A stretch of DNA of 64,000 nt, from NCBI GenBank assembly GCA_963708175.1, contig CAVPSD010000018.1, positions 7,935 to 71,934 of the forward strand, given 5' to 3'. This DNA is from an uncultured Acidimicrobiales bacterium (GTDB lineage: Bacteria > Actinomycetota > Acidimicrobiia > Acidimicrobiales > DATKAS01). The translations under genes and the position numbers were made by a program. This document shows, in pieces, positions 1 through 64,000 of the stretch. The notes beneath the pieces were generated by a model. The model saw only the letters and a program-made list of their open reading frames with translations. It searched no databases and was not told the DNA's origin. Each line of letters begins with the position of its first letter. Position 1 is the first letter of the stretch.

Positions 1-455
1 ACCTCGCTCGCGAGAAGCCGCCCCGCGGCGCTCGGCAACGTGCGCGGCGGCCCGACGATCGACGCGTGCGCGCGGTGCGCGGCGCCGAACGCATCGTCGA
101 CGTAGAGCTCCTGGCCTGCGACGAGCTTCTCGACGAACGCGGGGGCGTTGGTCTCCTCGCCCGGATCGAAGCGGAGATTCTCCATGAGATCGACGCCCGG
201 CGCGAGCTCGGCGAGGCGCGCGCGCACCGGCGCCATCGAGTACCGATCGTCGGGCTTGCCCTTCGGGCGTCCGAGATGGCTGCACGCGGTGACTTGGGCG
301 CCGTGCGCAGTGAGCCACTCGATCGTTGGCAAGGCTGCACGGATGCGCAGGTCGTCGACGATCTCACCGTGCTCGAGCGGGACGTTGAAGTCGGCACGTA
401 GCAGCACACGCCGACCCGCCACGTCAGGCAGGTCCTCGAGGAGGGGGATCTTCAT
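1..455 (-). CDS. pgk: Phosphoglycerate kinase, N-terminal part (runs off window start)
   Basis: Manual translation from ATG at 455: MKIPLLEDLPDVAGRRVLLRADFNVPL...HLGRPKG; directly downstream of gap. Confidence 0.95.
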   Translation of the reverse strand, partial: MKIPLLEDLPDVAGRRVLLRADFNVPLEHGEIVDDLRIRAALPTIEWLTAHGAQVTACSHLGRPKGKPDDRYSMAPVRARLAELAPGVDLMENLRFDPGEETNAPAFVEKLVAGQELYVDDAFGAAHRAHASIVGPPRTLPSAAGRLLASE

Positions 456-470
456 CGAGGGCTTGGGCGA

Positions 471-1481
471 TCAGTGGTTGGCGGCGCCGACGATCAGGGC
501 GAGGTCGACGAGACGGTTCGAGTATCCCCACTCGTTGTCGTACCAACCGAGCACCTTGACGAGGTTGCCCAGTGCCATCGTCAGCCCTGAGTCGAACGTG
601 CACGAGGCCGGCGACCCGACGATGTCGCTCGACACGAGTGGCTCGTCCGAGTAGACGAGCTTGCCTGCGAGCGGGCCGGTCGCAGCGGCCTTCGCGAACG
701 CCTCGTTGACCTCGGCGGCAGTCACGTCACGGCGGAGGACACCGACGAAATCGGTGATCGACCCGTCGGCGACCGGCACACGGAGCGCGGTGCCATCGAG
801 CTTGCCCTTCATCGCCTGCAACACCAGACCCGTGGCCCGCGCCGCGCCAGTCGACGACGGCGTGATGTTGATCGCTGCGGCCCGCGCCCGGCGGAGGTCC
901 TTGTGGAGGCCGTCGACGAGCATCTGATCGCCCGTGTAGGCGTGCACCGTGGTCATGAGACCCTTCTCCACGCCGAACGCGTCGTCGAGCACCTTGATCA
1001 TCGGAACGAAGCAGTTCGTCGTGCACGACGCGTTCGACACGACGAGATGGTTCACGGCATCGAAGGTGTCGTCGTTGACACCCACGACGAAGGTGGCGTC
1101 GGCTCCGTTGCTCGGCGCGGACACGATGACGCGAGGTGCCCCACCCTCGAGGTGAGCGGCGGCCTTGTCGCGGTCGGTGAAGAGGCCAGTCGACTCGACG
1201 ACCACATCGACACCGAGGTCGCCCCAGGGCAGCTCTTTCGGATCGCGGACGGCGAGGACCTTGAGGAGGTCGCCGGCCACATAGATGCCATCGTCGACGA
1301 CCCGCACCTCGTCAGGGAGGCGCCCCATCACCGAGTCGTACTTGAGCAGGTGGGCCATCGTCTCGACCGAGCCCAAGTCGTTCACCGCGACGAGGTCGAT
1401 GTCGGCCCCGGAGGCCTTCGCGGCCCGGAAGAACCCGCGTCCGATGCGCCCGAAGCCGTTGATGCCAACGCGAACCGCCAT
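471..1481 (-). CDS. gap: Type I glyceraldehyde-3-phosphate dehydrogenase
   Basis: MAVRVGINGFGRIGR, SNASCTTNC, WYDNEWGYSNR; start moved to ATG 1481. Confidence 0.98.
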   Translation of the reverse strand: MAVRVGINGFGRIGRGFFRAAKASGADIDLVAVNDLGSVETMAHLLKYDSVMGRLPDEVRVVDDGIYVAGDLLKVLAVRDPKELPWGDLGVDVVVESTGLFTDRDKAAAHLEGGAPRVIVSAPSNGADATFVVGVNDDTFDAVNHLVVSNASCTTNCFVPMIKVLDDAFGVEKGLMTTVHAYTGDQMLVDGLHKDLRRARAAAINITPSSTGAARATGLVLQAMKGKLDGTALRVPVADGSITDFVGVLRRDVTAAEVNEAFAKAAATGPLAGKLVYSDEPLVSSDIVGSPASCTFDSGLTMALGNLVKVLGWYDNEWGYSNRLVDLALIVGAANH

Positions 1482-1549
1482 GCCGTCCACTCTCCTCGCT
1501 GCAAACGCTGGGGGGAGGGCCAAAGGGCCCGTCTCGAAGGAGGCCGACG

Positions 1550-2404
1550 TTACTTGTCGATGTCGCGGTGCACGACCACCGGCTGGTAGCCGTGCTGGCG
1601 CAGGCGTCGTGCGACTTCCTCCGCGACGACCACCGACCGGTGCTGGCCGCCCGTGCAGCCGAACCCAAGCGACAGGTAGCTCTTGCCCTCGCGGACGTAC
1701 GCGGGCAGCAGGAGGGCCAGCAGCGAGTCGAGCTGACCCAGGAACTCGTTCGTCGCCTCCTGCTGCATCACGAACGTCCGCACCTCGAGGTCGAGGCCTG
1801 ACTGCGGGCGGAGGGCCTCGTCCCAGTACGGGTTGGGAAGGAAGCGACAGTCGAGGACCATGTCGGCGTCGAGCGGGAGTCCGTGCTTGTAGCCGAACGA
1901 GGTGATCGTCGTCTGCATGCCGGGCGCGGGCGCTTCGCCGCCGAAGATCGCGAGCAGCCGGTCGCGCAGCTGATGCACGTTCAGGTCGCCGGTGTCGACG
2001 ACGACGTCCGCGTCGGCCTTCACGGGTTCGAACAGCAGACGCTCGCGTTCGATCGCGTCGGTGAGCGAGCCCACGTCGTCGGCGAGCGGATGGCGACGAC
2101 GCGAGCTGCTGTACCGCCGCACGAGCACGTCGGTCGGCGCGTCGAGGAAAAGGATGCGCACCCGGTGGCCGCCGGCCTTGAGCTGCGTCAGCGCGGGCAG
2201 CACGTCGCCCGGGTTCGGACCACGGCCGACGATGAGCGCGACCCGGCCGATGGTCGAACCGGGCGCGCCGGCGAGGTCGGCGATCGTCGGGATGAGGGTC
2301 GCCGGAAGGTTGTCGACGACGAACCAGCCGAGGTCTTCGAGTGTCACCGCCGCCTGCGAGCGCCCCGCCCCGGACAAGCCGGTCACGACGAGAAACTCAC
2401 TCAC
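1550..2404 (-). CDS. rapZ: RNase adapter RapZ (P-loop, YvcJ family)
   Basis: VTGLSGAGRS, VDNLP, SFGYKHG, RFLPNPYW, GCTGGQHRSV. Confidence 0.95.
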   Translation of the reverse strand: MSEFLVVTGLSGAGRSQAAVTLEDLGWFVVDNLPATLIPTIADLAGAPGSTIGRVALIVGRGPNPGDVLPALTQLKAGGHRVRILFLDAPTDVLVRRYSSSRRRHPLADDVGSLTDAIERERLLFEPVKADADVVVDTGDLNVHQLRDRLLAIFGGEAPAPGMQTTITSFGYKHGLPLDADMVLDCRFLPNPYWDEALRPQSGLDLEVRTFVMQQEATNEFLGQLDSLLALLLPAYVREGKSYLSLGFGCTGGQHRSVVVAEEVARRLRQHGYQPVVVHRDIDK

Positions 2405-3170
2405 GACTCAAGGGTACCGACGGCTTCCGAGGGTCTCGCGTCTTTCTCTGCCAACAGAAACAGCAATCGGGGGATCGTCGCCGCTGCCGCGTACTCGGAC
2501 GCCCGTGCGAGGAAGCCGGGCGGCGGCGCGGGCTCCTCCATGCGTCGAATCACGAGACCGCTCGACGCCATCGCGTTCACGTACCGGCTGAGGGGCCGGT
2601 GGATGAACGGGATGAAGACGTCCTTCTCCACCTCTTCGATCGTCCGGTCTTCGACGAGGTACTCCCCGATGCGCCAGTACTGCTCGGGAGGGTCGAGCAC
2701 CTGGTCGTCGATCCAACCGCTGTTCGGCGTCTGCAGCAGCGGGTGGTTGAGGAAGAACAGGAAGCGCCCGCCGTCGACGAGGACCCTCGCCACCTCGCGA
2801 AGGGCGTCGTCGACTGCATCGATGTGCTCGAACACGAGGCAGGCGACGACCGCGTCGAACGCCGCGTCGGCGAACGGCAACGACCGCGGCCGCAGCGCTG
2901 TCCGTACCGCACACCGCCACCGCGCTCCCGTGCGACCTCGACCTGCGCCGCGGTCGGATCCACCCCGACGACGAGCGACGCCCCGCCGCGGGACGCGAGG
3001 CGCGCGACCTGCCCTTCGCCGCAGCCCACGTCGAGCACCCGCTCCGCGCCGGCAAGGTGCGTGGACGCGAGCGGGAGGATCTGCTCGGTGTACTCGGGGT
3101 CGGCACCGTCGGTGAACCCCTCCTGCCACCACCGGGCGTGGACCTCCCAGAGCTCGTCGCCTCCGCTCAC
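2401..3170 (-). CDS. Class I SAM-dependent methyltransferase (frameshifted near 2885-2900)
   Basis: VLDVGCGEG in one frame and LPFADAAFDAVVACLVFEHID in another; probable GTG start at 3170. Confidence 0.8.
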
Positions 3171-5046
3171 GAACGCGGACGCGGGCAGGTGGATCTTGGC
3201 GTGCACGGCTTCGGCGACCGTGTCCGGGAGCCACGACAGGGACCGCAGCGTCTCGAGGTCGGCCCTCTTCACGTTCTCCACGCCGCCCAGCTCCTTCACG
3301 AGGCGCTTGCGCCGGGTGGGTCCGAGACCGGGGATGTCATCGAGGACGCTCTTGGTCATTCGCTTGCCGCGCAGCTCGCGGTGGAAGCCGATCGCGAAGC
3401 GGTGCGCTTCGTCGCGAAGTCGCTGGAGGAGGTACAACGCCTCGCTCTGTCGAGGGATCGCAAGCGGGCTCGCTGTGCCCGGGGACATACACCTCCTCGA
3501 ACCGCTTCGCGAGCGCCGCGATGGGGATCTCGTCCTCGAGGCCGAGATCGCGCACGACGCGCTCCGCCACACCGAGCTGACCCTTGCCGCCGTCGACGAG
3601 CAGCAGCTGTGGCGGATACGAGAATCGACCGGGCTTCCCCGTCACCGGTCGCTCGCGGTCCCGGTCGGCCAGGTACGCGGTGAGGCGGCGGGTGAGCACC
3701 TCCTCCATCGCCGCGAAGTCGTCGTTCCCGGCCACGCCCTTCACCTTGAAGCGCCGGTAGTCGCTCTTCTTCGGGAGGCCGTCCTCCATCACCACCATCG
3801 AACCCACGTAGTCGGTGCCCTGGATGTGGCTCATGTCGTAGCACTCGATGCGCAACGGAGCCTCGGGCAGGCCGAGGTGATCCTGCAGCTCGTTGAGAGC
3901 GCGGGCGCGGCTGTTGTGATCCGACGCGCGCTTGAGCCGGTGCCGCATGAACTCTTCCTTGGCGTTGCGGGTCACGGTCTCCTGAAGCGCGCGCTTGTCG
4001 CCGCGCTGCGGGACCCGGACGACCACGCGCGATCCCCGCATCATCGTGAGCCACTCGTCGTACAGGTCGAGGTGCTCCGGGAGGTTCGGCACGAGCACCT
4101 GCTTCGGCACGCCGAGTGCCGGCTCTTCGCCGTAGAGGCCTTCGAGCACTCTCGCGACGAGACCGTCCACCGAGAGCTCTTCGACCTTGTCGACGACAAA
4201 GCCCTTACGACCGACGACTCGCCCCTTGCGGACGTAGAAGACCTGCACTGCAGCTTCGAGATCGTCGTCGGCGATGCCGACGACGTCGAGGTCCTCGTTG
4301 CGATCGGCCACCATCTGCTGGCGCTCGATCGCCTTCGTGACGCTGGTGAGCCGGTCGCGCAGGCGCGCCGCCCGTTCGAACTCGAGGCCGTCCGCGGCCT
4401 CCCTCATGTCGGCGGTCAGGCGACGAACGGTCGCCTCGGTGTCACCGTCGAGGAAGCTCAAGAGATCGGCGACGAGCCGGTCGTACGCCTCCCTGTCGAT
4501 CTCACCGACGCACGGGCCGCTGCACTTCTCGATGTGGAACAGCAGGCACGGCCGTCCGAGGCGCTGGTGGGTCAGGAGCTTGCTGTCGCTGCATGTCCGG
4601 ATCGGGAAGGTCCGCAGCAGCATGTCGAGCGTCTCGCGGATCGCGTAGGCGTGCCCGTACGGCCCGAAGTAGCGGACGCCCTTCCGCTTGCGGCCCCGCA
4701 TCACCATCGCTCGCGGCCACTCGTCGTCGAGGGTGACGGCGAGGAACGGGTAGCTCTTGTCGTCGCGCAGCCGCACGTTGAACCGGGGACGATGCTGCTT
4801 GATGAGGCTGTACTCGAGCATGAGGGCCTCGACCTCGTTGCGCACCTGGATCCACTCGACGCTCTCCGCGGCGGCGACCATCTGCGCCGTGCGAGGCGCC
4901 AACCCCCGCGGGTCCTGGAAGTAGCTCCCCACCCGGCTGCGCAGCGACGCGGCCTTGCCCACGTAGATCACTCGCCCCTCGCGGTCCTTGAACTGATAGG
5001 AGCCGGGGGCGTCGGGGATCGTGCCCGCGGGCGGCCGTTCGACCAT
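3167..5046 (-). CDS. uvrC: Excinuclease ABC subunit C (frameshift near 3468; true stop uncertain)
   Basis: GIY-YIG IYVGKA, RDDKSYP, ECYDMSH, LVDGGKGQ; C-terminal LQRLRDEAHRFA and HhH IPGLGP lie in the shifted frame. Confidence 0.93.
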
Positions 5047-5051
5047 CGCTG

Positions 5052-5079
5052 CTCAGCCTGCCTTGAACGAGGCCGATCC
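5052..5079 (+). promoter_or_regulatory. Putative FliA/WhiG-type promoter upstream of nadA
   Basis: CTCA-N16-GCCGATCC; a sigma70-type TACACT follows at 5083-5088. Confidence 0.4.
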
Positions 5080-5216
5080 GCGTACACTTGGCATCACGCC
5101 GGCCTGGTCTCCGGCGTCATATCGAGCTCTGGGGCCGACATCCCCGTGGAGGGCGACCAGGCTGTCCCCACCGGCCGTCAACCAGCGCCTGTCCCCAAAG
5201 GGGAGGACAACCCAGC

Positions 5217-6332
5217 ATGTTGCGGATCCAGACCCCGCTGCCGGAGGGGTACACCGGTGCTGATCCCGATGACCTCGCGCGGCGCATCGGCGCGGCCAAA
5301 GACGCCCTCGGCAGCCGCGTGTTCATCCTCGGTCACCACTACCAGCGCGACGAGGTGATGCGCTGGGCCGACGCCCGCGGCGACTCCTTCCGGCTGTCCG
5401 TGCTCGCACAGCAGCGCGCGGATGCCGAGTTCATCGTCTTCTGCGGCGTGCACTTCATGGCCGAGTCCGCCGACATCCTCACGGGTGACCACCAGCAGGT
5501 GATCCTCCCCGACCTGAACGCCGGTTGCTCGATGGCTGACATGGCCGACATCGACTCGGTCGAGGAGGCGTGGGAAGCGCTCGATGCCGTGATCGACATC
5601 AACGTCCTCGTGCCGATCACGTACATGAACTCGTCGGCCGCGCTGAAGGCGTTCGTCGGCACGCACGGTGGCGCGGTTTGCACCTCGACCAACGCGCGCG
5701 CGGTCCTCGAGTGGGCGTTCCGACCGAAGTCCGAAGGCGGTGCGGGCGGGAGCAAGGTGCTCTTCTTCCCCGATCAGCATCTCGGGCGCAACACCGGTCT
5801 CGCGATGGGCTATACGCACGACGACATGCGCGTGTGGAACCCACGTCTGGATCGCGGAGGGCTCACGGAGCCCGATTGCAAGGAGGCGACCTTCCTCCTG
5901 TGGCGTGGGCACTGCTCTGTACACCAGCGGTTCCGCCCCGAGCACATCGACGCGTTCCGCGAGGCGCACCCCGACGGAATCGTCGTCGCCCATCCAGAGT
6001 GCAGCTACGAGGTCTGCGGGAAAGCCGACCAAGTCGGGTCGACCGACTTCATCATTCGCGCCGTCGACGCCGCACCCGCGGGATCAGTCGTCGGCGTCGC
6101 GACTGAGATCCACCTCGTGCAACGACTCGACGCCGAGACCCCCGGCAAGACCATCGTGTCGCTCGACCCACTGGTCTGCCCGTGCTCCACGATGTTCCGC
6201 ATCGATGCCCCGCACCTCTGCTGGGTGCTCGAGAACCTCGTCGAAGGCAACGTCGTGAACCGCATCACGGTCGACGGCGCGACGGCGGACGCGGCAAAGG
6301 TCGCGCTCGAACGGATGCTCGCGATCACGTGA
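5217..6332 (+). CDS. nadA: Quinolinate synthase
   Basis: ILGHHYQ, FCGVHFMAE, AGCSMADM, HCSVH, AHPEC, CPCSTM; SD GGAGG upstream of ATG 5217. Confidence 0.97.
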   Translation: MLRIQTPLPEGYTGADPDDLARRIGAAKDALGSRVFILGHHYQRDEVMRWADARGDSFRLSVLAQQRADAEFIVFCGVHFMAESADILTGDHQQVILPDLNAGCSMADMADIDSVEEAWEALDAVIDINVLVPITYMNSSAALKAFVGTHGGAVCTSTNARAVLEWAFRPKSEGGAGGSKVLFFPDQHLGRNTGLAMGYTHDDMRVWNPRLDRGGLTEPDCKEATFLLWRGHCSVHQRFRPEHIDAFREAHPDGIVVAHPECSYEVCGKADQVGSTDFIIRAVDAAPAGSVVGVATEIHLVQRLDAETPGKTIVSLDPLVCPCSTMFRIDAPHLCWVLENLVEGNVVNRITVDGATADAAKVALERMLAIT

Positions 6333-6380
6333 GAGCGCGGCGGTACGCTGAGCGCTCACTCATCGCAGGAGCGTGCTGAC

Positions 6381-7349
6381 GTGGACTCCGCCGTTTCCAA
6401 GGATGCACCGATCTTTGTCGCCGGCCATCGAGGCCTGGTCGGGTCGGCCATCTTGCGCAAGCTCGAAGCGCATGGGTACACGAACGTCCTGACCGCGACC
6501 CGCGCCCAGCTCGATCTGCGCGATCAGGCCGCGGTGAACTACTGGTTCCGCGATCACCGTCCGCGGTACGTGTACCTCGTCGCGGGAACGGTCGGCGGCA
6601 TCCTCGCGAACAGCACCCGGCCGGCCGAGTTCATCTACGACAACCTCATGATCCACGGAACCGTCGTCGAGGCGAGCTATCAGTCGGGGGCCGACAAGCT
6701 CCTCTACCTCGGCAGCTCGTGCATCTACCCACGAGACGCACACCAGCCCATGACCGAAGAGGCCTTGCTCACCGGTCCGCTGGAGCCGACGAACGAGCCC
6801 TACGCGATCGCGAAGATCGCCGGCATCAAGCTGTGCCAGTCGTACCGGGCCCAGTACGGCGCCAACTTCATCTCGGCGATGCCGACGAACCTCTACGGCC
6901 CGAACGACAACTTCGACCTCCAGAGCAGCCACGTGCTGCCCGCTCTCATGCGCAAGTTCCACGACGCGAAGGTCGCCGGTGTCCGCGAGGTCGAGGTCTG
7001 GGGCAGCGGCACCCCCCGTCGCGAGCTGCTCCATGTGGACGACCTCGCCGACGCCTGCCTGTTCCTCATGGACCACTACGAGGGCGATCTGCACATCAAC
7101 GTGGGCACCGGTGTCGACCTGAGCATCCGCGAGCTCGCCGAGACCGTGCGCGACGTCGTGCACCCAGACGGTGAGCTCGTGTTCGACGCGTCGAAGCCCG
7201 ATGGCTCCCCTCGCAAGCTGCTCGACGTCAGCCGCATCAACGCCCTCGGCTGGAAGGCGTCGATCGAGCTGCGCGAGGGCATCGAGTCGACCTATGCCTG
7301 GTTCCTCGAGAACCGGGGCGCCGACCCCCCTGCTACGACACCCGGGTGA
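6381..7349 (+). CDS. fcl: GDP-L-fucose synthase family epimerase/reductase
   Basis: [41 protein letters not shown]. Confidence 0.93.
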
Positions 7350-8073
7350 GGTAGCCCTGCGGCGCGGCGCTGAACGCCAACTTGCGGTCGACATCGACGT
7401 CGATTTCGAAGTTCGGGTGAGTGTGTAGGAACTCACGTACCGCCGTCTTCGGACTGTTGCCGGCCCCCCACGAGCGATCCCCGAGGAGCTCGGGCGCGAC
7501 GTCCTCGATGATCGTGTCGAACACCACGCAATAGCTGCCGACCGACGCGAGAGGCGCGTACGCCTCGAGCTCCGCGAGCACGTGATCATGGGTGTGGTTG
7601 CTGTCGAGCAGGACGAGGACGGGCGCGAGCCCGTCGACTTCTCGCTCCACCGCCGAGATCACGGCCGGATCCGTGCTCGAGCCTTCGATCATCAAGATGC
7701 GCCGAGCCATCGGATGGCTCTCGATGGCGGCCCGGTTGTGGGGTCGGATCTCGATGTCGACTCCGACGACCCGGGCATCAGCAGGTCCGCCGCACGCAGC
7801 GTTCAGCTCGAGCATCGATGCGGACAGGATCAACGAACCGCCGTGGGCGATGCCCGTCTCCACGATCACTCGCGGCTGGATCCGCCAGATGAGCTCCTGC
7901 ACGGCGACGATGTCCTGGGGGTACTGGATGATCGGCCGGCCGAGCCAGGAGAAGTTGTACGAGTACCGGGCTCGGAGCGACGACTCCATGAAGTCGTGAG
8001 CACGGCGAAGCAGCTCGTCGTCGTTCCCGTTCTGGCGCACGCGCCCAGCGACCTCTTCGTCAAATGACGTCAT
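7333..8073 (-). CDS. CmcI/cephalosporin hydroxylase-family (sugar O-methyltransferase-like) protein
   Basis: [43 protein letters not shown]. Confidence 0.88.
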
Positions 8074-8947
8074 CACGCACCTTGGCTCGCAGAAGACGGT
8101 CTGCCTTCGATCGGTCACCCCAAAATGACATGGGCTCGTAGTCAGGGTATGGGTAGCGCCCGAGCCGCGGCTCGATGTCCCAGCCCTGCTCGGCGATCCA
8201 ACCCTCGACCAGCTCGCGCACTGTCACCCCATGACCCGAGCACACATTGACGACGCCGTTGTCCGCACCCGTAAGCGTCAGGTCGACGAGCTCGCGCGCG
8301 ACCTCCTCTACCGGCAGGTAGTCGCGCACCTGCGCACCTCCCGACATGTCGAACACACGGTCACCTCTTGCGACTGCCGCCTTCAGCTGGGAAAGCAGCG
8401 CGCTGGGCGCCTGGCCGTCGCCGAACGTGTAGAAGATGCGAGCCCACGTCATGCAAAAGGCTGATCGGCAAGTGAGAGCTTCGAGACCGCGTCGGAGCCG
8501 ATCCTTGGCGATCGCGTAAGGGACGGTCGGTGATGCCGGCTTGGCCTCGCTCAGCTCGCCCATCTGCATCCCGTACTCCAGGCACGTACCGGCGACGACG
8601 AGGTTGCGGAGTCCCGACTCGGCGAGTGCCGACAAGTAGCCCAGATGGCCCGGCAGCTCCTGCTCCAGGTGCGACGGAGAGCGGTAGTCCGGCAATCCTC
8701 CCCAAGCGAGGTGAAGCAGCGTGCCAGGGCATCGCATCTGCTTGAAGGCCGCGTCAGGCGGATGACGAACGTCGAACACGACGACCTGGTGGGCGAGATG
8801 AGGTTGGGGGTGGCGTGCGATGATGACCGGTGAGACATCTCGACGCTCGAGCTCGGCGAGTACGTGCCTCCCGATGAACCCTGTCGCACCAGTGACGGCG
8901 ATCCTGCCTGTGTCGAGACGCTCGGTTTGAGGAAACCGAGTCACCAT
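8060..8947 (-). CDS. NAD-dependent epimerase/dehydratase (NDP-sugar reductase)
   Basis: [25 protein letters not shown]; start ATG 8947 overlaps the rfbF stop. Confidence 0.85.
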
Positions 8948-9708
8948 CGGTACCAGGGCGCACGACCCTCGGCCCAGAGCTGGTCGAGCTGGTGCTTGTC
9001 GCGGAGCGTGTCCATGGGTTGCCAGAAACCTCGATGGCGATAGGCACCGAGCTGCCCGGCCGAGACGAGCCGAGCCATCGGCTCGCTCTCCCATGACGTC
9101 TGGTCGTCATCGATGAGCTCCACCACCGAGGGCTCGAGGACGAAGAATCCCCCGTTGATCCACTGACCATCGCCGTCGGGCTTCTCCACGAAACCGACCA
9201 CCTGCTGCTCGTCGATCACGAGCGCGCCGAAGCGGCCGGGCGGCTGAACAGCGGTGACCGTGGCGCGGAGCCCTGAGGTCTTGTGGTAGGCGACGAGCGC
9301 GGCGATGTCGATGTCGGCGATCGCGTCGCCGTAGGTGAGGCAGAACGTTGCGTCACCGATGTGCTCCGCGACTCGCTTAAGCCGACCGCCCGTCATCGAG
9401 CTCTCACCGGTGTCGACCAGCGTCACTCGCCACGGCTCGGCTTGCGCGTGGTGCACTTCGGTCGTGTTTCGGCCGAGGTCGAACGTGACGTCTGAGGCAT
9501 GTAGGAAGTAGTTCGCGAAGTACTCCTTGATCACATAGCCCTTGTACCCGAGGCAGACAATGAAGTCGTTCACGCCGAACAACGAGTAAGTCTTCATGAT
9601 GTGCCACAAGATCGGCCGGCCGCCGATCTCGACCATCGGCTTCGGTCGAACCTGTGTCTCCTCGCTGAGCCGACTGCCCAGACCGCCGGCGAGGATCACT
9701 GCCTTCAT
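8941..9708 (-). CDS. rfbF: Glucose-1-phosphate cytidylyltransferase
   Basis: [45 protein letters not shown]. Confidence 0.95.
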
Positions 9709-9767
9709 CGGGAGGCCAATCGTCGCGAGTCTCGGGGACTGACGTGATCCACGCCCATAGTGTTGTC

Positions 9768-9795
9768 CCATCGGCGAGTCGGAGCGGGGCATGAG
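9768..9795 (-). promoter_or_regulatory. Putative FliA/WhiG-type promoter upstream of rfbF
   Basis: Minus strand CTCA-N16-GCCGATGG. Confidence 0.55.
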
Positions 9796-10903
9796 CAGGA
9801 TGCAGCCACTCGTGATGCTCATCTCACTCGGTCGTCCGCAGGGGATGGGTGAGGGCAAGCGTGTCGCGTCCCTCGAGATGATCTTCGAGCGCGCCGGCGC
9901 GGAGGTGGTCCAGGCGCAACTGCTTCGGGACTTCCGGGCACGACCTCGTGATGTGCTGGACATCGACGTCGTGTCGTTCGCACGCGGCGCCGCAGTGCCC
10001 GAATCGTTGGCATGGTCGCGCCGGCGCCTCCTACGTCATCTCGAGTCGGTCCGGCCCGACGTCGTGCTGTGCGTCACCGGACGCGCCTACCACCCGGCGA
10101 TCAGCCGCGGGCCCTGGGTGACCGTCCTCGACCTCGTCGATTGCCTGAGCACGAGCTATCGCGACCGCTCCATGATCGCCGGGCCCGGTCCCAGCCGGGT
10201 CATGTATCGCGCTCTGGCCTGGTCGACGCGCCGCTTCGAGAGACAGCCAGTGGCGTCATCGGTCACGCGGATCGCAGCAGGGTGGAGCGACGCCGAGCAT
10301 CTCGGGGCGCACTGGATCCCGATCACGATCGAGATCCCAACCCCCCTCGTTCCGGACGGCGGCCAGCCGGGGCACGATCTCGTGTTCTTCGGGAACCTCA
10401 GCTATCCCCCGAACCTCGAGGCAGTTGAGGCGCTCGCCCGGATGTGGCCCCGCTTGATGGCGGTGCACCCTTCGACGTCGTTGCTGCTCGCCGGCGCCCA
10501 TCCGACCAAGCGCGTCATCGAGCTGACGCGTCGATGGGACTGGACGCTCATCGCCGACTTCGCCGACCTGCGCGATGTCTTGTCAAAGGCGCGACTCGGG
10601 GTAGTGCCCCTGCTCCACGCGAGTGGCATCCAGATCAAGATCCTCGAAACGGCCGCGTTCGGCCTCGCCCAGGTGGTTTCGCCCGCTGCGCAAGCCGGGC
10701 TGGCGCCGGGCTTCCCGACCGCCCTCGCGGCGGATGAGCGAGCGTTCGTCGCGCACATCGTGGACCTCCTCGAGGATGACGCTGGGCGGTCCGGGCTCGG
10801 AGCAGCGGCCCGTGCGCACGTGGCGTCGGAATACACGGCGGAGCGCTGGGCGGGTTGGGCGGCGGGTCTCCTGAGTGCGTCCGAGGAGCGCGCCTCACGC
10901 TGA
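9791..10903 (+). CDS. Glycosyltransferase, GT4-like
   Basis: [31 protein letters not shown] (GT-B C-terminal motif). Confidence 0.8.
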
Positions 10904-12100
10904 CGCGGCACCGGCCGCCATCCGCCGGTCGACCGCCACCCAGAGGAGGAGCGCGAGCACGCAGTTCGCGGCGAGCGTGGCGAATGCGGCGCCGTTCATC
11001 TCGGCCGCCGGGATCAGCGCGAAGTTGAGCAAGAGGTTGAGACTCGCCGCACCGATGAGGTACCGCGCATAGGGCCGGTCGCCTCCGAGCGCAAGCATCA
11101 GGTCGTGCAGCGGTGCCGAGGCGGTGATGACCGCGGTCGAGAGCATCAGAATCACGAGTGGCAGGCGACCCGAAGAGAAGGCGGACCCGAACACGACCGG
11201 CACCAGAAGCGCTGTCGGCACCGCGAGCACCGCGAGCGCGACGCCAGCACGTGCGCTCCAACGCATCGTCGCGGTTCGAAGGGCGGCGGCGCGCTCGGGG
11301 CCCTCACTCACCACGCTGGTCGCCACCGGGAGGAGCCCCCACCGCAAGATCGATAGCAGCGCGAGCCACGCGTTGGGGATTCGGTACACCGCTGCGTAGA
11401 TCCCCGCATCGGACGCCGACACGAGCCACGCCAGAAGAAGTGTGTCCGCCGTCGAAAGCACCTGGTTCGCGATGAGAGCCGCGAGCATCCACGCGTCGAT
11501 CTGCACATGCCCGCCGTCATCGGCCGGGAGGCGATTGAGCACGAGCGAGAGGACGAGCGCCGCGAGATAGGCGAAGGCCGGAGCGGCGGCGGGCCGATCG
11601 AGCGGAAATGCCAACGCCCCCGCGAACAGTGCGAGACCTTGCACCGCGCTGGGCAGCGCGGCGCGACCGCCCCGCTCACGCCCGAGTGCGAGCCAATCTC
11701 GATTGAGCCCCAACGCCATGAGGACGGTCACGAGGGGGACGAACTCGACGTGCCCTGTGGCAGCGACAAGCGCGCAGTAGGTGATCGCCAGCAGTGCGGT
11801 GACTCGAGTCCGGACGCGGACGAGCGACCTGATGTGCGCCCCCCCGTGGCCTCCGGCGACGTCGCGGACGCCTCGCACCGAGACCCCGAAGTCCGCGACG
11901 AGACCGCCATAGCGGCAAAGAAGAAACGCGACCGACAGCTCGCCGAAGCCACTGGTGCCGAGCCGACGGGCTAAGACGATCCACCCCGCGAACTCGGCTG
12001 CCTGGCCTGATGCCCGCAAGAGGAAGAACGGGACCGTCGTCGCGCGCCAGCGCTTGGAGAGCGACGAAGACAACGGCTGAGGGGCGGGTGCGTCGGGCAT
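10895..12100 (-). CDS. Wzx-like polysaccharide flippase (MOP family)
   Basis: Polytopic; LARRLGTSGFGEL, ADTLLLAWL...AGIYAAVYRI, NLLLNFALIP..GAAFAT. Confidence 0.8.
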   Translation of the reverse strand: MPDAPAPQPLSSSLSKRWRATTVPFFLLRASGQAAEFAGWIVLARRLGTSGFGELSVAFLLCRYGGLVADFGVSVRGVRDVAGGHGGAHIRSLVRVRTRVTALLAITYCALVAATGHVEFVPLVTVLMALGLNRDWLALGRERGGRAALPSAVQGLALFAGALAFPLDRPAAAPAFAYLAALVLSLVLNRLPADDGGHVQIDAWMLAALIANQVLSTADTLLLAWLVSASDAGIYAAVYRIPNAWLALLSILRWGLLPVATSVVSEGPERAAALRTATMRWSARAGVALAVLAVPTALLVPVVFGSAFSSGRLPLVILMLSTAVITASAPLHDLMLALGGDRPYARYLIGAASLNLLLNFALIPAAEMNGAAFATLAANCVLALLLWVAVDRRMAAGAASA

Positions 12101-12142
12101 AGCAGGTGCGCTCTCGGAGCGAGCCTACGGGAGGGCAGGATC

Positions 12143-12170
12143 CTCACCTTGCACCTCGAGCGACCGACAA
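12143..12170 (+). promoter_or_regulatory. Putative FliA/WhiG-type promoter upstream of the GT2-rfbG operon
   Basis: CTCA-N16-ACCGACAA. Confidence 0.45.
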
Positions 12171-12180
12171 GATGAGAGCA

Positions 12181-13089
12181 ATGCCCGGCTGCTTCCCCGC
12201 ACCGCTCGTGTCGATCCTGGTGCCGACCTACAACCGTGCGAACCAGCTCTCTGCCGCGCTCGACTCAGCGCTTGCGCAGAGCCATCGGCCTATCGAGATC
12301 GTCGTCTCGGACAATGCATCGAGTGACGAGACACCCTCGATCTGCCAGCGCTACGCGATGCGCCACCCGGAACTCCGCGTCGTGCGTCACGACGAAAACT
12401 GCGGTCCCACTCGCAACTTCGAGTCTCTTCGGGACGTGGCACACGGCGAGTACATGATGTTCCTCGGTGACGACGACTGGCTGGACGTCGATTACGTGTC
12501 CCGCTGCCTGGAGGTGTTCCGCGAACACCCCGACGCCACCGTGGTCGCCGGCCGTGCGATGTACCACCCTGCGCCAGGTGTGCCGACATTCCGTGACGAG
12601 TCGGTCACGATCGACGACCAGGACCCCTCCCGGCGTGTGATCGCGTACTTCCGGTCTGTCATCCGTAACGGTGTCTTCTACGGCCTGGTGCGCACCTCGG
12701 CGGATCGGCAGGTCGAACCGCTGCGAAACAGGATGGGTAACGACTGGCTGCACGTCGCCGCACTGGCATTCCTGGGTCAGATGCGGGTGATCGACGAGGT
12801 CGCGATCCATCGCAGCGCCGGCGGCATGACCACCAGCTTGCGACACGTCGCTCGTGGGCTCGGGCTAGGGCCCGTCCAAGCCAACGTCCCGCTGCTGGCC
12901 ATCGTCTATTGGGTGTTCGAGGACATCGCAATCGGCTCGGATCTGTATCGGCCATTGCGCCTGCCGAGACGAATCACCCTCGCCTCCAAGTGCGCAGGCC
13001 TGCTGCTCGTCCGTTTCGCCGGTCTCGTCGCGACCCGCGCCCAAGCGCGCGCGCGGAGCCTCCGCAACCGGTTCCGGAACGGAGCGTGA
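12181..13089 (+). CDS. Glycosyltransferase family 2
   Basis: VSILVPTYNR, VSDNASSD, FLGDDDW; start uncertain (12172 or 12181). Confidence 0.88.
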   Translation: MPGCFPAPLVSILVPTYNRANQLSAALDSALAQSHRPIEIVVSDNASSDETPSICQRYAMRHPELRVVRHDENCGPTRNFESLRDVAHGEYMMFLGDDDWLDVDYVSRCLEVFREHPDATVVAGRAMYHPAPGVPTFRDESVTIDDQDPSRRVIAYFRSVIRNGVFYGLVRTSADRQVEPLRNRMGNDWLHVAALAFLGQMRVIDEVAIHRSAGGMTTSLRHVARGLGLGPVQANVPLLAIVYWVFEDIAIGSDLYRPLRLPRRITLASKCAGLLLVRFAGLVATRAQARARSLRNRFRNGA

Positions 13090-13090
13090 C

Positions 13091-14146
13091 ATGACGGCTG
13101 ACGCCCGCTTCTGGCGGGAACGCGACGTGCTGATCACTGGGCACACCGGCTTCAAGGGCGCGTGGCTCGCAGCGGTGCTCTCCGAGCTCGGCGCCAACGT
13201 GACTGGTGTCGCCCTTCCGCCGGTGCGCGGCGGAATCTACGACGCAGCGGACGTCGGGTCCCGGGTGGACTCGCGGATCCACGACATCCGGGATCGGGAC
13301 TCGCTCCGAGCGACAGTCATCGAGGTCCAACCGGAGGTCGTGTTCCACCTTGCCGCCCAGGCGGTCGTGTCGGTCGGCTACGCAGACCCGCTGGGTACGT
13401 TCGAGACGAACGTGCTTGGCACCGCCAACCTCCTCGACGCGGTGGGTGATGTTCGGTCGGTCCGCGAAGTGCTGGTTGTCACGAGCGACAAGGTCTATGC
13501 GAACGACGGACGTGGCCGACCGTTCTCGGAGGGCGATTCCCTCGGAGGCGGCGACCCCTACAGCAGCAGCAAGGCTGCCTGCGAGCTCGTCGTCGGGTGC
13601 TGGCGTTCGCTCCTCGCGGGGCGCGACATCCGCGTGGTCTCGGCGCGTGCTGGCAACGTCATCGGTGGCGGCGACGTCGCCCCGGATCGGCTGCTCCCAG
13701 ATGTGTTCAGAGCTCTCGAGGCCGATGGGTGCGTGCGACTCCGACATCCGGAGTCCACTCGACCGTGGCAGTTCGTCCTCGATGCGGTCTTCGGCTACTT
13801 GACCTACGTGGAGCGGTTGGCTGCCGACCCGTCGCTCCCCCCGGCGCTGAACTTCGGCCCGAGCCCGAGCGGCGAGCGCACGGCTCGTGATCTCGTCGAG
13901 GCCGTGCTTCGCGAGCTCGGCGAGGGACGTTGGGAGCCGACTGCCGCGCGTCCGGGCCCCGAGGCGGCCACGTTGCCCCTTGACGCCACCCTCGCGGCGG
14001 AGACTTTGGGTTGGCGGCCGGCTCTCGACCTCGACTCGGCCGTGCAGTGGACATGTGAGTGGTTCCGGACGTCGCAGGCCAGGGGGGATGTCGCGGCCCT
14101 TTGCGCTGATCAGATCACGCGCTACCGCGCTTTGGTGGGCAGATGA
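13091..14146 (+). CDS. rfbG: CDP-glucose 4,6-dehydratase
   Basis: ITGHTGFKGAWL, HLAAQ, TSDKVY, DPYSSSKA, RAGNVIGGGD, RPWQ. Confidence 0.95.
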   Translation: MTADARFWRERDVLITGHTGFKGAWLAAVLSELGANVTGVALPPVRGGIYDAADVGSRVDSRIHDIRDRDSLRATVIEVQPEVVFHLAAQAVVSVGYADPLGTFETNVLGTANLLDAVGDVRSVREVLVVTSDKVYANDGRGRPFSEGDSLGGGDPYSSSKAACELVVGCWRSLLAGRDIRVVSARAGNVIGGGDVAPDRLLPDVFRALEADGCVRLRHPESTRPWQFVLDAVFGYLTYVERLAADPSLPPALNFGPSPSGERTARDLVEAVLRELGEGRWEPTAARPGPEAATLPLDATLAAETLGWRPALDLDSAVQWTCEWFRTSQARGDVAALCADQITRYRALVGR

Positions 14147-15372
14147 ACGGCCCGGTGTGCCGATCGTGTGGGGCACGACTCGAGCACACGGTCATCGATC
14201 TCGGCGAGCAGCCCCTCAGCAACGCGTACATCTATGCGTCCGATGTGTCGCGCGAACGCTCGTATCCCCTCCACGCTCGGTTCTGCACTCACTGCTACCT
14301 GGTGCAGGTCGACGACGTGGTGGCGCCGGCCGAGATCTTCGGCGACTACGCGTACTTCTCCTCCTATGCCGAGACGTGGGTCGATCACGCGCGACGCTTT
14401 GTTGAAGACTCAGTCGCGCGCTTCTCCCTGGACGACACGAGCTTCCTCGTCGAGATCGCGAGCAACGACGGCTACCTGCTGAAACATGTCATCGCGCGCG
14501 ACATCCCTTGTCTCGGCATCGAGCCCGCGGCGAACGTGGCGCAGACGGCCATCGACGCGGGCGTGCCGACCGAAGTCTGCTTCTTTGGCTCCGACGTGGC
14601 GAAAGACCTCGTCGCGCGGCGAGGCACGGCCGACCTCGTGGTCGGGAACAACGTGATGGCGCACGTCCCGGATCTCAACGACTTCGTCGCCGGGCTCGCC
14701 CTGCTCGTGGCCGACGACGGAGTCGTCTCGGTCGAGGTGCCGCACTTGCTCGAGCTCGTTCGGGGCCTCGAGTTCGACACGATCTACCACGAGCACTTCT
14801 CGTACTTCTCGCTCCTTGCGATCACGGAGTGCTTCCGGCGTCACGGTCTCGAGGTCTTCGACGTCACAAGGCTCGACACGCACGGGGGCAGCTTGCGGGT
14901 GCAGGCAGCGTCGTCCGCCAGCGGCCGCACTCCAACGTCTGCCGTCGGCGACGTGCTCGACGAGGAGCGCCACTGGCATCTCGACCACACCGACGGCTTT
15001 CGCGACTTCGCTGATCGAGCCGCTACGTGTCGTGACGATCTCATCGTGTTCCTGGACGAGGCGCGAGCCTCGAGTCGCCGCGTCGTCGCGTACGGGGCCG
15101 CGGCGAAGGGGAACACGCTGCTGAACTTCGCCGGCGTCGACACCACCCGCGTCGAGTACGTCGTGGACCGCAACCCGTACAAGCAAGGCCGCGTGCTTCC
15201 CGGCAGCCATCTGCCCATCTTCGACCCAGCCGTGCTGGTCGCCGATCGGCCGGACTTCGTGCTGATCTTGCCGTGGAACCTCCGACAGGAGATCGTGGAG
15301 CAGATGGCCGTCGTGCGGACCTGGGCCGGAAAGTTCGTCGTCGCAGTGCCCGCGATCCAGGAGGTGCAGTGA
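14143..15372 (+). CDS. NDP-hexose C-methyltransferase (Zn-finger, Methyltransf_13/14 type)
   Basis: CRSC...CTHC, EIASNDGYLL, FDTIYHEH, HGGSLR, YGAAAKGNTLLN. Confidence 0.9.
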   Translation: MNGPVCRSCGARLEHTVIDLGEQPLSNAYIYASDVSRERSYPLHARFCTHCYLVQVDDVVAPAEIFGDYAYFSSYAETWVDHARRFVEDSVARFSLDDTSFLVEIASNDGYLLKHVIARDIPCLGIEPAANVAQTAIDAGVPTEVCFFGSDVAKDLVARRGTADLVVGNNVMAHVPDLNDFVAGLALLVADDGVVSVEVPHLLELVRGLEFDTIYHEHFSYFSLLAITECFRRHGLEVFDVTRLDTHGGSLRVQAASSASGRTPTSAVGDVLDEERHWHLDHTDGFRDFADRAATCRDDLIVFLDEARASSRRVVAYGAAAKGNTLLNFAGVDTTRVEYVVDRNPYKQGRVLPGSHLPIFDPAVLVADRPDFVLILPWNLRQEIVEQMAVVRTWAGKFVVAVPAIQEVQ

Positions 15373-15935
15373 TCCTCCGAGATGCCGGTCTGCCCGGCGC
15401 GTTCCTGGTGCAGCAGGAGCGACGCCACGACGTCCGAGGCTTCTTCGCTCGCACTTACTCGGAGGAGGAGTTCGCCAACGCCGGCCTCACCGCGCGTGTG
15501 ACCGAATGCAGCACCTCGTGGAATGAACGGCGCCACACGCTCCGGGGCCTGCACCTGCAGCGCGCACCGCACGAGGAGGTCAAGCTCGTGCGGTGCACGC
15601 GAGGCCGCATCTTCGACGTGCTCCTCGATGTACGCGTGGACCAATCGACGTTCGGCACGTGGGTTGGGCATGAGCTCGACGAATCAGAAGGCCAGGCCCT
15701 GTACGTCCCAGCGGGCGTCGCTCACGGGTACCTGACCCTCGAACCCGGGTCGGAGGTGCACTACCAGATCTCCGCTGGCTATGCCCCCGAGTCAGTGACG
15801 GGGGTGCGATGGGATGATCCCGACGTGGGCGTCGTGTGGCCGGCTCAGCCGGCCGTGATGTCAGACCGCGACCTCAGGCTGCCATCGCTGACTGCGCTCC
15901 GATCGGTCCTCGCGGTCGGCCGGCCCGAGGGCTGA
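15369..15935 (+). CDS. rfbC: dTDP-4-dehydrorhamnose 3,5-epimerase family
   Basis: DVRGFFAR, TLRGLHLQ, KLVRC, AHGYLTL, RWDDP; GTG start overlaps the upstream TGA. Confidence 0.88.
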   Translation: MILRDAGLPGAFLVQQERRHDVRGFFARTYSEEEFANAGLTARVTECSTSWNERRHTLRGLHLQRAPHEEVKLVRCTRGRIFDVLLDVRVDQSTFGTWVGHELDESEGQALYVPAGVAHGYLTLEPGSEVHYQISAGYAPESVTGVRWDDPDVGVVWPAQPAVMSDRDLRLPSLTALRSVLAVGRPEG

Positions 15936-15944
15936 CACGGGGCG

Positions 15945-17255
15945 TCAGCGGCCGTGGCCGAGGACGCTGCGGAGAGTGCGTCCGACGATCCTGGCGTCAA
16001 GTCCCAGGCTCTGACGGCGCAAGTAGAAGAAGTCGTACTGCAGCTTCTCGAGCGCGTCCGTCTCGCTCCCCGCATACCCGTACTTGACCTGGGCCCACCC
16101 GGTCAGCCCTGGTCGGACGAGATGCCGGAACTCGTAGAACGGAAGCTTCTGGACCAGCTCGTCCACGTACTTCGGTTGCTCCGGTCGCGGGCCGACGACG
16201 GAGAGGTCACCGCGCAAGATGTTCAGCACCTGCGGGAGCTCGTCGAGATGAGACTTGCGTAGGAGCCGACCGAACCGAGTCACACGAGGGTCGTCCTCCG
16301 CGGTCCAGGTCGACTCGCCCGAGTCGGGACGCATCGTCCGCAACTTGAAGATCGTGAACGGACGACCACACCGGCCGATCCTGCGTTGTCGGTAGAAGAG
16401 CGGGCCCCGGTTTGCGGCCAGGTTCGCGGCCCATACGAAGGGAACAATCGCGATGAGAGCCACCGCAGCAGGTACGGCAATCGCGACGTCCAATACTCGC
16501 TTCGTCCGCCCATAGCGGACGCGGTGCACCTCACCGATGTCGAACATCAGCGACATGCGCTCGAGCTCTGCCACGGGCAGCTTGCCGAGCCACTCCTCGT
16601 AGAACAGCGACAGGGTCCGCACCCGCACACCGGACTCGTGCAGTATCGCCGCCTGACCAACGAGCGTCTCGTCTGCCTGGGCGTCGCGGTTGAGCACGAG
16701 CACATCAGCACCGAGGTTCGTCACCTCGTCGACCAGCGGCCGGGTCGAGGTCCCCCGGGCCGGATGCATCGACTCAGGCTGGCGGGAGCGAATGATGGTT
16801 GCGGGCCGTTCGGGATGCCCGGCGAGCTCCGCTCGGAGCTCAGCCGCCTCGGTCGGCTCGCCGATCACGACGACTCGGTCCTCGCCCAGCGAGTGGAGAT
16901 CGGCGCTGAGCGCCCAGCACACCAGGAACCAGGGCACCAGCACAATCGCCGAGCCGAACACCACAAAGCGAGGCAACAACGCGTCACCCTCGACGAGCTG
17001 CAAGACCGACACCGAGAGGCATGCGATGCCGCTAGCCGTGACGCTGGCCACGAGCGCCGATCGCCGATCGCGTGGCACATCGGGAAGCCCGTTCGCGTAC
17101 GCAGCGATGCACAGCAGAGCGATGTACCCCATCGACCACGCCAGGCGGCTCGACGCCGTGTAGTCGTAGTCGTGGCGAACGGCATGAATCTTGCTGAAGC
17201 CCAGGACGGCACCCGCCACGCCGAGGTAGAGCAGCGGGCGGGCGAGGCGCCTCAT
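15945..17255 (-). CDS. Polyprenyl-phosphate priming sugar transferase (WcaJ/WbaP-like)
   Basis: KRVLD, FKLRTM, DDPRVTRFGRLLRKSHLDELPQ, GPRPE, RPGLTGWAQV. Confidence 0.92.
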   Translation of the reverse strand: MRRLARPLLYLGVAGAVLGFSKIHAVRHDYDYTASSRLAWSMGYIALLCIAAYANGLPDVPRDRRSALVASVTASGIACLSVSVLQLVEGDALLPRFVVFGSAIVLVPWFLVCWALSADLHSLGEDRVVVIGEPTEAAELRAELAGHPERPATIIRSRQPESMHPARGTSTRPLVDEVTNLGADVLVLNRDAQADETLVGQAAILHESGVRVRTLSLFYEEWLGKLPVAELERMSLMFDIGEVHRVRYGRTKRVLDVAIAVPAAVALIAIVPFVWAANLAANRGPLFYRQRRIGRCGRPFTIFKLRTMRPDSGESTWTAEDDPRVTRFGRLLRKSHLDELPQVLNILRGDLSVVGPRPEQPKYVDELVQKLPFYEFRHLVRPGLTGWAQVKYGYAGSETDALEKLQYDFFYLRRQSLGLDARIVGRTLRSVLGHGR

Positions 17256-17312
17256 CGGCCGGCTCGCTGGCCGCGCCGCGGCGGCGCCACGTATCCCATG
17301 GTCACTCTTTCT

Positions 17313-17340
17313 GCATCGGCCGGCCACTCTGCGCAATGAG
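17313..17340 (-). promoter_or_regulatory. Putative FliA/WhiG-type promoter upstream of the priming transferase
   Basis: Minus strand CTCA-N16-GCCGATGC. Confidence 0.55.
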
Positions 17341-17393
17341 CCGGACGGCCCGTTCACGCTGAGTGGTCGCCCATGGTGACGTAGGGCGGCAGG

Positions 17394-20246
17394 TCACGCA
17401 GACAGGAGGCGCCCGAGAAACTGGCCCGTGTAGCTCTGCGGCGTCGCCGCGACGACCTCGGGCGGGCCCTCGATGACGACCGTGCCTCCCCCTGCGCCGC
17501 CCTCCGGGCCGAGGTCGATGATCCAGTCGGCCGTCTTGATCACGTCGAGGTTGTGCTCGATCACGAGGACTGTGTTGCCCTGGTCGACGAGTCGGCTGAG
17601 GACGGTCAGCAGCTTGCGGACGTCCTCGAAGTGGAGGCCGGTCGTCGGCTCGTCGAGGATGTAGATCGTGTGACCGGTCGAGCGCTTGGCGAGCTCGGAG
17701 GAGAGCTTCACGCGCTGCGCTTCCCCGCCGGACAAGGTGGGAGCGGGCTGCCCGAGCCGGATGTAGCCGAGGCCGACGTCCACCAGCGTCTGCATGTGAC
17801 GCGCGATCGCCGGCTGGTTGGCGAAGAAGTCGACCGCTTCCTCGCACGAGAGGTCGAGCACGTCCGCGATGTTCTTCGCTTTGAACGTGATGTCGAGCGT
17901 GTCCCGGTTGTACCGGGCCCCCTTGCACACCTCGCACGGCACATAGACGTCGGGGAGGAAGTGCATCTCGATCTTGATGGTGCCGTCGCCCGCGCACCCT
18001 TCACACCGGCCACCGCTGACGTTGAACGAGAAGCGGCCGGGCAAGTAGCCGCGCACCTTCGCTTCTTGTGTCTGGCTGAAGAGCCGGCGGATGTGGTCGA
18101 ACACGCCCGTGTACGTCGCGGGGTTCGAGCGTGGCGTCCGGCCGATCGGTGACTGGTCGATGTCGATGACCTTGTCGAGGTGCTCGATGCCTTCGATCTT
18201 CTTGTGCCGACCGGGTGGCATCTTCGACTTGTAGATCCTCTGCATCAGCGACTTGAGGAGGATCTCACCGACCAGCGTCGACTTCCCCGAGCCCGACACT
18301 CCGGTCACCGCGACGAAGCAGCCCAGTGGGATCTCGACGTCGATGTCGCGGAGGTTGTGCTCTTTGGCCCCGCGGATCACGAGCCATTCCTCTCCGGGGA
18401 CACGACGCTTGGCCGGCACCGGGATCGACCGCTTGCCCGCGAGGTATTGGCCGGTCACCGAGTCCTTGTTGCGGATCAGGCCCTTTACCGTCCCGGAGTG
18501 GACGACTTCGCCGCCGTGCTCCCCCGCGCCCGGCCCGATGTCCACCACATGGTCGGCAACGCGGATCGTGTCCTCGTCGTGCTCGACCACGAGCACTGTG
18601 TTGCCGAGGTCGCGGAGCCGCACCAACGTGTCGACGAGCCGACGGTTGTCACGCTGGTGGAGCCCGATCGACGGCTCGTCGAGCACGTACAGCACGCCGA
18701 CGAGCCCGCTGCCGATCTGACTCGCGAGGCGGATCCGCTGCGCCTCACCGCCCGCGAGCGTCCCCGCTGAGCGCGACAACGAGAGGTAGTCGAGCCCGAC
18801 GTCGAGCAGGAAGCTCATCCGGGCGTTGACTTCCTTCACGACACGCTCGGCGATCATGCGGTCGCGCTCGCTCAGCTCGAGTGAAGCGAGCGCCTTGGCC
18901 GACTCGCCGATGCTCAAGGAGCACAGGTCGTTGATGTTGCGCCCGTCGATCGTGACCGCGAGCGACGCTGGCCGGAGTCGCGCGCCGTCGCATGCGGGAC
19001 ACGGCACCTCGCGCATGTACCCCTCGACCTGTTCGCGCGCCCAGTCGCTCTCGGCGTCGGTGTGGCGGCGCCGCAGGAACGGGATGATGCCCTCGTAGCT
19101 CGTCTGGAACGAGCGCTGACGGCCGTAGCGATTCTTGTAACGCACCTGCACCGTGCCCGACTTCGATCCGTGGAGGATCACGTTCTGCTGCGCCTTGGTC
19201 AGCTTCGACCACGGAGCATCCATGTCGATGCCCTGCTCGTCGGCGACGGCCGCGACGAGCCGGGTGAAGTACTGCGTGCGAGCACCGGCCCACGGAGCGA
19301 CCGCGCCCTCGCTCAGCGAAAGGTCGGGGTTCGGCACCACGAGCTCGGGGTCGACCTCGAAGGTCGTGCCCAGGCCGTCGCAGGTCTCACACGCGCCGTA
19401 GGGCGAGTTGAACGAGAAGTTGCGGGGCGCGAGCTCGTCGAACGACGTGCCGCACTTCGGGCACGCGAGGTGCTGGCTGAACGTGAGGATCTCGGCTTCG
19501 TCCTCCTCGGCACCCTTCGGCATGATCTGCACCTCGGCTACGCCTTCGGCGAGACGAAGCGCTGTCTCGAGCGAGTCCGTGAGGCGTCGCTCGATGCCGT
19601 CGCGGCGAACGAGCCGGTCGACGACTACCTCGATCGTGTGCTGCTCGTAGCGCGCCAGCTTGGGCGTGTCACCGATCATGTCGGCGAGGTCGCGGACCTC
19701 GCCATCGATGCGCGCCCGCACGTAACCCTGGCTCGACAGATCGGCGAGGAGTGACTCGTACTCCCCCTTGCGGCCCCGCACGACCGGCGCGAGCACCTGG
19801 AAGCGCGTGCCATCGGGAAGCTGCAGCACGCGGTCAACGATCTGCTGTGGCGTCTGGCGCTCGACGCGGGTGCCGTCATTCGGGCAGTGCGGCACGCCGA
19901 TGCGCGCGTAGAGCAGCCGCAGGTAGTCGTACACCTCCGTGATGGTGCCGACCGTCGACCGGGGGTTGCGCGACGCGGACTTCTGATCGATCGAGATCGC
20001 CGGCGACAGCCCTTCGATGAAGTCGACGTCAGGCTTGTCCATCTGGCCGAGAAACTGGCGCGCGTACGAAGACAGGGACTCGACGTAACGGCGCTGGCCC
20101 TCGGCATAGATGGTGTCGAACGCGAGCGAGGACTTGCCCGAGCCCGACAGCCCCGTGAAGACGATCAGTCGATCGCGCGGCAGCTCGATCGAGACGTTCT
20201 TCAGGTTGTGCTCTCGGGCGCCCCGCACGACGAGCGTGTCGGCCAT
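17394..20246 (-). CDS. uvrA: Excinuclease ABC subunit A
   Basis: GAREHNLKN, two Walker A motifs ([16 protein letters not shown]), LSGGEAQR, zinc fingers. Confidence 0.99.
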
Positions 20247-20276
20247 TCCGTCGATCGTACCGCCGCCGCGGCGGTT

Positions 20277-20292
20277 CCGAACAGATGTACGG
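20277..20292. promoter_or_regulatory. LexA (SOS) box overlapping the -35 region of a leaderless uvrA promoter
   Basis: cCGAAC-AGAT-GTACGg versus Gram-positive consensus CGAAC-N4-GTTCG (one mismatch); -10 TACGAT lies 7 nt before the uvrA ATG. Confidence 0.75.
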
Positions 20293-22014
20293 TCAGGACG
20301 CCACGTACCGCCGGATCACCACGTCGAGCCACAGGAAGTTCGTGGTTCGCGCTGTCTCGAAGCGGAAGCCCGGGTAGTCGGGGTTCTCGTCGAGACGCTC
20401 GAGCGGGTCGTCCAACGTGTCGAGCACATCGATCCGCTGAGCACCCATTTGCCGGGCGAGCTCTACGGTGGCTGCGACATCCGCGGGTGTCGCGAGCTCG
20501 TCCGCGGTCTTGGCATCGGCGTGCCGCGCCTCGAGCCAAAGATGGTCTTGATACCAGCCGCCGGTCTCGCTCCCGAAGAAGCCGGCATCGCTGACGATCA
20601 CGACGTCCCGAGGAACCGCAAGGACGTCCGCCGCGAAGCTGGCGACCTCTCGTGTGCGTTCGATGTGCCACACGACGCCGACGAGGCTCATCGCCCCTCC
20701 CAGGGCGACGATGGCGACAACGAACGGACGGGGTCCGAGACGGCGCGCCTGACAGGCCGCGAGCACGACGAGGAGCGTGGTCGGCAGCAGAACGTACCGA
20801 CCTCCCCACTGAGGTGCGTGCCCACCCACCCACTGGGTCATCCACGTCGCGGGCAAGGCGACGAGCGCTCCGATGAACAGCACCGACTCGCGGGGTGTGC
20901 GCTTGCCGAAGAGGCCGAGCGCCGCGACCGGGGCTGCGGGAAGAAGGCCGGGCACCATGGACAGCCCGTAGGTCGCGAACCGCCACGTGAGGCCACCCCA
21001 CGCGATGACCGCGCCGACGACGCCGGTCATCGGCGTCGACGTCGAGTCCGCGGCCGCCGCCGCCATGAGGAGGATGCCGAGGCTGATCACCACGCCGATC
21101 ACGACTGCCAGCCAGTACTCGTTGGCCAACACACCCATGGTCGTCACGATCGCGTCGCGACTGCGATTCGCGAGCTCGAGTCCGAGCGTGGCCCGACCGG
21201 CGACGCGCGCTGAGCCTGTCGCCTCTCCGAACCACACTCGCTCCACGAAGGCGTTCAAGACCAGCGTCGCCCCGCACGCCACTGCGCCGAGCACGAGCTC
21301 ACGCCATCGACGCAACGACCGTGTGCGTTCGACCGGCACGCACACCGCCCCGACCGCGAGCGCGACGCAGCCGAGCAGCATCTCTTGGCGCATGATGCCG
21401 GCCACGCCGACCAGAAGCCCTCCGAGGACCGTTCGGCGGACGCCACCTTCGAAGATCAGCGCGATCCCTAGGAGCGCCAGCGCGAGTCCGGGCGCGTGCT
21501 CCCAGAAGTCGGCTCCGTAGAACAGGATCGGCGACAGCACCCCGACGAACCAGAACGCGAGCCAACCCGAGCGCCCTGACGCCCACCGGGCCAGGCGGAG
21601 CGCCGCGTACGCGGCCACGACGACGCTCAGAGCCGGGAGGACGGCGACGGCGGGCGCGCCGCCGAGCTGCCACAAAGGTCGGGCGGTGACCACGAGCGGG
21701 ACGCTCGTGACCTCGACGTAGTGCTCCCCGTATGGGTAGGTGCCGTAGATGGGGTGGGCAGCCGCGAGCGGATCGAGATCTTTGGCCCAGTACCCGAGGT
21801 CGGGCACCCAGCTCCCATGCTCGGCCATCGTCTTCACGGTGGCCAGCCGACCACCGGCATCGGAGAATGAGGCGGCTCGCGGATCTCCGAGCCACGCCAC
21901 TGTGAGCGTGACGAACCCCACGAGCACCATCGCGACCACGAGCCGCGTGCGCTCGGTCCAGCGTGCGGGGTCGGCGACCTGGGAGCGCTCGACCACGGGC
22001 GCGACGGTAGTCAT
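20293..22014 (-). CDS. Polytopic membrane protein, putative GT-C-fold glycosyltransferase
   Basis: Many TM segments; acidic residue in the first outer loop (FSDAG), FWEH, GGRY motifs; function inferred. Confidence 0.6.
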
Positions 22015-22043
22015 TGCCTCTCTATCGGCCGAGGCACCCCCGG

Positions 22044-24059
22044 CTACACGAGTTCGCGCAGCTCGCGCTTGAGATCGTGGATCTCGTCCCGGAGGCGGGC
22101 GGCGTACTCGAAGCGAAGGTCAGCCGACGCCTCCTTCATCTCCTCTTCCAGCGTTCGGATCAGCCGTGCGAGCTCGTCGTGCGGCAGCTCGGAGAGGTCG
22201 GAGCGGGTGCGGTCACGCGTGCGGGACCGGCGGTCGCGGCCGGGCATCGGCGCCCCTTCAGTGCCACGGAGGTGGGCCAGGATGTCGGTGACGGCCTTGC
22301 GGATCGTCTGTGGGTCGATGTTGTGCTCTTCGTTGTAGATCTGCTGCAGATGGCGGCGACGGTTGACCTCGGACATCGCACGGGTCATCGAGTCGGTGAC
22401 CGAGTCGGCGTACATGATCACCTGACCGTCGACGTTGCGAGCGGCGCGACCCATCGTCTGGATGAGCGAGGTCTGGCTGCGGAGGAAGCCCTCCTTGTCC
22501 GCGTCGAGGATCGCGACGAGCGAGACCTCGGGAAGGTCGAGGCCCTCGCGCAACAGGTTGATGCCGACGAGCACGTCGAACTCGCCGAGACGGAGATCCC
22601 GGAGGATCTCGATCCGCTGCACGGTGTCGACCTCGCTGTGGAGGTAGCGCACCCGCACGCCGAGCTCGAGGAGGTAGTCGGTGAGGTCCTCGGCCATCTT
22701 CTTGGTGAGCGTGGTGACGAGGACGCGCGCGCCCGCGATCACTCGCTGGTTGATCTGCTCGAGAAGGTCATCGATCTGGCCTTTGGTCGGCTTGATGACG
22801 ACTTCAGGGTCGACGAGGCCGGTCGGCCGCACGATCTGCTCGACGACCTGGCTCGACACCTCGAGCTCGTAGCGGGCGGGGGTCGCGGAGAGGAACACGA
22901 CTTGGTTGAGCCGCTCCATGACCTCCTCGAACCGGAGCGGCCGGTTGTCGCGCGCGCTCGGCAGCCTGAAGCCGTGGTCGACGAGCGTGTCCTTTCGGCT
23001 GCGATCGCCTTCGTACTGCGCGTGCAGCTGGGGCACCGCGACGTGGCTCTCGTCGATGACGAGGAGGAAGTCCTTCGGGAAGTAGTCGATCAGGGTGTAC
23101 GGCGGCTCGCCGTAGTGCCGGCCGTCGATGTGCATCGAGTAGTTCTCGATGCCGTTGCAGTAGCCGACCTCCTGGATCATCTCGAGGTCGTACTGCGTGC
23201 GCATGCGCAGCCGTTGGGCCTCGAGGAGCTTGCCGTTCGCCTCGAACCACGCGAGCCGCTCCTGCAGCTCGGCCTCGATGCCGATGACTGCCGTGCGCAT
23301 GATCTCATCGCCGGCGACGTAGTGCGTGGCCGGGAACACTATGAGCTCGGTCAGCTCGCTGATCTGCTCGCCCGTGAGCGGGTCGACGACCGTGATGCGT
23401 TCGATCTCGTCGCCGAAGAGCTCGATGCGCGTGACCGTCTCTTCGTACGCGGGATGCAGCTCGATGGTGTCGCCCCGCACCCGGAACCGACCGCGCCCGA
23501 GGGTGGCGTCGTTCCGCTCGTACTGCATGTCGACGAGCTGTCGGAGCATCGAACGTTGATCGCGCTCCTCGCCAACATGGGCGACGAAGAGCTTGCCGCG
23601 ATACTCGTCGGGGTTGCCCATCCCGTAGATGCACGACACCGAGGCCACGACGATCACGTCTCGACGCGTGAGGAGCGCGGCGGTGGCCGCGTGGCGCAGG
23701 CGGTCGATCTCGTCGTTGATCGAGCTGTCCTTCTCGATGTAGGTGTCACTCGACGGGATGTACGCCTCGGGCTGGTAGTAGTCGTAGTAGGAGACGAAGT
23801 ACTCGACTCGGTTGTGGGGGAAGAACTCTCGGAACTCGTTCGCGAGCTGCGCGGCGAGCGACTTGTTCGGCGCGAGCACGAGTGTCGGGCGCTGCACCTT
23901 CTCGATGGTCCAGGCGATGGTGGCGCTCTTGCCGCTGCCCGTGATGCCGAGGAGCGTCTGGAACCGATCGCCGCGCTCGATGCCCGCGGCGAGCTGCTCG
24001 ATGGCGTGGGGCTGGTCGCCGGCGGGCTCGAAGTCGGAGACGACCGAGAACGGAGGCAC
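22044..24059 (-). CDS. uvrB: Excinuclease ABC subunit B
   Basis: [37 protein letters not shown]-terminal UVR domain. Confidence 0.99.
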
Positions 24060-24068
24060 TGATCGATG

Positions 24069-24689
24069 CTACCGAGGGGGTGTGACGGTCCCGCCCGGTG
24101 GCAGTGATCGGAGCTGACGCCACACCTCGTCGACACGGGCCTCGAGCGCCTCTCGATCCCCCGAGTTGTCGATGACGATGTCCGCTTTTGCGAGCCGCTC
24201 CTCGCGTTGCGCCTGCGCCGCGATGCGAGCGCGCGCATCTGCCTCTGACATGCCGCGTTGCTGGACCAGCCGCTCGATCGCGACCTCGGTCGGTGCGTCC
24301 ACCACGACCACCGCGGTCAACCCGCGACGACCGGTTTCGACGAGCAGCGGGACGTCGAGGACGACCACGTGGTCGGTGTCCGTCTCCGCGGCGATCCGGC
24401 GGGCGGTCTCCGCGCCGACTGCGGGGTGGACGATCTGGTTGAGATCCTTCAGGGCCGCCGGATCGTTGAAGACGATCGCGGCGAGCGCGGGCCGATCGAG
24501 GCGTCCGGCGTCGTCGAGCACCCCGGCACCGAATCGCTCGACGATCGCCGCGAGCACCGGTTGCCCCGGCTCTTGGAGCTGACGCGTGATGGCGTCGGCA
24601 TCGATGACCACCGCCCCGTGGGCGGCGAGCCGGGTCGACACCGTGGACTTGCCCGAACCGATGCCACCGGTGAGGCCGACGAGGATCAT
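24069..24689 (-). CDS. coaE: Dephospho-CoA kinase
   Basis: MILVGLTGGIGSGKSTVS, DAD, LDRPALA, VHP, DVPLLVE. Confidence 0.96.
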   Translation of the reverse strand: MILVGLTGGIGSGKSTVSTRLAAHGAVVIDADAITRQLQEPGQPVLAAIVERFGAGVLDDAGRLDRPALAAIVFNDPAALKDLNQIVHPAVGAETARRIAAETDTDHVVVLDVPLLVETGRRGLTAVVVVDAPTEVAIERLVQQRGMSEADARARIAAQAQREERLAKADIVIDNSGDREALEARVDEVWRQLRSLPPGGTVTPPR

Positions 24690-24702
24690 GACCGAACCGA
24701 GA

Positions 24703-25939
24703 TCACGACAGGGCGATCGGCTGCGCTCCGAGCAGCTCACGACCAACCGACCGCTCGCGCGCAGCGGCTGGCGTGCGGGCAAGAGCGCGCCATCCGACGG
24801 CCAGCAGCGCGACCAAGGCCAGGTTGCGGCTCATGAGCATCAGGTGTCCCAGTGGTTGGCCCGAGACGACGGCGGAGTAGTGGGCATACATCACCGACGT
24901 CATCGCGGTGGTGAGGAACGTGAGCGCGCCGAGTGCGACGGCGCTTGCCTTGCTCGCGGCGGTCGGCACGCTCGCGATCGCGGCCCACGGGAGGAGCCAG
25001 AGCATGAACTGCGGCGACAGCAGAGGCGAGCAGACGAGCAGTGCGGAAACGGCAACGAGCGGCGCGACACCGAAGACGACGCGCTCGTCGTCCCGTTCCC
25101 GGTCGGCGCGCAGCCAGACGAGCGTGACCAGCAGGATTGCGAGGAGGCCGAGCACGCCCGACGCCGCGGGAGGCGCGTAGCCGACGCGAGCTGCTCCGTT
25201 GACGAGCTGAGGTGTCGAGCCCGAAAGCGCGTGCCAGCCACCGCCGATGAGTGACTCCACGTGCCATGCGTCGGCGCCTCGGAACGTGAGCACCTGGAAC
25301 GGACCCCCGAGCCCTCCCCAGGTGAGCCACGCGAACGCGCCGATGGAGGTGGCAACCGTCCACGCGCCGATTCGCGCGTGACTGCCGTCGCACGAGGAGG
25401 ATGGGAGCGACGGTGATCGGCCACACCTTGGCGAACAGCGAGAGGGCGAGGGCCACGCCTCCGGTGGTCGAGGCGCTCTTCTTCAAGGCTGCCACGCCCA
25501 CGACCGCCAACGCGCTCGCCAGCATGTCGGTGCGAACGAAGACGAAGGGAAATGCGACCAACGGAAGGCTGAGAACGAGGTAGCCGAGCACGACCTTGCG
25601 GCCCCAGCCCCACGCGAGGGCGCCGACCATCAGCAGCTCGAACGCGAGCTGTGACCAGGCGAGGCGGTGCAACGTGTCGGGAGCGGAAGAGCCGCCCACG
25701 GCCTTCAGCTCGGCGAGCACGAGCGGCGGGTACTCGACTGCGAAGTCGCGGTAGGGGCGCCCCTCTGCTTGCGCGAGCTCGACCGTGCGGCCGATGTCGG
25801 CGTAGTACGCGGTCTGCCGCTCGGTCCCGTCCGACGGTCCGACGCCGGAAAGGGCCAGCCCAGCGATGAGGTGACAGGCCAGAAGCATGCAAATGGACGC
25901 GCCAATGAGGAACGCGCCAGCCCGCCCTCGCCTCGCCAC
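24703..25939 (-). CDS. GT87-like (GT-C) membrane glycosyltransferase, frameshift near 25371
   Basis: PYRDFAVEYPPL, KVWP, HVES, LSPQFMLWL; removing one base joins the two ORFs. Confidence 0.7.
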
Positions 25940-26113
25940 GGGCCGATGATGCCACGGGTGCCGCCACGACGCCCAGGCCGCCCACAGGAAATCCTCACTG
26001 AATCACGGCTCTCGACGCGCCGACCATTTACCCTGAGGCGGCGCCTTTCGCGGGCCGCCGATCGACCATCGACAGCCGAGTGAAAGCCCCAAGTGAAAGG
26101 CGAGGAGGTGCAG

Positions 26114-27982
26114 ATGGCGTTGCGGGCTCGTCCGGACCGCAGCGAACCTGCGGCGGCTGACGACGAGACCGGTACCGGCAACCAGACCGGTACCGGCCAG
26201 ACCGGTACCGGCCAGACCAGCACCGGCCGCGAGACCGGTACCGGCGAGGACGCTGTCACCACCTCGGTCACCACCCCGGCCCCGGCTGAGGTCGACACGT
26301 CCAGCATCTGGGCGTTCGGGGCTCGCTCGACGTGGGCACGCGACCGCCGACGACTCCCCGACCTGCGGGTCGCGGCACTCACCCCTCCGGTCATCGCGAT
26401 CCGATGGGGTGCGCTCGCCGTCGGCTTCGCGCTCGCCTCCGCCGACGTCGCCGACGGAGACACCCGGATCATCGCGTTCGGCGCCGTCATCCTGGCGTAC
26501 GCCGTCTTCCGCACCCTGCGGCCCATCCGGTACGAGGAAGGCCCCGGCACGATCTGGGGCGTCCTGGCCGAGCTCGGCCTCTGCGTGGTGGTCGTCTGCG
26601 GTACGGGCTACTGGGAGTCGCCGTTCGTCTTCTCTCTGATGACCGCCGTGATCGCCGCGGGCTTCGCCCGGGGGTTCACGTTCGCGATCAACTGCGCTCT
26701 CGGGTCCGCTGCTGCGGTCGCGGTGCCGTACATGCTGAGTTCACAGGACGACCAGGCCCTGCGCCGGTCCGCCCAGTGGGCCTTCCTGCTCCTCCTCGTG
26801 GCGATGGTCGCGGGCTATGCCCGCCGGATCTTCACCGAGTCCGAGCGCCAGCAGTCCCTTGCCCTCGACCGCCTTGGCCGCCTCACCGAGGCCAACGAGC
26901 TGCTCGAATCGCTCCACCGCGTCACCCAGTCGTTGCCGGCCTCTCTGGACCTCGACGACGTCCTCGACTCCACGATGATCCGGCTCCACGACCTGATGGA
27001 GTGCGACGCCTCCGCCCTGATCCTTTTCGACGAGACCGACTCCACCTGGGTGGCCGTGCGGCGCGACGGCGTGAAGGTGCCGTCGCCGCTTCCCACGCAC
27101 CGGCTGCCTCCCCCGCTGCGCCGTGCCATGGCGTCCACGACGGCCCTGACCGAGCCGAACCTGCTCGAAGCCGGGGGACCCGGCCTGTCCCCGAGCGCGG
27201 GGTCGGGCATGTACTCGGCGTTGCGGGCCCGCGGCTCCCTGATCGGCCTGATCTCGGTCGAACGGACCAAGGACGACGCCTTCACCCCCCGGGACCTCGA
27301 GCTGCTGAATCGATTCGTCGAGCCCGCGGCCCTCGCCGTAGACAACGCCCGTTGGTTCAACCGGCTCCGCACGGTCGGCGCCGACGAGGAGCGCACCCGC
27401 ATCGCCCGCGACCTCCACGACCGCATCGGCCAGTCCCTCGCCTACCTCGCCTTCGAGCTCGATCGCATCGTGCGGGCGGCCGACAAGGGCGAGAGCGTCC
27501 GCGAGCCGCTCGACCACCTCCGCCACGACGTCCGGGGCGTGATCGGCGAGGTGCGCGACACGCTGTACGACCTGCGCACCGATGTCACCGAGGTGCAAGA
27601 CATGACCTCGACGTTGAAGCAGTTCCTCGAGCGGGTCTCGGAGCGGAGCGGGCTCCGGGTGACGCTGCGCACAGAGGAACGCGGCCGCCTCCCGCTCCTC
27701 CAGGAGCGAGAGATCTGGCGGATCACCAAAGAGGCCGTGGCCAACGTCGAAAAGCACGCCCGGGCGTCGCAGCTCGCGATCACGTGGCGGTGCGACGGCC
27801 GCCGGGCCGAGCTCGTCGTCTCAGACGACGGAGTCGGCCTCGGCAAGGGCCAGCCTGCGCGGCTCGACTCCTACGGCATCATCGGGATGCGTGAGCGGGC
27901 CGCGAGCATCGGCGCCCGTCTCGACTTCGACGCGAATCCCGGCGGGGGCACGGCGGTGCGGGTCTGGCTCGACCCCGAATGA
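26114..27982 (+). CDS. Membrane sensor histidine kinase (about 6 TM, GAF, HisKA_3, HATPase)
   Basis: ERTRIARDLHDRIGQSL, EAVANVEKHA, VSDDGVG, YGIIGMRERA; SD GAGGAGG before ATG 26114. Confidence 0.92.
   Translation: MALRARPDRSEPAAADDETGTGNQTGTGQTGTGQTSTGRETGTGEDAVTTSVTTPAPAEVDTSSIWAFGARSTWARDRRRLPDLRVAALTPPVIAIRWGALAVGFALASADVADGDTRIIAFGAVILAYAVFRTLRPIRYEEGPGTIWGVLAELGLCVVVVCGTGYWESPFVFSLMTAVIAAGFARGFTFAINCALGSAAAVAVPYMLSSQDDQALRRSAQWAFLLLLVAMVAGYARRIFTESERQQSLALDRLGRLTEANELLESLHRVTQSLPASLDLDDVLDSTMIRLHDLMECDASALILFDETDSTWVAVRRDGVKVPSPLPTHRLPPPLRRAMASTTALTEPNLLEAGGPGLSPSAGSGMYSALRARGSLIGLISVERTKDDAFTPRDLELLNRFVEPAALAVDNARWFNRLRTVGADEERTRIARDLHDRIGQSLAYLAFELDRIVRAADKGESVREPLDHLRHDVRGVIGEVRDTLYDLRTDVTEVQDMTSTLKQFLERVSERSGLRVTLRTEERGRLPLLQEREIWRITKEAVANVEKHARASQLAITWRCDGRRAELVVSDDGVGLGKGQPARLDSYGIIGMRERAASIGARLDFDANPGGGTAVRVWLDPE
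26165..26245 (+). repeat. Five in-frame 15-bp repeats (consensus SAGACCGGTACCGGC) encoding (E/Q)TGTG
   Basis: Units start at 26165, 26183, 26198, 26213 (degenerate) and 26231. Confidence 0.9.
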
Positions 27983-27995
27983 GGGAGGCACGGAC

Positions 27996-28673
27996 ATGAG
28001 CACGGGCACAGGGAACGACGCGCCGGAGACGATCCGGCTGATGCTGGTCGATGACCACAAGATGCTGCGGGAGGGCCTGCGGCGCTCGATGATCGACGAG
28101 GGCTTCGACGTGGTGGGCGAAGCAGCCGACGGCGAGGAAGCGATCCGCCTGGCGAACGAGCTCGGCCCAGACGTGATCCTGATGGACGTGTCGATGCCGC
28201 AGATCGACGGTGTGGAGGCGACGCGCCGCATCCGCAACGAGCACCCCGACGCCCGGATCGTGATGCTCACCATGCACGCCGACCACTCGGTGCTCACCGA
28301 CGCGATACGGGCGGGAGCGGTGGGGTACTTGGTCAAGGACTGCTCAGTCGACGAGGTCGCGGCCACCGTGCGGCAGGCGGCCAGCGGAGAGACCGCCCTG
28401 TCACAAGACCTGGCGGCATCGATGCTCGACGAGGTCCACAAGATCGACACGCCCGCGACCCGGGAAGAGGACCGGCTCATCACCAAGCGGGAAGAAGAGG
28501 TGCTGCAGCTGATCGCTGACGGCTGCTCGACCCCGGAAGTCGCGGGAAGGCTCTACATCAGCCAGAAGACCGTGAAAAACCACCTGGCGTCCATTTACGA
28601 GAAGCTCGACGCCCGGGATCGCACCCAAGCGGTGCTCCAAGCCGTCCGAATGGGGATTGTTCACCTGCGGTAG
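27996..28673 (+). CDS. NarL/LuxR-family response regulator
   Basis: LVDDH, DVILMDVSMP (phospho-Asp intact), ITKREEEVL, ISQKTVKNH; SD GGAGG. Confidence 0.95.
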   Translation: MSTGTGNDAPETIRLMLVDDHKMLREGLRRSMIDEGFDVVGEAADGEEAIRLANELGPDVILMDVSMPQIDGVEATRRIRNEHPDARIVMLTMHADHSVLTDAIRAGAVGYLVKDCSVDEVAATVRQAASGETALSQDLAASMLDEVHKIDTPATREEDRLITKREEEVLQLIADGCSTPEVAGRLYISQKTVKNHLASIYEKLDARDRTQAVLQAVRMGIVHLR

Positions 28674-28714
28674 TCCGTTGGTCCCACTCCGTGAATTTGG
28701 GCCGATCGTCCTAT
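28670..28714. promoter_or_regulatory. Two 18-bp imperfect palindromes, putative response-regulator boxes upstream of the pilin array
   Basis: GTAGTCCGTTGGTCCCAC (28670-28687) and TTGGGCCGATCGTCCTAT (28697-28714) resemble the boxes at 37829-37872. Confidence 0.5.
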
Positions 28715-28742
28715 TCATAGAGCGTGTGCTGCCGACCGATAC
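28714..28742 (+). promoter_or_regulatory. Putative FliA/WhiG-type promoter of the flp array
   Basis: TTCA-N17-ACCGATAC. Confidence 0.4.
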
Positions 28743-28806
28743 TTGAGTGCACAGGAAGCGCCAGCATCCTGGCTCATAACAGCCCAATTCCCGACGGGAG
28801 AGATTA

Positions 28807-29013
28807 ATGAACCTGAAGACCCAGTGGGACTTCTTCGCCTCGTGGATGCGTGCCCGCTTCGCTGACAGCGATCGTGGTGCGACCATGGTGGAGTACGCCC
28901 TGATGGTTGCCCTCATCGCAGTGGTGTGCATCGCCGCTGTGTCCCTCATCGGCAACAACGCGAACACGAAGTTCAGCACGGTCGGCAACTCGATCGGCGG
29001 CGCAGGCAGCTGA
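28807..29013 (+). CDS. flp: Flp type IVb/c pilin 1 (probable major pilin)
   Basis: DRG|ATMVEYALMVALIAVVCI Flp motif. Confidence 0.95.
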   Translation: MNLKTQWDFFASWMRARFADSDRGATMVEYALMVALIAVVCIAAVSLIGNNANTKFSTVGNSIGGAGS

Positions 29014-29038
29014 GCGATTGCTCAGCGCTGGAGTTCTG

Positions 29039-29067
29039 AGAGGGCGGGCCTGCTGGGCCCGCCCTCT
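29039..29067 (+). terminator. 12-bp GC stem-loop between pilin 1 and pilin 2 (terminator or stability hairpin)
   Basis: AGAGGGCGGGCC-TGCTG-GGCCCGCCCTCT; weak U tail. Confidence 0.7.
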
Positions 29068-29110
29068 GCTCCTCCCCACTTCCCCCAAGAAGAGAAGGTT
29101 GGTTTCTGAC

Positions 29111-29284
29111 ATGAATGCACCGGCCCGCCGACTCCGGGGCGATGAAGGCGCAACCATGGTCGAGTACGCCCTGATGGTGGCTCTGATCGCTGTCGTCTGC
29201 ATCGCTGCCGTGACGCTCATCGGCAACAACGCGAAGACCAAGTTCAGCACGGTCGGCTCGTCTATCGGCGGCGCAGGCAGCTGA
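29111..29284 (+). CDS. flp: Flp pilin 2
   Basis: MNAPARRLRGDEG|ATMVEYALMV; mature part differs from pilin 1 at three residues. Confidence 0.93.
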   Translation: MNAPARRLRGDEGATMVEYALMVALIAVVCIAAVTLIGNNAKTKFSTVGSSIGGAGS

Positions 29285-29448
29285 TGGCCACTCCACGCTG
29301 CCGAGGTGACGAGGGCGCGACGATGGTCGAGTACGCCCTGATGGTCGCTCTGATCGCAGTCGTCTGCATCGGATCGATCGGGCTCCTCGGGAACGTGGCC
29401 CAGTCAAAGTTCAGCATCGTTGGCAGCAACATCGGCTCGGCCAGCTGA
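29284..29448 (+). CDS. flp: Flp pilin 3 (54 aa, absent from the ORF track)
   Basis: Manual translation MATPRCRGDEG|ATMVEYALMVALIAVVCIGSIGLLGNVAQSKFSIVGSNIGSAS*; TGATG coupling with pilin 2. Confidence 0.92.
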   Translation: MATPRCRGDEGATMVEYALMVALIAVVCIGSIGLLGNVAQSKFSIVGSNIGSAS

Positions 29449-29478
29449 GTGGCCGGCGATCTCCGGCGGAGGTTCGAA

Positions 29479-29652
29479 ATGCGAGCACAATCGGTGAAGC
29501 GGTTTCACGGCGACGAGGGCGCGACGATGGTCGAGTACTGCCTCATGGTCGGCTTGATCGCGATGGTGTGCTTCCTCGCCGTGCAGTACCTGGGCAACCG
29601 GACAAACGGCGGCTACACGACGTTCAACAGCTCGCTCACGGCAGCGAGCTGA
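29479..29652 (+). CDS. flp: Flp pilin 4 (divergent)
   Basis: MRAQSVKRFHGDEG|ATMVEYCLMVGLIAMVC; SD GGAGG. Confidence 0.9.
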   Translation: MRAQSVKRFHGDEGATMVEYCLMVGLIAMVCFLAVQYLGNRTNGGYTTFNSSLTAAS

Positions 29653-29702
29653 TCCCTCGAGACCGGTCGCCGGCGGGCGCAGCCCGCCGGATCGGTGCTT
29701 TC

Positions 29703-29739
29703 CCCCCGGTGCTTCGTGCCCCGGGGGTTCCTCTTTTTT
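29703..29739 (+). terminator. Intrinsic terminator after the pilin array
   Basis: CCCCCGG...CCGGGGG stem followed by TTCCTCTTTTTT. Confidence 0.65.
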
Positions 29740-29782
29740 CGGCGCCGTTGCGTTCCGTTCCGTCGCCGCCCTTGTCCGGACC

Positions 29783-31249
29783 TCAGCGCGAGGCGTGACG
29801 GCGCACGGCGACGATCCACCCCGGATCGCTGTACCGCAGCTGCCAGTCGGGTGACTCGGTGAGCACGACTGACAGGGGGTACCCGCGCTGCCAGACGACG
29901 GTCTGGATGTCGTGGCGGTCGAGCACTTCCTTCCAGTGCTGGGTCCCCGCCAAGAGGGTCACGTAGTCGTCGGCGGTCTGCTTGTCGAACACCTCGGCGC
30001 GATCGTCGACGAACACGTCGCCGATCGGGCCGTCGAGGTACTCCCGGAGGTTTCCGACGAAGTCCTGCGCCAGCAGGCGCCCCTGGCTGCCATCCGGGGG
30101 GGGCACCAGGCCCTCGTCGCGAGCGAAGGCGAGCGCCTGCACGGGATAGGACCGCAGGTCGAGGCTCGGTTGCCCCACCGGTGTCACGAGCGTCGCGAAG
30201 CAAAGCACCACGAGCGCCGCGGCACCCGCCCAGGCGACGATCGGTGACGAGAGCCTCGCATCGGCCTTCAGGTCGCCGAGCCCCTTCAGGCTCGGCGCCA
30301 TCGCCGCGGTGAGCACGAGGCTGGCGACGAGGATGTTCCGGGCGCTGTACAGGGCCGCCGGGATCAGCACGATCATCGGCAACGCCAGCCGCCAGCTCGG
30401 ACGGCGGACGAGCACGAAGATGGCGGCGGCGATCTGGACGAGGAAGAGCTGCTGCCACAGGGCGTCGAAGGTCGGCGCCTTCCACTCGATGATGTTGCGC
30501 AGGACGTCGCTGCGCTGGAGCAGAAGGACGGGGAAGACGAGGAGCTTCGGCCCGTAGGGGTTGATGGCGCCTGCCACGACGCCGACGGTCGCCCACAGGA
30601 GGCAACGCCACTCAGTGGTGCCCTCTTCGCGGTCCAGGCGGCGCCCGAGCCACAGGAGTCCGAGCGCGACCAAGCCGAGGGGGAACGATCCGTGGGCGTT
30701 CACCCAGACATACATGACGGGCACGAGCCACCGCGGGTCGAGCCCGCCATCCGCGGCGATCAGCAGGATCCCGAGCAGGACGAGGCCGATCATGAGTGGG
30801 CGCGGCGCCCACGCACTGGCACCGACCCCGAGGGTCAGTGCCACGAGCGCCAACCGAGCGATGAACCCATCGGCGGGACGCGCCAGGCGCACGATCAGGA
30901 GCGCCAGGACCGCGGTGAGCACACCCTGCAACCCCACGATCGCTCCGATGCCCCATGCCTTGATCAGCGCCCAATACAGCGTGGAGGCGAGCCAGCTCTG
31001 GACCACCCAGGAGGCGGCGTGCGGGGTGAACAGGTAGGGGTCGGCGCGCGGAAACCCGGTGTCGAAGATGATCCGGCCTGTCGCGATGTGCGTGAGAGTG
31101 CTGTTGTCTCGTACGGGCTGCAGCCCGAGGAAGATCCCCCACGCGAGCGCGAACAGCCAGATGAAGGTCCCGAGGGTCGGCTGCCACCGAGGCCTGGAAG
31201 CCGCCGCGTCAGCCTCGGCAGCCGTGGCCGGCTGGAGCTCGGTGGCCAT
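29783..31249 (-). CDS. Polytopic membrane protein at the end of the Tad operon, putative GT-C/oligosaccharyltransferase-like
   Basis: D..LTHIATG...DPYLFT...W...SWL loop, RP, WVNAHGSF, IIEW, VFVDDR; function inferred. Confidence 0.6.
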   Translation of the reverse strand: MATELQPATAAEADAAASRPRWQPTLGTFIWLFALAWGIFLGLQPVRDNSTLTHIATGRIIFDTGFPRADPYLFTPHAASWVVQSWLASTLYWALIKAWGIGAIVGLQGVLTAVLALLIVRLARPADGFIARLALVALTLGVGASAWAPRPLMIGLVLLGILLIAADGGLDPRWLVPVMYVWVNAHGSFPLGLVALGLLWLGRRLDREEGTTEWRCLLWATVGVVAGAINPYGPKLLVFPVLLLQRSDVLRNIIEWKAPTFDALWQQLFLVQIAAAIFVLVRRPSWRLALPMIVLIPAALYSARNILVASLVLTAAMAPSLKGLGDLKADARLSSPIVAWAGAAALVVLCFATLVTPVGQPSLDLRSYPVQALAFARDEGLVPPPDGSQGRLLAQDFVGNLREYLDGPIGDVFVDDRAEVFDKQTADDYVTLLAGTQHWKEVLDRHDIQTVVWQRGYPLSVVLTESPDWQLRYSDPGWIVAVRRHASR

Positions 31250-31264
31250 GAGACGAGAGGTTCG

Positions 31265-32176
31265 TCAGAAGGAGTTGACGATGTTGATGACCGCGGGGGC
31301 GAGCACCACGATGAAGATCGACGGGAAGATGCACAGCACCATCGGCACCAGCATCTTCACCGGGGCCTTCATCGCCTTCTCCTGGGCGAGCTGACGGCGC
31401 TTGATGCGCATCTCGTCCGCCTGCGTGCGGAGCACGCGTCCGATCGAAACGCCGAAGGTGTCGGCCTGAAGGATCGCGAGGACGAACGAGCGCATCTCCG
31501 GCACGTCGCAGCGCCGCTCGAGCGCGCGCAACGACTCAGCCCGGGAAGCACCGGCGCGGATCTCGCCGAGCATGCGGGTGAACTCCTGGGCCAGCGGGCC
31601 CGGCACAGCTGACGTGGTGCGGTCGAGCGCCTGCTCGAAGCCGAGACCGGCCTCGACGCTGATCACGAGGAGGTCGAGCATGTCAGGCAGCTTCGTGCGG
31701 ATCTGCCACTGCCGATCGGCGACCTTGCGGTTGAGCATCGCGTCAGGACCGAGAACGAGCAGCAGGACTGCGAGCCCGATGACCGCGAGCCGGATCAGAC
31801 CCTCGATGGGCGCGAACTTGTAGACGACGAAGATGACGATCGGCACGAGCGCGATCGTGACGACGCGCACGGCGAGGAAGCGGTCCACGTCGTCGTTGCC
31901 GTGAGTGCCCAGCGTCGAGAACTTCTGGCGGACGTTCTCCAGGTAGCCGTGCGGAGTGAAGCGCCGGCCGATCGCGGTCAGGCCCTTCATCACCGGTGCG
32001 ACCGCGCGCTCCTTGAGCGGGTTGAGCAGCTCTTGATCGCGGACGTTCTCGACTTCGTAGTCCTCGAGCTGACGCAGCGAGCTGCGGACGACCACGCGCT
32101 CCTGCGCCTGTGAGAGGAGGGCATAGACGACGAGCGCGATGCCCGCCCCGATGCCGATGACTGCGAACGTGAGCAT
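31265..32176 (-). CDS. tadC: Tad assembly protein TadC (T2SSF family)
   Basis: LPDMLDLLVISVEAGLGFEQAL, QADTFG, KAPVKMLVP. Confidence 0.9.
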   Translation of the reverse strand: MLTFAVIGIGAGIALVVYALLSQAQERVVVRSSLRQLEDYEVENVRDQELLNPLKERAVAPVMKGLTAIGRRFTPHGYLENVRQKFSTLGTHGNDDVDRFLAVRVVTIALVPIVIFVVYKFAPIEGLIRLAVIGLAVLLLVLGPDAMLNRKVADRQWQIRTKLPDMLDLLVISVEAGLGFEQALDRTTSAVPGPLAQEFTRMLGEIRAGASRAESLRALERRCDVPEMRSFVLAILQADTFGVSIGRVLRTQADEMRIKRRQLAQEKAMKAPVKMLVPMVLCIFPSIFIVVLAPAVINIVNSF

Positions 32177-32178
32177 CG

Positions 32179-34138
32179 CTAGACCTCGATCTCGATCACC
32201 TTCTTCATCCAGAAGAAGCCAACGAGCGCGAGCACGATGCCTCCGAGGATGAGAAGCTGACCAACGGTTTCTTCGAAGAGGGTCCGGATGTAGTCCGGGT
32301 TGATCACGTACATCGCGACGCCGAGGATCGGCGGGAGCAGCGCGAGGACGATGGCGCTGATGCGGCCTTCGGCGGTGAGCGCCTTCACGTCACGGCGAAG
32401 GCGTTCGCGCTGAAGCATTGTCTCGGACACGATCATGAGGAGCTCGGCGAGGTTGCCGCCGACCTCTCGCTGGATGCGGATCGCCATGACCGCCCACTCG
32501 AAGTCGGGGCTGCCCATGCGCGCTGCGGCATCGTCGAGCGCGGTCTCGAGCGGCCGGCCGAGGCGAGCCTCGACCATGACCCGACGGAGCTCGCGACCCA
32601 TCGGGTCCTCGACCTCCTGCGACACGGCCTCGACGCCCTGCTGCAGCGAGTAGCCCGCACGCAACGAACCCGAGAGCAGCTGCAACGTGTCGGGCAGCTG
32701 GCTGAGGAACGCCGCCTGGCGCTTCCGGGCCCTGCTGTTGAGGTAGAAGGGCGGGACGATGATGAACACGCCCAGGACCAGGAGGGCGACGAGGAAGTTC
32801 TGGCTGAGCACCAGGACGAGCGCAGTCACCACGACCGTCGAGCGCGACGTAGAAGAACATCGCCTCGGCTGCTCGAAGCGGCATGTCCGCCCGTTCGAGC
32901 GCCGCCTCGACACGAGCCAGGAAGCCCCGATTCGCGGCGAACTGGCCGGTGAGCTCGACCGCCCGCTGCAAGACCTTGGTCTGGGCGAGGCTGCCCGCGT
33001 TCGGATCCTCGTCCTCGTCGGCGTCACCGACGTAGGTGTCGGCGTAGGGCTGAAGGACCGTCTCGAGCTCGCTGCGGTCACGGAAGAAGATGAGCCCGAT
33101 GCCGTACGCGAGCAGGATCAGCGCGGCGAGGGCGAGAAGGCCGCCGATGTACTTGCCGCTGGTGCCCGAGATGAAGCTCGGCCCGCCGGCGAGCGGCGGG
33201 TTGTACACGTCGGGCGACAGTGCGTTCCCGATCGTGTTGCTGCCGGGGTTGTACGTCGCCTTCGCCGAGGTGTCGCCGGCCGAGACCACGAGGTCGACCG
33301 TCGTCGCAGCCGGGTCGCTCACATACGAAAGGAGCACCTGCGCGTTGATCGTGCCGCCGACCAGAGCGACGGTGTCGGGCACCTTGCTCATGTCGTCGAG
33401 CTGCGTGTACGTGCCGTGGGTCGTCGACACCTGGCTCTGGAGGCTGCCGCTCGAGAGCTCGCCGGTGTCGAGGCCGACGCCGAACACCATGACATTCGAG
33501 TCGAGGAGATCGCCCTGGACCTCACCGTCGGTGCTGACCGAGGGGTCGGTGCCGCCGGCTTGGAAGACGACGACGTTTCCTTGCAGCGTCGTGTCGTCGA
33601 GCAGGCTCAGCGCCGTCCGCATGCCGTCCCGCTCGGACGACTCGGGCCGTTCGAGGGACGGACGCAGCGTCGCGATGGCGGACTGCAGGGTGGCCGTGTC
33701 CGTGGTGAAGTTCGAGACGACTCGCGCGGTGACGCCGAAGCTGACGATCGCGATCTTCTGGTTCGCGAGGCGCCTGGCGACCGCGTCCGTGAGCGAGGCC
33801 TTGGTCTTGTCCATGGCCTCTTGCTTGCCCATCGCCGCGCTGGTGTCGACCATGTACACAATGCCGACGCCGGTGCCGACATCGGTGAGTGATGCGGCCT
33901 GCACAGGCGACACGGCCTCACCGTTCTGCTGCACCTCGTAGCTCGAGGGTGACGGCGCGGGCCCGACCGGCAGCACGACGACGCTCGTGTCCGGATACTT
34001 GAGCGCGTCGACCGAGCGGATGACGAGCCGCTTGTCGTCGTCGGCGTGCGCGGTGCCGGCAAAGCCCGCGAACAGCGAGAAGACCAACACCACGAGCGCG
34101 GCGAAGCGAAGGTCGCGGAAGCGGAATGACGAACGCAT
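32179..34138 (-). CDS. tadB: TadB with N-terminal secreted VWA-like domain (frameshift near 32842)
   Basis: Signal-like N-terminus, VYMVDTSAAM, AIVSF; C-terminal QLPDTLQLLSGSLRAGYS, REVGGNLAE, KALTAEGR. Confidence 0.85.
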
Positions 34139-35497
34139 CAGAGGCTCGATGCTCGGCGTGCGAAGACCTCGGGCTGGAACACCTCGGGGCCGAGGCGGAT
34201 GCCGAGGTCGGCGAGCTTCTCGGCGAACTTCGGGCGCACGCCGGTCGCCTTCAGGTGACCGCGGAAGCGACCGTCTTCGTCGACGCCCATGCCGTAGTCG
34301 AAGAGGAAGATGTCCTGCAGGGTGATGACGTCACCCTCCATGCCTTGCACTTCGGTGACGTGGGTGATGCGACGCGTGCCGTCCCGGAGGCGGCTCAGGT
34401 GCACGATGAGGTCGAGCGCCGACGCCATCTGCTCACGGATCGCTCGCACCGGCAGGTCGAAGCCGGACATGAGGGTCATGGTCTCGATGCGGGCGAGCGT
34501 GTCGCGCGGGCTGTTGGAGTGGACAGTCGTGATCGAGCCGTCGTGGCCGGTGTTCATGGCCTGGAGCATGTCCAGTGCCTCACCTGAACGGCACTCTCCG
34601 ACGACGATGCGATCGGGGCGCATACGAAGGCAGTTGCGCACCAGGTCGCGGATCGTGACCTCGCCTCGACCCTCGATGTTCGGTGGACAGCGCCTCGAGC
34701 GAGAGCACGTGCTCCTGATGGAGCTGCAGCTCCTTCGAGTCCTCGACCGTGACGATGCGCTCGTCAGAGGGGATGAACGACGAAAGGACGTTGAGGGTCG
34801 TCGTCTTGCCAGTGCCGGTACCACCCGAGACGATGACGTTGAGGCGACCGACGACGCACGCCTGCAAGAAGCGAGCGGCGTGCGCGTTGAGGGTGCCGAA
34901 GCGGATCAGGTCGTCGATCTGGTACGGGTCCGTGGAGAACTTCCGGATCGTGAGGTAAGGACCGCCGATCGCGAGCGGGTGGATGATCGCGTTCACGCGT
35001 GAGCCGTCGGGCAGACGCGCGTCGACCATGGGCGTCGCCTCGTCGATGCGCCGGCCGACCTGGCCGACGATCTTGTCGATGATCCGACGCAGATGGGTCT
35101 CGTCGACGAAGGACGCATTCGACTTCTCGATGCGACCGGCGCGCTCGACGAACACCGTGTCGGGGCCGTTCACCATGACCTCGGTGATGTCTTCGTCTTT
35201 CAGGAGGCGATCGATGGGCCCGTAACCGAGGATGTCGTCCGAGACGTCCTGGATGAGCTGGGCCTTGTCGGCAGCCGACAGCGGGGCCCGCTCTTGGGCG
35301 AGCGCGGCCTGCAGCTGCTCGTGCACCCGACGGCGCAGATCGTCCTCGGAGAGGCGCCGGTCATAGAGGACCGGACCGAGCGAGTCGATCAGATGGTGGT
35401 GGATCTTCTGCCTGAGCTCGTCGAGGATCGGATCCCGCCGAGAGCTCGTCGCGCCCGATGTGGCCTGTACCTCGTGGAGCCGCTTGTAGAGCGACAT
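34138..35497 (-). CDS. cpaF: Tad secretion ATPase TadA/CpaF (frameshift at about 34689)
   Basis: [33 protein letters not shown]; deleting one base restores EARPPNIEG. Confidence 0.93.
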
Positions 35498-35534
35498 CGC
35501 GCTCCTCCTGAGTGTTCGATGTGTTCCCCTGGAC

Positions 35535-35561
35535 TCATCGGCCGGGGGGTCCAGGACTGAA
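35535..35561 (-). promoter_or_regulatory. Putative FliA/WhiG-type promoter upstream of cpaF
   Basis: Minus strand TTCA-N15-GCCGATGA (compare TAAA-N15-GCCGATAA). Confidence 0.6.
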
Positions 35562-35565
35562 GCGG

Positions 35566-36780
35566 CTAACGCCGCCGCTTCGCGTCCGCCGTGAGGAACA
35601 GGTCAGCGAGCTGCTCGAGCGCCTTGGCCACGCCGGACTTCGGCGCATCGAGCACGACCGGAGTGCCCCGGTTCACCGACTGGGGCACCACGACGTCGCT
35701 CGGCACCAAGCTGTCCGCCTTGATGCCCAAGGTCCGCTCGACCTCACCGACGTCCAGCTTCACCTTGCTGTTCGCCCGGTTGAGGACCAGCTTCAGCTTG
35801 GAGAGCGGGATGTTCAGCAGACGGAGGGTCTGCAGCCCGATCTTCACGTTCTTGATGTTGGGGATGTCCATCCCGGCGACGAGGAGGACATCGTCACTCG
35901 CCTCGATGAGGCCGAGCACCACGTCGTTGAAGTACGCCGGAGCGTCGACGACGACGAAGGCCGAGGTCTGCCGCAGGAGCTCGATGATGCGAAGCATCTG
36001 CGACGAGCCGATCTGATCCGCGAACGCAGGCTCGAGGGGCGCAGGCATCACGAGAAGGCTCGAAGGATCATGACGAGCCAGCAGACTCTGCAGCAGCGGA
36101 CCATCGAGCTTGTCGATCGCATTCACCGCATCGACAATCGTGTGTTGCGGAGCGAGCTTCAGCATGACGGCGACGTCGCCGAACTGCAGGTCCGCGTCGA
36201 CGAGCACCACCGGCCTCTCGGAGCGGCGAGCCAGGGTCACGGCAAGGTTCACCGCGATGACCGACTTGCCCGCGCCACCCTTCGTCGAGAACACGGTGAT
36301 CAGACGGCCGTATCCGGCCGTCGCCGCCGAGCTCTCAGCGGGCACGCCGGGCGTCGACGGCGCGAGGCTGCCGCCAACGCGCTGCACGGCGAGCAGGAGC
36401 TCACCCGCCTCGACCGGTGCGGCCAGGACATCCTTGACGCCCGCGCGAAGCGCGCGCTGCAACACATCGGTGGAGAGCGCCTCGACCATGAGGACCGTGC
36501 CGACCTCGGGCCACGAGCGCGTCAGGCGCTCGACTGCAACGAGACCCGCCGGGCCCGCACATGACGGTCCGAGAAGGGCAACCACCGGTTCTCCCGCCTC
36601 GAGCCGCTCTTCGAGCGACTCGATCGTCGGGAATGCCGCTGCTCGGACCCCATCGCCGAGATCTGTGATGAGCTGGGAACGAAGGGCTGGATCGCTCTCG
36701 ATGACGGCCACGTTGAAATCGGCCATCGGCACCTCATTGCCGGGATAGCCGGCGTTCAGGGTCGTGGGGGACTGCTCCAC
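35566..36780 (-). CDS. cpaE: TadZ/CpaE (atypical receiver domain plus MinD-like ATPase)
   Basis: STKGGAGKSVIAVNLA, VDADLQFGDV; alternative start ATG 36726. Confidence 0.9.
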   Translation of the reverse strand: MEQSPTTLNAGYPGNEVPMADFNVAVIESDPALRSQLITDLGDGVRAAAFPTIESLEERLEAGEPVVALLGPSCAGPAGLVAVERLTRSWPEVGTVLMVEALSTDVLQRALRAGVKDVLAAPVEAGELLLAVQRVGGSLAPSTPGVPAESSAATAGYGRLITVFSTKGGAGKSVIAVNLAVTLARRSERPVVLVDADLQFGDVAVMLKLAPQHTIVDAVNAIDKLDGPLLQSLLARHDPSSLLVMPAPLEPAFADQIGSSQMLRIIELLRQTSAFVVVDAPAYFNDVVLGLIEASDDVLLVAGMDIPNIKNVKIGLQTLRLLNIPLSKLKLVLNRANSKVKLDVGEVERTLGIKADSLVPSDVVVPQSVNRGTPVVLDAPKSGVAKALEQLADLFLTADAKRRR

Positions 36781-36801
36781 GCTAGGGCATCTCCTCTGGG
36801 A

Positions 36802-37617
36802 TCAACCGCCAGCCGGGTAGGGCGTGAGCACCCCAGGCAGGAAGAGGGTCGAGAAGTCCACCGGCGGGAGATCGACCGGCTGGAAGTCCTTCGGTGCGAG
36901 CGTCATGTAGAGGTTGCCTCCCGCGAGGGCGATGCGCTGCGCAGCGTCCGGCGGCACGTTGAACGTGATGAGGCCGCTGCCCGGGTTCGCCGGAGCTTCG
37001 GTCGCACCGACATCCGCGGCCGCGGTCTGGCCGATCGCGAGGATCTCGACGTTCTGGTACAGGTAGCGCACCGTCTCCGCACCCTCAGCGACGCCCTCGG
37101 CCGCGGGGGCCACTGCGCCGGGCTGACCGCCACCAGCGAGAGCGGCAAGCGCGGGGTCGAGGACGACCATGAGGTTCACCTTGTCGCCCGGCACGAGCAG
37201 GCCGGCGACACCGTGCACCTGATCCACCGAGACGGTGACGGCGACTTGGTCGACCGGGATCCGCTCGGAGAAGGTCACGAACGCCGTGGCCTGATCGACG
37301 AACATGCCGTCGACGACCACCTGGCCGGGAACGAGGTCCGTCAGAGCGACCTTGCCGTCCAACACCGCGGTGTCGGTGATGGCCGTCGCGGGACGGAACT
37401 CCTGCGGGATCTGGCCCGCCTGGACCAGCTTGTCGCCAACGGCTTGATCACCGGGCGTGCCCTTGGCGATCGGTTGCTTCACGACGTACACCTGGACGCG
37501 CTTCGCGTTGTCGTACGCGCGGTCCTCGACGCCGTTCACATAGTTGTAGAGCGCGTACGCAGCGATCGCTCCGATGAGCACCGCTGCAATCAAGATCACC
37601 GTACGCCGAGAGCCCAC
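36802..37617 (-). CDS. cpaB: Flp pilus assembly protein CpaB/RcpC
   Basis: N-terminal TM, SAF-like VVKQPIAKGT, GVAGLLVPGDKVN, QNVEILAIG; GTG start 37617 with SD. Confidence 0.9.
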   Translation of the reverse strand: MGSRRTVILIAAVLIGAIAAYALYNYVNGVEDRAYDNAKRVQVYVVKQPIAKGTPGDQAVGDKLVQAGQIPQEFRPATAITDTAVLDGKVALTDLVPGQVVVDGMFVDQATAFVTFSERIPVDQVAVTVSVDQVHGVAGLLVPGDKVNLMVVLDPALAALAGGGQPGAVAPAAEGVAEGAETVRYLYQNVEILAIGQTAAADVGATEAPANPGSGLITFNVPPDAAQRIALAGGNLYMTLAPKDFQPVDLPPVDFSTLFLPGVLTPYPAGG

Positions 37618-37701
37618 AAGTACCTCACTCGTCTCGCCGACCGAAGCTCCGCTTCGCTCGGTCCCGTGTCGCTCGCGAGTTGCACTCGCACTGCCGCTAC
37701 T

Positions 37702-37729
37702 TGGTCGGCAGTCGTCTCGCGATCGTGAG
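37702..37729 (-). promoter_or_regulatory. Putative FliA/WhiG-type promoter upstream of cpaB
   Basis: CTCA-N16-GCCGACCA; a second candidate GTCA-N15-GCCGACAC at 37767-37793. Confidence 0.5.
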
Positions 37730-37828
37730 CGCTTCGGGTGCGAATGAGGCCCCGCCGGCCTCGGGTGTGTCGGCGCTCGCCCGTCAGCATGACAGAGGCG
37801 CCTAGGAAGAAAAGGGGATGCCAGCGAA

Positions 37829-37878
37829 ATGATCCGAATGACCCACCGGCGCGCATAGGTCAAAAGACCTATGCGCGC
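37829..37878. promoter_or_regulatory. Perfect 13-bp inverted repeat (rpsA terminator and/or regulator box) plus an adjacent degenerate box
   Basis: GCGCGCATAGGTC-AAAA-GACCTATGCGCGC (37849-37878) with no U tract on either strand; ATGATCCGAATGACCCAC (37829-37846). Confidence 0.6.
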
Positions 37879-37887
37879 GACACCGCG

Positions 37888-39336
37888 TTATTCGGTCTCT
37901 GCCTCCGCAGGAACGTCACTCGTCGGGTGCCCTTCAGGTGCCCCGTCGGGTGACTCCTCGGTTCCTCCGTACTCGTTGTAGTACTCCGCCCACGCGGCCT
38001 CGCGGTCGGCATCGTCTGCGGCAACCGCAGTCCCGATGTAGTTGCCCTGAGCGTCGTACGCGTGCTCGCCGAAGTGCTCGCGGTACTCCTCTGCGACCTC
38101 GCCGCCCTCCGCCGCCTGCTTGATCGAGAGGCTGATGCGACGGCGCTGCAGATCGAGGTCGATGATCTTCACCCAGAGCTCTTCGCCCGGCGTCACGACC
38201 TGCTCGGGCAGGTCGACGTGATGGGCCGACATCTCCGAGATGTGCACGAGGCCCTCGATCCCCTCCCCGACCTGCACGAACGCCCCGAACGGCACGAGCT
38301 TGGTGACCCGGCCGTACACGAGCTCACCGACGCGGTGCGTCGACGCGAACTCCTGCCACGGGTCCTGCTGCGTTGCCTTCAGCGAGAGGCTGATGCGCTC
38401 GCGCTCTCGGTCGACCTCGAGCACCTGCACGGTGATCTCGTCGCCGACCTGCACGACCGAGCCCGGGTGGTCGACGTGCTTCCAGGAGAGCTCGCTGACA
38501 TGCACGAGCCCGTCCATGCCGCCGAGGTCGACGAACGCGCCGAAGCTGACGACCGACGACACGACGCCCTTGCGGATCTCACCGGGCTTCAGGTTGTCGA
38601 GGAAGTCCTCGCGCTGCTCCTTCTGGGTCTCTTCGAGCCACGCCCGCCGCGACAGCACGACGTTGTTGCGGTTCTTGTCGAGCTCGATGATCTTCGCTTG
38701 GAGCGAGCGACCGACGTAGGGCTGCAGGTCGCGCACGCGGCGCAGCTCGACGAGCGACGCAGGGAGGAAACCGCGCAGGCCGATGTCGAGGATCAGGCCG
38801 CCCTTGACGACCTCGATGACCGGTCCTTCGACAACGCCGTCGGCCTCCTTGATCTGCTCGATGTTCCCCCAGGCCCGCTCGTATTGGGCCCGCTTCTTCG
38901 ACAGGACGAGCCGGCCCTCCTTGTCCTCCTTCTGGAGGACAAGCGCCTCGAGGTCTTCGCCAAGGGAGACCACCTGCGCGGGGTCGACGTCGTTGCGGAT
39001 CGAGAGCTCACGAGACGGGATGACGCCTTCGGACTTGTAGCCGATGTCGAGCAGCACCTCGTCCTTGTCGATCTTCACGACGCGACCGTGGACGATCTGG
39101 CCGTCCTCGACCTCGACCATCGTCGAGGCGACGGCCTCGTCGAACGAGACCCCGAGATCGTCGGCCACCACCTGCCGGGGGGTGTACACGCCCTGCTCGT
39201 CGAAGGTGCCCATGGCACCGGCCTCGCCGGAGGTGCCCATGGCAGCGGCGTCATCGGGGGTGCCTGTGGCCGGGCTGTCGGCAGCGGCCGGGGCGGAGCC
39301 GGGATCAGAGGGGACAGGGGTCTGCTCGTCGGACAC
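37888..39336 (-). CDS. rpsA: 30S ribosomal protein S1
   Basis: LLDIGYKSEGVIP, GFLPASLV, FGAFVDLGG, four S1 repeats; start uncertain (GTG 39336 or a later ATG). Confidence 0.97.
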   Translation of the reverse strand: MSDEQTPVPSDPGSAPAAADSPATGTPDDAAAMGTSGEAGAMGTFDEQGVYTPRQVVADDLGVSFDEAVASTMVEVEDGQIVHGRVVKIDKDEVLLDIGYKSEGVIPSRELSIRNDVDPAQVVSLGEDLEALVLQKEDKEGRLVLSKKRAQYERAWGNIEQIKEADGVVEGPVIEVVKGGLILDIGLRGFLPASLVELRRVRDLQPYVGRSLQAKIIELDKNRNNVVLSRRAWLEETQKEQREDFLDNLKPGEIRKGVVSSVVSFGAFVDLGGMDGLVHVSELSWKHVDHPGSVVQVGDEITVQVLEVDRERERISLSLKATQQDPWQEFASTHRVGELVYGRVTKLVPFGAFVQVGEGIEGLVHISEMSAHHVDLPEQVVTPGEELWVKIIDLDLQRRRISLSIKQAAEGGEVAEEYREHFGEHAYDAQGNYIGTAVAADDADREAAWAEYYNEYGGTEESPDGAPEGHPTSDVPAEAETE

Positions 39337-39434
39337 GGAATCGCTTTCGGGATCTTGCCTGAGTGGGCTGGAAGGACGGATGGGCTGTGCTGTGCGGTCG
39401 GAGAGGCGTGCAAAGACGCGCACCACGGGCTCGC

Positions 39435-40181
39435 TCAGCGCCGGGAGAGGGTACCACCGGGCTTCGTGCCGATCACCAGGAACTCCGTCATTTCGAGCCC
39501 CGGCGGGTTCTGCCCGTAGTGCCCGGGCTCGACCGACCACAGCCGGTCCACCCGAACGCCCGCGGTGAGCGCGAGCAGCCGGAGCTCGCGGGGGGTGAAG
39601 CACGTCGTCCACAGCTCGGCCGGCGCGGGGCGCCCCTCCTCGTCTCGCACCTCGGTGTGCTCGTGCTGGACCCCGCGTGCCGCGTCGAACTGCTCGGGAT
39701 CGTCGAGGTGGCGCACCTGGAAGTACGAGGAGAACGCGGACAGGACGAGCCGGCCGCCAGGACGGAGGACTCGCGCCATCTCCTCGATGACGACCAGATC
39801 TTCGTCCTCGCGGCTCCCAGGCCCGCCGAGCAGGCCGAACGCTCCCTGGCAGAGCGACATGGCGACGTCGAAGCTCTCGCTGCGAACGGGGAGCCGGCGT
39901 GCGTCGCCATGCGCATACGCCCCACCCGGCGACGCTGCCGCCAAAGAGACGAAGCGCCACGAGAGGTCCACGCCGACCACGTCGATGTCCCGCGCCGCGA
40001 GCGCGTGCGCGTGACGTCCGGGGCCACACCCGACGTCGAGCACGCGGACCCCGGACTCGAGGCCGAGCTGCTCGACGAGGAACGCAACCTCCTGGTCGGT
40101 CCCCTTGGTGAACGAGTAGCGGAGGTACGCGGCGCCGAGGTGGTCGGCCACCGGTTCGAACCAGTGCCGATCGCCGGTCAC
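39435..40181 (-). CDS. Class I SAM-dependent methyltransferase
   Basis: VLDVGCGPGRH, VGVDLS, GDAR, LRPGGRL. Confidence 0.85.
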   Translation of the reverse strand: MTGDRHWFEPVADHLGAAYLRYSFTKGTDQEVAFLVEQLGLESGVRVLDVGCGPGRHAHALAARDIDVVGVDLSWRFVSLAAASPGGAYAHGDARRLPVRSESFDVAMSLCQGAFGLLGGPGSREDEDLVVIEEMARVLRPGGRLVLSAFSSYFQVRHLDDPEQFDAARGVQHEHTEVRDEEGRPAPAELWTTCFTPRELRLLALTAGVRVDRLWSVEPGHYGQNPPGLEMTEFLVIGTKPGGTLSRR

Positions 40182-40190
40182 GCGGTCACA

Positions 40191-40379
40191 TCAGTTGCCG
40201 GGCGCCTGTATCTGCTGGCACTCCCACTTGGGGGGGAGGAACGACCACTCCTTCTTCCCGTTGCTCACCTTGTCGCACTTGTCGGCCGTCGCCGTAGCGA
40301 GGCCGAGCGAGAGAAGCGCGTAACACACGACCGCGGCGAGCAGCATTGGAAGCCAGAAGCTGCTGCGACCGTGAGCCAT
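40191..40379 (-). CDS. Small membrane/secreted protein with two Cys
   Basis: One hydrophobic segment, then C...KEWSFLPPKWEC; CACAAT 6 nt upstream of the ATG. Confidence 0.6.
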   Translation of the reverse strand: MAHGRSSFWLPMLLAAVVCYALLSLGLATATADKCDKVSNGKKEWSFLPPKWECQQIQAPGN

Positions 40380-40451
40380 GGGCCCATTGTGGACCGGTCG
40401 CGAGCGCCTCTACCAGGGGTCGTTCGGCCTGCACGCGGTCGGTGCTGCCGC

Positions 40452-43145
40452 TCACGGCTTGGCTTCCGCCCAAGAAGGACCGAACGCGAGGTGCACTTCC
40501 AGGGGAACCCGAAGCTCGACGGCCCCCTTCATGACGGCTTGCGTCAGCTCAGCAACCTTCGTGTGCTGGCTGGGCTCGACCTCGAGGATCACCTCGTCGT
40601 GCACCTGCAGGATCAGCCGGCTCGCGAGCTCTCGCTCCTCGAGCTCGTGGTCCAGACGAACGAGCGCCACCTTGAAGATGTCCGCCGCCAACCCCTGGAT
40701 GCCCGCGTTCATCGCCTGCCGCTCCCCTGCCTGGCGGATGCGGAAGTTCGGCGAGGACAGCTCGGGGATCGGGCGCCGACGGCCGAAGAGCGTCTCGGTG
40801 TAGCCGCGCTGGCGGGCCTCGTTCACCGTGCGCTCCATGTATTGCTTCACCGACGGGAACGCGACGAAGTACGCGTCGAGGATCTCGGCCGCTTCCTCGG
40901 TGGCGATGTTCAGACGCTGACCGAGGCCGTAGGCCTCCATGCCGTACGCCAGTCCGTAGGAGACCATCTTGGCTTTTGCCCTTTGCTCGACGCTCACCTT
41001 CTTCTTGTCCACACCGAACACGCGCGAGGCGGTCTCGGTGTGGATGTCGGTGCCGGCGTCGAACGCGGCGATCAGGCCCGGATCCTCGGCGAGATGCGCG
41101 ATGCAACGCAGCTCGATCTGGTTGTAGTCGGCGACCAACAGCTCGAAGCCGGGCGCGGGTACGAACACCTTCCGGAACTGTCGGCCCTCGTCACTTCGCA
41201 CTGGGATGTTGTGGAGGTTGGGCTGGTCGGAGGAGAGCCGCCCCGTGCGCGCGACCGTCTGGTTGAACGAGGCGTGGATGCGGCCGTCGGGCGCGACTTC
41301 GGCGAGCAGCGCCTCACCGTAGGTGGACCGCAGCTTCTCGACCTCCCGGTACGCGAGGAGCAGCTCGATGATCGGATGCTGGTCGCGCAACCGCTCGAGT
41401 GACGCCGCGTCGGTGGAGTAGCCGGTCTTCGTCTTCTTCTGGGGTGTCAGGCCGAGCTTGTCGAACAGGACCTCGCGCAGCTGGTGTGTCGAGTTCACGT
41501 TGAACTCGATCCCGGCCTCGGCCTGGATCTCCGCGTCGAGACGGCGGCACTCGCTCGCGAGGCGATCGCTCAGCGCTCGGAGCTCCGCGACGTCGACCCC
41601 GACGCCTACTCGCTCCATGCGGGCGAGCACCCGCACGAGTGGGTTCTCGATCGAGTCGTAGAGCGCCCGCATCCCCTGGTGCTCGAGTGCTTGCTCGAGC
41701 GCCGGCGCGAGGCGAGCGGTGGCGACTGCGTCGAGGGCGGCAGCCATGCTGTCCTCGGTCGCGCTGCCGTCGAGATCGAGCTGCAGCTCGGCTGACTCTC
41801 GCTCGCCCAGCTCGAGCCCGGTGTATCGAGCGAGGAGGTCGGCGAGGGCGTACCGCGACTCGGCCGGGTCGAGCAGATAGGCGGCGATGCTCGTGTCCAG
41901 CTGGAGGTCGTTGACGTCGAGGCTGATCTCGTAGAAGGAGCGCATCAGCGACTTGGCCTGGTGCACGCGCACGCCCGGACCGCCAAGACGAGTCAGGTGC
42001 CCGAGCGCGGCGCGGACGTCGTCGTGCGCGAGCACGGCCGCCGGGACCCAGATCGCGCTGTCTGCAACATCGGGATCTGCGCGGACTGCGAACGCGAGGC
42101 CGAGCAGATCACTGCGCCCCGCGACGCCGGCCCACAGCGGGCCGATCGCGACGGGTTCGTCGCCATCGGCGAGCGCGTGGAGCGCGGCGACGGCGCCGAC
42201 TCGATCGAGCTCGGTGACGTCAGCGGTGATCTGACCCTCGGACGGATGCGTCGTCACGATCGGGGCGTCGAGCACCTCCGCGAGGCGATCGAACAACGTA
42301 CGGAACTCGAGGAACTCGAACAGCCGCTTGACCTCTCCGAGATCGGGCGGGTGCACGCCGAGCGCGGCGATGTTGCCGAGGTCGACCTCGATCGGCGCGT
42401 CACGACGCAAGACCATCACCTCGGCGTTCTTCCGCACCCTCGCCTCGTTCGCGGCGAGGCTCTCGCGCAGCTTGGGCGTCTGCTTGTCGAGGTCGGCGAA
42501 GATGCCGTCGAGACCGCCGTACGTCGCGATGAGCTTCGCCGCGGTCTTCTCCCCCACCCCCGGGACACCCGCGAGGTTGTCCGACGGATCGCCACGGAGT
42601 GCCGCGTACTCCGGGTACTGCGCCGGGGTCACTCCGCACCGCTCGAAGATGCCCGCCTCGTCGTAGAGCACGTAGTCGGAGACGCCGCGCCGGTTGTACA
42701 GCACGCCGATCCGCGGATCCTCGACGAGCTGATACGTGTCCCGGTCACCGGTCACGATCACGACGTCGATGTCGAGGTCGCGGGCCTGCGTCGCGAGCGT
42801 CGCGATGAGGTCGTCGGCTTCGTATCCCTCGAGGTCCGCGACCTCGATGCCGAGCGCGTTGACGATCTGACGCACCAACCCCATCTGCTGGCGGAGGATG
42901 TCCGGGGCCGCCTCGCGCTGCGCCTTGTACTCGGGCACAGCGTCGTGACGGAACGTCGGCTCGGGCCGGTCGAAGAGGACGACGACGCCGTCGGGGCGCT
43001 GATCGCGCAGCAGGTTGATGAGCATCGACGTGAACCCGAACACCGCGTTCGTGACCTGTCCGGACGACGTGGCCATGTCAGTGGGCAGGGCGAAGAACGC
43101 CCGGTACGTCAGCGAGTTGCCGTCGAGCAGGAGCAGCTTGGCCAC
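40452..43145 (-). CDS. polA: DNA polymerase I
   Basis: LLDGNSLTYRAFFA, EADD, ADYNQIELR, KMVSYGLAYG, QVHDE. Confidence 0.98.
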   Translation of the reverse strand: MAKLLLLDGNSLTYRAFFALPTDMATSSGQVTNAVFGFTSMLINLLRDQRPDGVVVLFDRPEPTFRHDAVPEYKAQREAAPDILRQQMGLVRQIVNALGIEVADLEGYEADDLIATLATQARDLDIDVVIVTGDRDTYQLVEDPRIGVLYNRRGVSDYVLYDEAGIFERCGVTPAQYPEYAALRGDPSDNLAGVPGVGEKTAAKLIATYGGLDGIFADLDKQTPKLRESLAANEARVRKNAEVMVLRRDAPIEVDLGNIAALGVHPPDLGEVKRLFEFLEFRTLFDRLAEVLDAPIVTTHPSEGQITADVTELDRVGAVAALHALADGDEPVAIGPLWAGVAGRSDLLGLAFAVRADPDVADSAIWVPAAVLAHDDVRAALGHLTRLGGPGVRVHQAKSLMRSFYEISLDVNDLQLDTSIAAYLLDPAESRYALADLLARYTGLELGERESAELQLDLDGSATEDSMAAALDAVATARLAPALEQALEHQGMRALYDSIENPLVRVLARMERVGVGVDVAELRALSDRLASECRRLDAEIQAEAGIEFNVNSTHQLREVLFDKLGLTPQKKTKTGYSTDAASLERLRDQHPIIELLLAYREVEKLRSTYGEALLAEVAPDGRIHASFNQTVARTGRLSSDQPNLHNIPVRSDEGRQFRKVFVPAPGFELLVADYNQIELRCIAHLAEDPGLIAAFDAGTDIHTETASRVFGVDKKKVSVEQRAKAKMVSYGLAYGMEAYGLGQRLNIATEEAAEILDAYFVAFPSVKQYMERTVNEARQRGYTETLFGRRRPIPELSSPNFRIRQAGERQAMNAGIQGLAADIFKVALVRLDHELEERELASRLILQVHDEVILEVEPSQHTKVAELTQAVMKGAVELRVPLEVHLAFGPSWAEAKP

Positions 43146-43171
43146 CGGTCGAGCGTACGCTCGGTGACGGG

Positions 43172-43747
43172 TTACGGGACGAGGGTGCCCTCGAGAACTT
43201 GCGCCGCGACTGCCGTCATCGTGGTGCGGGTGCTCATCGCCGTCTGCTGGATGAACGAGAACGCGAGGGCCTCGGTGAGGCCGTGCTCGTCCATGAGGAG
43301 CCCCTTCGCGCGGTCGATCGCCTTGCGGGCTTCGAGGCGCGACTCGACGTCCGTGACCTGCTTCTCCAGCGCCACCGTCTCCCGATGCCGGGCGAGGGCG
43401 AGCTCGACGGCGGGCATCAGCTCGGCGCGCTGGAACGGCTTCACGAGATACGCCTGCGCGCCCGCGTCGCGAGCCTGCTCGACGAGATCGCGCTGACTGA
43501 ACGCGGTGAGGATGAGGACCGCTGTCGTGCGCTTGTCGTGGATGCGACGTGCCGCCTCGATCCCGTCGAGGCCCGGCATCTTGATGTCGAGGATCGCGAC
43601 GTCGGGCTCGAGCCGGTCGACGAGCGCGACTGCTTCGTCCCCGCGGGCAGTCTCACCGACCACCTCGTAGCCCTCCTCCTCGAGCGACTCGCGCAGATCG
43701 AGACGGATGATGCTCTCGTCCTCAGCGACGACGACGCGCAACGTCAC
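43172..43747 (-). CDS. pdtaR: ANTAR-domain response regulator (PdtaR-like)
   Basis: VAEDESIIRLDL, LDIKMP, RKAIDRAKGLLM...AFSFIQQTAM. Confidence 0.9.
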   Translation of the reverse strand: MTLRVVVAEDESIIRLDLRESLEEEGYEVVGETARGDEAVALVDRLEPDVAILDIKMPGLDGIEAARRIHDKRTTAVLILTAFSQRDLVEQARDAGAQAYLVKPFQRAELMPAVELALARHRETVALEKQVTDVESRLEARKAIDRAKGLLMDEHGLTEALAFSFIQQTAMSTRTTMTAVAAQVLEGTLVP

Positions 43748-44038
43748 GGCTGCTCGGCGAACAACCGGTCCAGGAGGTTGTCCTGATCGGCCTCGAGCCT
43801 CGCGATGGTCGCGGCCACTTCATCGCGCTCGGCGCGCCATCGCGTCTGCGTGGCGCTGAGCCTCACGCGCCTCGTGGTCGGCGATGGGAGTCTCGGACAC
43901 GAGCGCCTTCAGGTGAGCGTCATCGGCGTCCCCGGCGAGGTGCGCGAGCTGTTCGTCGATGATCCCAAGCTCCTTGCGAAGCTCCTTCAGGCGGCCGCCG
44001 AGCTCGGTGAGGCGGCGCTCGATCAGCGAGCGCGACAT
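43744..44038 (-). CDS. Small coiled-coil hypothetical protein (frameshift near 43831)
   Basis: MSRSLIERRL...; removing one base extends it to ...LEADQDNLLDRLFAEQP* with GTGA overlap on pdtaR. Confidence 0.7.
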
Positions 44039-44116
44039 GCGGTCGAGTGTACGGCCCACCGGTGAGAGCAGTGGGAGACTTCGCCGCAACGGCTGGCTCA
44101 GTGCGAGACTTCGCTG

Positions 44117-45994
44117 ATGGCCGTCGACGCCTGGGGCATCACCGACGGCTACTGGAGCTCGGACAAGGTCTGGTTCGAGACACCCGAGGAGACCCGCAAC
44201 GCGTTGCTGGCCGCGATGGGCGCGGACGAGGCTGCGGACGGGCCGCCGGATCCGTCGCCACCGATGTGGATCGTGCGGCAGGGCGCGACCGACACGCTGT
44301 GGAACGCGGCCGACCTCCATCTCGAAGACGGCACGCTGCTCACCGACGTGCGTGTGCTTCCGCCCGATCTGCCCCTCGGCTATCACGAGCTCGTCCCTCG
44401 CGATGGATGGCCCGCGTCACGCCTCGTCGTTGCGCCGTCTCGCTGCCATCCGATCGCGGAGCGCATGTGGGGATGGGCGGTTCAGCTCTACGCGGCGCGC
44501 TCCCGGGCGAGCTGGGGCATCGGAGATCTCGACGACCTCGCGCTCCTCGCGTCCTGGTCCGCGTCTCTCGGCGCGCGTGTCCTCGTGCTGAATCCGCTTC
44601 ACGCGGTCGCGCCAGTGCATCCACAGCAGCCCAGCCCCTACTACCCGGCGAGCCGCCTGTGGCGGAACCCGCTCGCGCTCCACGTCGAATCGATGCCAGG
44701 CGCGCCGCTGCTCGGCGATGAGCTCGACCGCCTCGCGAACGTGGGCCGAGCCCTCGATGAACGCCGCCTCATCGACCGCGACGCGGTCTTCCGGCTGAAG
44801 CGCGTCGCGTTCGACCGGCTCTACGAGTCGTGGTCGGCGCACGCCGATCAGGACAGCCGCGACGCGTTCCGCGTGTTCTGCGAACAGCACGGCGCTGACC
44901 TCCGCACCTTCGCGATCTACTGCGCGCTCGCTGAACGGCACGGAGGGGGATGGCCGGCGTGGCCGCCGAGCTACCGATCTCCCCGGTCGGGTCGGGTCGC
45001 GCGCTTCGCTCGCGAGCACGAGCCGCGCGTCGAGCTGCACATGTGGCTGCAGTGGCAGCTCGACGTTCAGCTCGCTCGCGCGGCGGGCCGCGGATGCAGC
45101 CTCGTCGGTGACCTCGCCGTGGGCTTCGACCCCGGCGGCGCGGATGCGTGGATGTGGCAAGACCTCCTCGCGCTCGACGCGCACGTCGGCGCGCCGCCTG
45201 ACGGCTTCAACGTCGAGGGGCAGGACTGGGGGCTGCCGCCCTTCATCCCGTGGAAGCTGCGGTCCGCGCACTTCGATCCGTTCGTGAAGACAGTGCGCGC
45301 GGCGATGCGCGGCGTGGCCGGCCTCCGCGTCGATCACGTCATGGGCCTGTACCGACTCTTCTGGGTGCCCCCAGGTGGCTCGCCGAAGACCGGCGCGTAT
45401 GTCCACCTTCCGGCGCGCGCGCTGCTCGACCTGCTCGCCCTCGAGAGCGTGCGCGCCGCGGCCTTCGTCGTGGGCGAAGACCTGGGTACGGTCGAGGACG
45501 AGGTGCGCGACGACCTCGCCGAGCGCGGCATCCTCAGCTACCGGCTGCTCTGGTTCGAGGAGACGGAACCCGAGCGCTTTCCCGTCCAGGCGCTCGCTGC
45601 GGTCACGACCCACGACCTGCCGACGCTCGCAGGCGCGTGGACCGGAGCGGACCTCGCCGCCCAGAAGCGGATCGGAATGACCGTCAGCGAGTCGGGAGCC
45701 GACTGGTTCCGTTCGCAGCTGCAGAAGGTCACCGGGTTCCCCCCGGGCACCGAGGTCGCGCGCGTCACGATCGCCGCGCACCGGGCGCTCGCCGACGCGC
45801 CCTCGGTCGTCGTCGCGGGCACGATCGACGACGCGCTCATGGTCGAGGAGCGACCGAACATGCCGGGCACGATCGACGAGTGGCCGAACTGGTCGCTCGC
45901 GCTCCCGAAGCCGCTCGAGGAGATCGCGCGCGACCCTGTCGTGCAATCGGTCGCCGCGGCCCTCGAGGCGGGGCGCAAGCGCTCCGGAGCGTAG
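44117..45994 (+). CDS. malQ: 4-alpha-glucanotransferase (GH77)
   Basis: WAVQLY, SPYYP, GDLAVG, GAPPD..GQDWG, RVDHVMG, GEDLG, THD. Confidence 0.95.
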   Translation: MAVDAWGITDGYWSSDKVWFETPEETRNALLAAMGADEAADGPPDPSPPMWIVRQGATDTLWNAADLHLEDGTLLTDVRVLPPDLPLGYHELVPRDGWPASRLVVAPSRCHPIAERMWGWAVQLYAARSRASWGIGDLDDLALLASWSASLGARVLVLNPLHAVAPVHPQQPSPYYPASRLWRNPLALHVESMPGAPLLGDELDRLANVGRALDERRLIDRDAVFRLKRVAFDRLYESWSAHADQDSRDAFRVFCEQHGADLRTFAIYCALAERHGGGWPAWPPSYRSPRSGRVARFAREHEPRVELHMWLQWQLDVQLARAAGRGCSLVGDLAVGFDPGGADAWMWQDLLALDAHVGAPPDGFNVEGQDWGLPPFIPWKLRSAHFDPFVKTVRAAMRGVAGLRVDHVMGLYRLFWVPPGGSPKTGAYVHLPARALLDLLALESVRAAAFVVGEDLGTVEDEVRDDLAERGILSYRLLWFEETEPERFPVQALAAVTTHDLPTLAGAWTGADLAAQKRIGMTVSESGADWFRSQLQKVTGFPPGTEVARVTIAAHRALADAPSVVVAGTIDDALMVEERPNMPGTIDEWPNWSLALPKPLEEIARDPVVQSVAAALEAGRKRSGA

Positions 45995-46003
45995 GGTCGC
46001 GCC

Positions 46004-46684
46004 GTGCTCATCGAGGGACTGCCGCTGTGGCTCGCGCAGACGAACGCCTGGCTCGTGTCGGCCACCGGCCCTGGCGGAGAGTGCGTGCTCATCGACGCGC
46101 CGCCTGATCCCGAGGCGATCATCGCTCGGCTCGAGCACCACGGCATGCGGCTCGTCGCGCTGTTCAACACGCACGGGCACATCGACCACATCGGCGGAGT
46201 CGGCACACTCGTGCACGGCAAACACGAGCGGGTCGAGGCGGACCTCGAAGTCCGCATCCACGACGCCGACAAGCACATGCTCCTCGACCCGCTCGGCACG
46301 AGTGGCATGTTCGGCTCGTATCTGCAAGGCCTCGATCTCAGACCGCCCGAGATCATCTACGGGCTCGACGACGGTCAACGGATCAGCGGTGCGGGCATGA
46401 CGTTCACGACGATCCACACACCGGGGCACACACAAGGCTCGGTCTGCTTCCGACTCGACATCGAAGGCGAGGCGCCGATCCTGTTCTCCGGGGACCACCT
46501 GTTCCAAGGCTCGATCGGGCGCACCGACCTTCCCGGTGGCAGCTACGAGCAGCTGATGGAATCGATGGCGGAGAAGATCCTCCCGCTGCCCGACGAGACG
46601 CACGTGCTCCCGGGCCATGGCGGCACGACCACGATCGGCTGGGAGCGCAAGACCAACCCGTTCTTGCTCGAGCTCCAGTCCTGA
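46004..46684 (+). CDS. MBL-fold metallo-hydrolase (glyoxalase II-like)
   Basis: THGHIDHIG, TPGHT, SGD.LF.GSIGRTD, PGHG. Confidence 0.9.
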   Translation: MLIEGLPLWLAQTNAWLVSATGPGGECVLIDAPPDPEAIIARLEHHGMRLVALFNTHGHIDHIGGVGTLVHGKHERVEADLEVRIHDADKHMLLDPLGTSGMFGSYLQGLDLRPPEIIYGLDDGQRISGAGMTFTTIHTPGHTQGSVCFRLDIEGEAPILFSGDHLFQGSIGRTDLPGGSYEQLMESMAEKILPLPDETHVLPGHGGTTTIGWERKTNPFLLELQS

Positions 46685-46698
46685 CGTCACCGCCCGAG

Positions 46699-46781
46699 TG
46701 CCCGAGGCGGGACTTGAACCCGCACGCCCTTGCGGGCAAAGGCTTTTGAGGCCTCCGTGTCTGCCATTCCACCACTCGGGC
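46699..46781 (-). tRNA. tRNA-Leu(CAA), CCA not encoded
   Basis: GCCCGAG...TGGAATGGCAGAC...GGAGGC-CTCAAAA-GCCTTT...long variable arm...GGTTCAAGTCC...CTCGGGCA. Confidence 0.95.
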
Positions 46782-46914
46782 GATGCGCGCGGAGCAGCGT
46801 ATCCGCGGCTACCCCCCGGTAACCCGTGAGTCTGAGAAACTTCCGGCGCCGCAGAGAGGTCACACACCCGAAGCGACACGCCCGCTCTCGAACGAACACG
46901 GAGTCCCGCCACTG

Positions 46915-48091
46915 ATGCTCGCGTTCACCTTCCCCGGCCAAGGGTCGCAGCGACCGGGCATGGGGCGTCCGTGGGCCGACGAGGACTCCTGGGAGCTGGT
47001 GAGTGAGGCGAGCGAAGTCGCCGAGCGCGATCTCGAACGACTGCTGCTCGACGCCGACGCCGACGAGCTGAAGGACACGCGAAACGCGCAGCTCGCGACG
47101 TTCGTCTCGAGCCTTGTCGTGCTCGATGCAATCGAGCGCACCGGGCTCGACGCGAGCTTCTGCGCGGGCCACAGCCTCGGCGAGTACACCGCGCTCGTCG
47201 CCACCGGCGCACTGTCCTTCGACGAAGGTGTGCAGCTCGTGGCCGAGCGCGGCAGAGGCGATGCACGCCGCCGGGATCGACCAGCCCGGCACCATGTCAG
47301 CGGTTCTAGGGCTCGACGACGACGACGTCGAGATCGCGTGCCGCCGCGCTGACAGCGACGTGTGGGTCGCGAACTTCAACGCTCCGGGGCAAGTCGTGAT
47401 CGCGGGCTCGAGCGAAGGCGTTGCGTCCGCGTCGGCGAATGCGAAAGAGCTCGGGGCGAAGAAGGTGCTCCCACTGCCGGTGAGCGGCGCGTTCCACACG
47501 CCCTTCATGGCGCCCGCCCGCGACCGGTTGCGCAAGGCGATCGCGAACGCGAACCCGCGCGACACCGACGTCCCCGTCGTGTCGAACGTGGACGCGCTCG
47601 CGCATGACACGGGAGATGACTGGGCGAGCCTCCTCTCGGCCCAGCTCTGCAGCCCCGTCCGGTGGCGGCAGTGCCTGCTCGCGCTCGCCGATGCGGGCGT
47701 GACGACACTCGTCGAGCTGGGGCCAGGCGGAGTGCTGACCGGGATGGCGAAGCGCACCGTCCCGAGTCTGCGAGCGATCTCGGTGGTCACGCCCGACGAC
47801 GTCGACAGCTTGCTCGAGTCAGTCGCGGGTGGGACGACGCCGCACCTCACCGGACACGAGGGTGAGCATCTCTTCGCGACCGAGCGCCTCGTGGTGAGCC
47901 CTGCCGCGGGCGTGTTCACCCCGGATCCGTCGATCGTCGCGGGCGGCGTCATCCAGGCCGGCACCTTGGTGGGCCGCGTCGGCGACCACGAGGTGCGCTC
48001 ACCCTTCACAGGGTCGATGATGGGGCTCATCGCCGTCCACGGTGAGCGAGTGACCATGAGCCAGCCGATCGCGTGGCTCCGCACGGCATGA
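46915..48091 (+). CDS. fabD: Malonyl-CoA:ACP transacylase with C-terminal biotinyl/lipoyl-like domain (frameshift at 47254)
   Basis: FPGQGSQ, GHSLGE, ANFNAPGQVV, SGAFHT, SPVRW. Confidence 0.9.
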
Positions 48092-49044
48092 CCGCGAAGC
48101 CGGCGCTCGACCGCATGCGCGGCGCTCGCATCACGGGGTGGGGCACGGCGCTGCCTGACAAGACCGTGACGAACGACGACCTCGCCGCGACGATGGACAC
48201 GAGCGACGAGTGGATCACCGAACGCACGGGGATCAAGGAGCGTCGGGTCGGTGGCACGACCTGCGGCCTCGCGGTCGAGGCCGGACGAGCCGCGATCGAG
48301 AGCGCCGGGCTCGCGACGAGCGACATCGACCTCCTCATCCTCGCGACGACGACGCCCGACCAGACCGTTCCCGCAACCTCGTCCTCCGTCCAACACGAGC
48401 TCGGCCTCCAGTGCGGGGCGTTCGACCTGAACGCGGCGTGCTCGGGCTTCGTGTACGCGCTCGTCGCCGCGCACGGCTTCATCGGCGTGGGCGCGAACAA
48501 GGTCCTCATCATCGGCGCCGAGACCCTGTCGCGGATCGTCGACTGGGAGGACCGCGGCACCGCGATCCTGTTCGCCGATGGTGCCGGTGCAGTGGTGCTC
48601 GAAGCCGTCGAGGGACGTGGGCAGCTGCTCGGGTGGGACCTCGGGTCGGATGGCTCGCTGCAGCCCCTGCTCTACGCAGACGTCGGTGGCTACATGAAGA
48701 TGGACGGCCGCGAAGTGTTCCGGCGAGCGGTCAGGGTGATGGTCGACTCTGCGCAGAAGTCGCTGGCCCAAGCCGGCGCATCCGTCGACGACGTGGCTCT
48801 CGTCGTACCTCATCAGGCCAACATCCGCATCATCGAGGCGGCCGCGAACCGACTCGGGGTGCCGATGGAGAAGATCTCCACCGTCCTCCACCGCACGGGC
48901 AACACGTCGTCGGCTTCGATCCCACTCGCGCTGGTGGACGCCATCGAGGCGGGCCGCGTGCACAACGGCGACCTCGTGCTGCTCGTTGGCTTCGGAGCGG
49001 GAATGACATCAGCGAGCGCCGTCCTCCGGTGGGGCGCTGCGTGA
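48088..49044 (+). CDS. fabH: Beta-ketoacyl-ACP synthase III
   Basis: DTSDEWI.ERTGI, AACSGF, HQAN, GNTSSAS, FGAG. Confidence 0.96.
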   Translation: MTAKPALDRMRGARITGWGTALPDKTVTNDDLAATMDTSDEWITERTGIKERRVGGTTCGLAVEAGRAAIESAGLATSDIDLLILATTTPDQTVPATSSSVQHELGLQCGAFDLNAACSGFVYALVAAHGFIGVGANKVLIIGAETLSRIVDWEDRGTAILFADGAGAVVLEAVEGRGQLLGWDLGSDGSLQPLLYADVGGYMKMDGREVFRRAVRVMVDSAQKSLAQAGASVDDVALVVPHQANIRIIEAAANRLGVPMEKISTVLHRTGNTSSASIPLALVDAIEAGRVHNGDLVLLVGFGAGMTSASAVLRWGAA

Positions 49045-49751
49045 CCGAACCGAGGACCGTCCTCGTCACCGGAGGCTCGCGAGGCATCGGGCTCGCGTGC
49101 GCTCGCATCTTCGAGGCGGGGGGCGACCGCGTCGCCGTGACCTACGCGACGAAGCCTCCACCGGACGACCTCTTTGCGCTCAAGTGCGACGTCACGAGCG
49201 CATCGGACGTCGACGCAGCGTTCGGCGCGATCGAGGAGCGCTTCGGTCCGGTCGAGGTCCTCGTTGCCAACGCCGGGATCAACCACGACGGGTTGATCCT
49301 GCGGATGGGCGAGGAGCAGTTCACGAGCGTCGTCGACACGAACCTCGGGGGCGCGTACCGGCTCGCGAAGCGAGCAGCATCGGGGATGGTGCGCGCCCGG
49401 TGGGGTCGCATGATCTTCATGTCCTCGGTGGTCGGCCTCCTCGGCTCGGCTGGTCAGGCGAACTACGCGGCCTCGAAGGCGGGCCTCGTTGGTTTGGCTC
49501 GTTCGCTCGCGCGCGAGCTCGCATCACGATCGATCACTGTGAACGTGGTCGCGCCCGGGCCCGTCGCGACCGACATGACGGCAGCGCTTCCCGAGGCGCG
49601 TCAGGCCGAGCTCACGTCCGCGGTGCCCCTCGGCCGCTTCGCGACCCCCGAGGAGATCGCCGCAGTGGTGCAGTTCCTCGCGTCCGAGCAAGCCGGGTAC
49701 ATCACGGGCGCCGTGATCCCCGTCGACGGCGGGCTCGGGATGGGGCATTAG
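49041..49751 (+). CDS. fabG: 3-oxoacyl-ACP reductase
   Basis: VTGGSRGIG, NAGI, YAASK, VDGG; GTG 49041. Confidence 0.93.
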   Translation: MTEPRTVLVTGGSRGIGLACARIFEAGGDRVAVTYATKPPPDDLFALKCDVTSASDVDAAFGAIEERFGPVEVLVANAGINHDGLILRMGEEQFTSVVDTNLGGAYRLAKRAASGMVRARWGRMIFMSSVVGLLGSAGQANYAASKAGLVGLARSLARELASRSITVNVVAPGPVATDMTAALPEARQAELTSAVPLGRFATPEEIAAVVQFLASEQAGYITGAVIPVDGGLGMGH

Positions 49752-49799
49752 GTTTTCCCTGAGGCGTCCTTCGGCAACTCGAGAGAAAAGAGCCTGACC

Positions 49800-50036
49800 G
49801 TGGCCAACGATGAGAAGTTCGACCGGTTCAAGAAGTGCGTGGTGGACGTGCTGTCCGTCGAGCCCGAGAAGGTCACGATGGAGGCCAAGTTCGGTGACGA
49901 CCTCGACGCGGACAGCCTCGACCTCGTTGAGCTCGTGATGGCGCTCGAGGAAGAGTTCGGCGTCGAAGTGCCCGAGGAAGAGCTGGACGGCATCCAGACC
50001 GTGGGCGAGGCCTACCAGCTCATCACCTCGAGGTAG
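49800..50036 (+). CDS. acpP: Acyl carrier protein
   Basis: [20 protein letters not shown]. Confidence 0.97.
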
Positions 50037-50046
50037 GGCGGCAGTC

Positions 50047-51217
50047 GTGGACGGTAGGCGCGTCGCGGTGACCGGGATAGGCGTCGTCGCGCCGTGCGGC
50101 ATCGGCATAGAGGCGTTCTGGAACGGGCTCTGCGCCCCGGCGCCCGAGGGCGAACGGCGGGTGTTCGACTTCGACCCAGAGCCCTGGTTCGCCAACCCCA
50201 AGGAAGCGCGCCGCACCGACCGGTTCGCACAGTTCGCCCTCGCCGCAGCGACGATGGCGCTGAACGACTCGGGTGATCCCGGAGCTGATCCGAGTCGCGC
50301 CGGCGTCATCATCGCCACTGGCGTAGGCGGGCTCTCTACGATCGAAGAGCAGGTCCGGGTCTATGACGGCAAGGGGCCGCGCCGCGTGTCGCCGTTCCTC
50401 GTCCCGATGATGATGTCGAACGCGGCCGCGGCCGGCGTGTCGATGCGCTTCGGCTGGCAAGGGCCGTGCGAGAACGTGGTCACCGCGTGCGCGGCGAGCA
50501 CGCATGCCATCGCGAACGCCGCGCGGTCTGATCGCCTACGGCCGCTGTGACGCGGTGCTCGCCGGCGGATCAGAGGCAGCGATGACCGCGGTCGGCATCC
50601 AGGGCTTCATCAACATGACGGCCCTGTCGTCGCTCGGCATCTCCCGGCCGTTCGACGTCGAACGAGACGGGTTCGTGATCGCCGAGGGCGCGGCGGTGCT
50701 CGTGCTCGAGGAGTGGGACGCGGCGCACGCGCGCGGGGCCCGCATCTACGGCGAGATCATGGGCGGAGGGAGCACCGCGGACGCCCATCACATCACTGCC
50801 CCGTCGCCAGGTGGCGCGGGTGCGGTCGCGTGCATTGAGCTCGCGCTCGCGGAGGCCGGCGTCTCGGCAAGCGACATCGGCCACATCAACGCGCACGGCA
50901 CCTCGACGCCGTTGAACGACGCGGCCGAAGCCGAGGCGATCTCGAAGGTGTTCGGCTCGCCGGGCCCACCAGTGACCTCGACGAAGGGGGTCACCGGGCA
51001 CGCACTCGGGGCCGCCGGTGCGCTCGAAGCCGCGGCCGTGCTCCTCTCGATGGAGCACAAGCTGATCCCGCCGACGGCGGGGTTCACGAAGGCCGATCCC
51101 GAAGTGCGCATCGACATCGTGCACGGAGAGCCCCGAGCCTGGGAACCGGCGCCCACGCTGTCGAACTCATTCGGCTTCGGCGGCCACAACGGCTGCCTGG
51201 TGATCGGGCCCGCATAG
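50047..51217 (+). CDS. fabF: Beta-ketoacyl-ACP synthase II (frameshift at 50527)
   Basis: VAVTGIG, TACAA, SRPFD, NAHGTST, GHALGAAG, SNSFGFGGHN. Confidence 0.92.
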
Positions 51218-51255
51218 AGCGCCTAGCGGCGAGGCGGTGTCTACCGCTCCCGAGC

Positions 51256-51299
51256 ACTTGCAGCCAGCGACCGCCCTTCGGCGGTCTTGCGCTGCAAGT
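51256..51299. terminator. Stem-loop between convergent fabF and fabZ
   Basis: ACTTGCAGC..GACCGCC-CTTC-GGCGGTC..GCTGCAAGT. Confidence 0.55.
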
Positions 51300-51311
51300 T
51301 CGGCTTTCGGC

Positions 51312-51746
51312 CTAACCCGCGTCGACCACCACGAACAGCAGCTCGGCTTCGCACGCGACCTGACCGTTCACGCTCGCCTTGCCGCTGCCGCGCCCCGCAC
51401 GACCGGACAGGCGGCCGAGCTCGACCTCGAGATCGAGGGTGTCGCCGGGAACGACCTGACGCCGGAAGCGCGCCGAGTCGAGCCCGCCGAACAGCGGCAG
51501 CTTCCCCGAGAACCGCTCGTCGGTCAGCACCGCGACCGCACCGAGCTGCGCGATCGACTCAGCCATCAGAACGCCGGGCAGCGTCGGCCTGCCGGGGAAG
51601 TGTCCCGGGAAGAACCACTCGTCGCCGGTCAGATGCCACGTGCCGCGGGCCGACTTCCCCGGCTCGAGCGCGGTGACCTCGTCGACGAACAGGAACGGCG
51701 GGCGATGAGGCAGGACGTCGGCCGGCTTCGGCAAGGCAGCGGTCAC
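51312..51746 (-). CDS. fabZ: 3-hydroxyacyl-ACP dehydratase
   Basis: LPHRPPFLFVD, FFPGHFPG.P.LPGV..E, FRRQVVPGD. Confidence 0.93.
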   Translation of the reverse strand: MTAALPKPADVLPHRPPFLFVDEVTALEPGKSARGTWHLTGDEWFFPGHFPGRPTLPGVLMAESIAQLGAVAVLTDERFSGKLPLFGGLDSARFRRQVVPGDTLDLEVELGRLSGRAGRGSGKASVNGQVACEAELLFVVVDAG

Positions 51747-52198
51747 TTGCCGAGAGCCTCGAGGAGGTTGGCCGGCGTGTCCTTCGGGCTGATGCCGTAC
51801 CACGCCTCGACGATCTTCCCCTTCTCGTCGATCAGGAACGCGGAGCGCAGGATGCCCATGTACTTCTTGCCGTACATCGACTTCTCGCGCCACACATCGA
51901 AGGCATCGGCGACGGTGTGCTCGGTGTCCGCGAGGAGCGGGAAGCCGAGCGAGTACTTGTCGTCGAACTTCTTCTGCTTGGCGGGCTTGTCGGGGCTGAT
52001 GCCGATCACCGCGGTGTCACCGATCTTCGGCAGGATGTCGCGTAGCCCACATGCTTGCGCTGTGCACCCCGGCGTGTCGGCCTTCGGGTAGAAGTACACG
52101 AGCACCTTGCGGCCCTTGTAGCCAGACAGCTTCACGGGCTCGTCGTCTTGATCGTGCAGCGCGATCGCGGGCGCCTTGTCTCCGGTCTTGAGCGGCAT
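51743..52198 (-). CDS. bcp: Thioredoxin-dependent thiol peroxidase (BCP)
   Basis: YFYPKADTPGCTAQAC. Confidence 0.95.
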   Translation of the reverse strand: MPLKTGDKAPAIALHDQDDEPVKLSGYKGRKVLVYFYPKADTPGCTAQACGLRDILPKIGDTAVIGISPDKPAKQKKFDDKYSLGFPLLADTEHTVADAFDVWREKSMYGKKYMGILRSAFLIDEKGKIVEAWYGISPKDTPANLLEALGK

Positions 52199-52221
52199 GC
52201 GACGAGACTAGGCCGGTGCAG

Positions 52222-52536
52222 ATGAAGGGTCGCTGGCGCATCGTCGAGATGGAGCTCTGGGATGAGGACGCCCTCGACCTGCTCGGCCCGGCGTTCATCG
52301 AGATCGGCCCGCGCGACGACGGCAGCTTCCGATTCATCGCCGTCGAGGGCTGGATGGACATCCGCCGCGTCCAGCGCGACGGCCATCCGGGCATCGAGTT
52401 CTCCTGGGACGGCAAAGACGACTGCGACGACGCAACCGGCCGCGGGTGGGCGACAGTCGAAGGCGATGGATCGCTGTTTGGCCGCATCTACATCCACGGC
52501 GGTGACGACTCCGCCTTTCGCGCCGTCCGCGAGTGA
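52222..52536 (+). CDS. Hypothetical beta-rich protein
   Basis: MKGRWRIVEMELWD...FSWDG.D.CD...GRGWA; coding-like composition. Confidence 0.7.
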   Translation: MKGRWRIVEMELWDEDALDLLGPAFIEIGPRDDGSFRFIAVEGWMDIRRVQRDGHPGIEFSWDGKDDCDDATGRGWATVEGDGSLFGRIYIHGGDDSAFRAVRE

Positions 52537-52589
52537 CGCTGTCCAAGACATTGACAGCCTCGGCAGCTTTCTGGACTAGCATCATCGAG

Positions 52590-52757
52590 GTGCCGGAGGA
52601 GCTGAACCTCAAGCTCGACCGCACCGAGGCGCTCGAGCTGCTGGCGGTTGTGCAAGCCACGCTGAACGCGATCGCCCGCAGCAAAGAGCTCACCGTCGGT
52701 GCGGCGATCCTCACCGGCATCAAGGCGAAGCTCATCGATGCACTGGAGGCCGGATGA
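52590..52757 (+). CDS. Small hypothetical protein (probably leaderless)
   Basis: TAGCAT 7 nt before GTG 52590; ATGA overlap with the next gene. Confidence 0.5.
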   Translation: MPEELNLKLDRTEALELLAVVQATLNAIARSKELTVGAAILTGIKAKLIDALEAG

Positions 52758-53041
52758 CGAAGACCGCACCTGCTCTCGACCGGATCGCTGACACCGCAGT
52801 CGCCGAGCTTTCCGCCGCCCGTCCCAGCGATGACGCAGTCGGTTCCGCCGTCGCCGCTGCAGCGCTGCTTGCCGACCGTGCCGCACAGGAGATCTCCGAC
52901 CGAGACCGCGTCATCCGGATCGCGAAGCGAGAGGGAGCAACGCTCCGGGCACTGGCCGAGGCGACCGGGCTCAGCCGTCAGACGATCGCCAACATCTGCG
53001 CCGCTGGCGACGTGCCGGCCAGGAAGCGGCGCGCTGGATGA
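52754..53041 (+). CDS. Small HTH DNA-binding protein
   Basis: RDRVIRIAKREGATLRALAEATGLSRQTIANI. Confidence 0.7.
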   Translation: MTKTAPALDRIADTAVAELSAARPSDDAVGSAVAAAALLADRAAQEISDRDRVIRIAKREGATLRALAEATGLSRQTIANICAAGDVPARKRRAG

Positions 53042-53081
53042 CCTCCGGGCGTCTATGCGCCCGGGTAGAAGCACACGGGCG

Positions 53082-53456
53082 TCAGCCCTTCACATAGGAG
53101 AGCTTCTCGACGATCTTTCCGCCCTCGACCCGATACAGGTCCACCGCACGAACATGGGCTTCGCCCCAGCTGTAGCGACACCGCTGCACGACGCGATCCC
53201 CGGCAAGGATGGTCTCCTCGACTTCGACATGGGTGGCCGGGTTCCCGAAGATGGGCTCCCAGATCCGCCGCGCTTCGTCGCGGCCGGCTGCTCGCTCTCC
53301 GTCTGGCGGCGTTGTCGACTCGAACACGAACCGTTCGGCGCAATACGAGAGCGCCGTCTCGAGGTCGTGGGCGTTGCAAGCACTCCCGAATGCGGTGACG
53401 ACCGTTGCGGGGTCGTCGCTCGCGGCCGGCGCCTTGTCGGACTTCAGCTCAGCCAT
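53082..53456 (-). CDS. SnoaL/NTF2-like protein
   Basis: AF..ACNAHDL, GRDE, AGDRVV, DLYRVEGGKIVEKLSYVKG. Confidence 0.82.
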   Translation of the reverse strand: MAELKSDKAPAASDDPATVVTAFGSACNAHDLETALSYCAERFVFESTTPPDGERAAGRDEARRIWEPIFGNPATHVEVEETILAGDRVVQRCRYSWGEAHVRAVDLYRVEGGKIVEKLSYVKG

Positions 53457-53489
53457 GACGGCGACGCTACGTCGCCGCGGCCGGCGAGG

Positions 53490-54122
53490 TCAGACGGTCG
53501 CGGTCGCCTCGCAGCGTCGTTCGCCACGTGCCCAGGTCGCGGCGACGTCGTCACCGGCGTGCACGATGCGCTCGACCACGCCGAGCTCACCGGCGTCGTA
53601 CAGCGGCGCGCCGGCGATCGTGAGGATGACGTCGCCGGCCTCGACACCGATGCGTTCGGCCCAAGTGCCGGACTGCACGCTCTTGACCCTCAGCCCGTAG
53701 GCCTCGGCCGTCACTCCGATGCCGAGCGGCGCCCACGGGAGCCACGATCGCTGGGCGACCACGCCCGTCTCGAGGAACAAATGGAAGTCGGTCATCAGGT
53801 GGTCGGCGTGGAGCCAGAAGGCTCCGCCCGCGAACTTGACGAACGCCTCGTCGAAGCCCGACTGCACGACCCGGACGCGAGTGCCGGTGTCGGCGTGCTC
53901 GAAGGTCACAGCGATGAGCGTGTCGGCGCATGGCTGGTCGAGCTTGCGCACGGTGAGCTGTCTCGTGGGCTGGACGTCGACCTCGGCACCGCGGCACTCG
54001 AAGCCGGGAAGCCACCACTCGTCGGGTGATGCTGCCCGCGCTCGCAGCGACTCGAGCGCCTTCCATGCCTCTGCCGGTGTCGCCGCGACCTCGAATGTCT
54101 TCTCGGTGCGGATGTCGGTCAT
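53490..54122 (-). CDS. SRPBCC/AHA1-like domain fused to a PDZ-like domain
   Basis: FEVAATP..AWKA...GTRVRVVQSGF, then GLRVKSVQSGTWAERIGVEAGDVILTIAG. Confidence 0.7.
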   Translation of the reverse strand: MTDIRTEKTFEVAATPAEAWKALESLRARAASPDEWWLPGFECRGAEVDVQPTRQLTVRKLDQPCADTLIAVTFEHADTGTRVRVVQSGFDEAFVKFAGGAFWLHADHLMTDFHLFLETGVVAQRSWLPWAPLGIGVTAEAYGLRVKSVQSGTWAERIGVEAGDVILTIAGAPLYDAGELGVVERIVHAGDDVAATWARGERRCEATATV

Positions 54123-54700
54123 GCGATCTCCTCCGGTCTCGGATGGACGACGATCGTGACGGTGAACGCCTCGCCGTCGGTTGATGCGTGCTTCTCGACG
54201 AGGCCCGCGGTGAGCGCCAAGTACTCGTCGAGGAACGCCGCCCTCGTCCCCGCGTCAGCGAAGCGGACGGTCGCCTCGACCGCGGCACTCGCGATCTGCA
54301 CATCGTCGAACGCCGCGCGGTCGAGCAGCGCGGCGGCGTCGCGCTGGAGGCGCTCCCCCACGTCGACGAGGTGATGGAGCGAGACCTGATCGGCGATCGC
54401 TCGCAGGCGAGCGCCATCGCCCCACGTCACGCGCGGCGACACGACGAACGTGCCGGCGGCCGACTCGTACAGCTGCTCGACGAAGTTGCCCTTGCGCCGC
54501 TCCCCCGCCTCGACCAGCAGCCCGGCCTTGACCAGCTCGTGGACGTGATGGTTGACGCGCTGGCGGGGCTCACTGAGGCGGCGGGCGACTCCCGCGGCCG
54601 AGTCCGCAGCGCGCAGCGCGTCGAGGATCCGCAGGCGGGTCGGATGGGTGATCGCCGCCAGCTGCTCCCTGGTTTCGAGGACTGCGGGGCCAACTGCCAC
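54119..54700 (-). CDS. ArsR-like winged-HTH transcriptional regulator
   Basis: HPTRLRIL..L..SAAGVARRL..PRQRVNHHVHELVKAGL..RKGNFVE. Confidence 0.85.
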   Translation of the reverse strand: MAVGPAVLETREQLAAITHPTRLRILDALRAADSAAGVARRLSEPRQRVNHHVHELVKAGLLVEAGERRKGNFVEQLYESAAGTFVVSPRVTWGDGARLRAIADQVSLHHLVDVGERLQRDAAALLDRAAFDDVQIASAAVEATVRFADAGTRAAFLDEYLALTAGLVEKHASTDGEAFTVTIVVHPRPEEIA

Positions 54701-54713
54701 CCTCGTACCTTAA

Positions 54714-54747
54714 GACAGGAATGCCTTTCTTGACAAGGGTTCCTTTC
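54714..54747. promoter_or_regulatory. Two tandem imperfect palindromic operators over the ArsR-like gene promoter
   Basis: GACAGG-AATG-CCTTTC and GACAAG-GGTT-CCTTTC; minus-strand TTGTCA-N18-TAAGGT-N6-GTG. Confidence 0.6.
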
Positions 54748-54787
54748 AAGCCGTCCGGCCACCGCCGTCGTGTGGGATCGTCCTCCG

Positions 54788-54879
54788 ATGCGAATCGTCG
54801 TCAGCGAATTCATCAGCCGCTGTTCGACTCGACGAGCACGCCCACGGGCGTGCAGATCTGCCAGTACCGACGAGCGCGC
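54788..54879 (+). pseudogene. Internally deleted DHFR/RibD_C-family gene remnant
   Basis: MRIVVSEFIS (family-like N-terminus) joined out of frame to LFDSTSTPTGVQICQYRR (family-like C-terminus). Confidence 0.6.
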
Positions 54880-54892
54880 TCAGCGCGCTGTC

Positions 54893-55684
54893 GTGATCGA
54901 GTCACCCGACGAGGAAGTGCTCCGCGGCGGAGAGGTGAACCCGTCGGTCGTGCGCATCGGCGGCACCGTGAGGCGCACGCCGAGCGACGCGACGGCGGCG
55001 GTCCAAGATCTCCTGCGACATCTCGAGGCGAAAGGTTTCGAGGGCGCGCCGAGACCGCTCGGCTTCGACGACCAGGGCCGCGAGATGCTCTCGTACATCG
55101 AGGGCGACGTGTCGCTCGATGACACGTGGCCCGACGTGCTGCGTGAAGACGAAGGGCTCGTCGCGGTCGTCCGGCTCGTCCAGCGGTTCCACGACGCGGT
55201 CGCGGGCTACACACCTCCTGCGGCCGCGGTGTGGAGCACGGGTGCGCACCCGCTCGCTCCGGGCGAGATCGTGTGTCATGGCGACCCGGGGCCGTGGAAC
55301 ATCGTGTGGAGGGACGGCTCCCCCGTCGCACTCATCGACTGGGACTTCGCCACGCCCGCAGTCCCGCTGTACGACGTCTCGTATGTCGCGTTCGAGATGG
55401 TGCCGCTCCGCGCCGACGACCGCTGCCGCGAGGTCGGGTTCCCCGACGTCCCCGATCGAGCAAGGCGCCTCCGTCTCGTGTGCGACACGTACGGGCGGGG
55501 CGCAACGCCGGAGGCACTCATCGATCTCGCCGAGCGCCATCAGCGGGCCGACATCGACGAGATCGAGCAGTACGGTCCTCGGGGCATCGAGCCGTTCAAG
55601 AGGTTCATGGAGCAAGGCCTCGCGGACGACGCCCGCGACATGCTCGAGTGGCTACGACTCCACCGCGAGATGCTGGTCGGCTGA
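54893..55684 (+). CDS. Aminoglycoside phosphotransferase-like (APH/choline kinase fold) protein
   Basis: LRGG...VVRIGGTVRR, CHGDPGPWNIV, LIDWD. Confidence 0.85.
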   Translation: MIESPDEEVLRGGEVNPSVVRIGGTVRRTPSDATAAVQDLLRHLEAKGFEGAPRPLGFDDQGREMLSYIEGDVSLDDTWPDVLREDEGLVAVVRLVQRFHDAVAGYTPPAAAVWSTGAHPLAPGEIVCHGDPGPWNIVWRDGSPVALIDWDFATPAVPLYDVSYVAFEMVPLRADDRCREVGFPDVPDRARRLRLVCDTYGRGATPEALIDLAERHQRADIDEIEQYGPRGIEPFKRFMEQGLADDARDMLEWLRLHREMLVG

Positions 55685-56719
55685 GCGGCGGCGGCGGCGG
55701 CGCCACGGGGCCGTGAGGCTCCAGATGGCCGCGCCGAGGAGCGCGACGGCCGCAAGCGGCAGGGCGTACCCGAGGACCACCACCATTCCGCCGAGCACGT
55801 TGAGCGCAGCAGTCGTCGCGTCGTCCCATGCCTGCGCCAGGATCGACGGCTCGGGCTCCGGGATCGGCGTGAAGGCAACACCGGGCTCGTACATCGAGAC
55901 GGTGATCGTCGAGAACGTCGCCTGGTCGTTGAGATTCGCCCGCTCGGCCTCGAGCTGCTCGATCTGGGTGCGCACGTTGAACAGCTGATCCTGGATCTGC
56001 AGGATGTCGCCGATCTCGGTCGCCTTGCCGAGCAGGGTCTGGAACGCCGCCTCTTCGGCCTTCAGGCTCGTGATGCGAGCGTCGAGGTCGACGAGCTGGC
56101 TCGTGACGTCCTGCCCGTTGATCGACTCGCTGTCGACGTCACCGAGTCCGGACAGCGCGGCTCGAGTTGTATCGAACTTCTCGGCGGGCACACGGATCGT
56201 CATCTCGCCGGCGCGCGCCCGGTTGTCCGAGCTCGACGCTGCGCTCGTGTCATCGAGCGGGATCGGATTGCCGGGGATGCCGGTCGTCGACGTCGACGAG
56301 CTCACGACGAAGCCGCCGTTTGCGGTCGCGATGCGGCTCGCCTCGCTGAACGCGCCGTTGAACTTGCCCTCCGCGATCGACACCGTGAGGTACGCGGTCT
56401 TGACGATCTTGGCGCCGCCGACCGGGGCCTGCGTCGCCGCATCGGGTGCGGCAGCGCCGCTCGCGCCACCACCGGCGAACGCCGGGGCGGGGGCAGCGGC
56501 GCTCTCTCCGACTGCGAGCTTCACGTCGTCGCCCATGGCGACGATCGGCGCCATCGTCGTCACCGCCGAGGCTGTTGTCGCCGCGCCGCCCGCCAGGGTC
56601 GCCCGCGCCACATTCTGGTCGCCGGCGTCGTCGAACCGCCCTGTCGAAGCGACCGCCACGCCGCCCAACACCAGGGCCGCGAGCCCCATCAACGTGATGT
56701 TCCGCACGTTCCTGCGCAT
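55652..56719 (-). CDS. DUF4349-like membrane protein
   Basis: IVKTA, GGFV, TIRVP, DVT..VDL, IEQLE, TFSTI, C-terminal TM. Confidence 0.82.
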   Translation of the reverse strand: MRRNVRNITLMGLAALVLGGVAVASTGRFDDAGDQNVARATLAGGAATTASAVTTMAPIVAMGDDVKLAVGESAAAPAPAFAGGGASGAAAPDAATQAPVGGAKIVKTAYLTVSIAEGKFNGAFSEASRIATANGGFVVSSSTSTTGIPGNPIPLDDTSAASSSDNRARAGEMTIRVPAEKFDTTRAALSGLGDVDSESINGQDVTSQLVDLDARITSLKAEEAAFQTLLGKATEIGDILQIQDQLFNVRTQIEQLEAERANLNDQATFSTITVSMYEPGVAFTPIPEPEPSILAQAWDDATTAALNVLGGMVVVLGYALPLAAVALLGAAIWSLTAPWRRRRRRSADQHLAVES

Positions 56720-56756
56720 GGTTTCCCCCTGGGTCAGGTCATCCCGTCTCCCATGG

Positions 56757-56797
56757 GACGTGCGCGGAAAGCCCCCGGTTCCGTGTCAGTTCCGTGA
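56757..56797 (-). promoter_or_regulatory. Putative ECF-sigma promoter with an upstream direct repeat
   Basis: GGAAC-N17-CGTC; CACGGAAC repeated at 11-bp period. Confidence 0.5.
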
Positions 56798-56814
56798 ACC
56801 CGCGAACGCCGTCC

Positions 56815-57676
56815 TCAGACGGACATGGGGAAGATCATCGGCTCGCCGGCGACGGCGGCGATCGCGTCATCCATCTCCGGCTGCGTCATCGGCACGAAGC
56901 CGTCGACCAGCGCGCAGCGCCTCCGCGAGCACTGCCTCGTCCCCCGGCGTGCAAAGGGCGTGGACGCCCTCGACCGACAACGTGAAGCGAACCCCGCGCT
57001 CGACCAACGAAGGTTCCGTGTACGGCTCGTACCACGTGTGAGCGGACCGCTCCACGTTCGGCTTCCACGGTCGGGCGGCGGCGGTCTTGATCGCCATCAC
57101 CCCGACATCGCGCTCCGCGCACAACGCGAGAAGGGCCTCGGCGTCACGGCGATAGCTCACGTCCCCCCACATCCGCGCGTTGACCGGGAACATCACCGTA
57201 TCCAGGTCGTAGCGCCGCAAGGCCTCGGCGTGGGCTGCGGGCGCGCCGAGGTCGTGGCCCGTGATGCCCACAAACCGGCAGAGCCCCTCGTCGCGGGCCC
57301 TCAGCAGCGCGTCGACCGCTCCTTGCCGTGTGTCGAGCTCTTCCAGGGACGTCACGGCGTGCAGCTGGTGGAGATCGAACGAATCACAGCCGAGCAGCTC
57401 GAGCGACTCCTCGAGCTGCGCGCGGAAGCCGTCGCCGTTGCGTCGCGTGCTCTTGCACCCGATGAACAACCGATCGCGGACCGCGGGGACGAGCGGGCCG
57501 ATGAGGCGCTGTGCCTCGCCGTAGCGCGGGGCGATGTCGAGGTGGTTCACGCCGGCCGCCAGCGCCGCGTCGAACGAGCGCGCCGCGCTCTCGGGCGTCG
57601 ACCGCGCATAGGCAGCGGCACCGAGCACCGCGACAGAGGAGTCATGCCCCGTGCGACCGAGGCGGCGGGTGATCAC
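56815..57676 (-). CDS. Aldo/keto reductase (frameshift near 56914)
   Basis: RRLGRTG, DIAPRYG, K, QLH, GITGH, GVMAIK; shifted tail LVDGFVPMTQPEMDDA...*. Confidence 0.85.
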
Positions 57677-57729
57677 ATGCGGACGCTACCCTCCACGCAC
57701 ATCGCGTGGTCAGGACGTCCCGGGAGGTC

Positions 57730-58158
57730 ATGGTGGCGAGAAAGGACCCGAGGCTCGACATGCTGGCCGCGGTCGACCTGTTCAGCGAGTGCTCGAGGAA
57801 GGAGCTGGGCCAGATCCTCGGCGTCGCGAAGGAGATCGCCTTCGACCCCGGGCGGAACATCTGCGTGCAGGGCGAGTCATCCGGGCGCTTCTACCTGATC
57901 CTCGACGGCACGGTCGCGGTGAAGCGCAACGGCCGCACCCGCGCCACACTCGGCGAGGGCGACTACTTCGGCGAGATCGCACTCATCGACAACGATCCCC
58001 GCACCGCGACATGTACGGCGGTCACGCCCGTCAACACGCTCGCGATCGCGCAGTTCAACTTCGTGCCTCTGATGCGCGAGCACCCGGGGCTCACGCACAA
58101 GCTGCTGCTGCACCTGTGCAGCCGGCTTCGAGCGGCAGAGGCTCAGCTCACGGACTAG
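57730..58158 (+). CDS. Stand-alone cyclic nucleotide-binding domain protein
   Basis: QGE, FYLILDG, GDYFGEIAL..PRTAT; SD GGAGG. Confidence 0.88.
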   Translation: MVARKDPRLDMLAAVDLFSECSRKELGQILGVAKEIAFDPGRNICVQGESSGRFYLILDGTVAVKRNGRTRATLGEGDYFGEIALIDNDPRTATCTAVTPVNTLAIAQFNFVPLMREHPGLTHKLLLHLCSRLRAAEAQLTD

Positions 58159-58540
58159 TGAACTGCGACAACCCGGTGTTGATCATCGCGGTCGCGGCCT
58201 GATCGAAGTAGTCGAGCATCGCTTCCTCGATCGCGGGTTCGGCTCCCATCGATCGCACCGCGGCAGCCATGTGGGTCCACCACGCATCGCGTTCCACACG
58301 TCCGATCTCGAACGGCGCATGACGCAGCCGCAGTCGTGGGTGGCCCCGCTCCTCGCTGTAGGTGCCCGGACCGCCCCAGTACTGGATCAGGAATCCGCGC
58401 AGGTGAGCTCGACTGGCCGCGAGTGCCTCGGACTCGGACGGATACAGCGGCCGAAGCACCGGATCGCGCTCGACCGCGTCGTAGAAGCGATCGACGAGCA
58501 CCGTGAAGAACTCCGCGCCGACCTGGTCGTAGACAGACAC
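58148..58540 (-). CDS. Truncated hemoglobin (group II, GlbO-like)
   Basis: LVDRFY, FLIQYWGGP..YSEERGHPRLRLRH, RDAW. Confidence 0.92.
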   Translation of the reverse strand: MSVYDQVGAEFFTVLVDRFYDAVERDPVLRPLYPSESEALAASRAHLRGFLIQYWGGPGTYSEERGHPRLRLRHAPFEIGRVERDAWWTHMAAAVRSMGAEPAIEEAMLDYFDQAATAMINTGLSQFTSP

Positions 58541-58571
58541 CGAGATCGAGTGTGCCAAAGTCGGTGGCACT

Positions 58572-59219
58572 GTGAGCAACGCGGGCACCGGCTACCTGGT
58601 CGCACCGACGGCAGGGCACGGCCCTGGGGTGCTCGTCCTCCACTCGTGGTGGGGCCTCACCCGGTTCTTCCGTGAGACGTGTGACCGACTCGCGGACGAG
58701 GGCTTCGTCGCGCTCGCTCCCGATCTGCATGGAGGACGCACCGCCGACCGCCCCGACGAGGCCGAGGCGCTGCTCGCCGAGATCGACCCGAATCCCACCG
58801 CCGCGCTGGTCCTGTCGTCGGCCGCGACGCTTCGCGGACTCGCGATCACTCCCGACGCGCCGATCGGCGTCGTCGGGTTCTCGATGGGGGCGTCTTGGGC
58901 GCTGTGGTTGTCCGCCCGCGCCGTCGACGCCGTCAAGGCAGTTGTCACGTTCTACGGCTCACAGGACGTCGACTTCGAGGGTGCTCAGGCCGCCTACCTC
59001 GCGCACTGGGCCGAGCACGACGAGTTCGTCGCCGAGGACGAGATCGTGTTCCTCGAGGCGACGCTCCGTTTGAGCGACCGACCGGTCGAGTTCCACCGCT
59101 ACCCGGGCACGGGGCACTGGTTCTTCGAGTCCGATCGTGCTCCGGCCTACGACGCCGCTGCCGCCGAGCTCGCGTGGCGCCGGACGATCGACTTCCTACG
59201 TCGCGAGCTCGTCTCCTGA
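58572..59219 (+). CDS. Dienelactone hydrolase family
   Basis: HSWWGL, APDL, GFSMG, YPGTGHWF, AWRRT. Confidence 0.9.
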   Translation: MSNAGTGYLVAPTAGHGPGVLVLHSWWGLTRFFRETCDRLADEGFVALAPDLHGGRTADRPDEAEALLAEIDPNPTAALVLSSAATLRGLAITPDAPIGVVGFSMGASWALWLSARAVDAVKAVVTFYGSQDVDFEGAQAAYLAHWAEHDEFVAEDEIVFLEATLRLSDRPVEFHRYPGTGHWFFESDRAPAYDAAAAELAWRRTIDFLRRELVS

Positions 59220-60389
59220 CCCCGCAGGAGCACGACGTCGACTCCCGACGAACACCAGCACCAGCCCGACGACCCCGGCGACGACGCCGAGCACGACGAG
59301 GATCGTGGGCACGGTCTTCTTCGCGAGTGTGATCTTGTCTTTCTGATCCTTGACCTGGCCCGCGATGTCCGCGATCGACTCGTCAGTTTGGGAGAACTCG
59401 TTGCGGAACAGCGGGATCGGGTTCGTCGCGAGAGCGCTCAAGCCCTCGAGCGCCGCTTGCGCTTCGGGGATCTGCGGATAGCGCTCGAGCACGTCGATGA
59501 TCGGCGGGAGCGCGTCTTGCGACGCGGTCGCCGAGACCGTCTCGACGACATCGCGAACGATCACGATCGCCCCCGTCTCCGGCTCGACCGCATCACCGCC
59601 GCTGAACGTGTCGAGGTAGACAAGGGGGATCGGCTGCGCGGCAAGGTTGGTCAACGTCGCGAGATCCTCGGCGCTGATCACGGGCCCGAGCGCGGCGAGG
59701 GTGCCGGGGACGTCGATGCCCACCGAGAGCAGCAACGGAGTGAGCTGCGTGATCGTGAGTGTCTCGGGCAACGGGACCGTCTGCGACAGCAAGTCGATGT
59801 ACGCCTGCGTGATCGGCGCCGGTCCCGCGGACGCCGCGAACGCGACGAGATGCAGCCCCTCCACGTCGAGCTCGGGCTCGACCGGATCGGGTGAGGCCGT
59901 GTACGTCGCCCCGATCTCGTTCTTGTAGATCAGGTAGTCGTCACTCCCGTCGGTGTCGAGCGGGAAGTTCAGGCGAAATGCCGGCGATCGGTCGACGACG
60001 TTGGACGGTGAGAACGCGTACGCGTCGTCCGACGCGACGTTCTCGATGGACCGGCGATCCATCACGTACTGGTTGTCCTGGTTCTGCGTGAACTCACCGT
60101 CGCCTGCGTTGAAGTCGATCTTCTCGGAGACGACGACCTTCGACCAGCTGCTCTTGCTGCCCAGGGCGTCGATGTGGCGCGTGACCTTCAGCGGCAGCAC
60201 CCGCGGCGTCTCGAGGGGAGCGAACGTGTCGGGGTCCACGAAGATCGTGAACTGGCCCTCGTAGACCGGCGTGGCGTCGATGTCGAGCGGATACCGCACG
60301 AGTGCGGGCACGGCGAACAGCAACCACAGCAACGCCAGCGCCAGAACACCCACACCGATGCCGATCAACCACTTGCCGGCGCGCAGCAT
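59196..60389 (-). CDS. DUF3068/PorA-family membrane-anchored protein
   Basis: N- and C-terminal TM, RYPLD, YVMDRR, FPLDT, VEPETGAIV. Confidence 0.7.
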   Translation of the reverse strand: MLRAGKWLIGIGVGVLALALLWLLFAVPALVRYPLDIDATPVYEGQFTIFVDPDTFAPLETPRVLPLKVTRHIDALGSKSSWSKVVVSEKIDFNAGDGEFTQNQDNQYVMDRRSIENVASDDAYAFSPSNVVDRSPAFRLNFPLDTDGSDDYLIYKNEIGATYTASPDPVEPELDVEGLHLVAFAASAGPAPITQAYIDLLSQTVPLPETLTITQLTPLLLSVGIDVPGTLAALGPVISAEDLATLTNLAAQPIPLVYLDTFSGGDAVEPETGAIVIVRDVVETVSATASQDALPPIIDVLERYPQIPEAQAALEGLSALATNPIPLFRNEFSQTDESIADIAGQVKDQKDKITLAKKTVPTILVVLGVVAGVVGLVLVFVGSRRRAPAGSGDELAT

Positions 60390-60410
60390 CGGACGACCTT
60401 ACGCGCGTCT

Positions 60411-61505
60411 TCAGGGAGACGCTTGGGCCGGCACCGCGTCCACCTCGGGATCGTCGGTACCGACGGCATCAGCCAACGCCATCACGAACACCGCGATCGC
60501 CGTTCCGAAGAGCGCGCCGCCAATGCCGTACACGTCGAAGCCGAGGAGGAACACCACGGTGATCAACGCCGGGCCGACGTAGATCACCCTCCCCTTGAGG
60601 CGTCGCTGGAGCAGGATCTGGGCGATCTGCAGGGCCAGGAAGACGACGAGCAGCACCGCTGCGGCAGTGAACGAGCGGAACCCCGCCGCCAGCAACAGTG
60701 CGGGGATCGAACCGAGGACGATGCCGAGGTAGGGCATCAGGCTCGTGACGCCGATGATCAGACCGAGGGGCGCGGGAGCAGCGACGTCGGCCAGCCGTAG
60801 CACGAGCCAGGTGACCAGGCCCACGACGAAGCCCTGCCCGAGCGCGATCAGCAGGTAGGTCCGCCCGTTGCGAATCGTTGCCACGCCGATCTCGTCGAGT
60901 CGGTTCCGACGCTCCTCGTCGGGGACCTGCGCGAGCGCACCTTCTCCCATCCGCGGCCCCCAAGAGAGCAGGAAGAGCATCAGGATCCCGCCGACCATGT
61001 AGGTCGCGACCCGTCGCGCGGCCTTCTGCGCTTGCTGGGTCGTGTTCTGGCTGAGGCTGTTCACCGCTTCGGTCACGCGCTCTTCGAGCCGAAACTCGCG
61101 CGCTGCCTTCCCGAATCGCTCGGACTGCTCGATCTCGGCGGCCGCGTTCGGTGCGGCTTCCTGCAGGCGATCGATCTGGCGGTTGATGTCGCCGAGCACT
61201 CCCCACGCGACAAGCCCCAGCAGGCCGATGAGCAGCACGACGGCAACACCGATCGCGATGACGCGACGCATCCACCGCTGGAGCAGCTCGACGAGAGGCG
61301 TCAGGAGGATCGCGCTGATCCCGGCCGCGACGAACAGGGCGAGCGTGTGACGGGCGTCGGAGAGGACGTCGCGGACGGCGAACGTGACCACGACGACGAG
61401 GAGCAACAGGACCACGCTCGAGAACGCGATTGCGACGCGCAGCGAGCGAGAGAGCTCTCGGACACGCGACGGCTGACTGCCTTGATCCCCGATCGGGGCC
61501 GTCAT
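60411..61505 (-). CDS. AI-2E family transporter
   Basis: Polytopic; LLTPLV, MPYLG, GGALFGTAIA. Confidence 0.82.
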   Translation of the reverse strand: MTAPIGDQGSQPSRVRELSRSLRVAIAFSSVVLLLLVVVVTFAVRDVLSDARHTLALFVAAGISAILLTPLVELLQRWMRRVIAIGVAVVLLIGLLGLVAWGVLGDINRQIDRLQEAAPNAAAEIEQSERFGKAAREFRLEERVTEAVNSLSQNTTQQAQKAARRVATYMVGGILMLFLLSWGPRMGEGALAQVPDEERRNRLDEIGVATIRNGRTYLLIALGQGFVVGLVTWLVLRLADVAAPAPLGLIIGVTSLMPYLGIVLGSIPALLLAAGFRSFTAAAVLLVVFLALQIAQILLQRRLKGRVIYVGPALITVVFLLGFDVYGIGGALFGTAIAVFVMALADAVGTDDPEVDAVPAQASP

Positions 61506-61525
61506 GGCCTCGTACAGTACCGAGG
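61506..61525. promoter_or_regulatory. Bidirectional leaderless promoter with overlapping -10 boxes
   Basis: TACAGT (+, 61513-61518) 7 nt before GTG 61526; TACTGT (-, 61514-61519) 8 nt before ATG 61505. Confidence 0.65.
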
Positions 61526-62689
61526 GTGGCTGCCGAGGTCGGCGAACCCTCTGCCCCGGACCCGGCGGATGCGGACACGGCGGAAGCAGACGCTCCCGAG
61601 ACACCAGTCGCACCGCCATTGCCCGAGTCCGTCGAGCGTGCCCGCGCGCGGGTCACCCTCGAGCTCGATTGGGTCTCCCTCCTCGCCGTAGGCGGCGCGC
61701 TCCTCGCAGTCCTGCTCGTTGTGGGCTTCGTGAGCAGCGGCGCGGACGCGTTGCTGCGCATCGCGACAGGGATCGTGCTGGCGCTTGCTCTCGATCCGGT
61801 CGTGGGCATGGTGCGGCGGCGCGTCGGCTGCCGGCGAACGGTGGCGGTGGTGATCGTCGGCCTCGGGTTGCTCGTCGCGTTCACGCTCCTCCTCCTCGTG
61901 ATGGGACCCGCCGCGGTGCGTCAGGCGCAGAAGTTCGGTGACGAGCTTCCCGAGACGGTCGAGGGCATGTACGACTTCCCGGTCGTCGGTCCGCGCCTCG
62001 AACGCGCCGACGCGGCCGGTCGCGTCGAGCAATGGGCCGAAGAGCTGCCCGCGCACATCGACACCGACACGATCACGAACCTGACCACTGCCCTCGTCAG
62101 CGGGGCCGCGACCCTCTTCACGGTCGCGGTGGTCGCGTTCGCCGTGCTGCTCGACGGCGAGTTCCTCGTCGCCCGGGTGAGACGGCTGGTGCCGGCGCGC
62201 CACCGACCGCGCGCGGACTGGATCGGGCGCACGTTCTACAAGGTGTTGGCGAAGTACTTCGCGGGCTCGCTGCTTGTCGCGGTCCTCGCCGGCGTCTACA
62301 TCCTCGCCCTCGGGCTCATCCTCGGTGTCCCGCTCGCGCCTCTCGCCGCGGTGTGGATGATGGTCACCGACTTGATCCCCCAGGTCGGCGGGTTCCTCGG
62401 CGGCGCGGTCTTCGTGCTGCTCGGCCTCACTGCGAGTCCGCTCACGGGCTTGATCTGCCTGGTGCTGTACGTGATCTACATGAACTTCGAGAACCACATC
62501 TTGCAGCCGGCGATCGTCGGCGACGCGGTCAACCTCTCACCGCCCACGACGATGCTCGCCGCACTCGTCGGCGCCGCCGCGCTCGGGGTGCCGGGTGCCA
62601 TCATCGGCACGCCGATCGTGGGCACTGCCAAGGGCCTCTACATGGAGTTCCGCTACGGGAAGGTCAACCCGGCCGACCCCGACGCTTGA
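61526..62689 (+). CDS. AI-2E family transporter
   Basis: ALDPVV, IPQVG, ENHILQP.IVG..VNLSP, GVPGAIIGTP. Confidence 0.88.
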   Translation: MAAEVGEPSAPDPADADTAEADAPETPVAPPLPESVERARARVTLELDWVSLLAVGGALLAVLLVVGFVSSGADALLRIATGIVLALALDPVVGMVRRRVGCRRTVAVVIVGLGLLVAFTLLLLVMGPAAVRQAQKFGDELPETVEGMYDFPVVGPRLERADAAGRVEQWAEELPAHIDTDTITNLTTALVSGAATLFTVAVVAFAVLLDGEFLVARVRRLVPARHRPRADWIGRTFYKVLAKYFAGSLLVAVLAGVYILALGLILGVPLAPLAAVWMMVTDLIPQVGGFLGGAVFVLLGLTASPLTGLICLVLYVIYMNFENHILQPAIVGDAVNLSPPTTMLAALVGAAALGVPGAIIGTPIVGTAKGLYMEFRYGKVNPADPDA

Positions 62690-62972
62690 GCCCGTGACCG
62701 AAGAAGCCGCCCTGCGGGCGGGCGTGGGCGTGGTAGTGGTCCGGGATGTTGCGCATGTGATCGTCGACGTAGTGCTCGAACTCGAAGTGCTCCACGACCA
62801 CCTCGGCGAGCCGCTCGTGGAGCAGGGCCTTCACGTCGGATGACGGCGCGGCGTCGTGCTCGCGCCACACCACCATCGGCACCGCGCAGATCTCACACTC
62901 TGCGATCCAGCAGAGGTCGTCCTCGTAGAACCACTCGGTGATCTTCGCTGCTTCACACAGCTCGCACGCCAT
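62664..62972 (-). CDS. Small HIT-like zinc-binding protein
   Basis: CELC, CEIC, HYHAH. Confidence 0.7.
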   Translation of the reverse strand: MACELCEAAKITEWFYEDDLCWIAECEICAVPMVVWREHDAAPSSDVKALLHERLAEVVVEHFEFEHYVDDHMRNIPDHYHAHARPQGGFFGHGLKRRGRPG

Positions 62973-63002
62973 CTGCATCACGCTACGCGGATCGGTGACC
63001 GA

Positions 63003-63785
63003 TCAGTGGCCGTCGATCTCGGCTCGGACGCCGGCGACGAACTCTCCCGCGTCGTCCGGCCCACCGCCTTCGAGCAGGATCCGCAGGATCGCTGAGGCCA
63101 TCACGACGCCGTCCGCTTCGGTGCATGCTTGCGCCGCCTGCTCTGCGGTCGAGATGCCGATGCCGGCGATCACCGGCAGGTCCGTCACCGCTTTCAGCCG
63201 CTTCGCCATCACGGTTGTGGAGGCGGCGAGGTGCGCTCGCTCGCCGGTGACCCCGACCAGCCCGACCGCGTACACGAACCCTCGGCATCGGACACAGATG
63301 CGGGGCAGCCGCTCGTCCGGCGCGGTTGGCGCCGCGAGCAACACGGTCGCGACCCGGGCCTCGTCCGCCGCCGCGCACCACGGCCCCGCTTCCTCGAGCG
63401 GAAGGTCGGGGAGGATGCAGCCGCCGACGCCGCTGTCCGCCAGGCTCTGCGCGAACCGCTCGTGCCCAGCGTGGAACGCGATGTTGTAATACGTCATCGC
63501 GACGAGCGGCACGGCGACATCGAGATCCGCGAGCTCGCGCAGGATCCCCATCGGTGTGGCGCCGGCGCGAAGTGCCCGCTCTGACGCCTCCTGGATCGTC
63601 GGGCCGTCCATCACGGGGTCCGAAAACGGGACGCCGATCTCGATCGCGTCGGCGCCCGCGGCCGCGTAGGCGCGCACGACGTCGAGCCAGTCGTCGCCGA
63701 GCCCGCCGGTCATGTACGGCACGAGCAGCTTGCGCCCGGCGTCGCGAGCTGCCCGCAACGTCGGCTCGAGAGGAGGTCGGTTCAC
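63003..63785 (-). CDS. trpA: Tryptophan synthase alpha chain
   Basis: IEIGVPFSDPVMDGPTIQ, MTYYN, PDLP, GVTG, GIGIS, ADGVV. Confidence 0.97.
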   Translation of the reverse strand: MNRPPLEPTLRAARDAGRKLLVPYMTGGLGDDWLDVVRAYAAAGADAIEIGVPFSDPVMDGPTIQEASERALRAGATPMGILRELADLDVAVPLVAMTYYNIAFHAGHERFAQSLADSGVGGCILPDLPLEEAGPWCAAADEARVATVLLAAPTAPDERLPRICVRCRGFVYAVGLVGVTGERAHLAASTTVMAKRLKAVTDLPVIAGIGISTAEQAAQACTEADGVVMASAILRILLEGGGPDDAGEFVAGVRAEIDGH

Positions 63786-63792
63786 GCGCCGG

Positions 63793-64000
63793 TCACCCCA
63801 GCAGCTCCATCATCTGGGCGACGTCCTTGTCCCCGCGTCCGGACAGGTTCACGAGCACGGTGGCGCCCTGCATGCTCGACGCGGTCCGCAGCACCCACGC
63901 AATCGCGTGCGCGGGCTCGAGGGCCGGGATGATGCCCTCGGTGTGCGACAGGACTTGGAATGCCTCGATGACCTCTGCGTCGGTAGCCGGTTCGTACCGC
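63793..64000 (-). CDS. trpB: Tryptophan synthase beta chain, C-terminal part (runs off window end)
   Basis: Manual translation [14 protein letters not shown]...[11 protein letters not shown]. Confidence 0.95.

Follow-up and report, generated by a model that had tools for sequence, protein, structure and literature searches.

The window analysed here is a stretch of 64,000 nt from an uncultured Acidimicrobiales bacterium (GCA_963708175.1, contig CAVPSD010000018.1, positions 7,935 to 71,934 of the forward strand), a soil actinobacterium apparently without flagella. Genes were called with our own codon-likelihood caller, which yielded 3833 genes and 85% coding sequence and supplied all gene starts used below. 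The window holds Tad/Flp pilus genes and a variable surface-glycan cluster, and an earlier note had placed seven bipartite sites of the form YTCA-N15-17-RCCGAY just upstream of operons here and oriented with them. Coordinates, sequence and strand proved right for each, reading along the downstream gene, and all seven are intergenic and co-oriented, with the gene start 13 to 140 nt downstream. The -10 core CGA and the -35 (C/T)TCA correspond to a known sigma-28 form, with a -35 other than the canonical TAAA; the usual search for TAAA/GCCGATAA, allowing up to two mismatches, would overlook the sites in the window.

Four flp pilin genes (28807-29013, 29111-29284, 29284-29448, and 29479-29652, + strand) form an array spanning 28807-29652; all four carry a G/ATMVEY processing motif, Pfam Flp_Fap (PF04964) matches the first and the last, and a GC-rich hairpin lies 3' of flp1. 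A GAF histidine kinase and a LuxR response regulator are located directly 5' of flp (26114-28673). The candidate sigma-28-type promoter of the array (28714-28742, + strand, TTCA-N17-ACCGATAC) is 67 nt 5' of flp1 and is the best supported of the sites: 11 aligned upstream regions from three families all share the blocks CCTATTCA and CCGATACT unchanged and differ in the spacer, and a CGA[TA]A core was found at -41 to -72 of flp1-type genes in nine of nine other families. Soil metatranscriptome contigs over 28814-29052 and 29075-29238 show no more than the occurrence of flp sequence in soil RNA libraries, possibly through DNA carry-over.

On the - strand, a candidate promoter at 37702-37729 (CTCA-N16-GCCGACCA) precedes cpaB/rcpC (36802-37617; Pfam RcpC, 62.2 bits) and a tadZ/cpaE-like ATPase gene (35566-36780; CbiA/ParA domains, a receiver domain, and a weak TadZ_N match in Pfam), which together span 35566-37617. 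Its -10, CTGCCGA, is invariant in the source genome and 10 genus relatives, among which the -35 is CTCA in nine and CTTA in two; in distant relatives, the site reads CTCA-N16-GCCGATTC where CpaB is 49% identical and, more distantly, TTCA-N17-GCCGACCA where CpaB is 36 to 38% identical. The remaining pilus unit (29783-35497, - strand; Pfam T2SSE, VWA_2, and T2SSF) comprises cpaF (34138-35497), a VWA-domain ORF, tadB (32179-33081), tadC (31265-32176), and an unknown 488-aa gene (29783-31249). The cpaF frame is split in the window by a frameshift near 34580-34623 and is intact in relatives, where CpaF has 460 to 487 aa. The site at 35535-35561 (- strand, TTCA-N15-GCCGATGA) is a candidate internal promoter for cpaF with moderate support: it is present in genus relatives, but the entire gap is conserved there, so this conservation is not a footprint, and nine genomes of other families in which the cpaF start is usable showed no comparable site before it (the start estimate in a tenth, G027, is misplaced).

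In the glycan cluster, a candidate promoter at 9768-9795 (- strand, CTCA-N16-GCCGATGG) heads an operon at 7333-9708 with Pfam-supported genes for an rfbF-like NTP-transferase (8941-9708), an epimerase (8060-8947), and a CmcI-type O-methyltransferase (7333-8040), all on the - strand. Homologues of rfbF at another locus are preceded by the motif in four of five genomes checked, 10 to 99 nt upstream in G005, G007, and G008 and farther upstream, as a TTCA variant, in G009; it was not found in the upstream region of the G006 homologue. A second candidate promoter (12143-12170, + strand, CTCA-N16-ACCGACAA) precedes the operon at 12181-15935 (+ strand, Pfam), which encodes GT2, an rfbG-like 4,6-dehydratase, a C-methyltransferase, and a dTDP-sugar 3,5-epimerase; as the site is just 13 nt from the called start, the GT2 start or leader is uncertain. 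Elsewhere, CTCA-N17-GCCGACAA lies 9 nt 5' of the rfbG homologue in G007, and an intergenic CTCA-N16-GCCGACAG lies ahead of the rfbG-homologue gene block in G005. The third (17313-17340, - strand, CTCA-N16-GCCGATGC) stands before a Bac_transf priming glycosyl-phosphate transferase gene (15945-17255, - strand; Pfam, 189.8 bits), and in nine of nine genus relatives with fetched DNA covering the place, CTCATTGC...GCCGATG is kept and the spacers have diverged. Coverage of the cluster is uneven, since its GT1 (9791-10903) and wzx-like (10895-12100) genes lack a site.

Two other elements of the earlier note fared less well. The site that it had assigned to nadA-fcl (5052-5079, + strand, CTCA-N16-GCCGATCC) is present in the sequence, but it is doubtful as a promoter, with its -10 kept in none of 10 genus relatives; it is followed by an invariant TACACT / GCGTACACT, a leader of about 100 nt, and the nadA ATG at 5217. 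Right after nadA, CTCAAC...GCCGAC heads a different, non-homologous glycan gene in 6 of 10 relatives, and in G005 the corresponding site is a CTAA variant. The lone GCCGATAG box before the GT-C-like gene does exist at 22022-22029 (- strand), but we rejected it as a promoter: no YTCA, and hence no -35, lies 15 to 17 nt upstream, and the box abuts or overlaps the GAGAGG ribosome-binding site and ATG of a 573-aa gene.

The motif has 12 matches in the window, 7 intergenic and 5 within coding sequence, and its density per kb per strand in coding DNA (0.045) nearly equals that in intergenic DNA (0.059), which makes coding DNA a poor background. As a control for forking paths, all [2-fold]NNN-N15-17-[2-fold]NNNN[2-fold] patterns were counted in the window's 34 upstream regions (3999 nt). 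YTCA-N15-17-RCCGAY ranked first, in 7 of the 34 regions versus 0.074 expected (Poisson P 2.3e-12); the top unrelated pattern of the same form had a P of about 6e-7, and the smallest P of any pattern in 60 dinucleotide shuffles had a median of 5e-7 and a minimum of 2.2e-9. The raw count alone is borderline: at least seven regions shared a GC-rich pattern of some kind in 5 of 200 shuffles. Genome-wide, sense matches occur in 36 of 2469 upstream regions versus 13.2±3.5 in 100 shuffles (maximum, 23), antisense matches occur in 21 of these regions, the strict CTCA-N16-GCCGAT core occurs in 8 versus 0.6±0.9 in shuffles, and a reversed control pattern occurs in 5 versus 6.2±2.3. Matches are also clustered locally (7 of 18 upstream regions in 5000-38000 versus 36 of 2469 genome-wide; hypergeometric P 2e-9). 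The motif is non-random, and the enrichment over a composition-matched background on which the earlier note depended is seen both in the window and genome-wide. Since chance alone should yield about 13 of the 36 genome-wide matches, an individual match may be spurious unless it is among the conserved sites.

Among the genome's 11 GGDEF genes, 3 have one of the other 32 upstream matches (hypergeometric P 1.5e-4); the rest of these matches include those of a tadE-like gene, a pilT-like T2SSE gene, flgN, and an MBOAT gene. In flagellate relatives within the order, intergenic CT[CA]A-N15-17-NCCGA lies upstream of fliM (G036 and G024), flbD (G024), flhA (G024, G025, and G028), and flagellin (G028). 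CT[CA]A-N16-GCCGAT precedes flgN in the source genome, in all six genus genomes fetched, and in five of eight other-family genomes having flgN, with spacers that are unrelated between genomes. LuxR-type genes also lie 5' of flgN in several families. In enterobacteria, class 3 flagellar promoters such as that of flgMN place flgN behind a sigma-28 promoter, adjoining the sigma factor's regulatory genes. The sigma-28-type site before flgN is a likeness to that arrangement; unlike it, no FlgM was recognised here (a 53-aa ORF after flgN has no Pfam match), and the genus yielded no flagellar structural genes. Conservation among related Acidimicrobiales, which the earlier note had raised, was thus found as kept boxes with diverged spacers at flp, cpaB, and the priming transferase and as sites before rfbF homologues elsewhere, in relatives that are not independent samples.

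The sigma factor of the FliA/WhiG family that the earlier note called for is encoded in the genome (C17:168796-169470): it matches TIGR02479 at 268.6 bits against a cut-off of 189.6 and Streptomyces venezuelae WhiG (6pfj_A) at 322 bits over its full length, as a WhiG orthologue. An RsiG homologue (C8:302419-303027) matches 6pfj_T (E 3e-19; 72.7 bits, full-length) and Rubrobacter RsiG (E 1e-5). Both partners of the Streptomyces WhiG-RsiG sporulation switch (6pfj and 6pfv) thus have full-length counterparts. The RsiG homologue has one exact E-x3-S-x2-R-x3-Q-x3-D motif, and in its second c-di-GMP motif F replaces Q, unlike in Streptomyces. The Streptomyces WhiG targets are the developmental regulators whiH and whiI, whereas the candidate targets here are pilus, glycan, and c-di-GMP genes. 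A second sigma-28 paralogue (C11:197026-197964) adjoins the flgN-like gene and groups in a clade holding the order's FlhA-linked sigmas; FlhA was not found in any of the 11 genus genomes searched (57 to 96% complete).

We consider it likely, from sequence comparison, that the sites are promoters of a sigma-28-family (FliA/WhiG) factor driving pilus and glycan units, and the alternative-sigma interpretation of the earlier note is supported to that extent. Such a factor would transcribe the flp array, cpaB-tadZ, and probably cpaF-tadBC; at least three units of the glycan cluster (the rfbF operon, the GT2-rfbG operon, and the priming transferase); and, elsewhere in the genome, GGDEF-EAL genes, the tadE-like gene, the pilT-like ATPase gene, and the flgN-like gene.

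It is unlikely, though the most credible of the alternatives, that true sigma-28 targets are limited to flp, cpaB, and flgN and that the glycan sites are non-functional look-alikes with no link to the pilus. Order-wide footprints exist only for those three genes, the glycan sites are traceable within one genus only, roughly 13 chance matches are expected genome-wide, and GT1 and wzx have no site; but three to four sites fall in the glycan cluster when 0.074 chance matches are expected across the window's upstream regions, the priming-transferase boxes persist in nine of nine relatives despite spacer drift, and the motif recurs at another locus, before homologues of rfbF and rfbG, and in 6 of 10 relatives before the non-homologous gene that follows nadA. 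Somewhat less probable still is a reader outside the sigma-28 family, whether another alternative sigma factor or a DNA-binding regulator such as the flp-adjacent LuxR-type response regulator. The genome has many sigma genes (28 Sigma70_r2 matches), the two-component genes adjoin flp, LuxR-type genes lie 5' of flgN in several families, and the -35 is not TAAA; against this, GCCGAT(A) with its invariant CGA is a sigma-28 hallmark, CTCA is a reported WhiG1 variant of the -35, the motif also stands before fliM, flhA, flagellin, and flgN in flagellate relatives, and the fixed spacing of 15 to 17 nt, strict orientation, and lack of dyad symmetry fit a sigma factor and not a dimeric regulator. A chance cluster picked post hoc is disfavoured and very improbable, since the shuffles that reach seven regions by raw count and the near-equal coding density are set against a composition-aware P below the null minimum, a genome-wide excess reached in none of 100 shuffles, and conservation of the sites in relatives.

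Rubrobacter radiotolerans is not known to be flagellate. Like the source genome, it is an actinobacterium with WhiG and RsiG, and it is reported to be unicellular; its (RsiG)2-(c-di-GMP)2-WhiG switch controls type IV pilus and DGC/PDE genes, with sigma-28-type promoters inside the pilus cluster (three transcription units there) and before several DGC/PDE genes (PMC8325347). Those promoters are of the TAAA/GCCGATAA type and start-site mapped, whereas the candidate sites in the window have a (C/T)TCA -35; the pilus cluster consists of pil genes there and of Tad/Flp genes here, and the glycan cluster with sites and the second sigma-28 paralogue with flgN are additional here. The same source reports twin-motif RsiG in three of four Acidimicrobiales species (PMC8325347).

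The earlier note's statement that CTCA -35 variants are reported for actinobacterial FliA-type factors is borne out by a 2026 preprint (10.64898/2026.01.14.699351), which gives CTCA-N16-17-GCCGAACT as the WhiG1 consensus in the FliA-family regulon of Actinoplanes missouriensis (regulon also in PMC8325347). The CTCA -35 and the spacing are the same as here, and the -10 ends in T here (GCCGAT) versus AACT in that consensus. The WhiG-like sigmas of this regulon are described as transcribing flagellar and type IV pilus genes (10.64898/2026.01.14.699351; PMC8325347); Actinoplanes is reported to be flagellate and to lack RsiG, in contrast to the RsiG homologue found here and the 11 genus genomes in which FlhA was not found. 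In Bdellovibrio, FliA controls a TAD operon (PMC5430801), a likeness in that a flagellar sigma governs a Tad/Flp pilus; that organism belongs to another phylum and is flagellate, and a glycan link is absent from the abstract of that report.

Type IV pili and DGC/PDE genes are shared themes of published sigma-28/WhiG regulons (PMC8325347; 10.64898/2026.01.14.699351). By analogy with Streptomyces and Rubrobacter, RsiG loaded with c-di-GMP would sequester WhiG, and low c-di-GMP would jointly, and with feedback, switch on the genes for pili, glycan, and c-di-GMP turnover; the flgN-linked second paralogue may read the sites instead or as well. That WhiG controls type IV pili has been published before, and what would be new here is a further member of such regulons and their extension to a glycan cluster, with pilus and surface glycan perhaps co-regulated as one programme.

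The bipartite motif YTCA-N15-17-RCCGAY is a real feature of this genome, and the comparative evidence, which is strong, indicates that it is very probably a promoter of the sigma-28 family. The seven sites from which the earlier note proposed a sigma28/WhiG-like regulon joining a surface-glycan cluster to a Tad pilus, upstream of nadA (5052-5079), rfbF (9768-9795), GT2-rfbG (12143-12170), the priming transferase (17313-17340), flp (28714-28742), cpaF (35535-35561), and cpaB (37702-37729), all exist at the stated positions, and each has the orientation of the gene downstream of it. By our own gene calls, made with a codon-likelihood caller trained on the whole genome (3833 genes, 85% coding; 3.77 Mb on 19 contigs, 68.6% G+C, estimated completeness 74%), all seven are intergenic, with a co-oriented gene start 13 to 140 nt further downstream, and the other five of the 12 matches in the window fall inside genes. 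The −10 element is in every site RCCGAY with a central CGA, of the GCCGATAA type, at a spacing of 15 to 17, and the −10 boxes of flp and of flgN, a gene elsewhere in the genome, read (A/G)CCGATAC. The −35 element is CTCA in five sites, identical to the reported WhiG1 −35, and TTCA in two, one mismatch off; neither is the canonical TAAA. The CTCA variant that had been claimed for actinobacterial FliA-type factors is indeed in print, as the WhiG1 consensus (10.64898/2026.01.14.699351).

As the pattern had been fitted by eye, every pattern of equal form (a 4-mer and then a 6-mer, separated by a gap of 15 to 17, with one two-fold position in the former and two in the latter) was counted in the 34 upstream regions of the window (3999 nt). 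The pattern ranks top, being present in 7 regions where 0.074 would be expected (P = 2.3e-12); among unrelated patterns, the best reaches a P of about 6e-7, and in 60 dinucleotide shuffles the P of the best pattern had a median of 5e-7 and a minimum of 2.2e-9. A cruder test on raw counts gave a borderline result (7 regions were attained in 5 of 200 shuffles, by GC-rich patterns in every case), and the composition-aware statistic was therefore used in its place. Between 5000 and 38000, 7 of 18 upstream regions carry the motif (P = 2e-9). The enrichment extends to the whole genome, where the sense pattern occurs in 36 of 2469 upstream regions, compared with 13.2±3.5 in 100 shuffles (maximum, 23), and the antisense pattern in 21 of 2469; the strict core CTCA-N16-GCCGAT occurs in 8 upstream regions (0.6±0.9 expected), and a reversed control pattern is not enriched (5 versus 6.2). 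The density of the motif in coding DNA is similar to that in intergenic DNA, and a coding background gives just 1.3-fold enrichment; because codon usage itself yields the pattern, coding sequence was dropped as a null, and shuffled upstream regions together with the reversed pattern were adopted.

With gene identities taken from Pfam, the glycan cluster and the Tad locus are found set amid conserved housekeeping genes. After uvrC (3337-5046, minus strand) come nadA (5217-6332) and an fcl-like epimerase gene (6381-7349) on the plus strand; genes for a CmcI-type O-methyltransferase (7333-8040), an epimerase (8060-8947), and an rfbF-like nucleotidyltransferase (8941-9708) on the minus strand; GT1 (9791-10903, plus) and a wzx-like gene (10895-12100, minus); GT2 (12181-13089), a 4,6-dehydratase-like gene (13091-14146), and genes for a C-methyltransferase (14143-15372) and a 3,5-epimerase (15369-15935), all on the plus strand; and the priming transferase gene (15945-17255, minus). 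The minus strand continues with uvrA (17394-20246), a gene for a 573-aa protein (20293-22014), uvrB (22044-24059), and coaE (24069-24689). The 573-aa protein resembles GT-C/PMT_2 clusters in a feature search, which we treat only as a lead, and the lone GCCGATAG box at 22022-22029 that had been assigned to its gene was rejected as a promoter, as it has no −35 element and overlaps the ribosome-binding site. Genes for a GAF histidine kinase (26114-27982) and a LuxR response regulator (27996-28673) and four flp genes (28807-29652) follow on the plus strand, and the minus strand then carries an unknown 488-aa gene, tadC, tadB, a VWA open reading frame (ORF), cpaF, tadZ, and cpaB (29783-37617), and rpsA (37888-39213).

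The Tad/Flp (type IVc) pilus locus has matches to Flp_Fap, T2SSE, CbiA/ParA accompanied by a weak TadZ_N, and RcpC, and two to T2SSF; no prepilin peptidase (TadV/CpaA) was recognized among the window genes scanned. The cpaF gene (34138-35497, minus) has a frameshift near 34580-34623 that splits it into overlapping frames, one of 305 aa and one of 161 aa, whereas CpaF in relatives is one frame of 460 to 487 aa, with similar splits in two of them (G007 and G019); in an assembly of 19 contigs with a completeness of just 74%, an indel error is as likely as a true pseudogene. The VWA_2 ORF (582 aa, 32390-34138, minus) overlaps the tadB frame (32179-33081; T2SSF, 75.6 bits), and there may be another frameshift there. 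A GC-rich hairpin (GGGCGGGCC...GGCCCGCCC) that is kept in the genus lies 3' of flp1, at about 29040-29100, and may work as a partial terminator controlling the major-to-minor pilin ratio. The glycan genes between nadA and the priming transferase (6333-15940) vary among species of the genus (loci L057-L066 and L123-L127), with flanks that are 82 to 85% identical and a middle that is replaced or relocated, an arrangement resembling O-antigen or capsule loci.

Conservation in relatives separates the sites, as it supports those of flp, cpaB, and the priming transferase (and that of flgN), where the boxes are kept and the spacers diverge, speaks against that of nadA, and is uninformative for cpaF. 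Of the genus genomes, 10 had the flp1-type gene in the fetched DNA, and in all 10 it is headed by the strict pattern; an alignment of 11 upstream regions, drawn from three families, shows no variation in CCTATTCA and CCGATACT but a variable spacer. With CGA[TA]A as the anchor, every flp1-type gene found in nine other families has its core between −41 and −72, most of these with CCTAT at a fixed distance, and the −35 boxes at flp in relatives include TAAA (G019) and TTAA (G013 and G030). At cpaB, CTGCCGA is invariant in the genus, and among very distant loci TTCA-N17-GCCGACCA is common to two and CTCA-N16-GCCGATTC occurs in a third. At the priming transferase, 9 of 9 relatives retain the boxes while their spacers diverge. 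Despite the varying content of the glycan locus, the motif precedes rfbF homologues, which lie at a different locus, in 4 of 5 genomes, an rfbG homologue in one genome (G007), and, in 6 of 10 relatives, a nonhomologous first glycan gene right after nadA, where one further genome (G005) has a CTAA variant. The cpaF site is present across the genus; outside it, the motif was not found in the nine other-family genomes with a usable start, the start estimate in a tenth (G027) being off.

At nadA, the −10 element is not conserved, and an invariant TACACT and an invariant leader of about 100 nt come after it; we consider it doubtful that this site is a promoter of the motif type. The leader (5080-5216) comprises about 100 nt that are almost invariant in 11 genus genomes and then a variable hairpin before the ATG at 5217. 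Its segment 5133-5176 has a subthreshold match to the nadA (NAD+) riboswitch family (Rfam RF03013; 18.2 bits, below the gathering score of 37.5; E = 0.076 when 201 nt were searched), and the leader may represent a diverged form of the NAD+ riboswitch in Actinomycetota. An Rfam search of the entire window returned tRNA only.

Assembled contigs from 4 of 23 soil metatranscriptome runs, which carry no information on transcript ends, match flp1 and flp2 (28814-29297), in some cases with full identity (records 199 and 164 nt long); two of the sets look like one data set (X1 and X2). These exact matches place the lineage or a near-identical strain, possibly expressing the genes, in public soil RNA libraries. 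The contigs begin at 28814 or later, downstream of the predicted flp transcription start, and are compatible with expression, proving neither expression nor the start site.

The identity of the promoter was assessed at two positive controls. In flagellate relatives, for which simple gene calls were used and intergenic gaps were searched with the relaxed form [CT]T[CA]A-N15-17-NCCGA[ACT], fliM is preceded by CTCA-N17-GCCGATAT in one genome (G036) and by CTCA-N16-GCCGATCT in another (G024), and the relaxed motif also lies upstream of flbD and flhA (G024), of flhA (G025), and of flhA and flagellin (G028). The second control is flgN, which in the genome holding the window (G000) is preceded by CTCA-N16-GCCGATAC directly after a terminator-like hairpin, and the site recurs in all six genus loci fetched. 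Among eight genomes of other families, five have CT[CA]A-N16-GCCGAT 34 to 55 nt upstream of flgN with unrelated spacers, one (G020) has a GTCGAT variant, and the motif was not found in two (G034 and G028). Together, the flagellar-gene and flgN sites indicate that this lineage uses the motif as a sigma-28 promoter.

In several families (genomes G020, G029, G038, G011, and G024; loci L173, L174, L177, L186, and L175), the gene immediately upstream of flgN ends in a LuxR/GerE-type helix-turn-helix, and in the window the genes for the GAF kinase and the LuxR regulator come immediately before flp. The regulon may have a recurring partner in a regulator of the LuxR type.

Factors that could read such promoters are present, as the earlier note had supposed. 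One gene (contig C17:168796-169470) matches the FliA_WhiG family TIGR02479 with 268.6 bits against a cutoff of 189.6, and a second match (C11:197125-197790, within the gene C11:197026-197964) scores 188.9 bits against the same cutoff; PDB matches support both sigma-28 assignments. The C17 sigma aligns over its full length with Streptomyces venezuelae WhiG (6pfj_A; 322 bits), and the C11 sigma is more distant from WhiG (152 bits). On the basis of N-terminal sequences, the C17 gene is flanked by xerC/dprA-like genes on one side and an rpsB-tsf-pyrH-frr block on the other, a synteny that matches the whiG neighborhood in Streptomyces. The C11 sigma adjoins a FlgN-family gene (47.7 bits; cutoff, 30.5) and is convergent with an operon of this flgN-like gene and a 53-aa ORF (C11:197026-198640; L002 1402-3013). 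The ORF is 77 to 84% conserved in all six genus loci, with short weak matches only elsewhere, and has no match in Pfam; it is a conceivable candidate for a FlgM-like anti-sigma factor.

Both sigma types occur in 11 of 11 genus genomes. A tree built solely from 24 sigma-28 segments of the order and two outgroups has two clades, with the C17 sigma in one (98/98) and the C11 sigma and four FlhA-linked sigmas in the other (95/93). FlgN adjoins the second-clade sigma in this genome and in 9 of 10 genus relatives, the two genes being on different small contigs in the tenth, and genomes of other families, flagellate and nonflagellate alike, also have it next to or near that sigma. Searches for FlhA and flagellin in this genome, and for FlhA in the 10 other genus genomes (57 to 96% complete), found neither; FlhA is present in 7 of 30 other families of the order.

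An RsiG homologue of 202 aa (C8:302419-303027; L067 1920-2528) aligns over its full length with S. venezuelae RsiG (E = 3e-19) and also matches Rubrobacter RsiG (E = 1e-5). The first of its c-di-GMP motifs is an exact E-x3-S-x2-R-x3-Q-x3-D at residue 60, and the second, E-x3-S-x2-R-x3-F-x3-D, has F for Q. A TTCA-N17-GCCGAAGC match overlaps the called start codon, so that the true start may be further downstream. Related matches lie 108 nt before whiG (CTCA-N16-GCCGATCT, C17:169695 region), within the 3' end of the xerC-like gene, and 62 nt before the second sigma gene (CTAA-N16-GCCGATCT, C11:196964 region). These relaxed matches at whiG, rsiG, and the second sigma gene are suggestive of autoregulation; given that the pattern was loosened ad hoc, that the whiG match is in a gene, and that the rsiG match is on a start, we kept them out of the evidence.

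Outside the window sites, the genome has 32 co-oriented upstream matches. They head three GGDEF-EAL genes (the genome has 11 GGDEF genes; P = 1.5e-4), a tadE-like gene, flgN, and a pilT-like ATPase gene, which brings the T2SSE loci with a site to 2 of 3, as well as an MBOAT gene, an adenylate cyclase gene, and a gene for a CAP-domain protein; the remainder is a mixed set, about as large as chance would give. The motif would link the Tad pilus with the glycan cluster and, beyond the window, with c-di-GMP enzymes and flgN.

These themes match published WhiG regulons. In Rubrobacter, WhiG-RsiG-c-di-GMP controls a type IV pilus and diguanylate cyclase and phosphodiesterase (DGC/PDE) genes from TAAA/GCCGATAA promoters with mapped start sites, WhiG-like sigmas drive pili and flagella in Actinoplanes, and, according to the same article, 3 of 4 Acidimicrobiales species have a twin-motif RsiG (PMC8325347). 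A 2026 preprint separates WhiG1, which is flagellar, lacks RsiG, and has the reported consensus CTCA-N16-17-GCCGAACT, from WhiG2, which is under RsiG control and reads T(A/C)AA-N16-GCCGATAA, considers the two consensus sequences too similar for regulon assignment, and lists pili, chemotaxis, and DGC/PDE genes among the targets (10.64898/2026.01.14.699351). Its main text is without "Acidimicrobi," "Tad," "glyc," "polysaccharide," and "FlgN," and its supplementary tables may list such targets. In Bdellovibrio, a TAD operon is reported to be under FliA control (PMC5430801). Our literature searches returned nothing relevant on WhiG regulons with glycosyltransferase or polysaccharide targets and, in the records and excerpts retrieved, no description of a WhiG regulon in Acidimicrobiales. 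DGC/PDE genes are a recurrent and not a defining target of the RsiG-WhiG switch; here, it is GGDEF genes that carry sites.

From the shared promoter type, we infer that the pilus and the glycan genes would be co-regulated, and by homology RsiG would place WhiG targets under c-di-GMP control. Our confidence is highest in the promoter identity, followed by pilus-glycan co-regulation, c-di-GMP control through RsiG, and, last, which paralogue acts. On this last point, we tentatively hypothesize, as a possibility that we consider rather unlikely, that the C11 paralogue outlived the loss of flagella, was rewired, and reads (C/T)TCA-N16-GCCGAT as the master switch of a program of Tad pilus, surface glycan, and c-di-GMP turnover, to which WhiG-RsiG would add c-di-GMP input; the glycan part would perhaps be pilin or envelope glycosylation. 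Several leads point to the rewired paralogue: FlhA is found in 0 of 11 genus genomes while the sigma-flgN pair stays together, the C11 sigma groups with FlhA-linked sigmas, and flgN retains the motif. In addition, two genomes (G019 and G030) are without a WhiG-clade copy at E ≤ 1e-40 and yet have a sigma-28-type box at flp, and genomes with a close CpaF (at least 60% identity, our own cutoff) nearly always have the C11 clade, relatives not being independent.

WhiG/FliA-family regulons of Actinomycetota are already known to cover flagella, type IV pili, sporulation, and c-di-GMP enzymes. What is new here is the setting, an uncultured soil lineage of Acidimicrobiales, with a Tad/Flp pilus as a target, surface-glycan operons that have the same promoter although the glycan locus differs in its genes from species to species, and the pairing of a flagellar-type sigma with FlgN in a genus in which no flagellar genes were found. 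The case bears on how WhiG1-type sigmas are controlled, which is raised as an open question in the discussion of the preprint (10.64898/2026.01.14.699351), and the genus offers a natural test of the role of a flagellar-type sigma and FlgN after flagella have been lost. If the regulon is as proposed, these organisms, known only from metagenomes, would switch pilus and cell-surface sugar production together, and this joint switch would probably respond to c-di-GMP.
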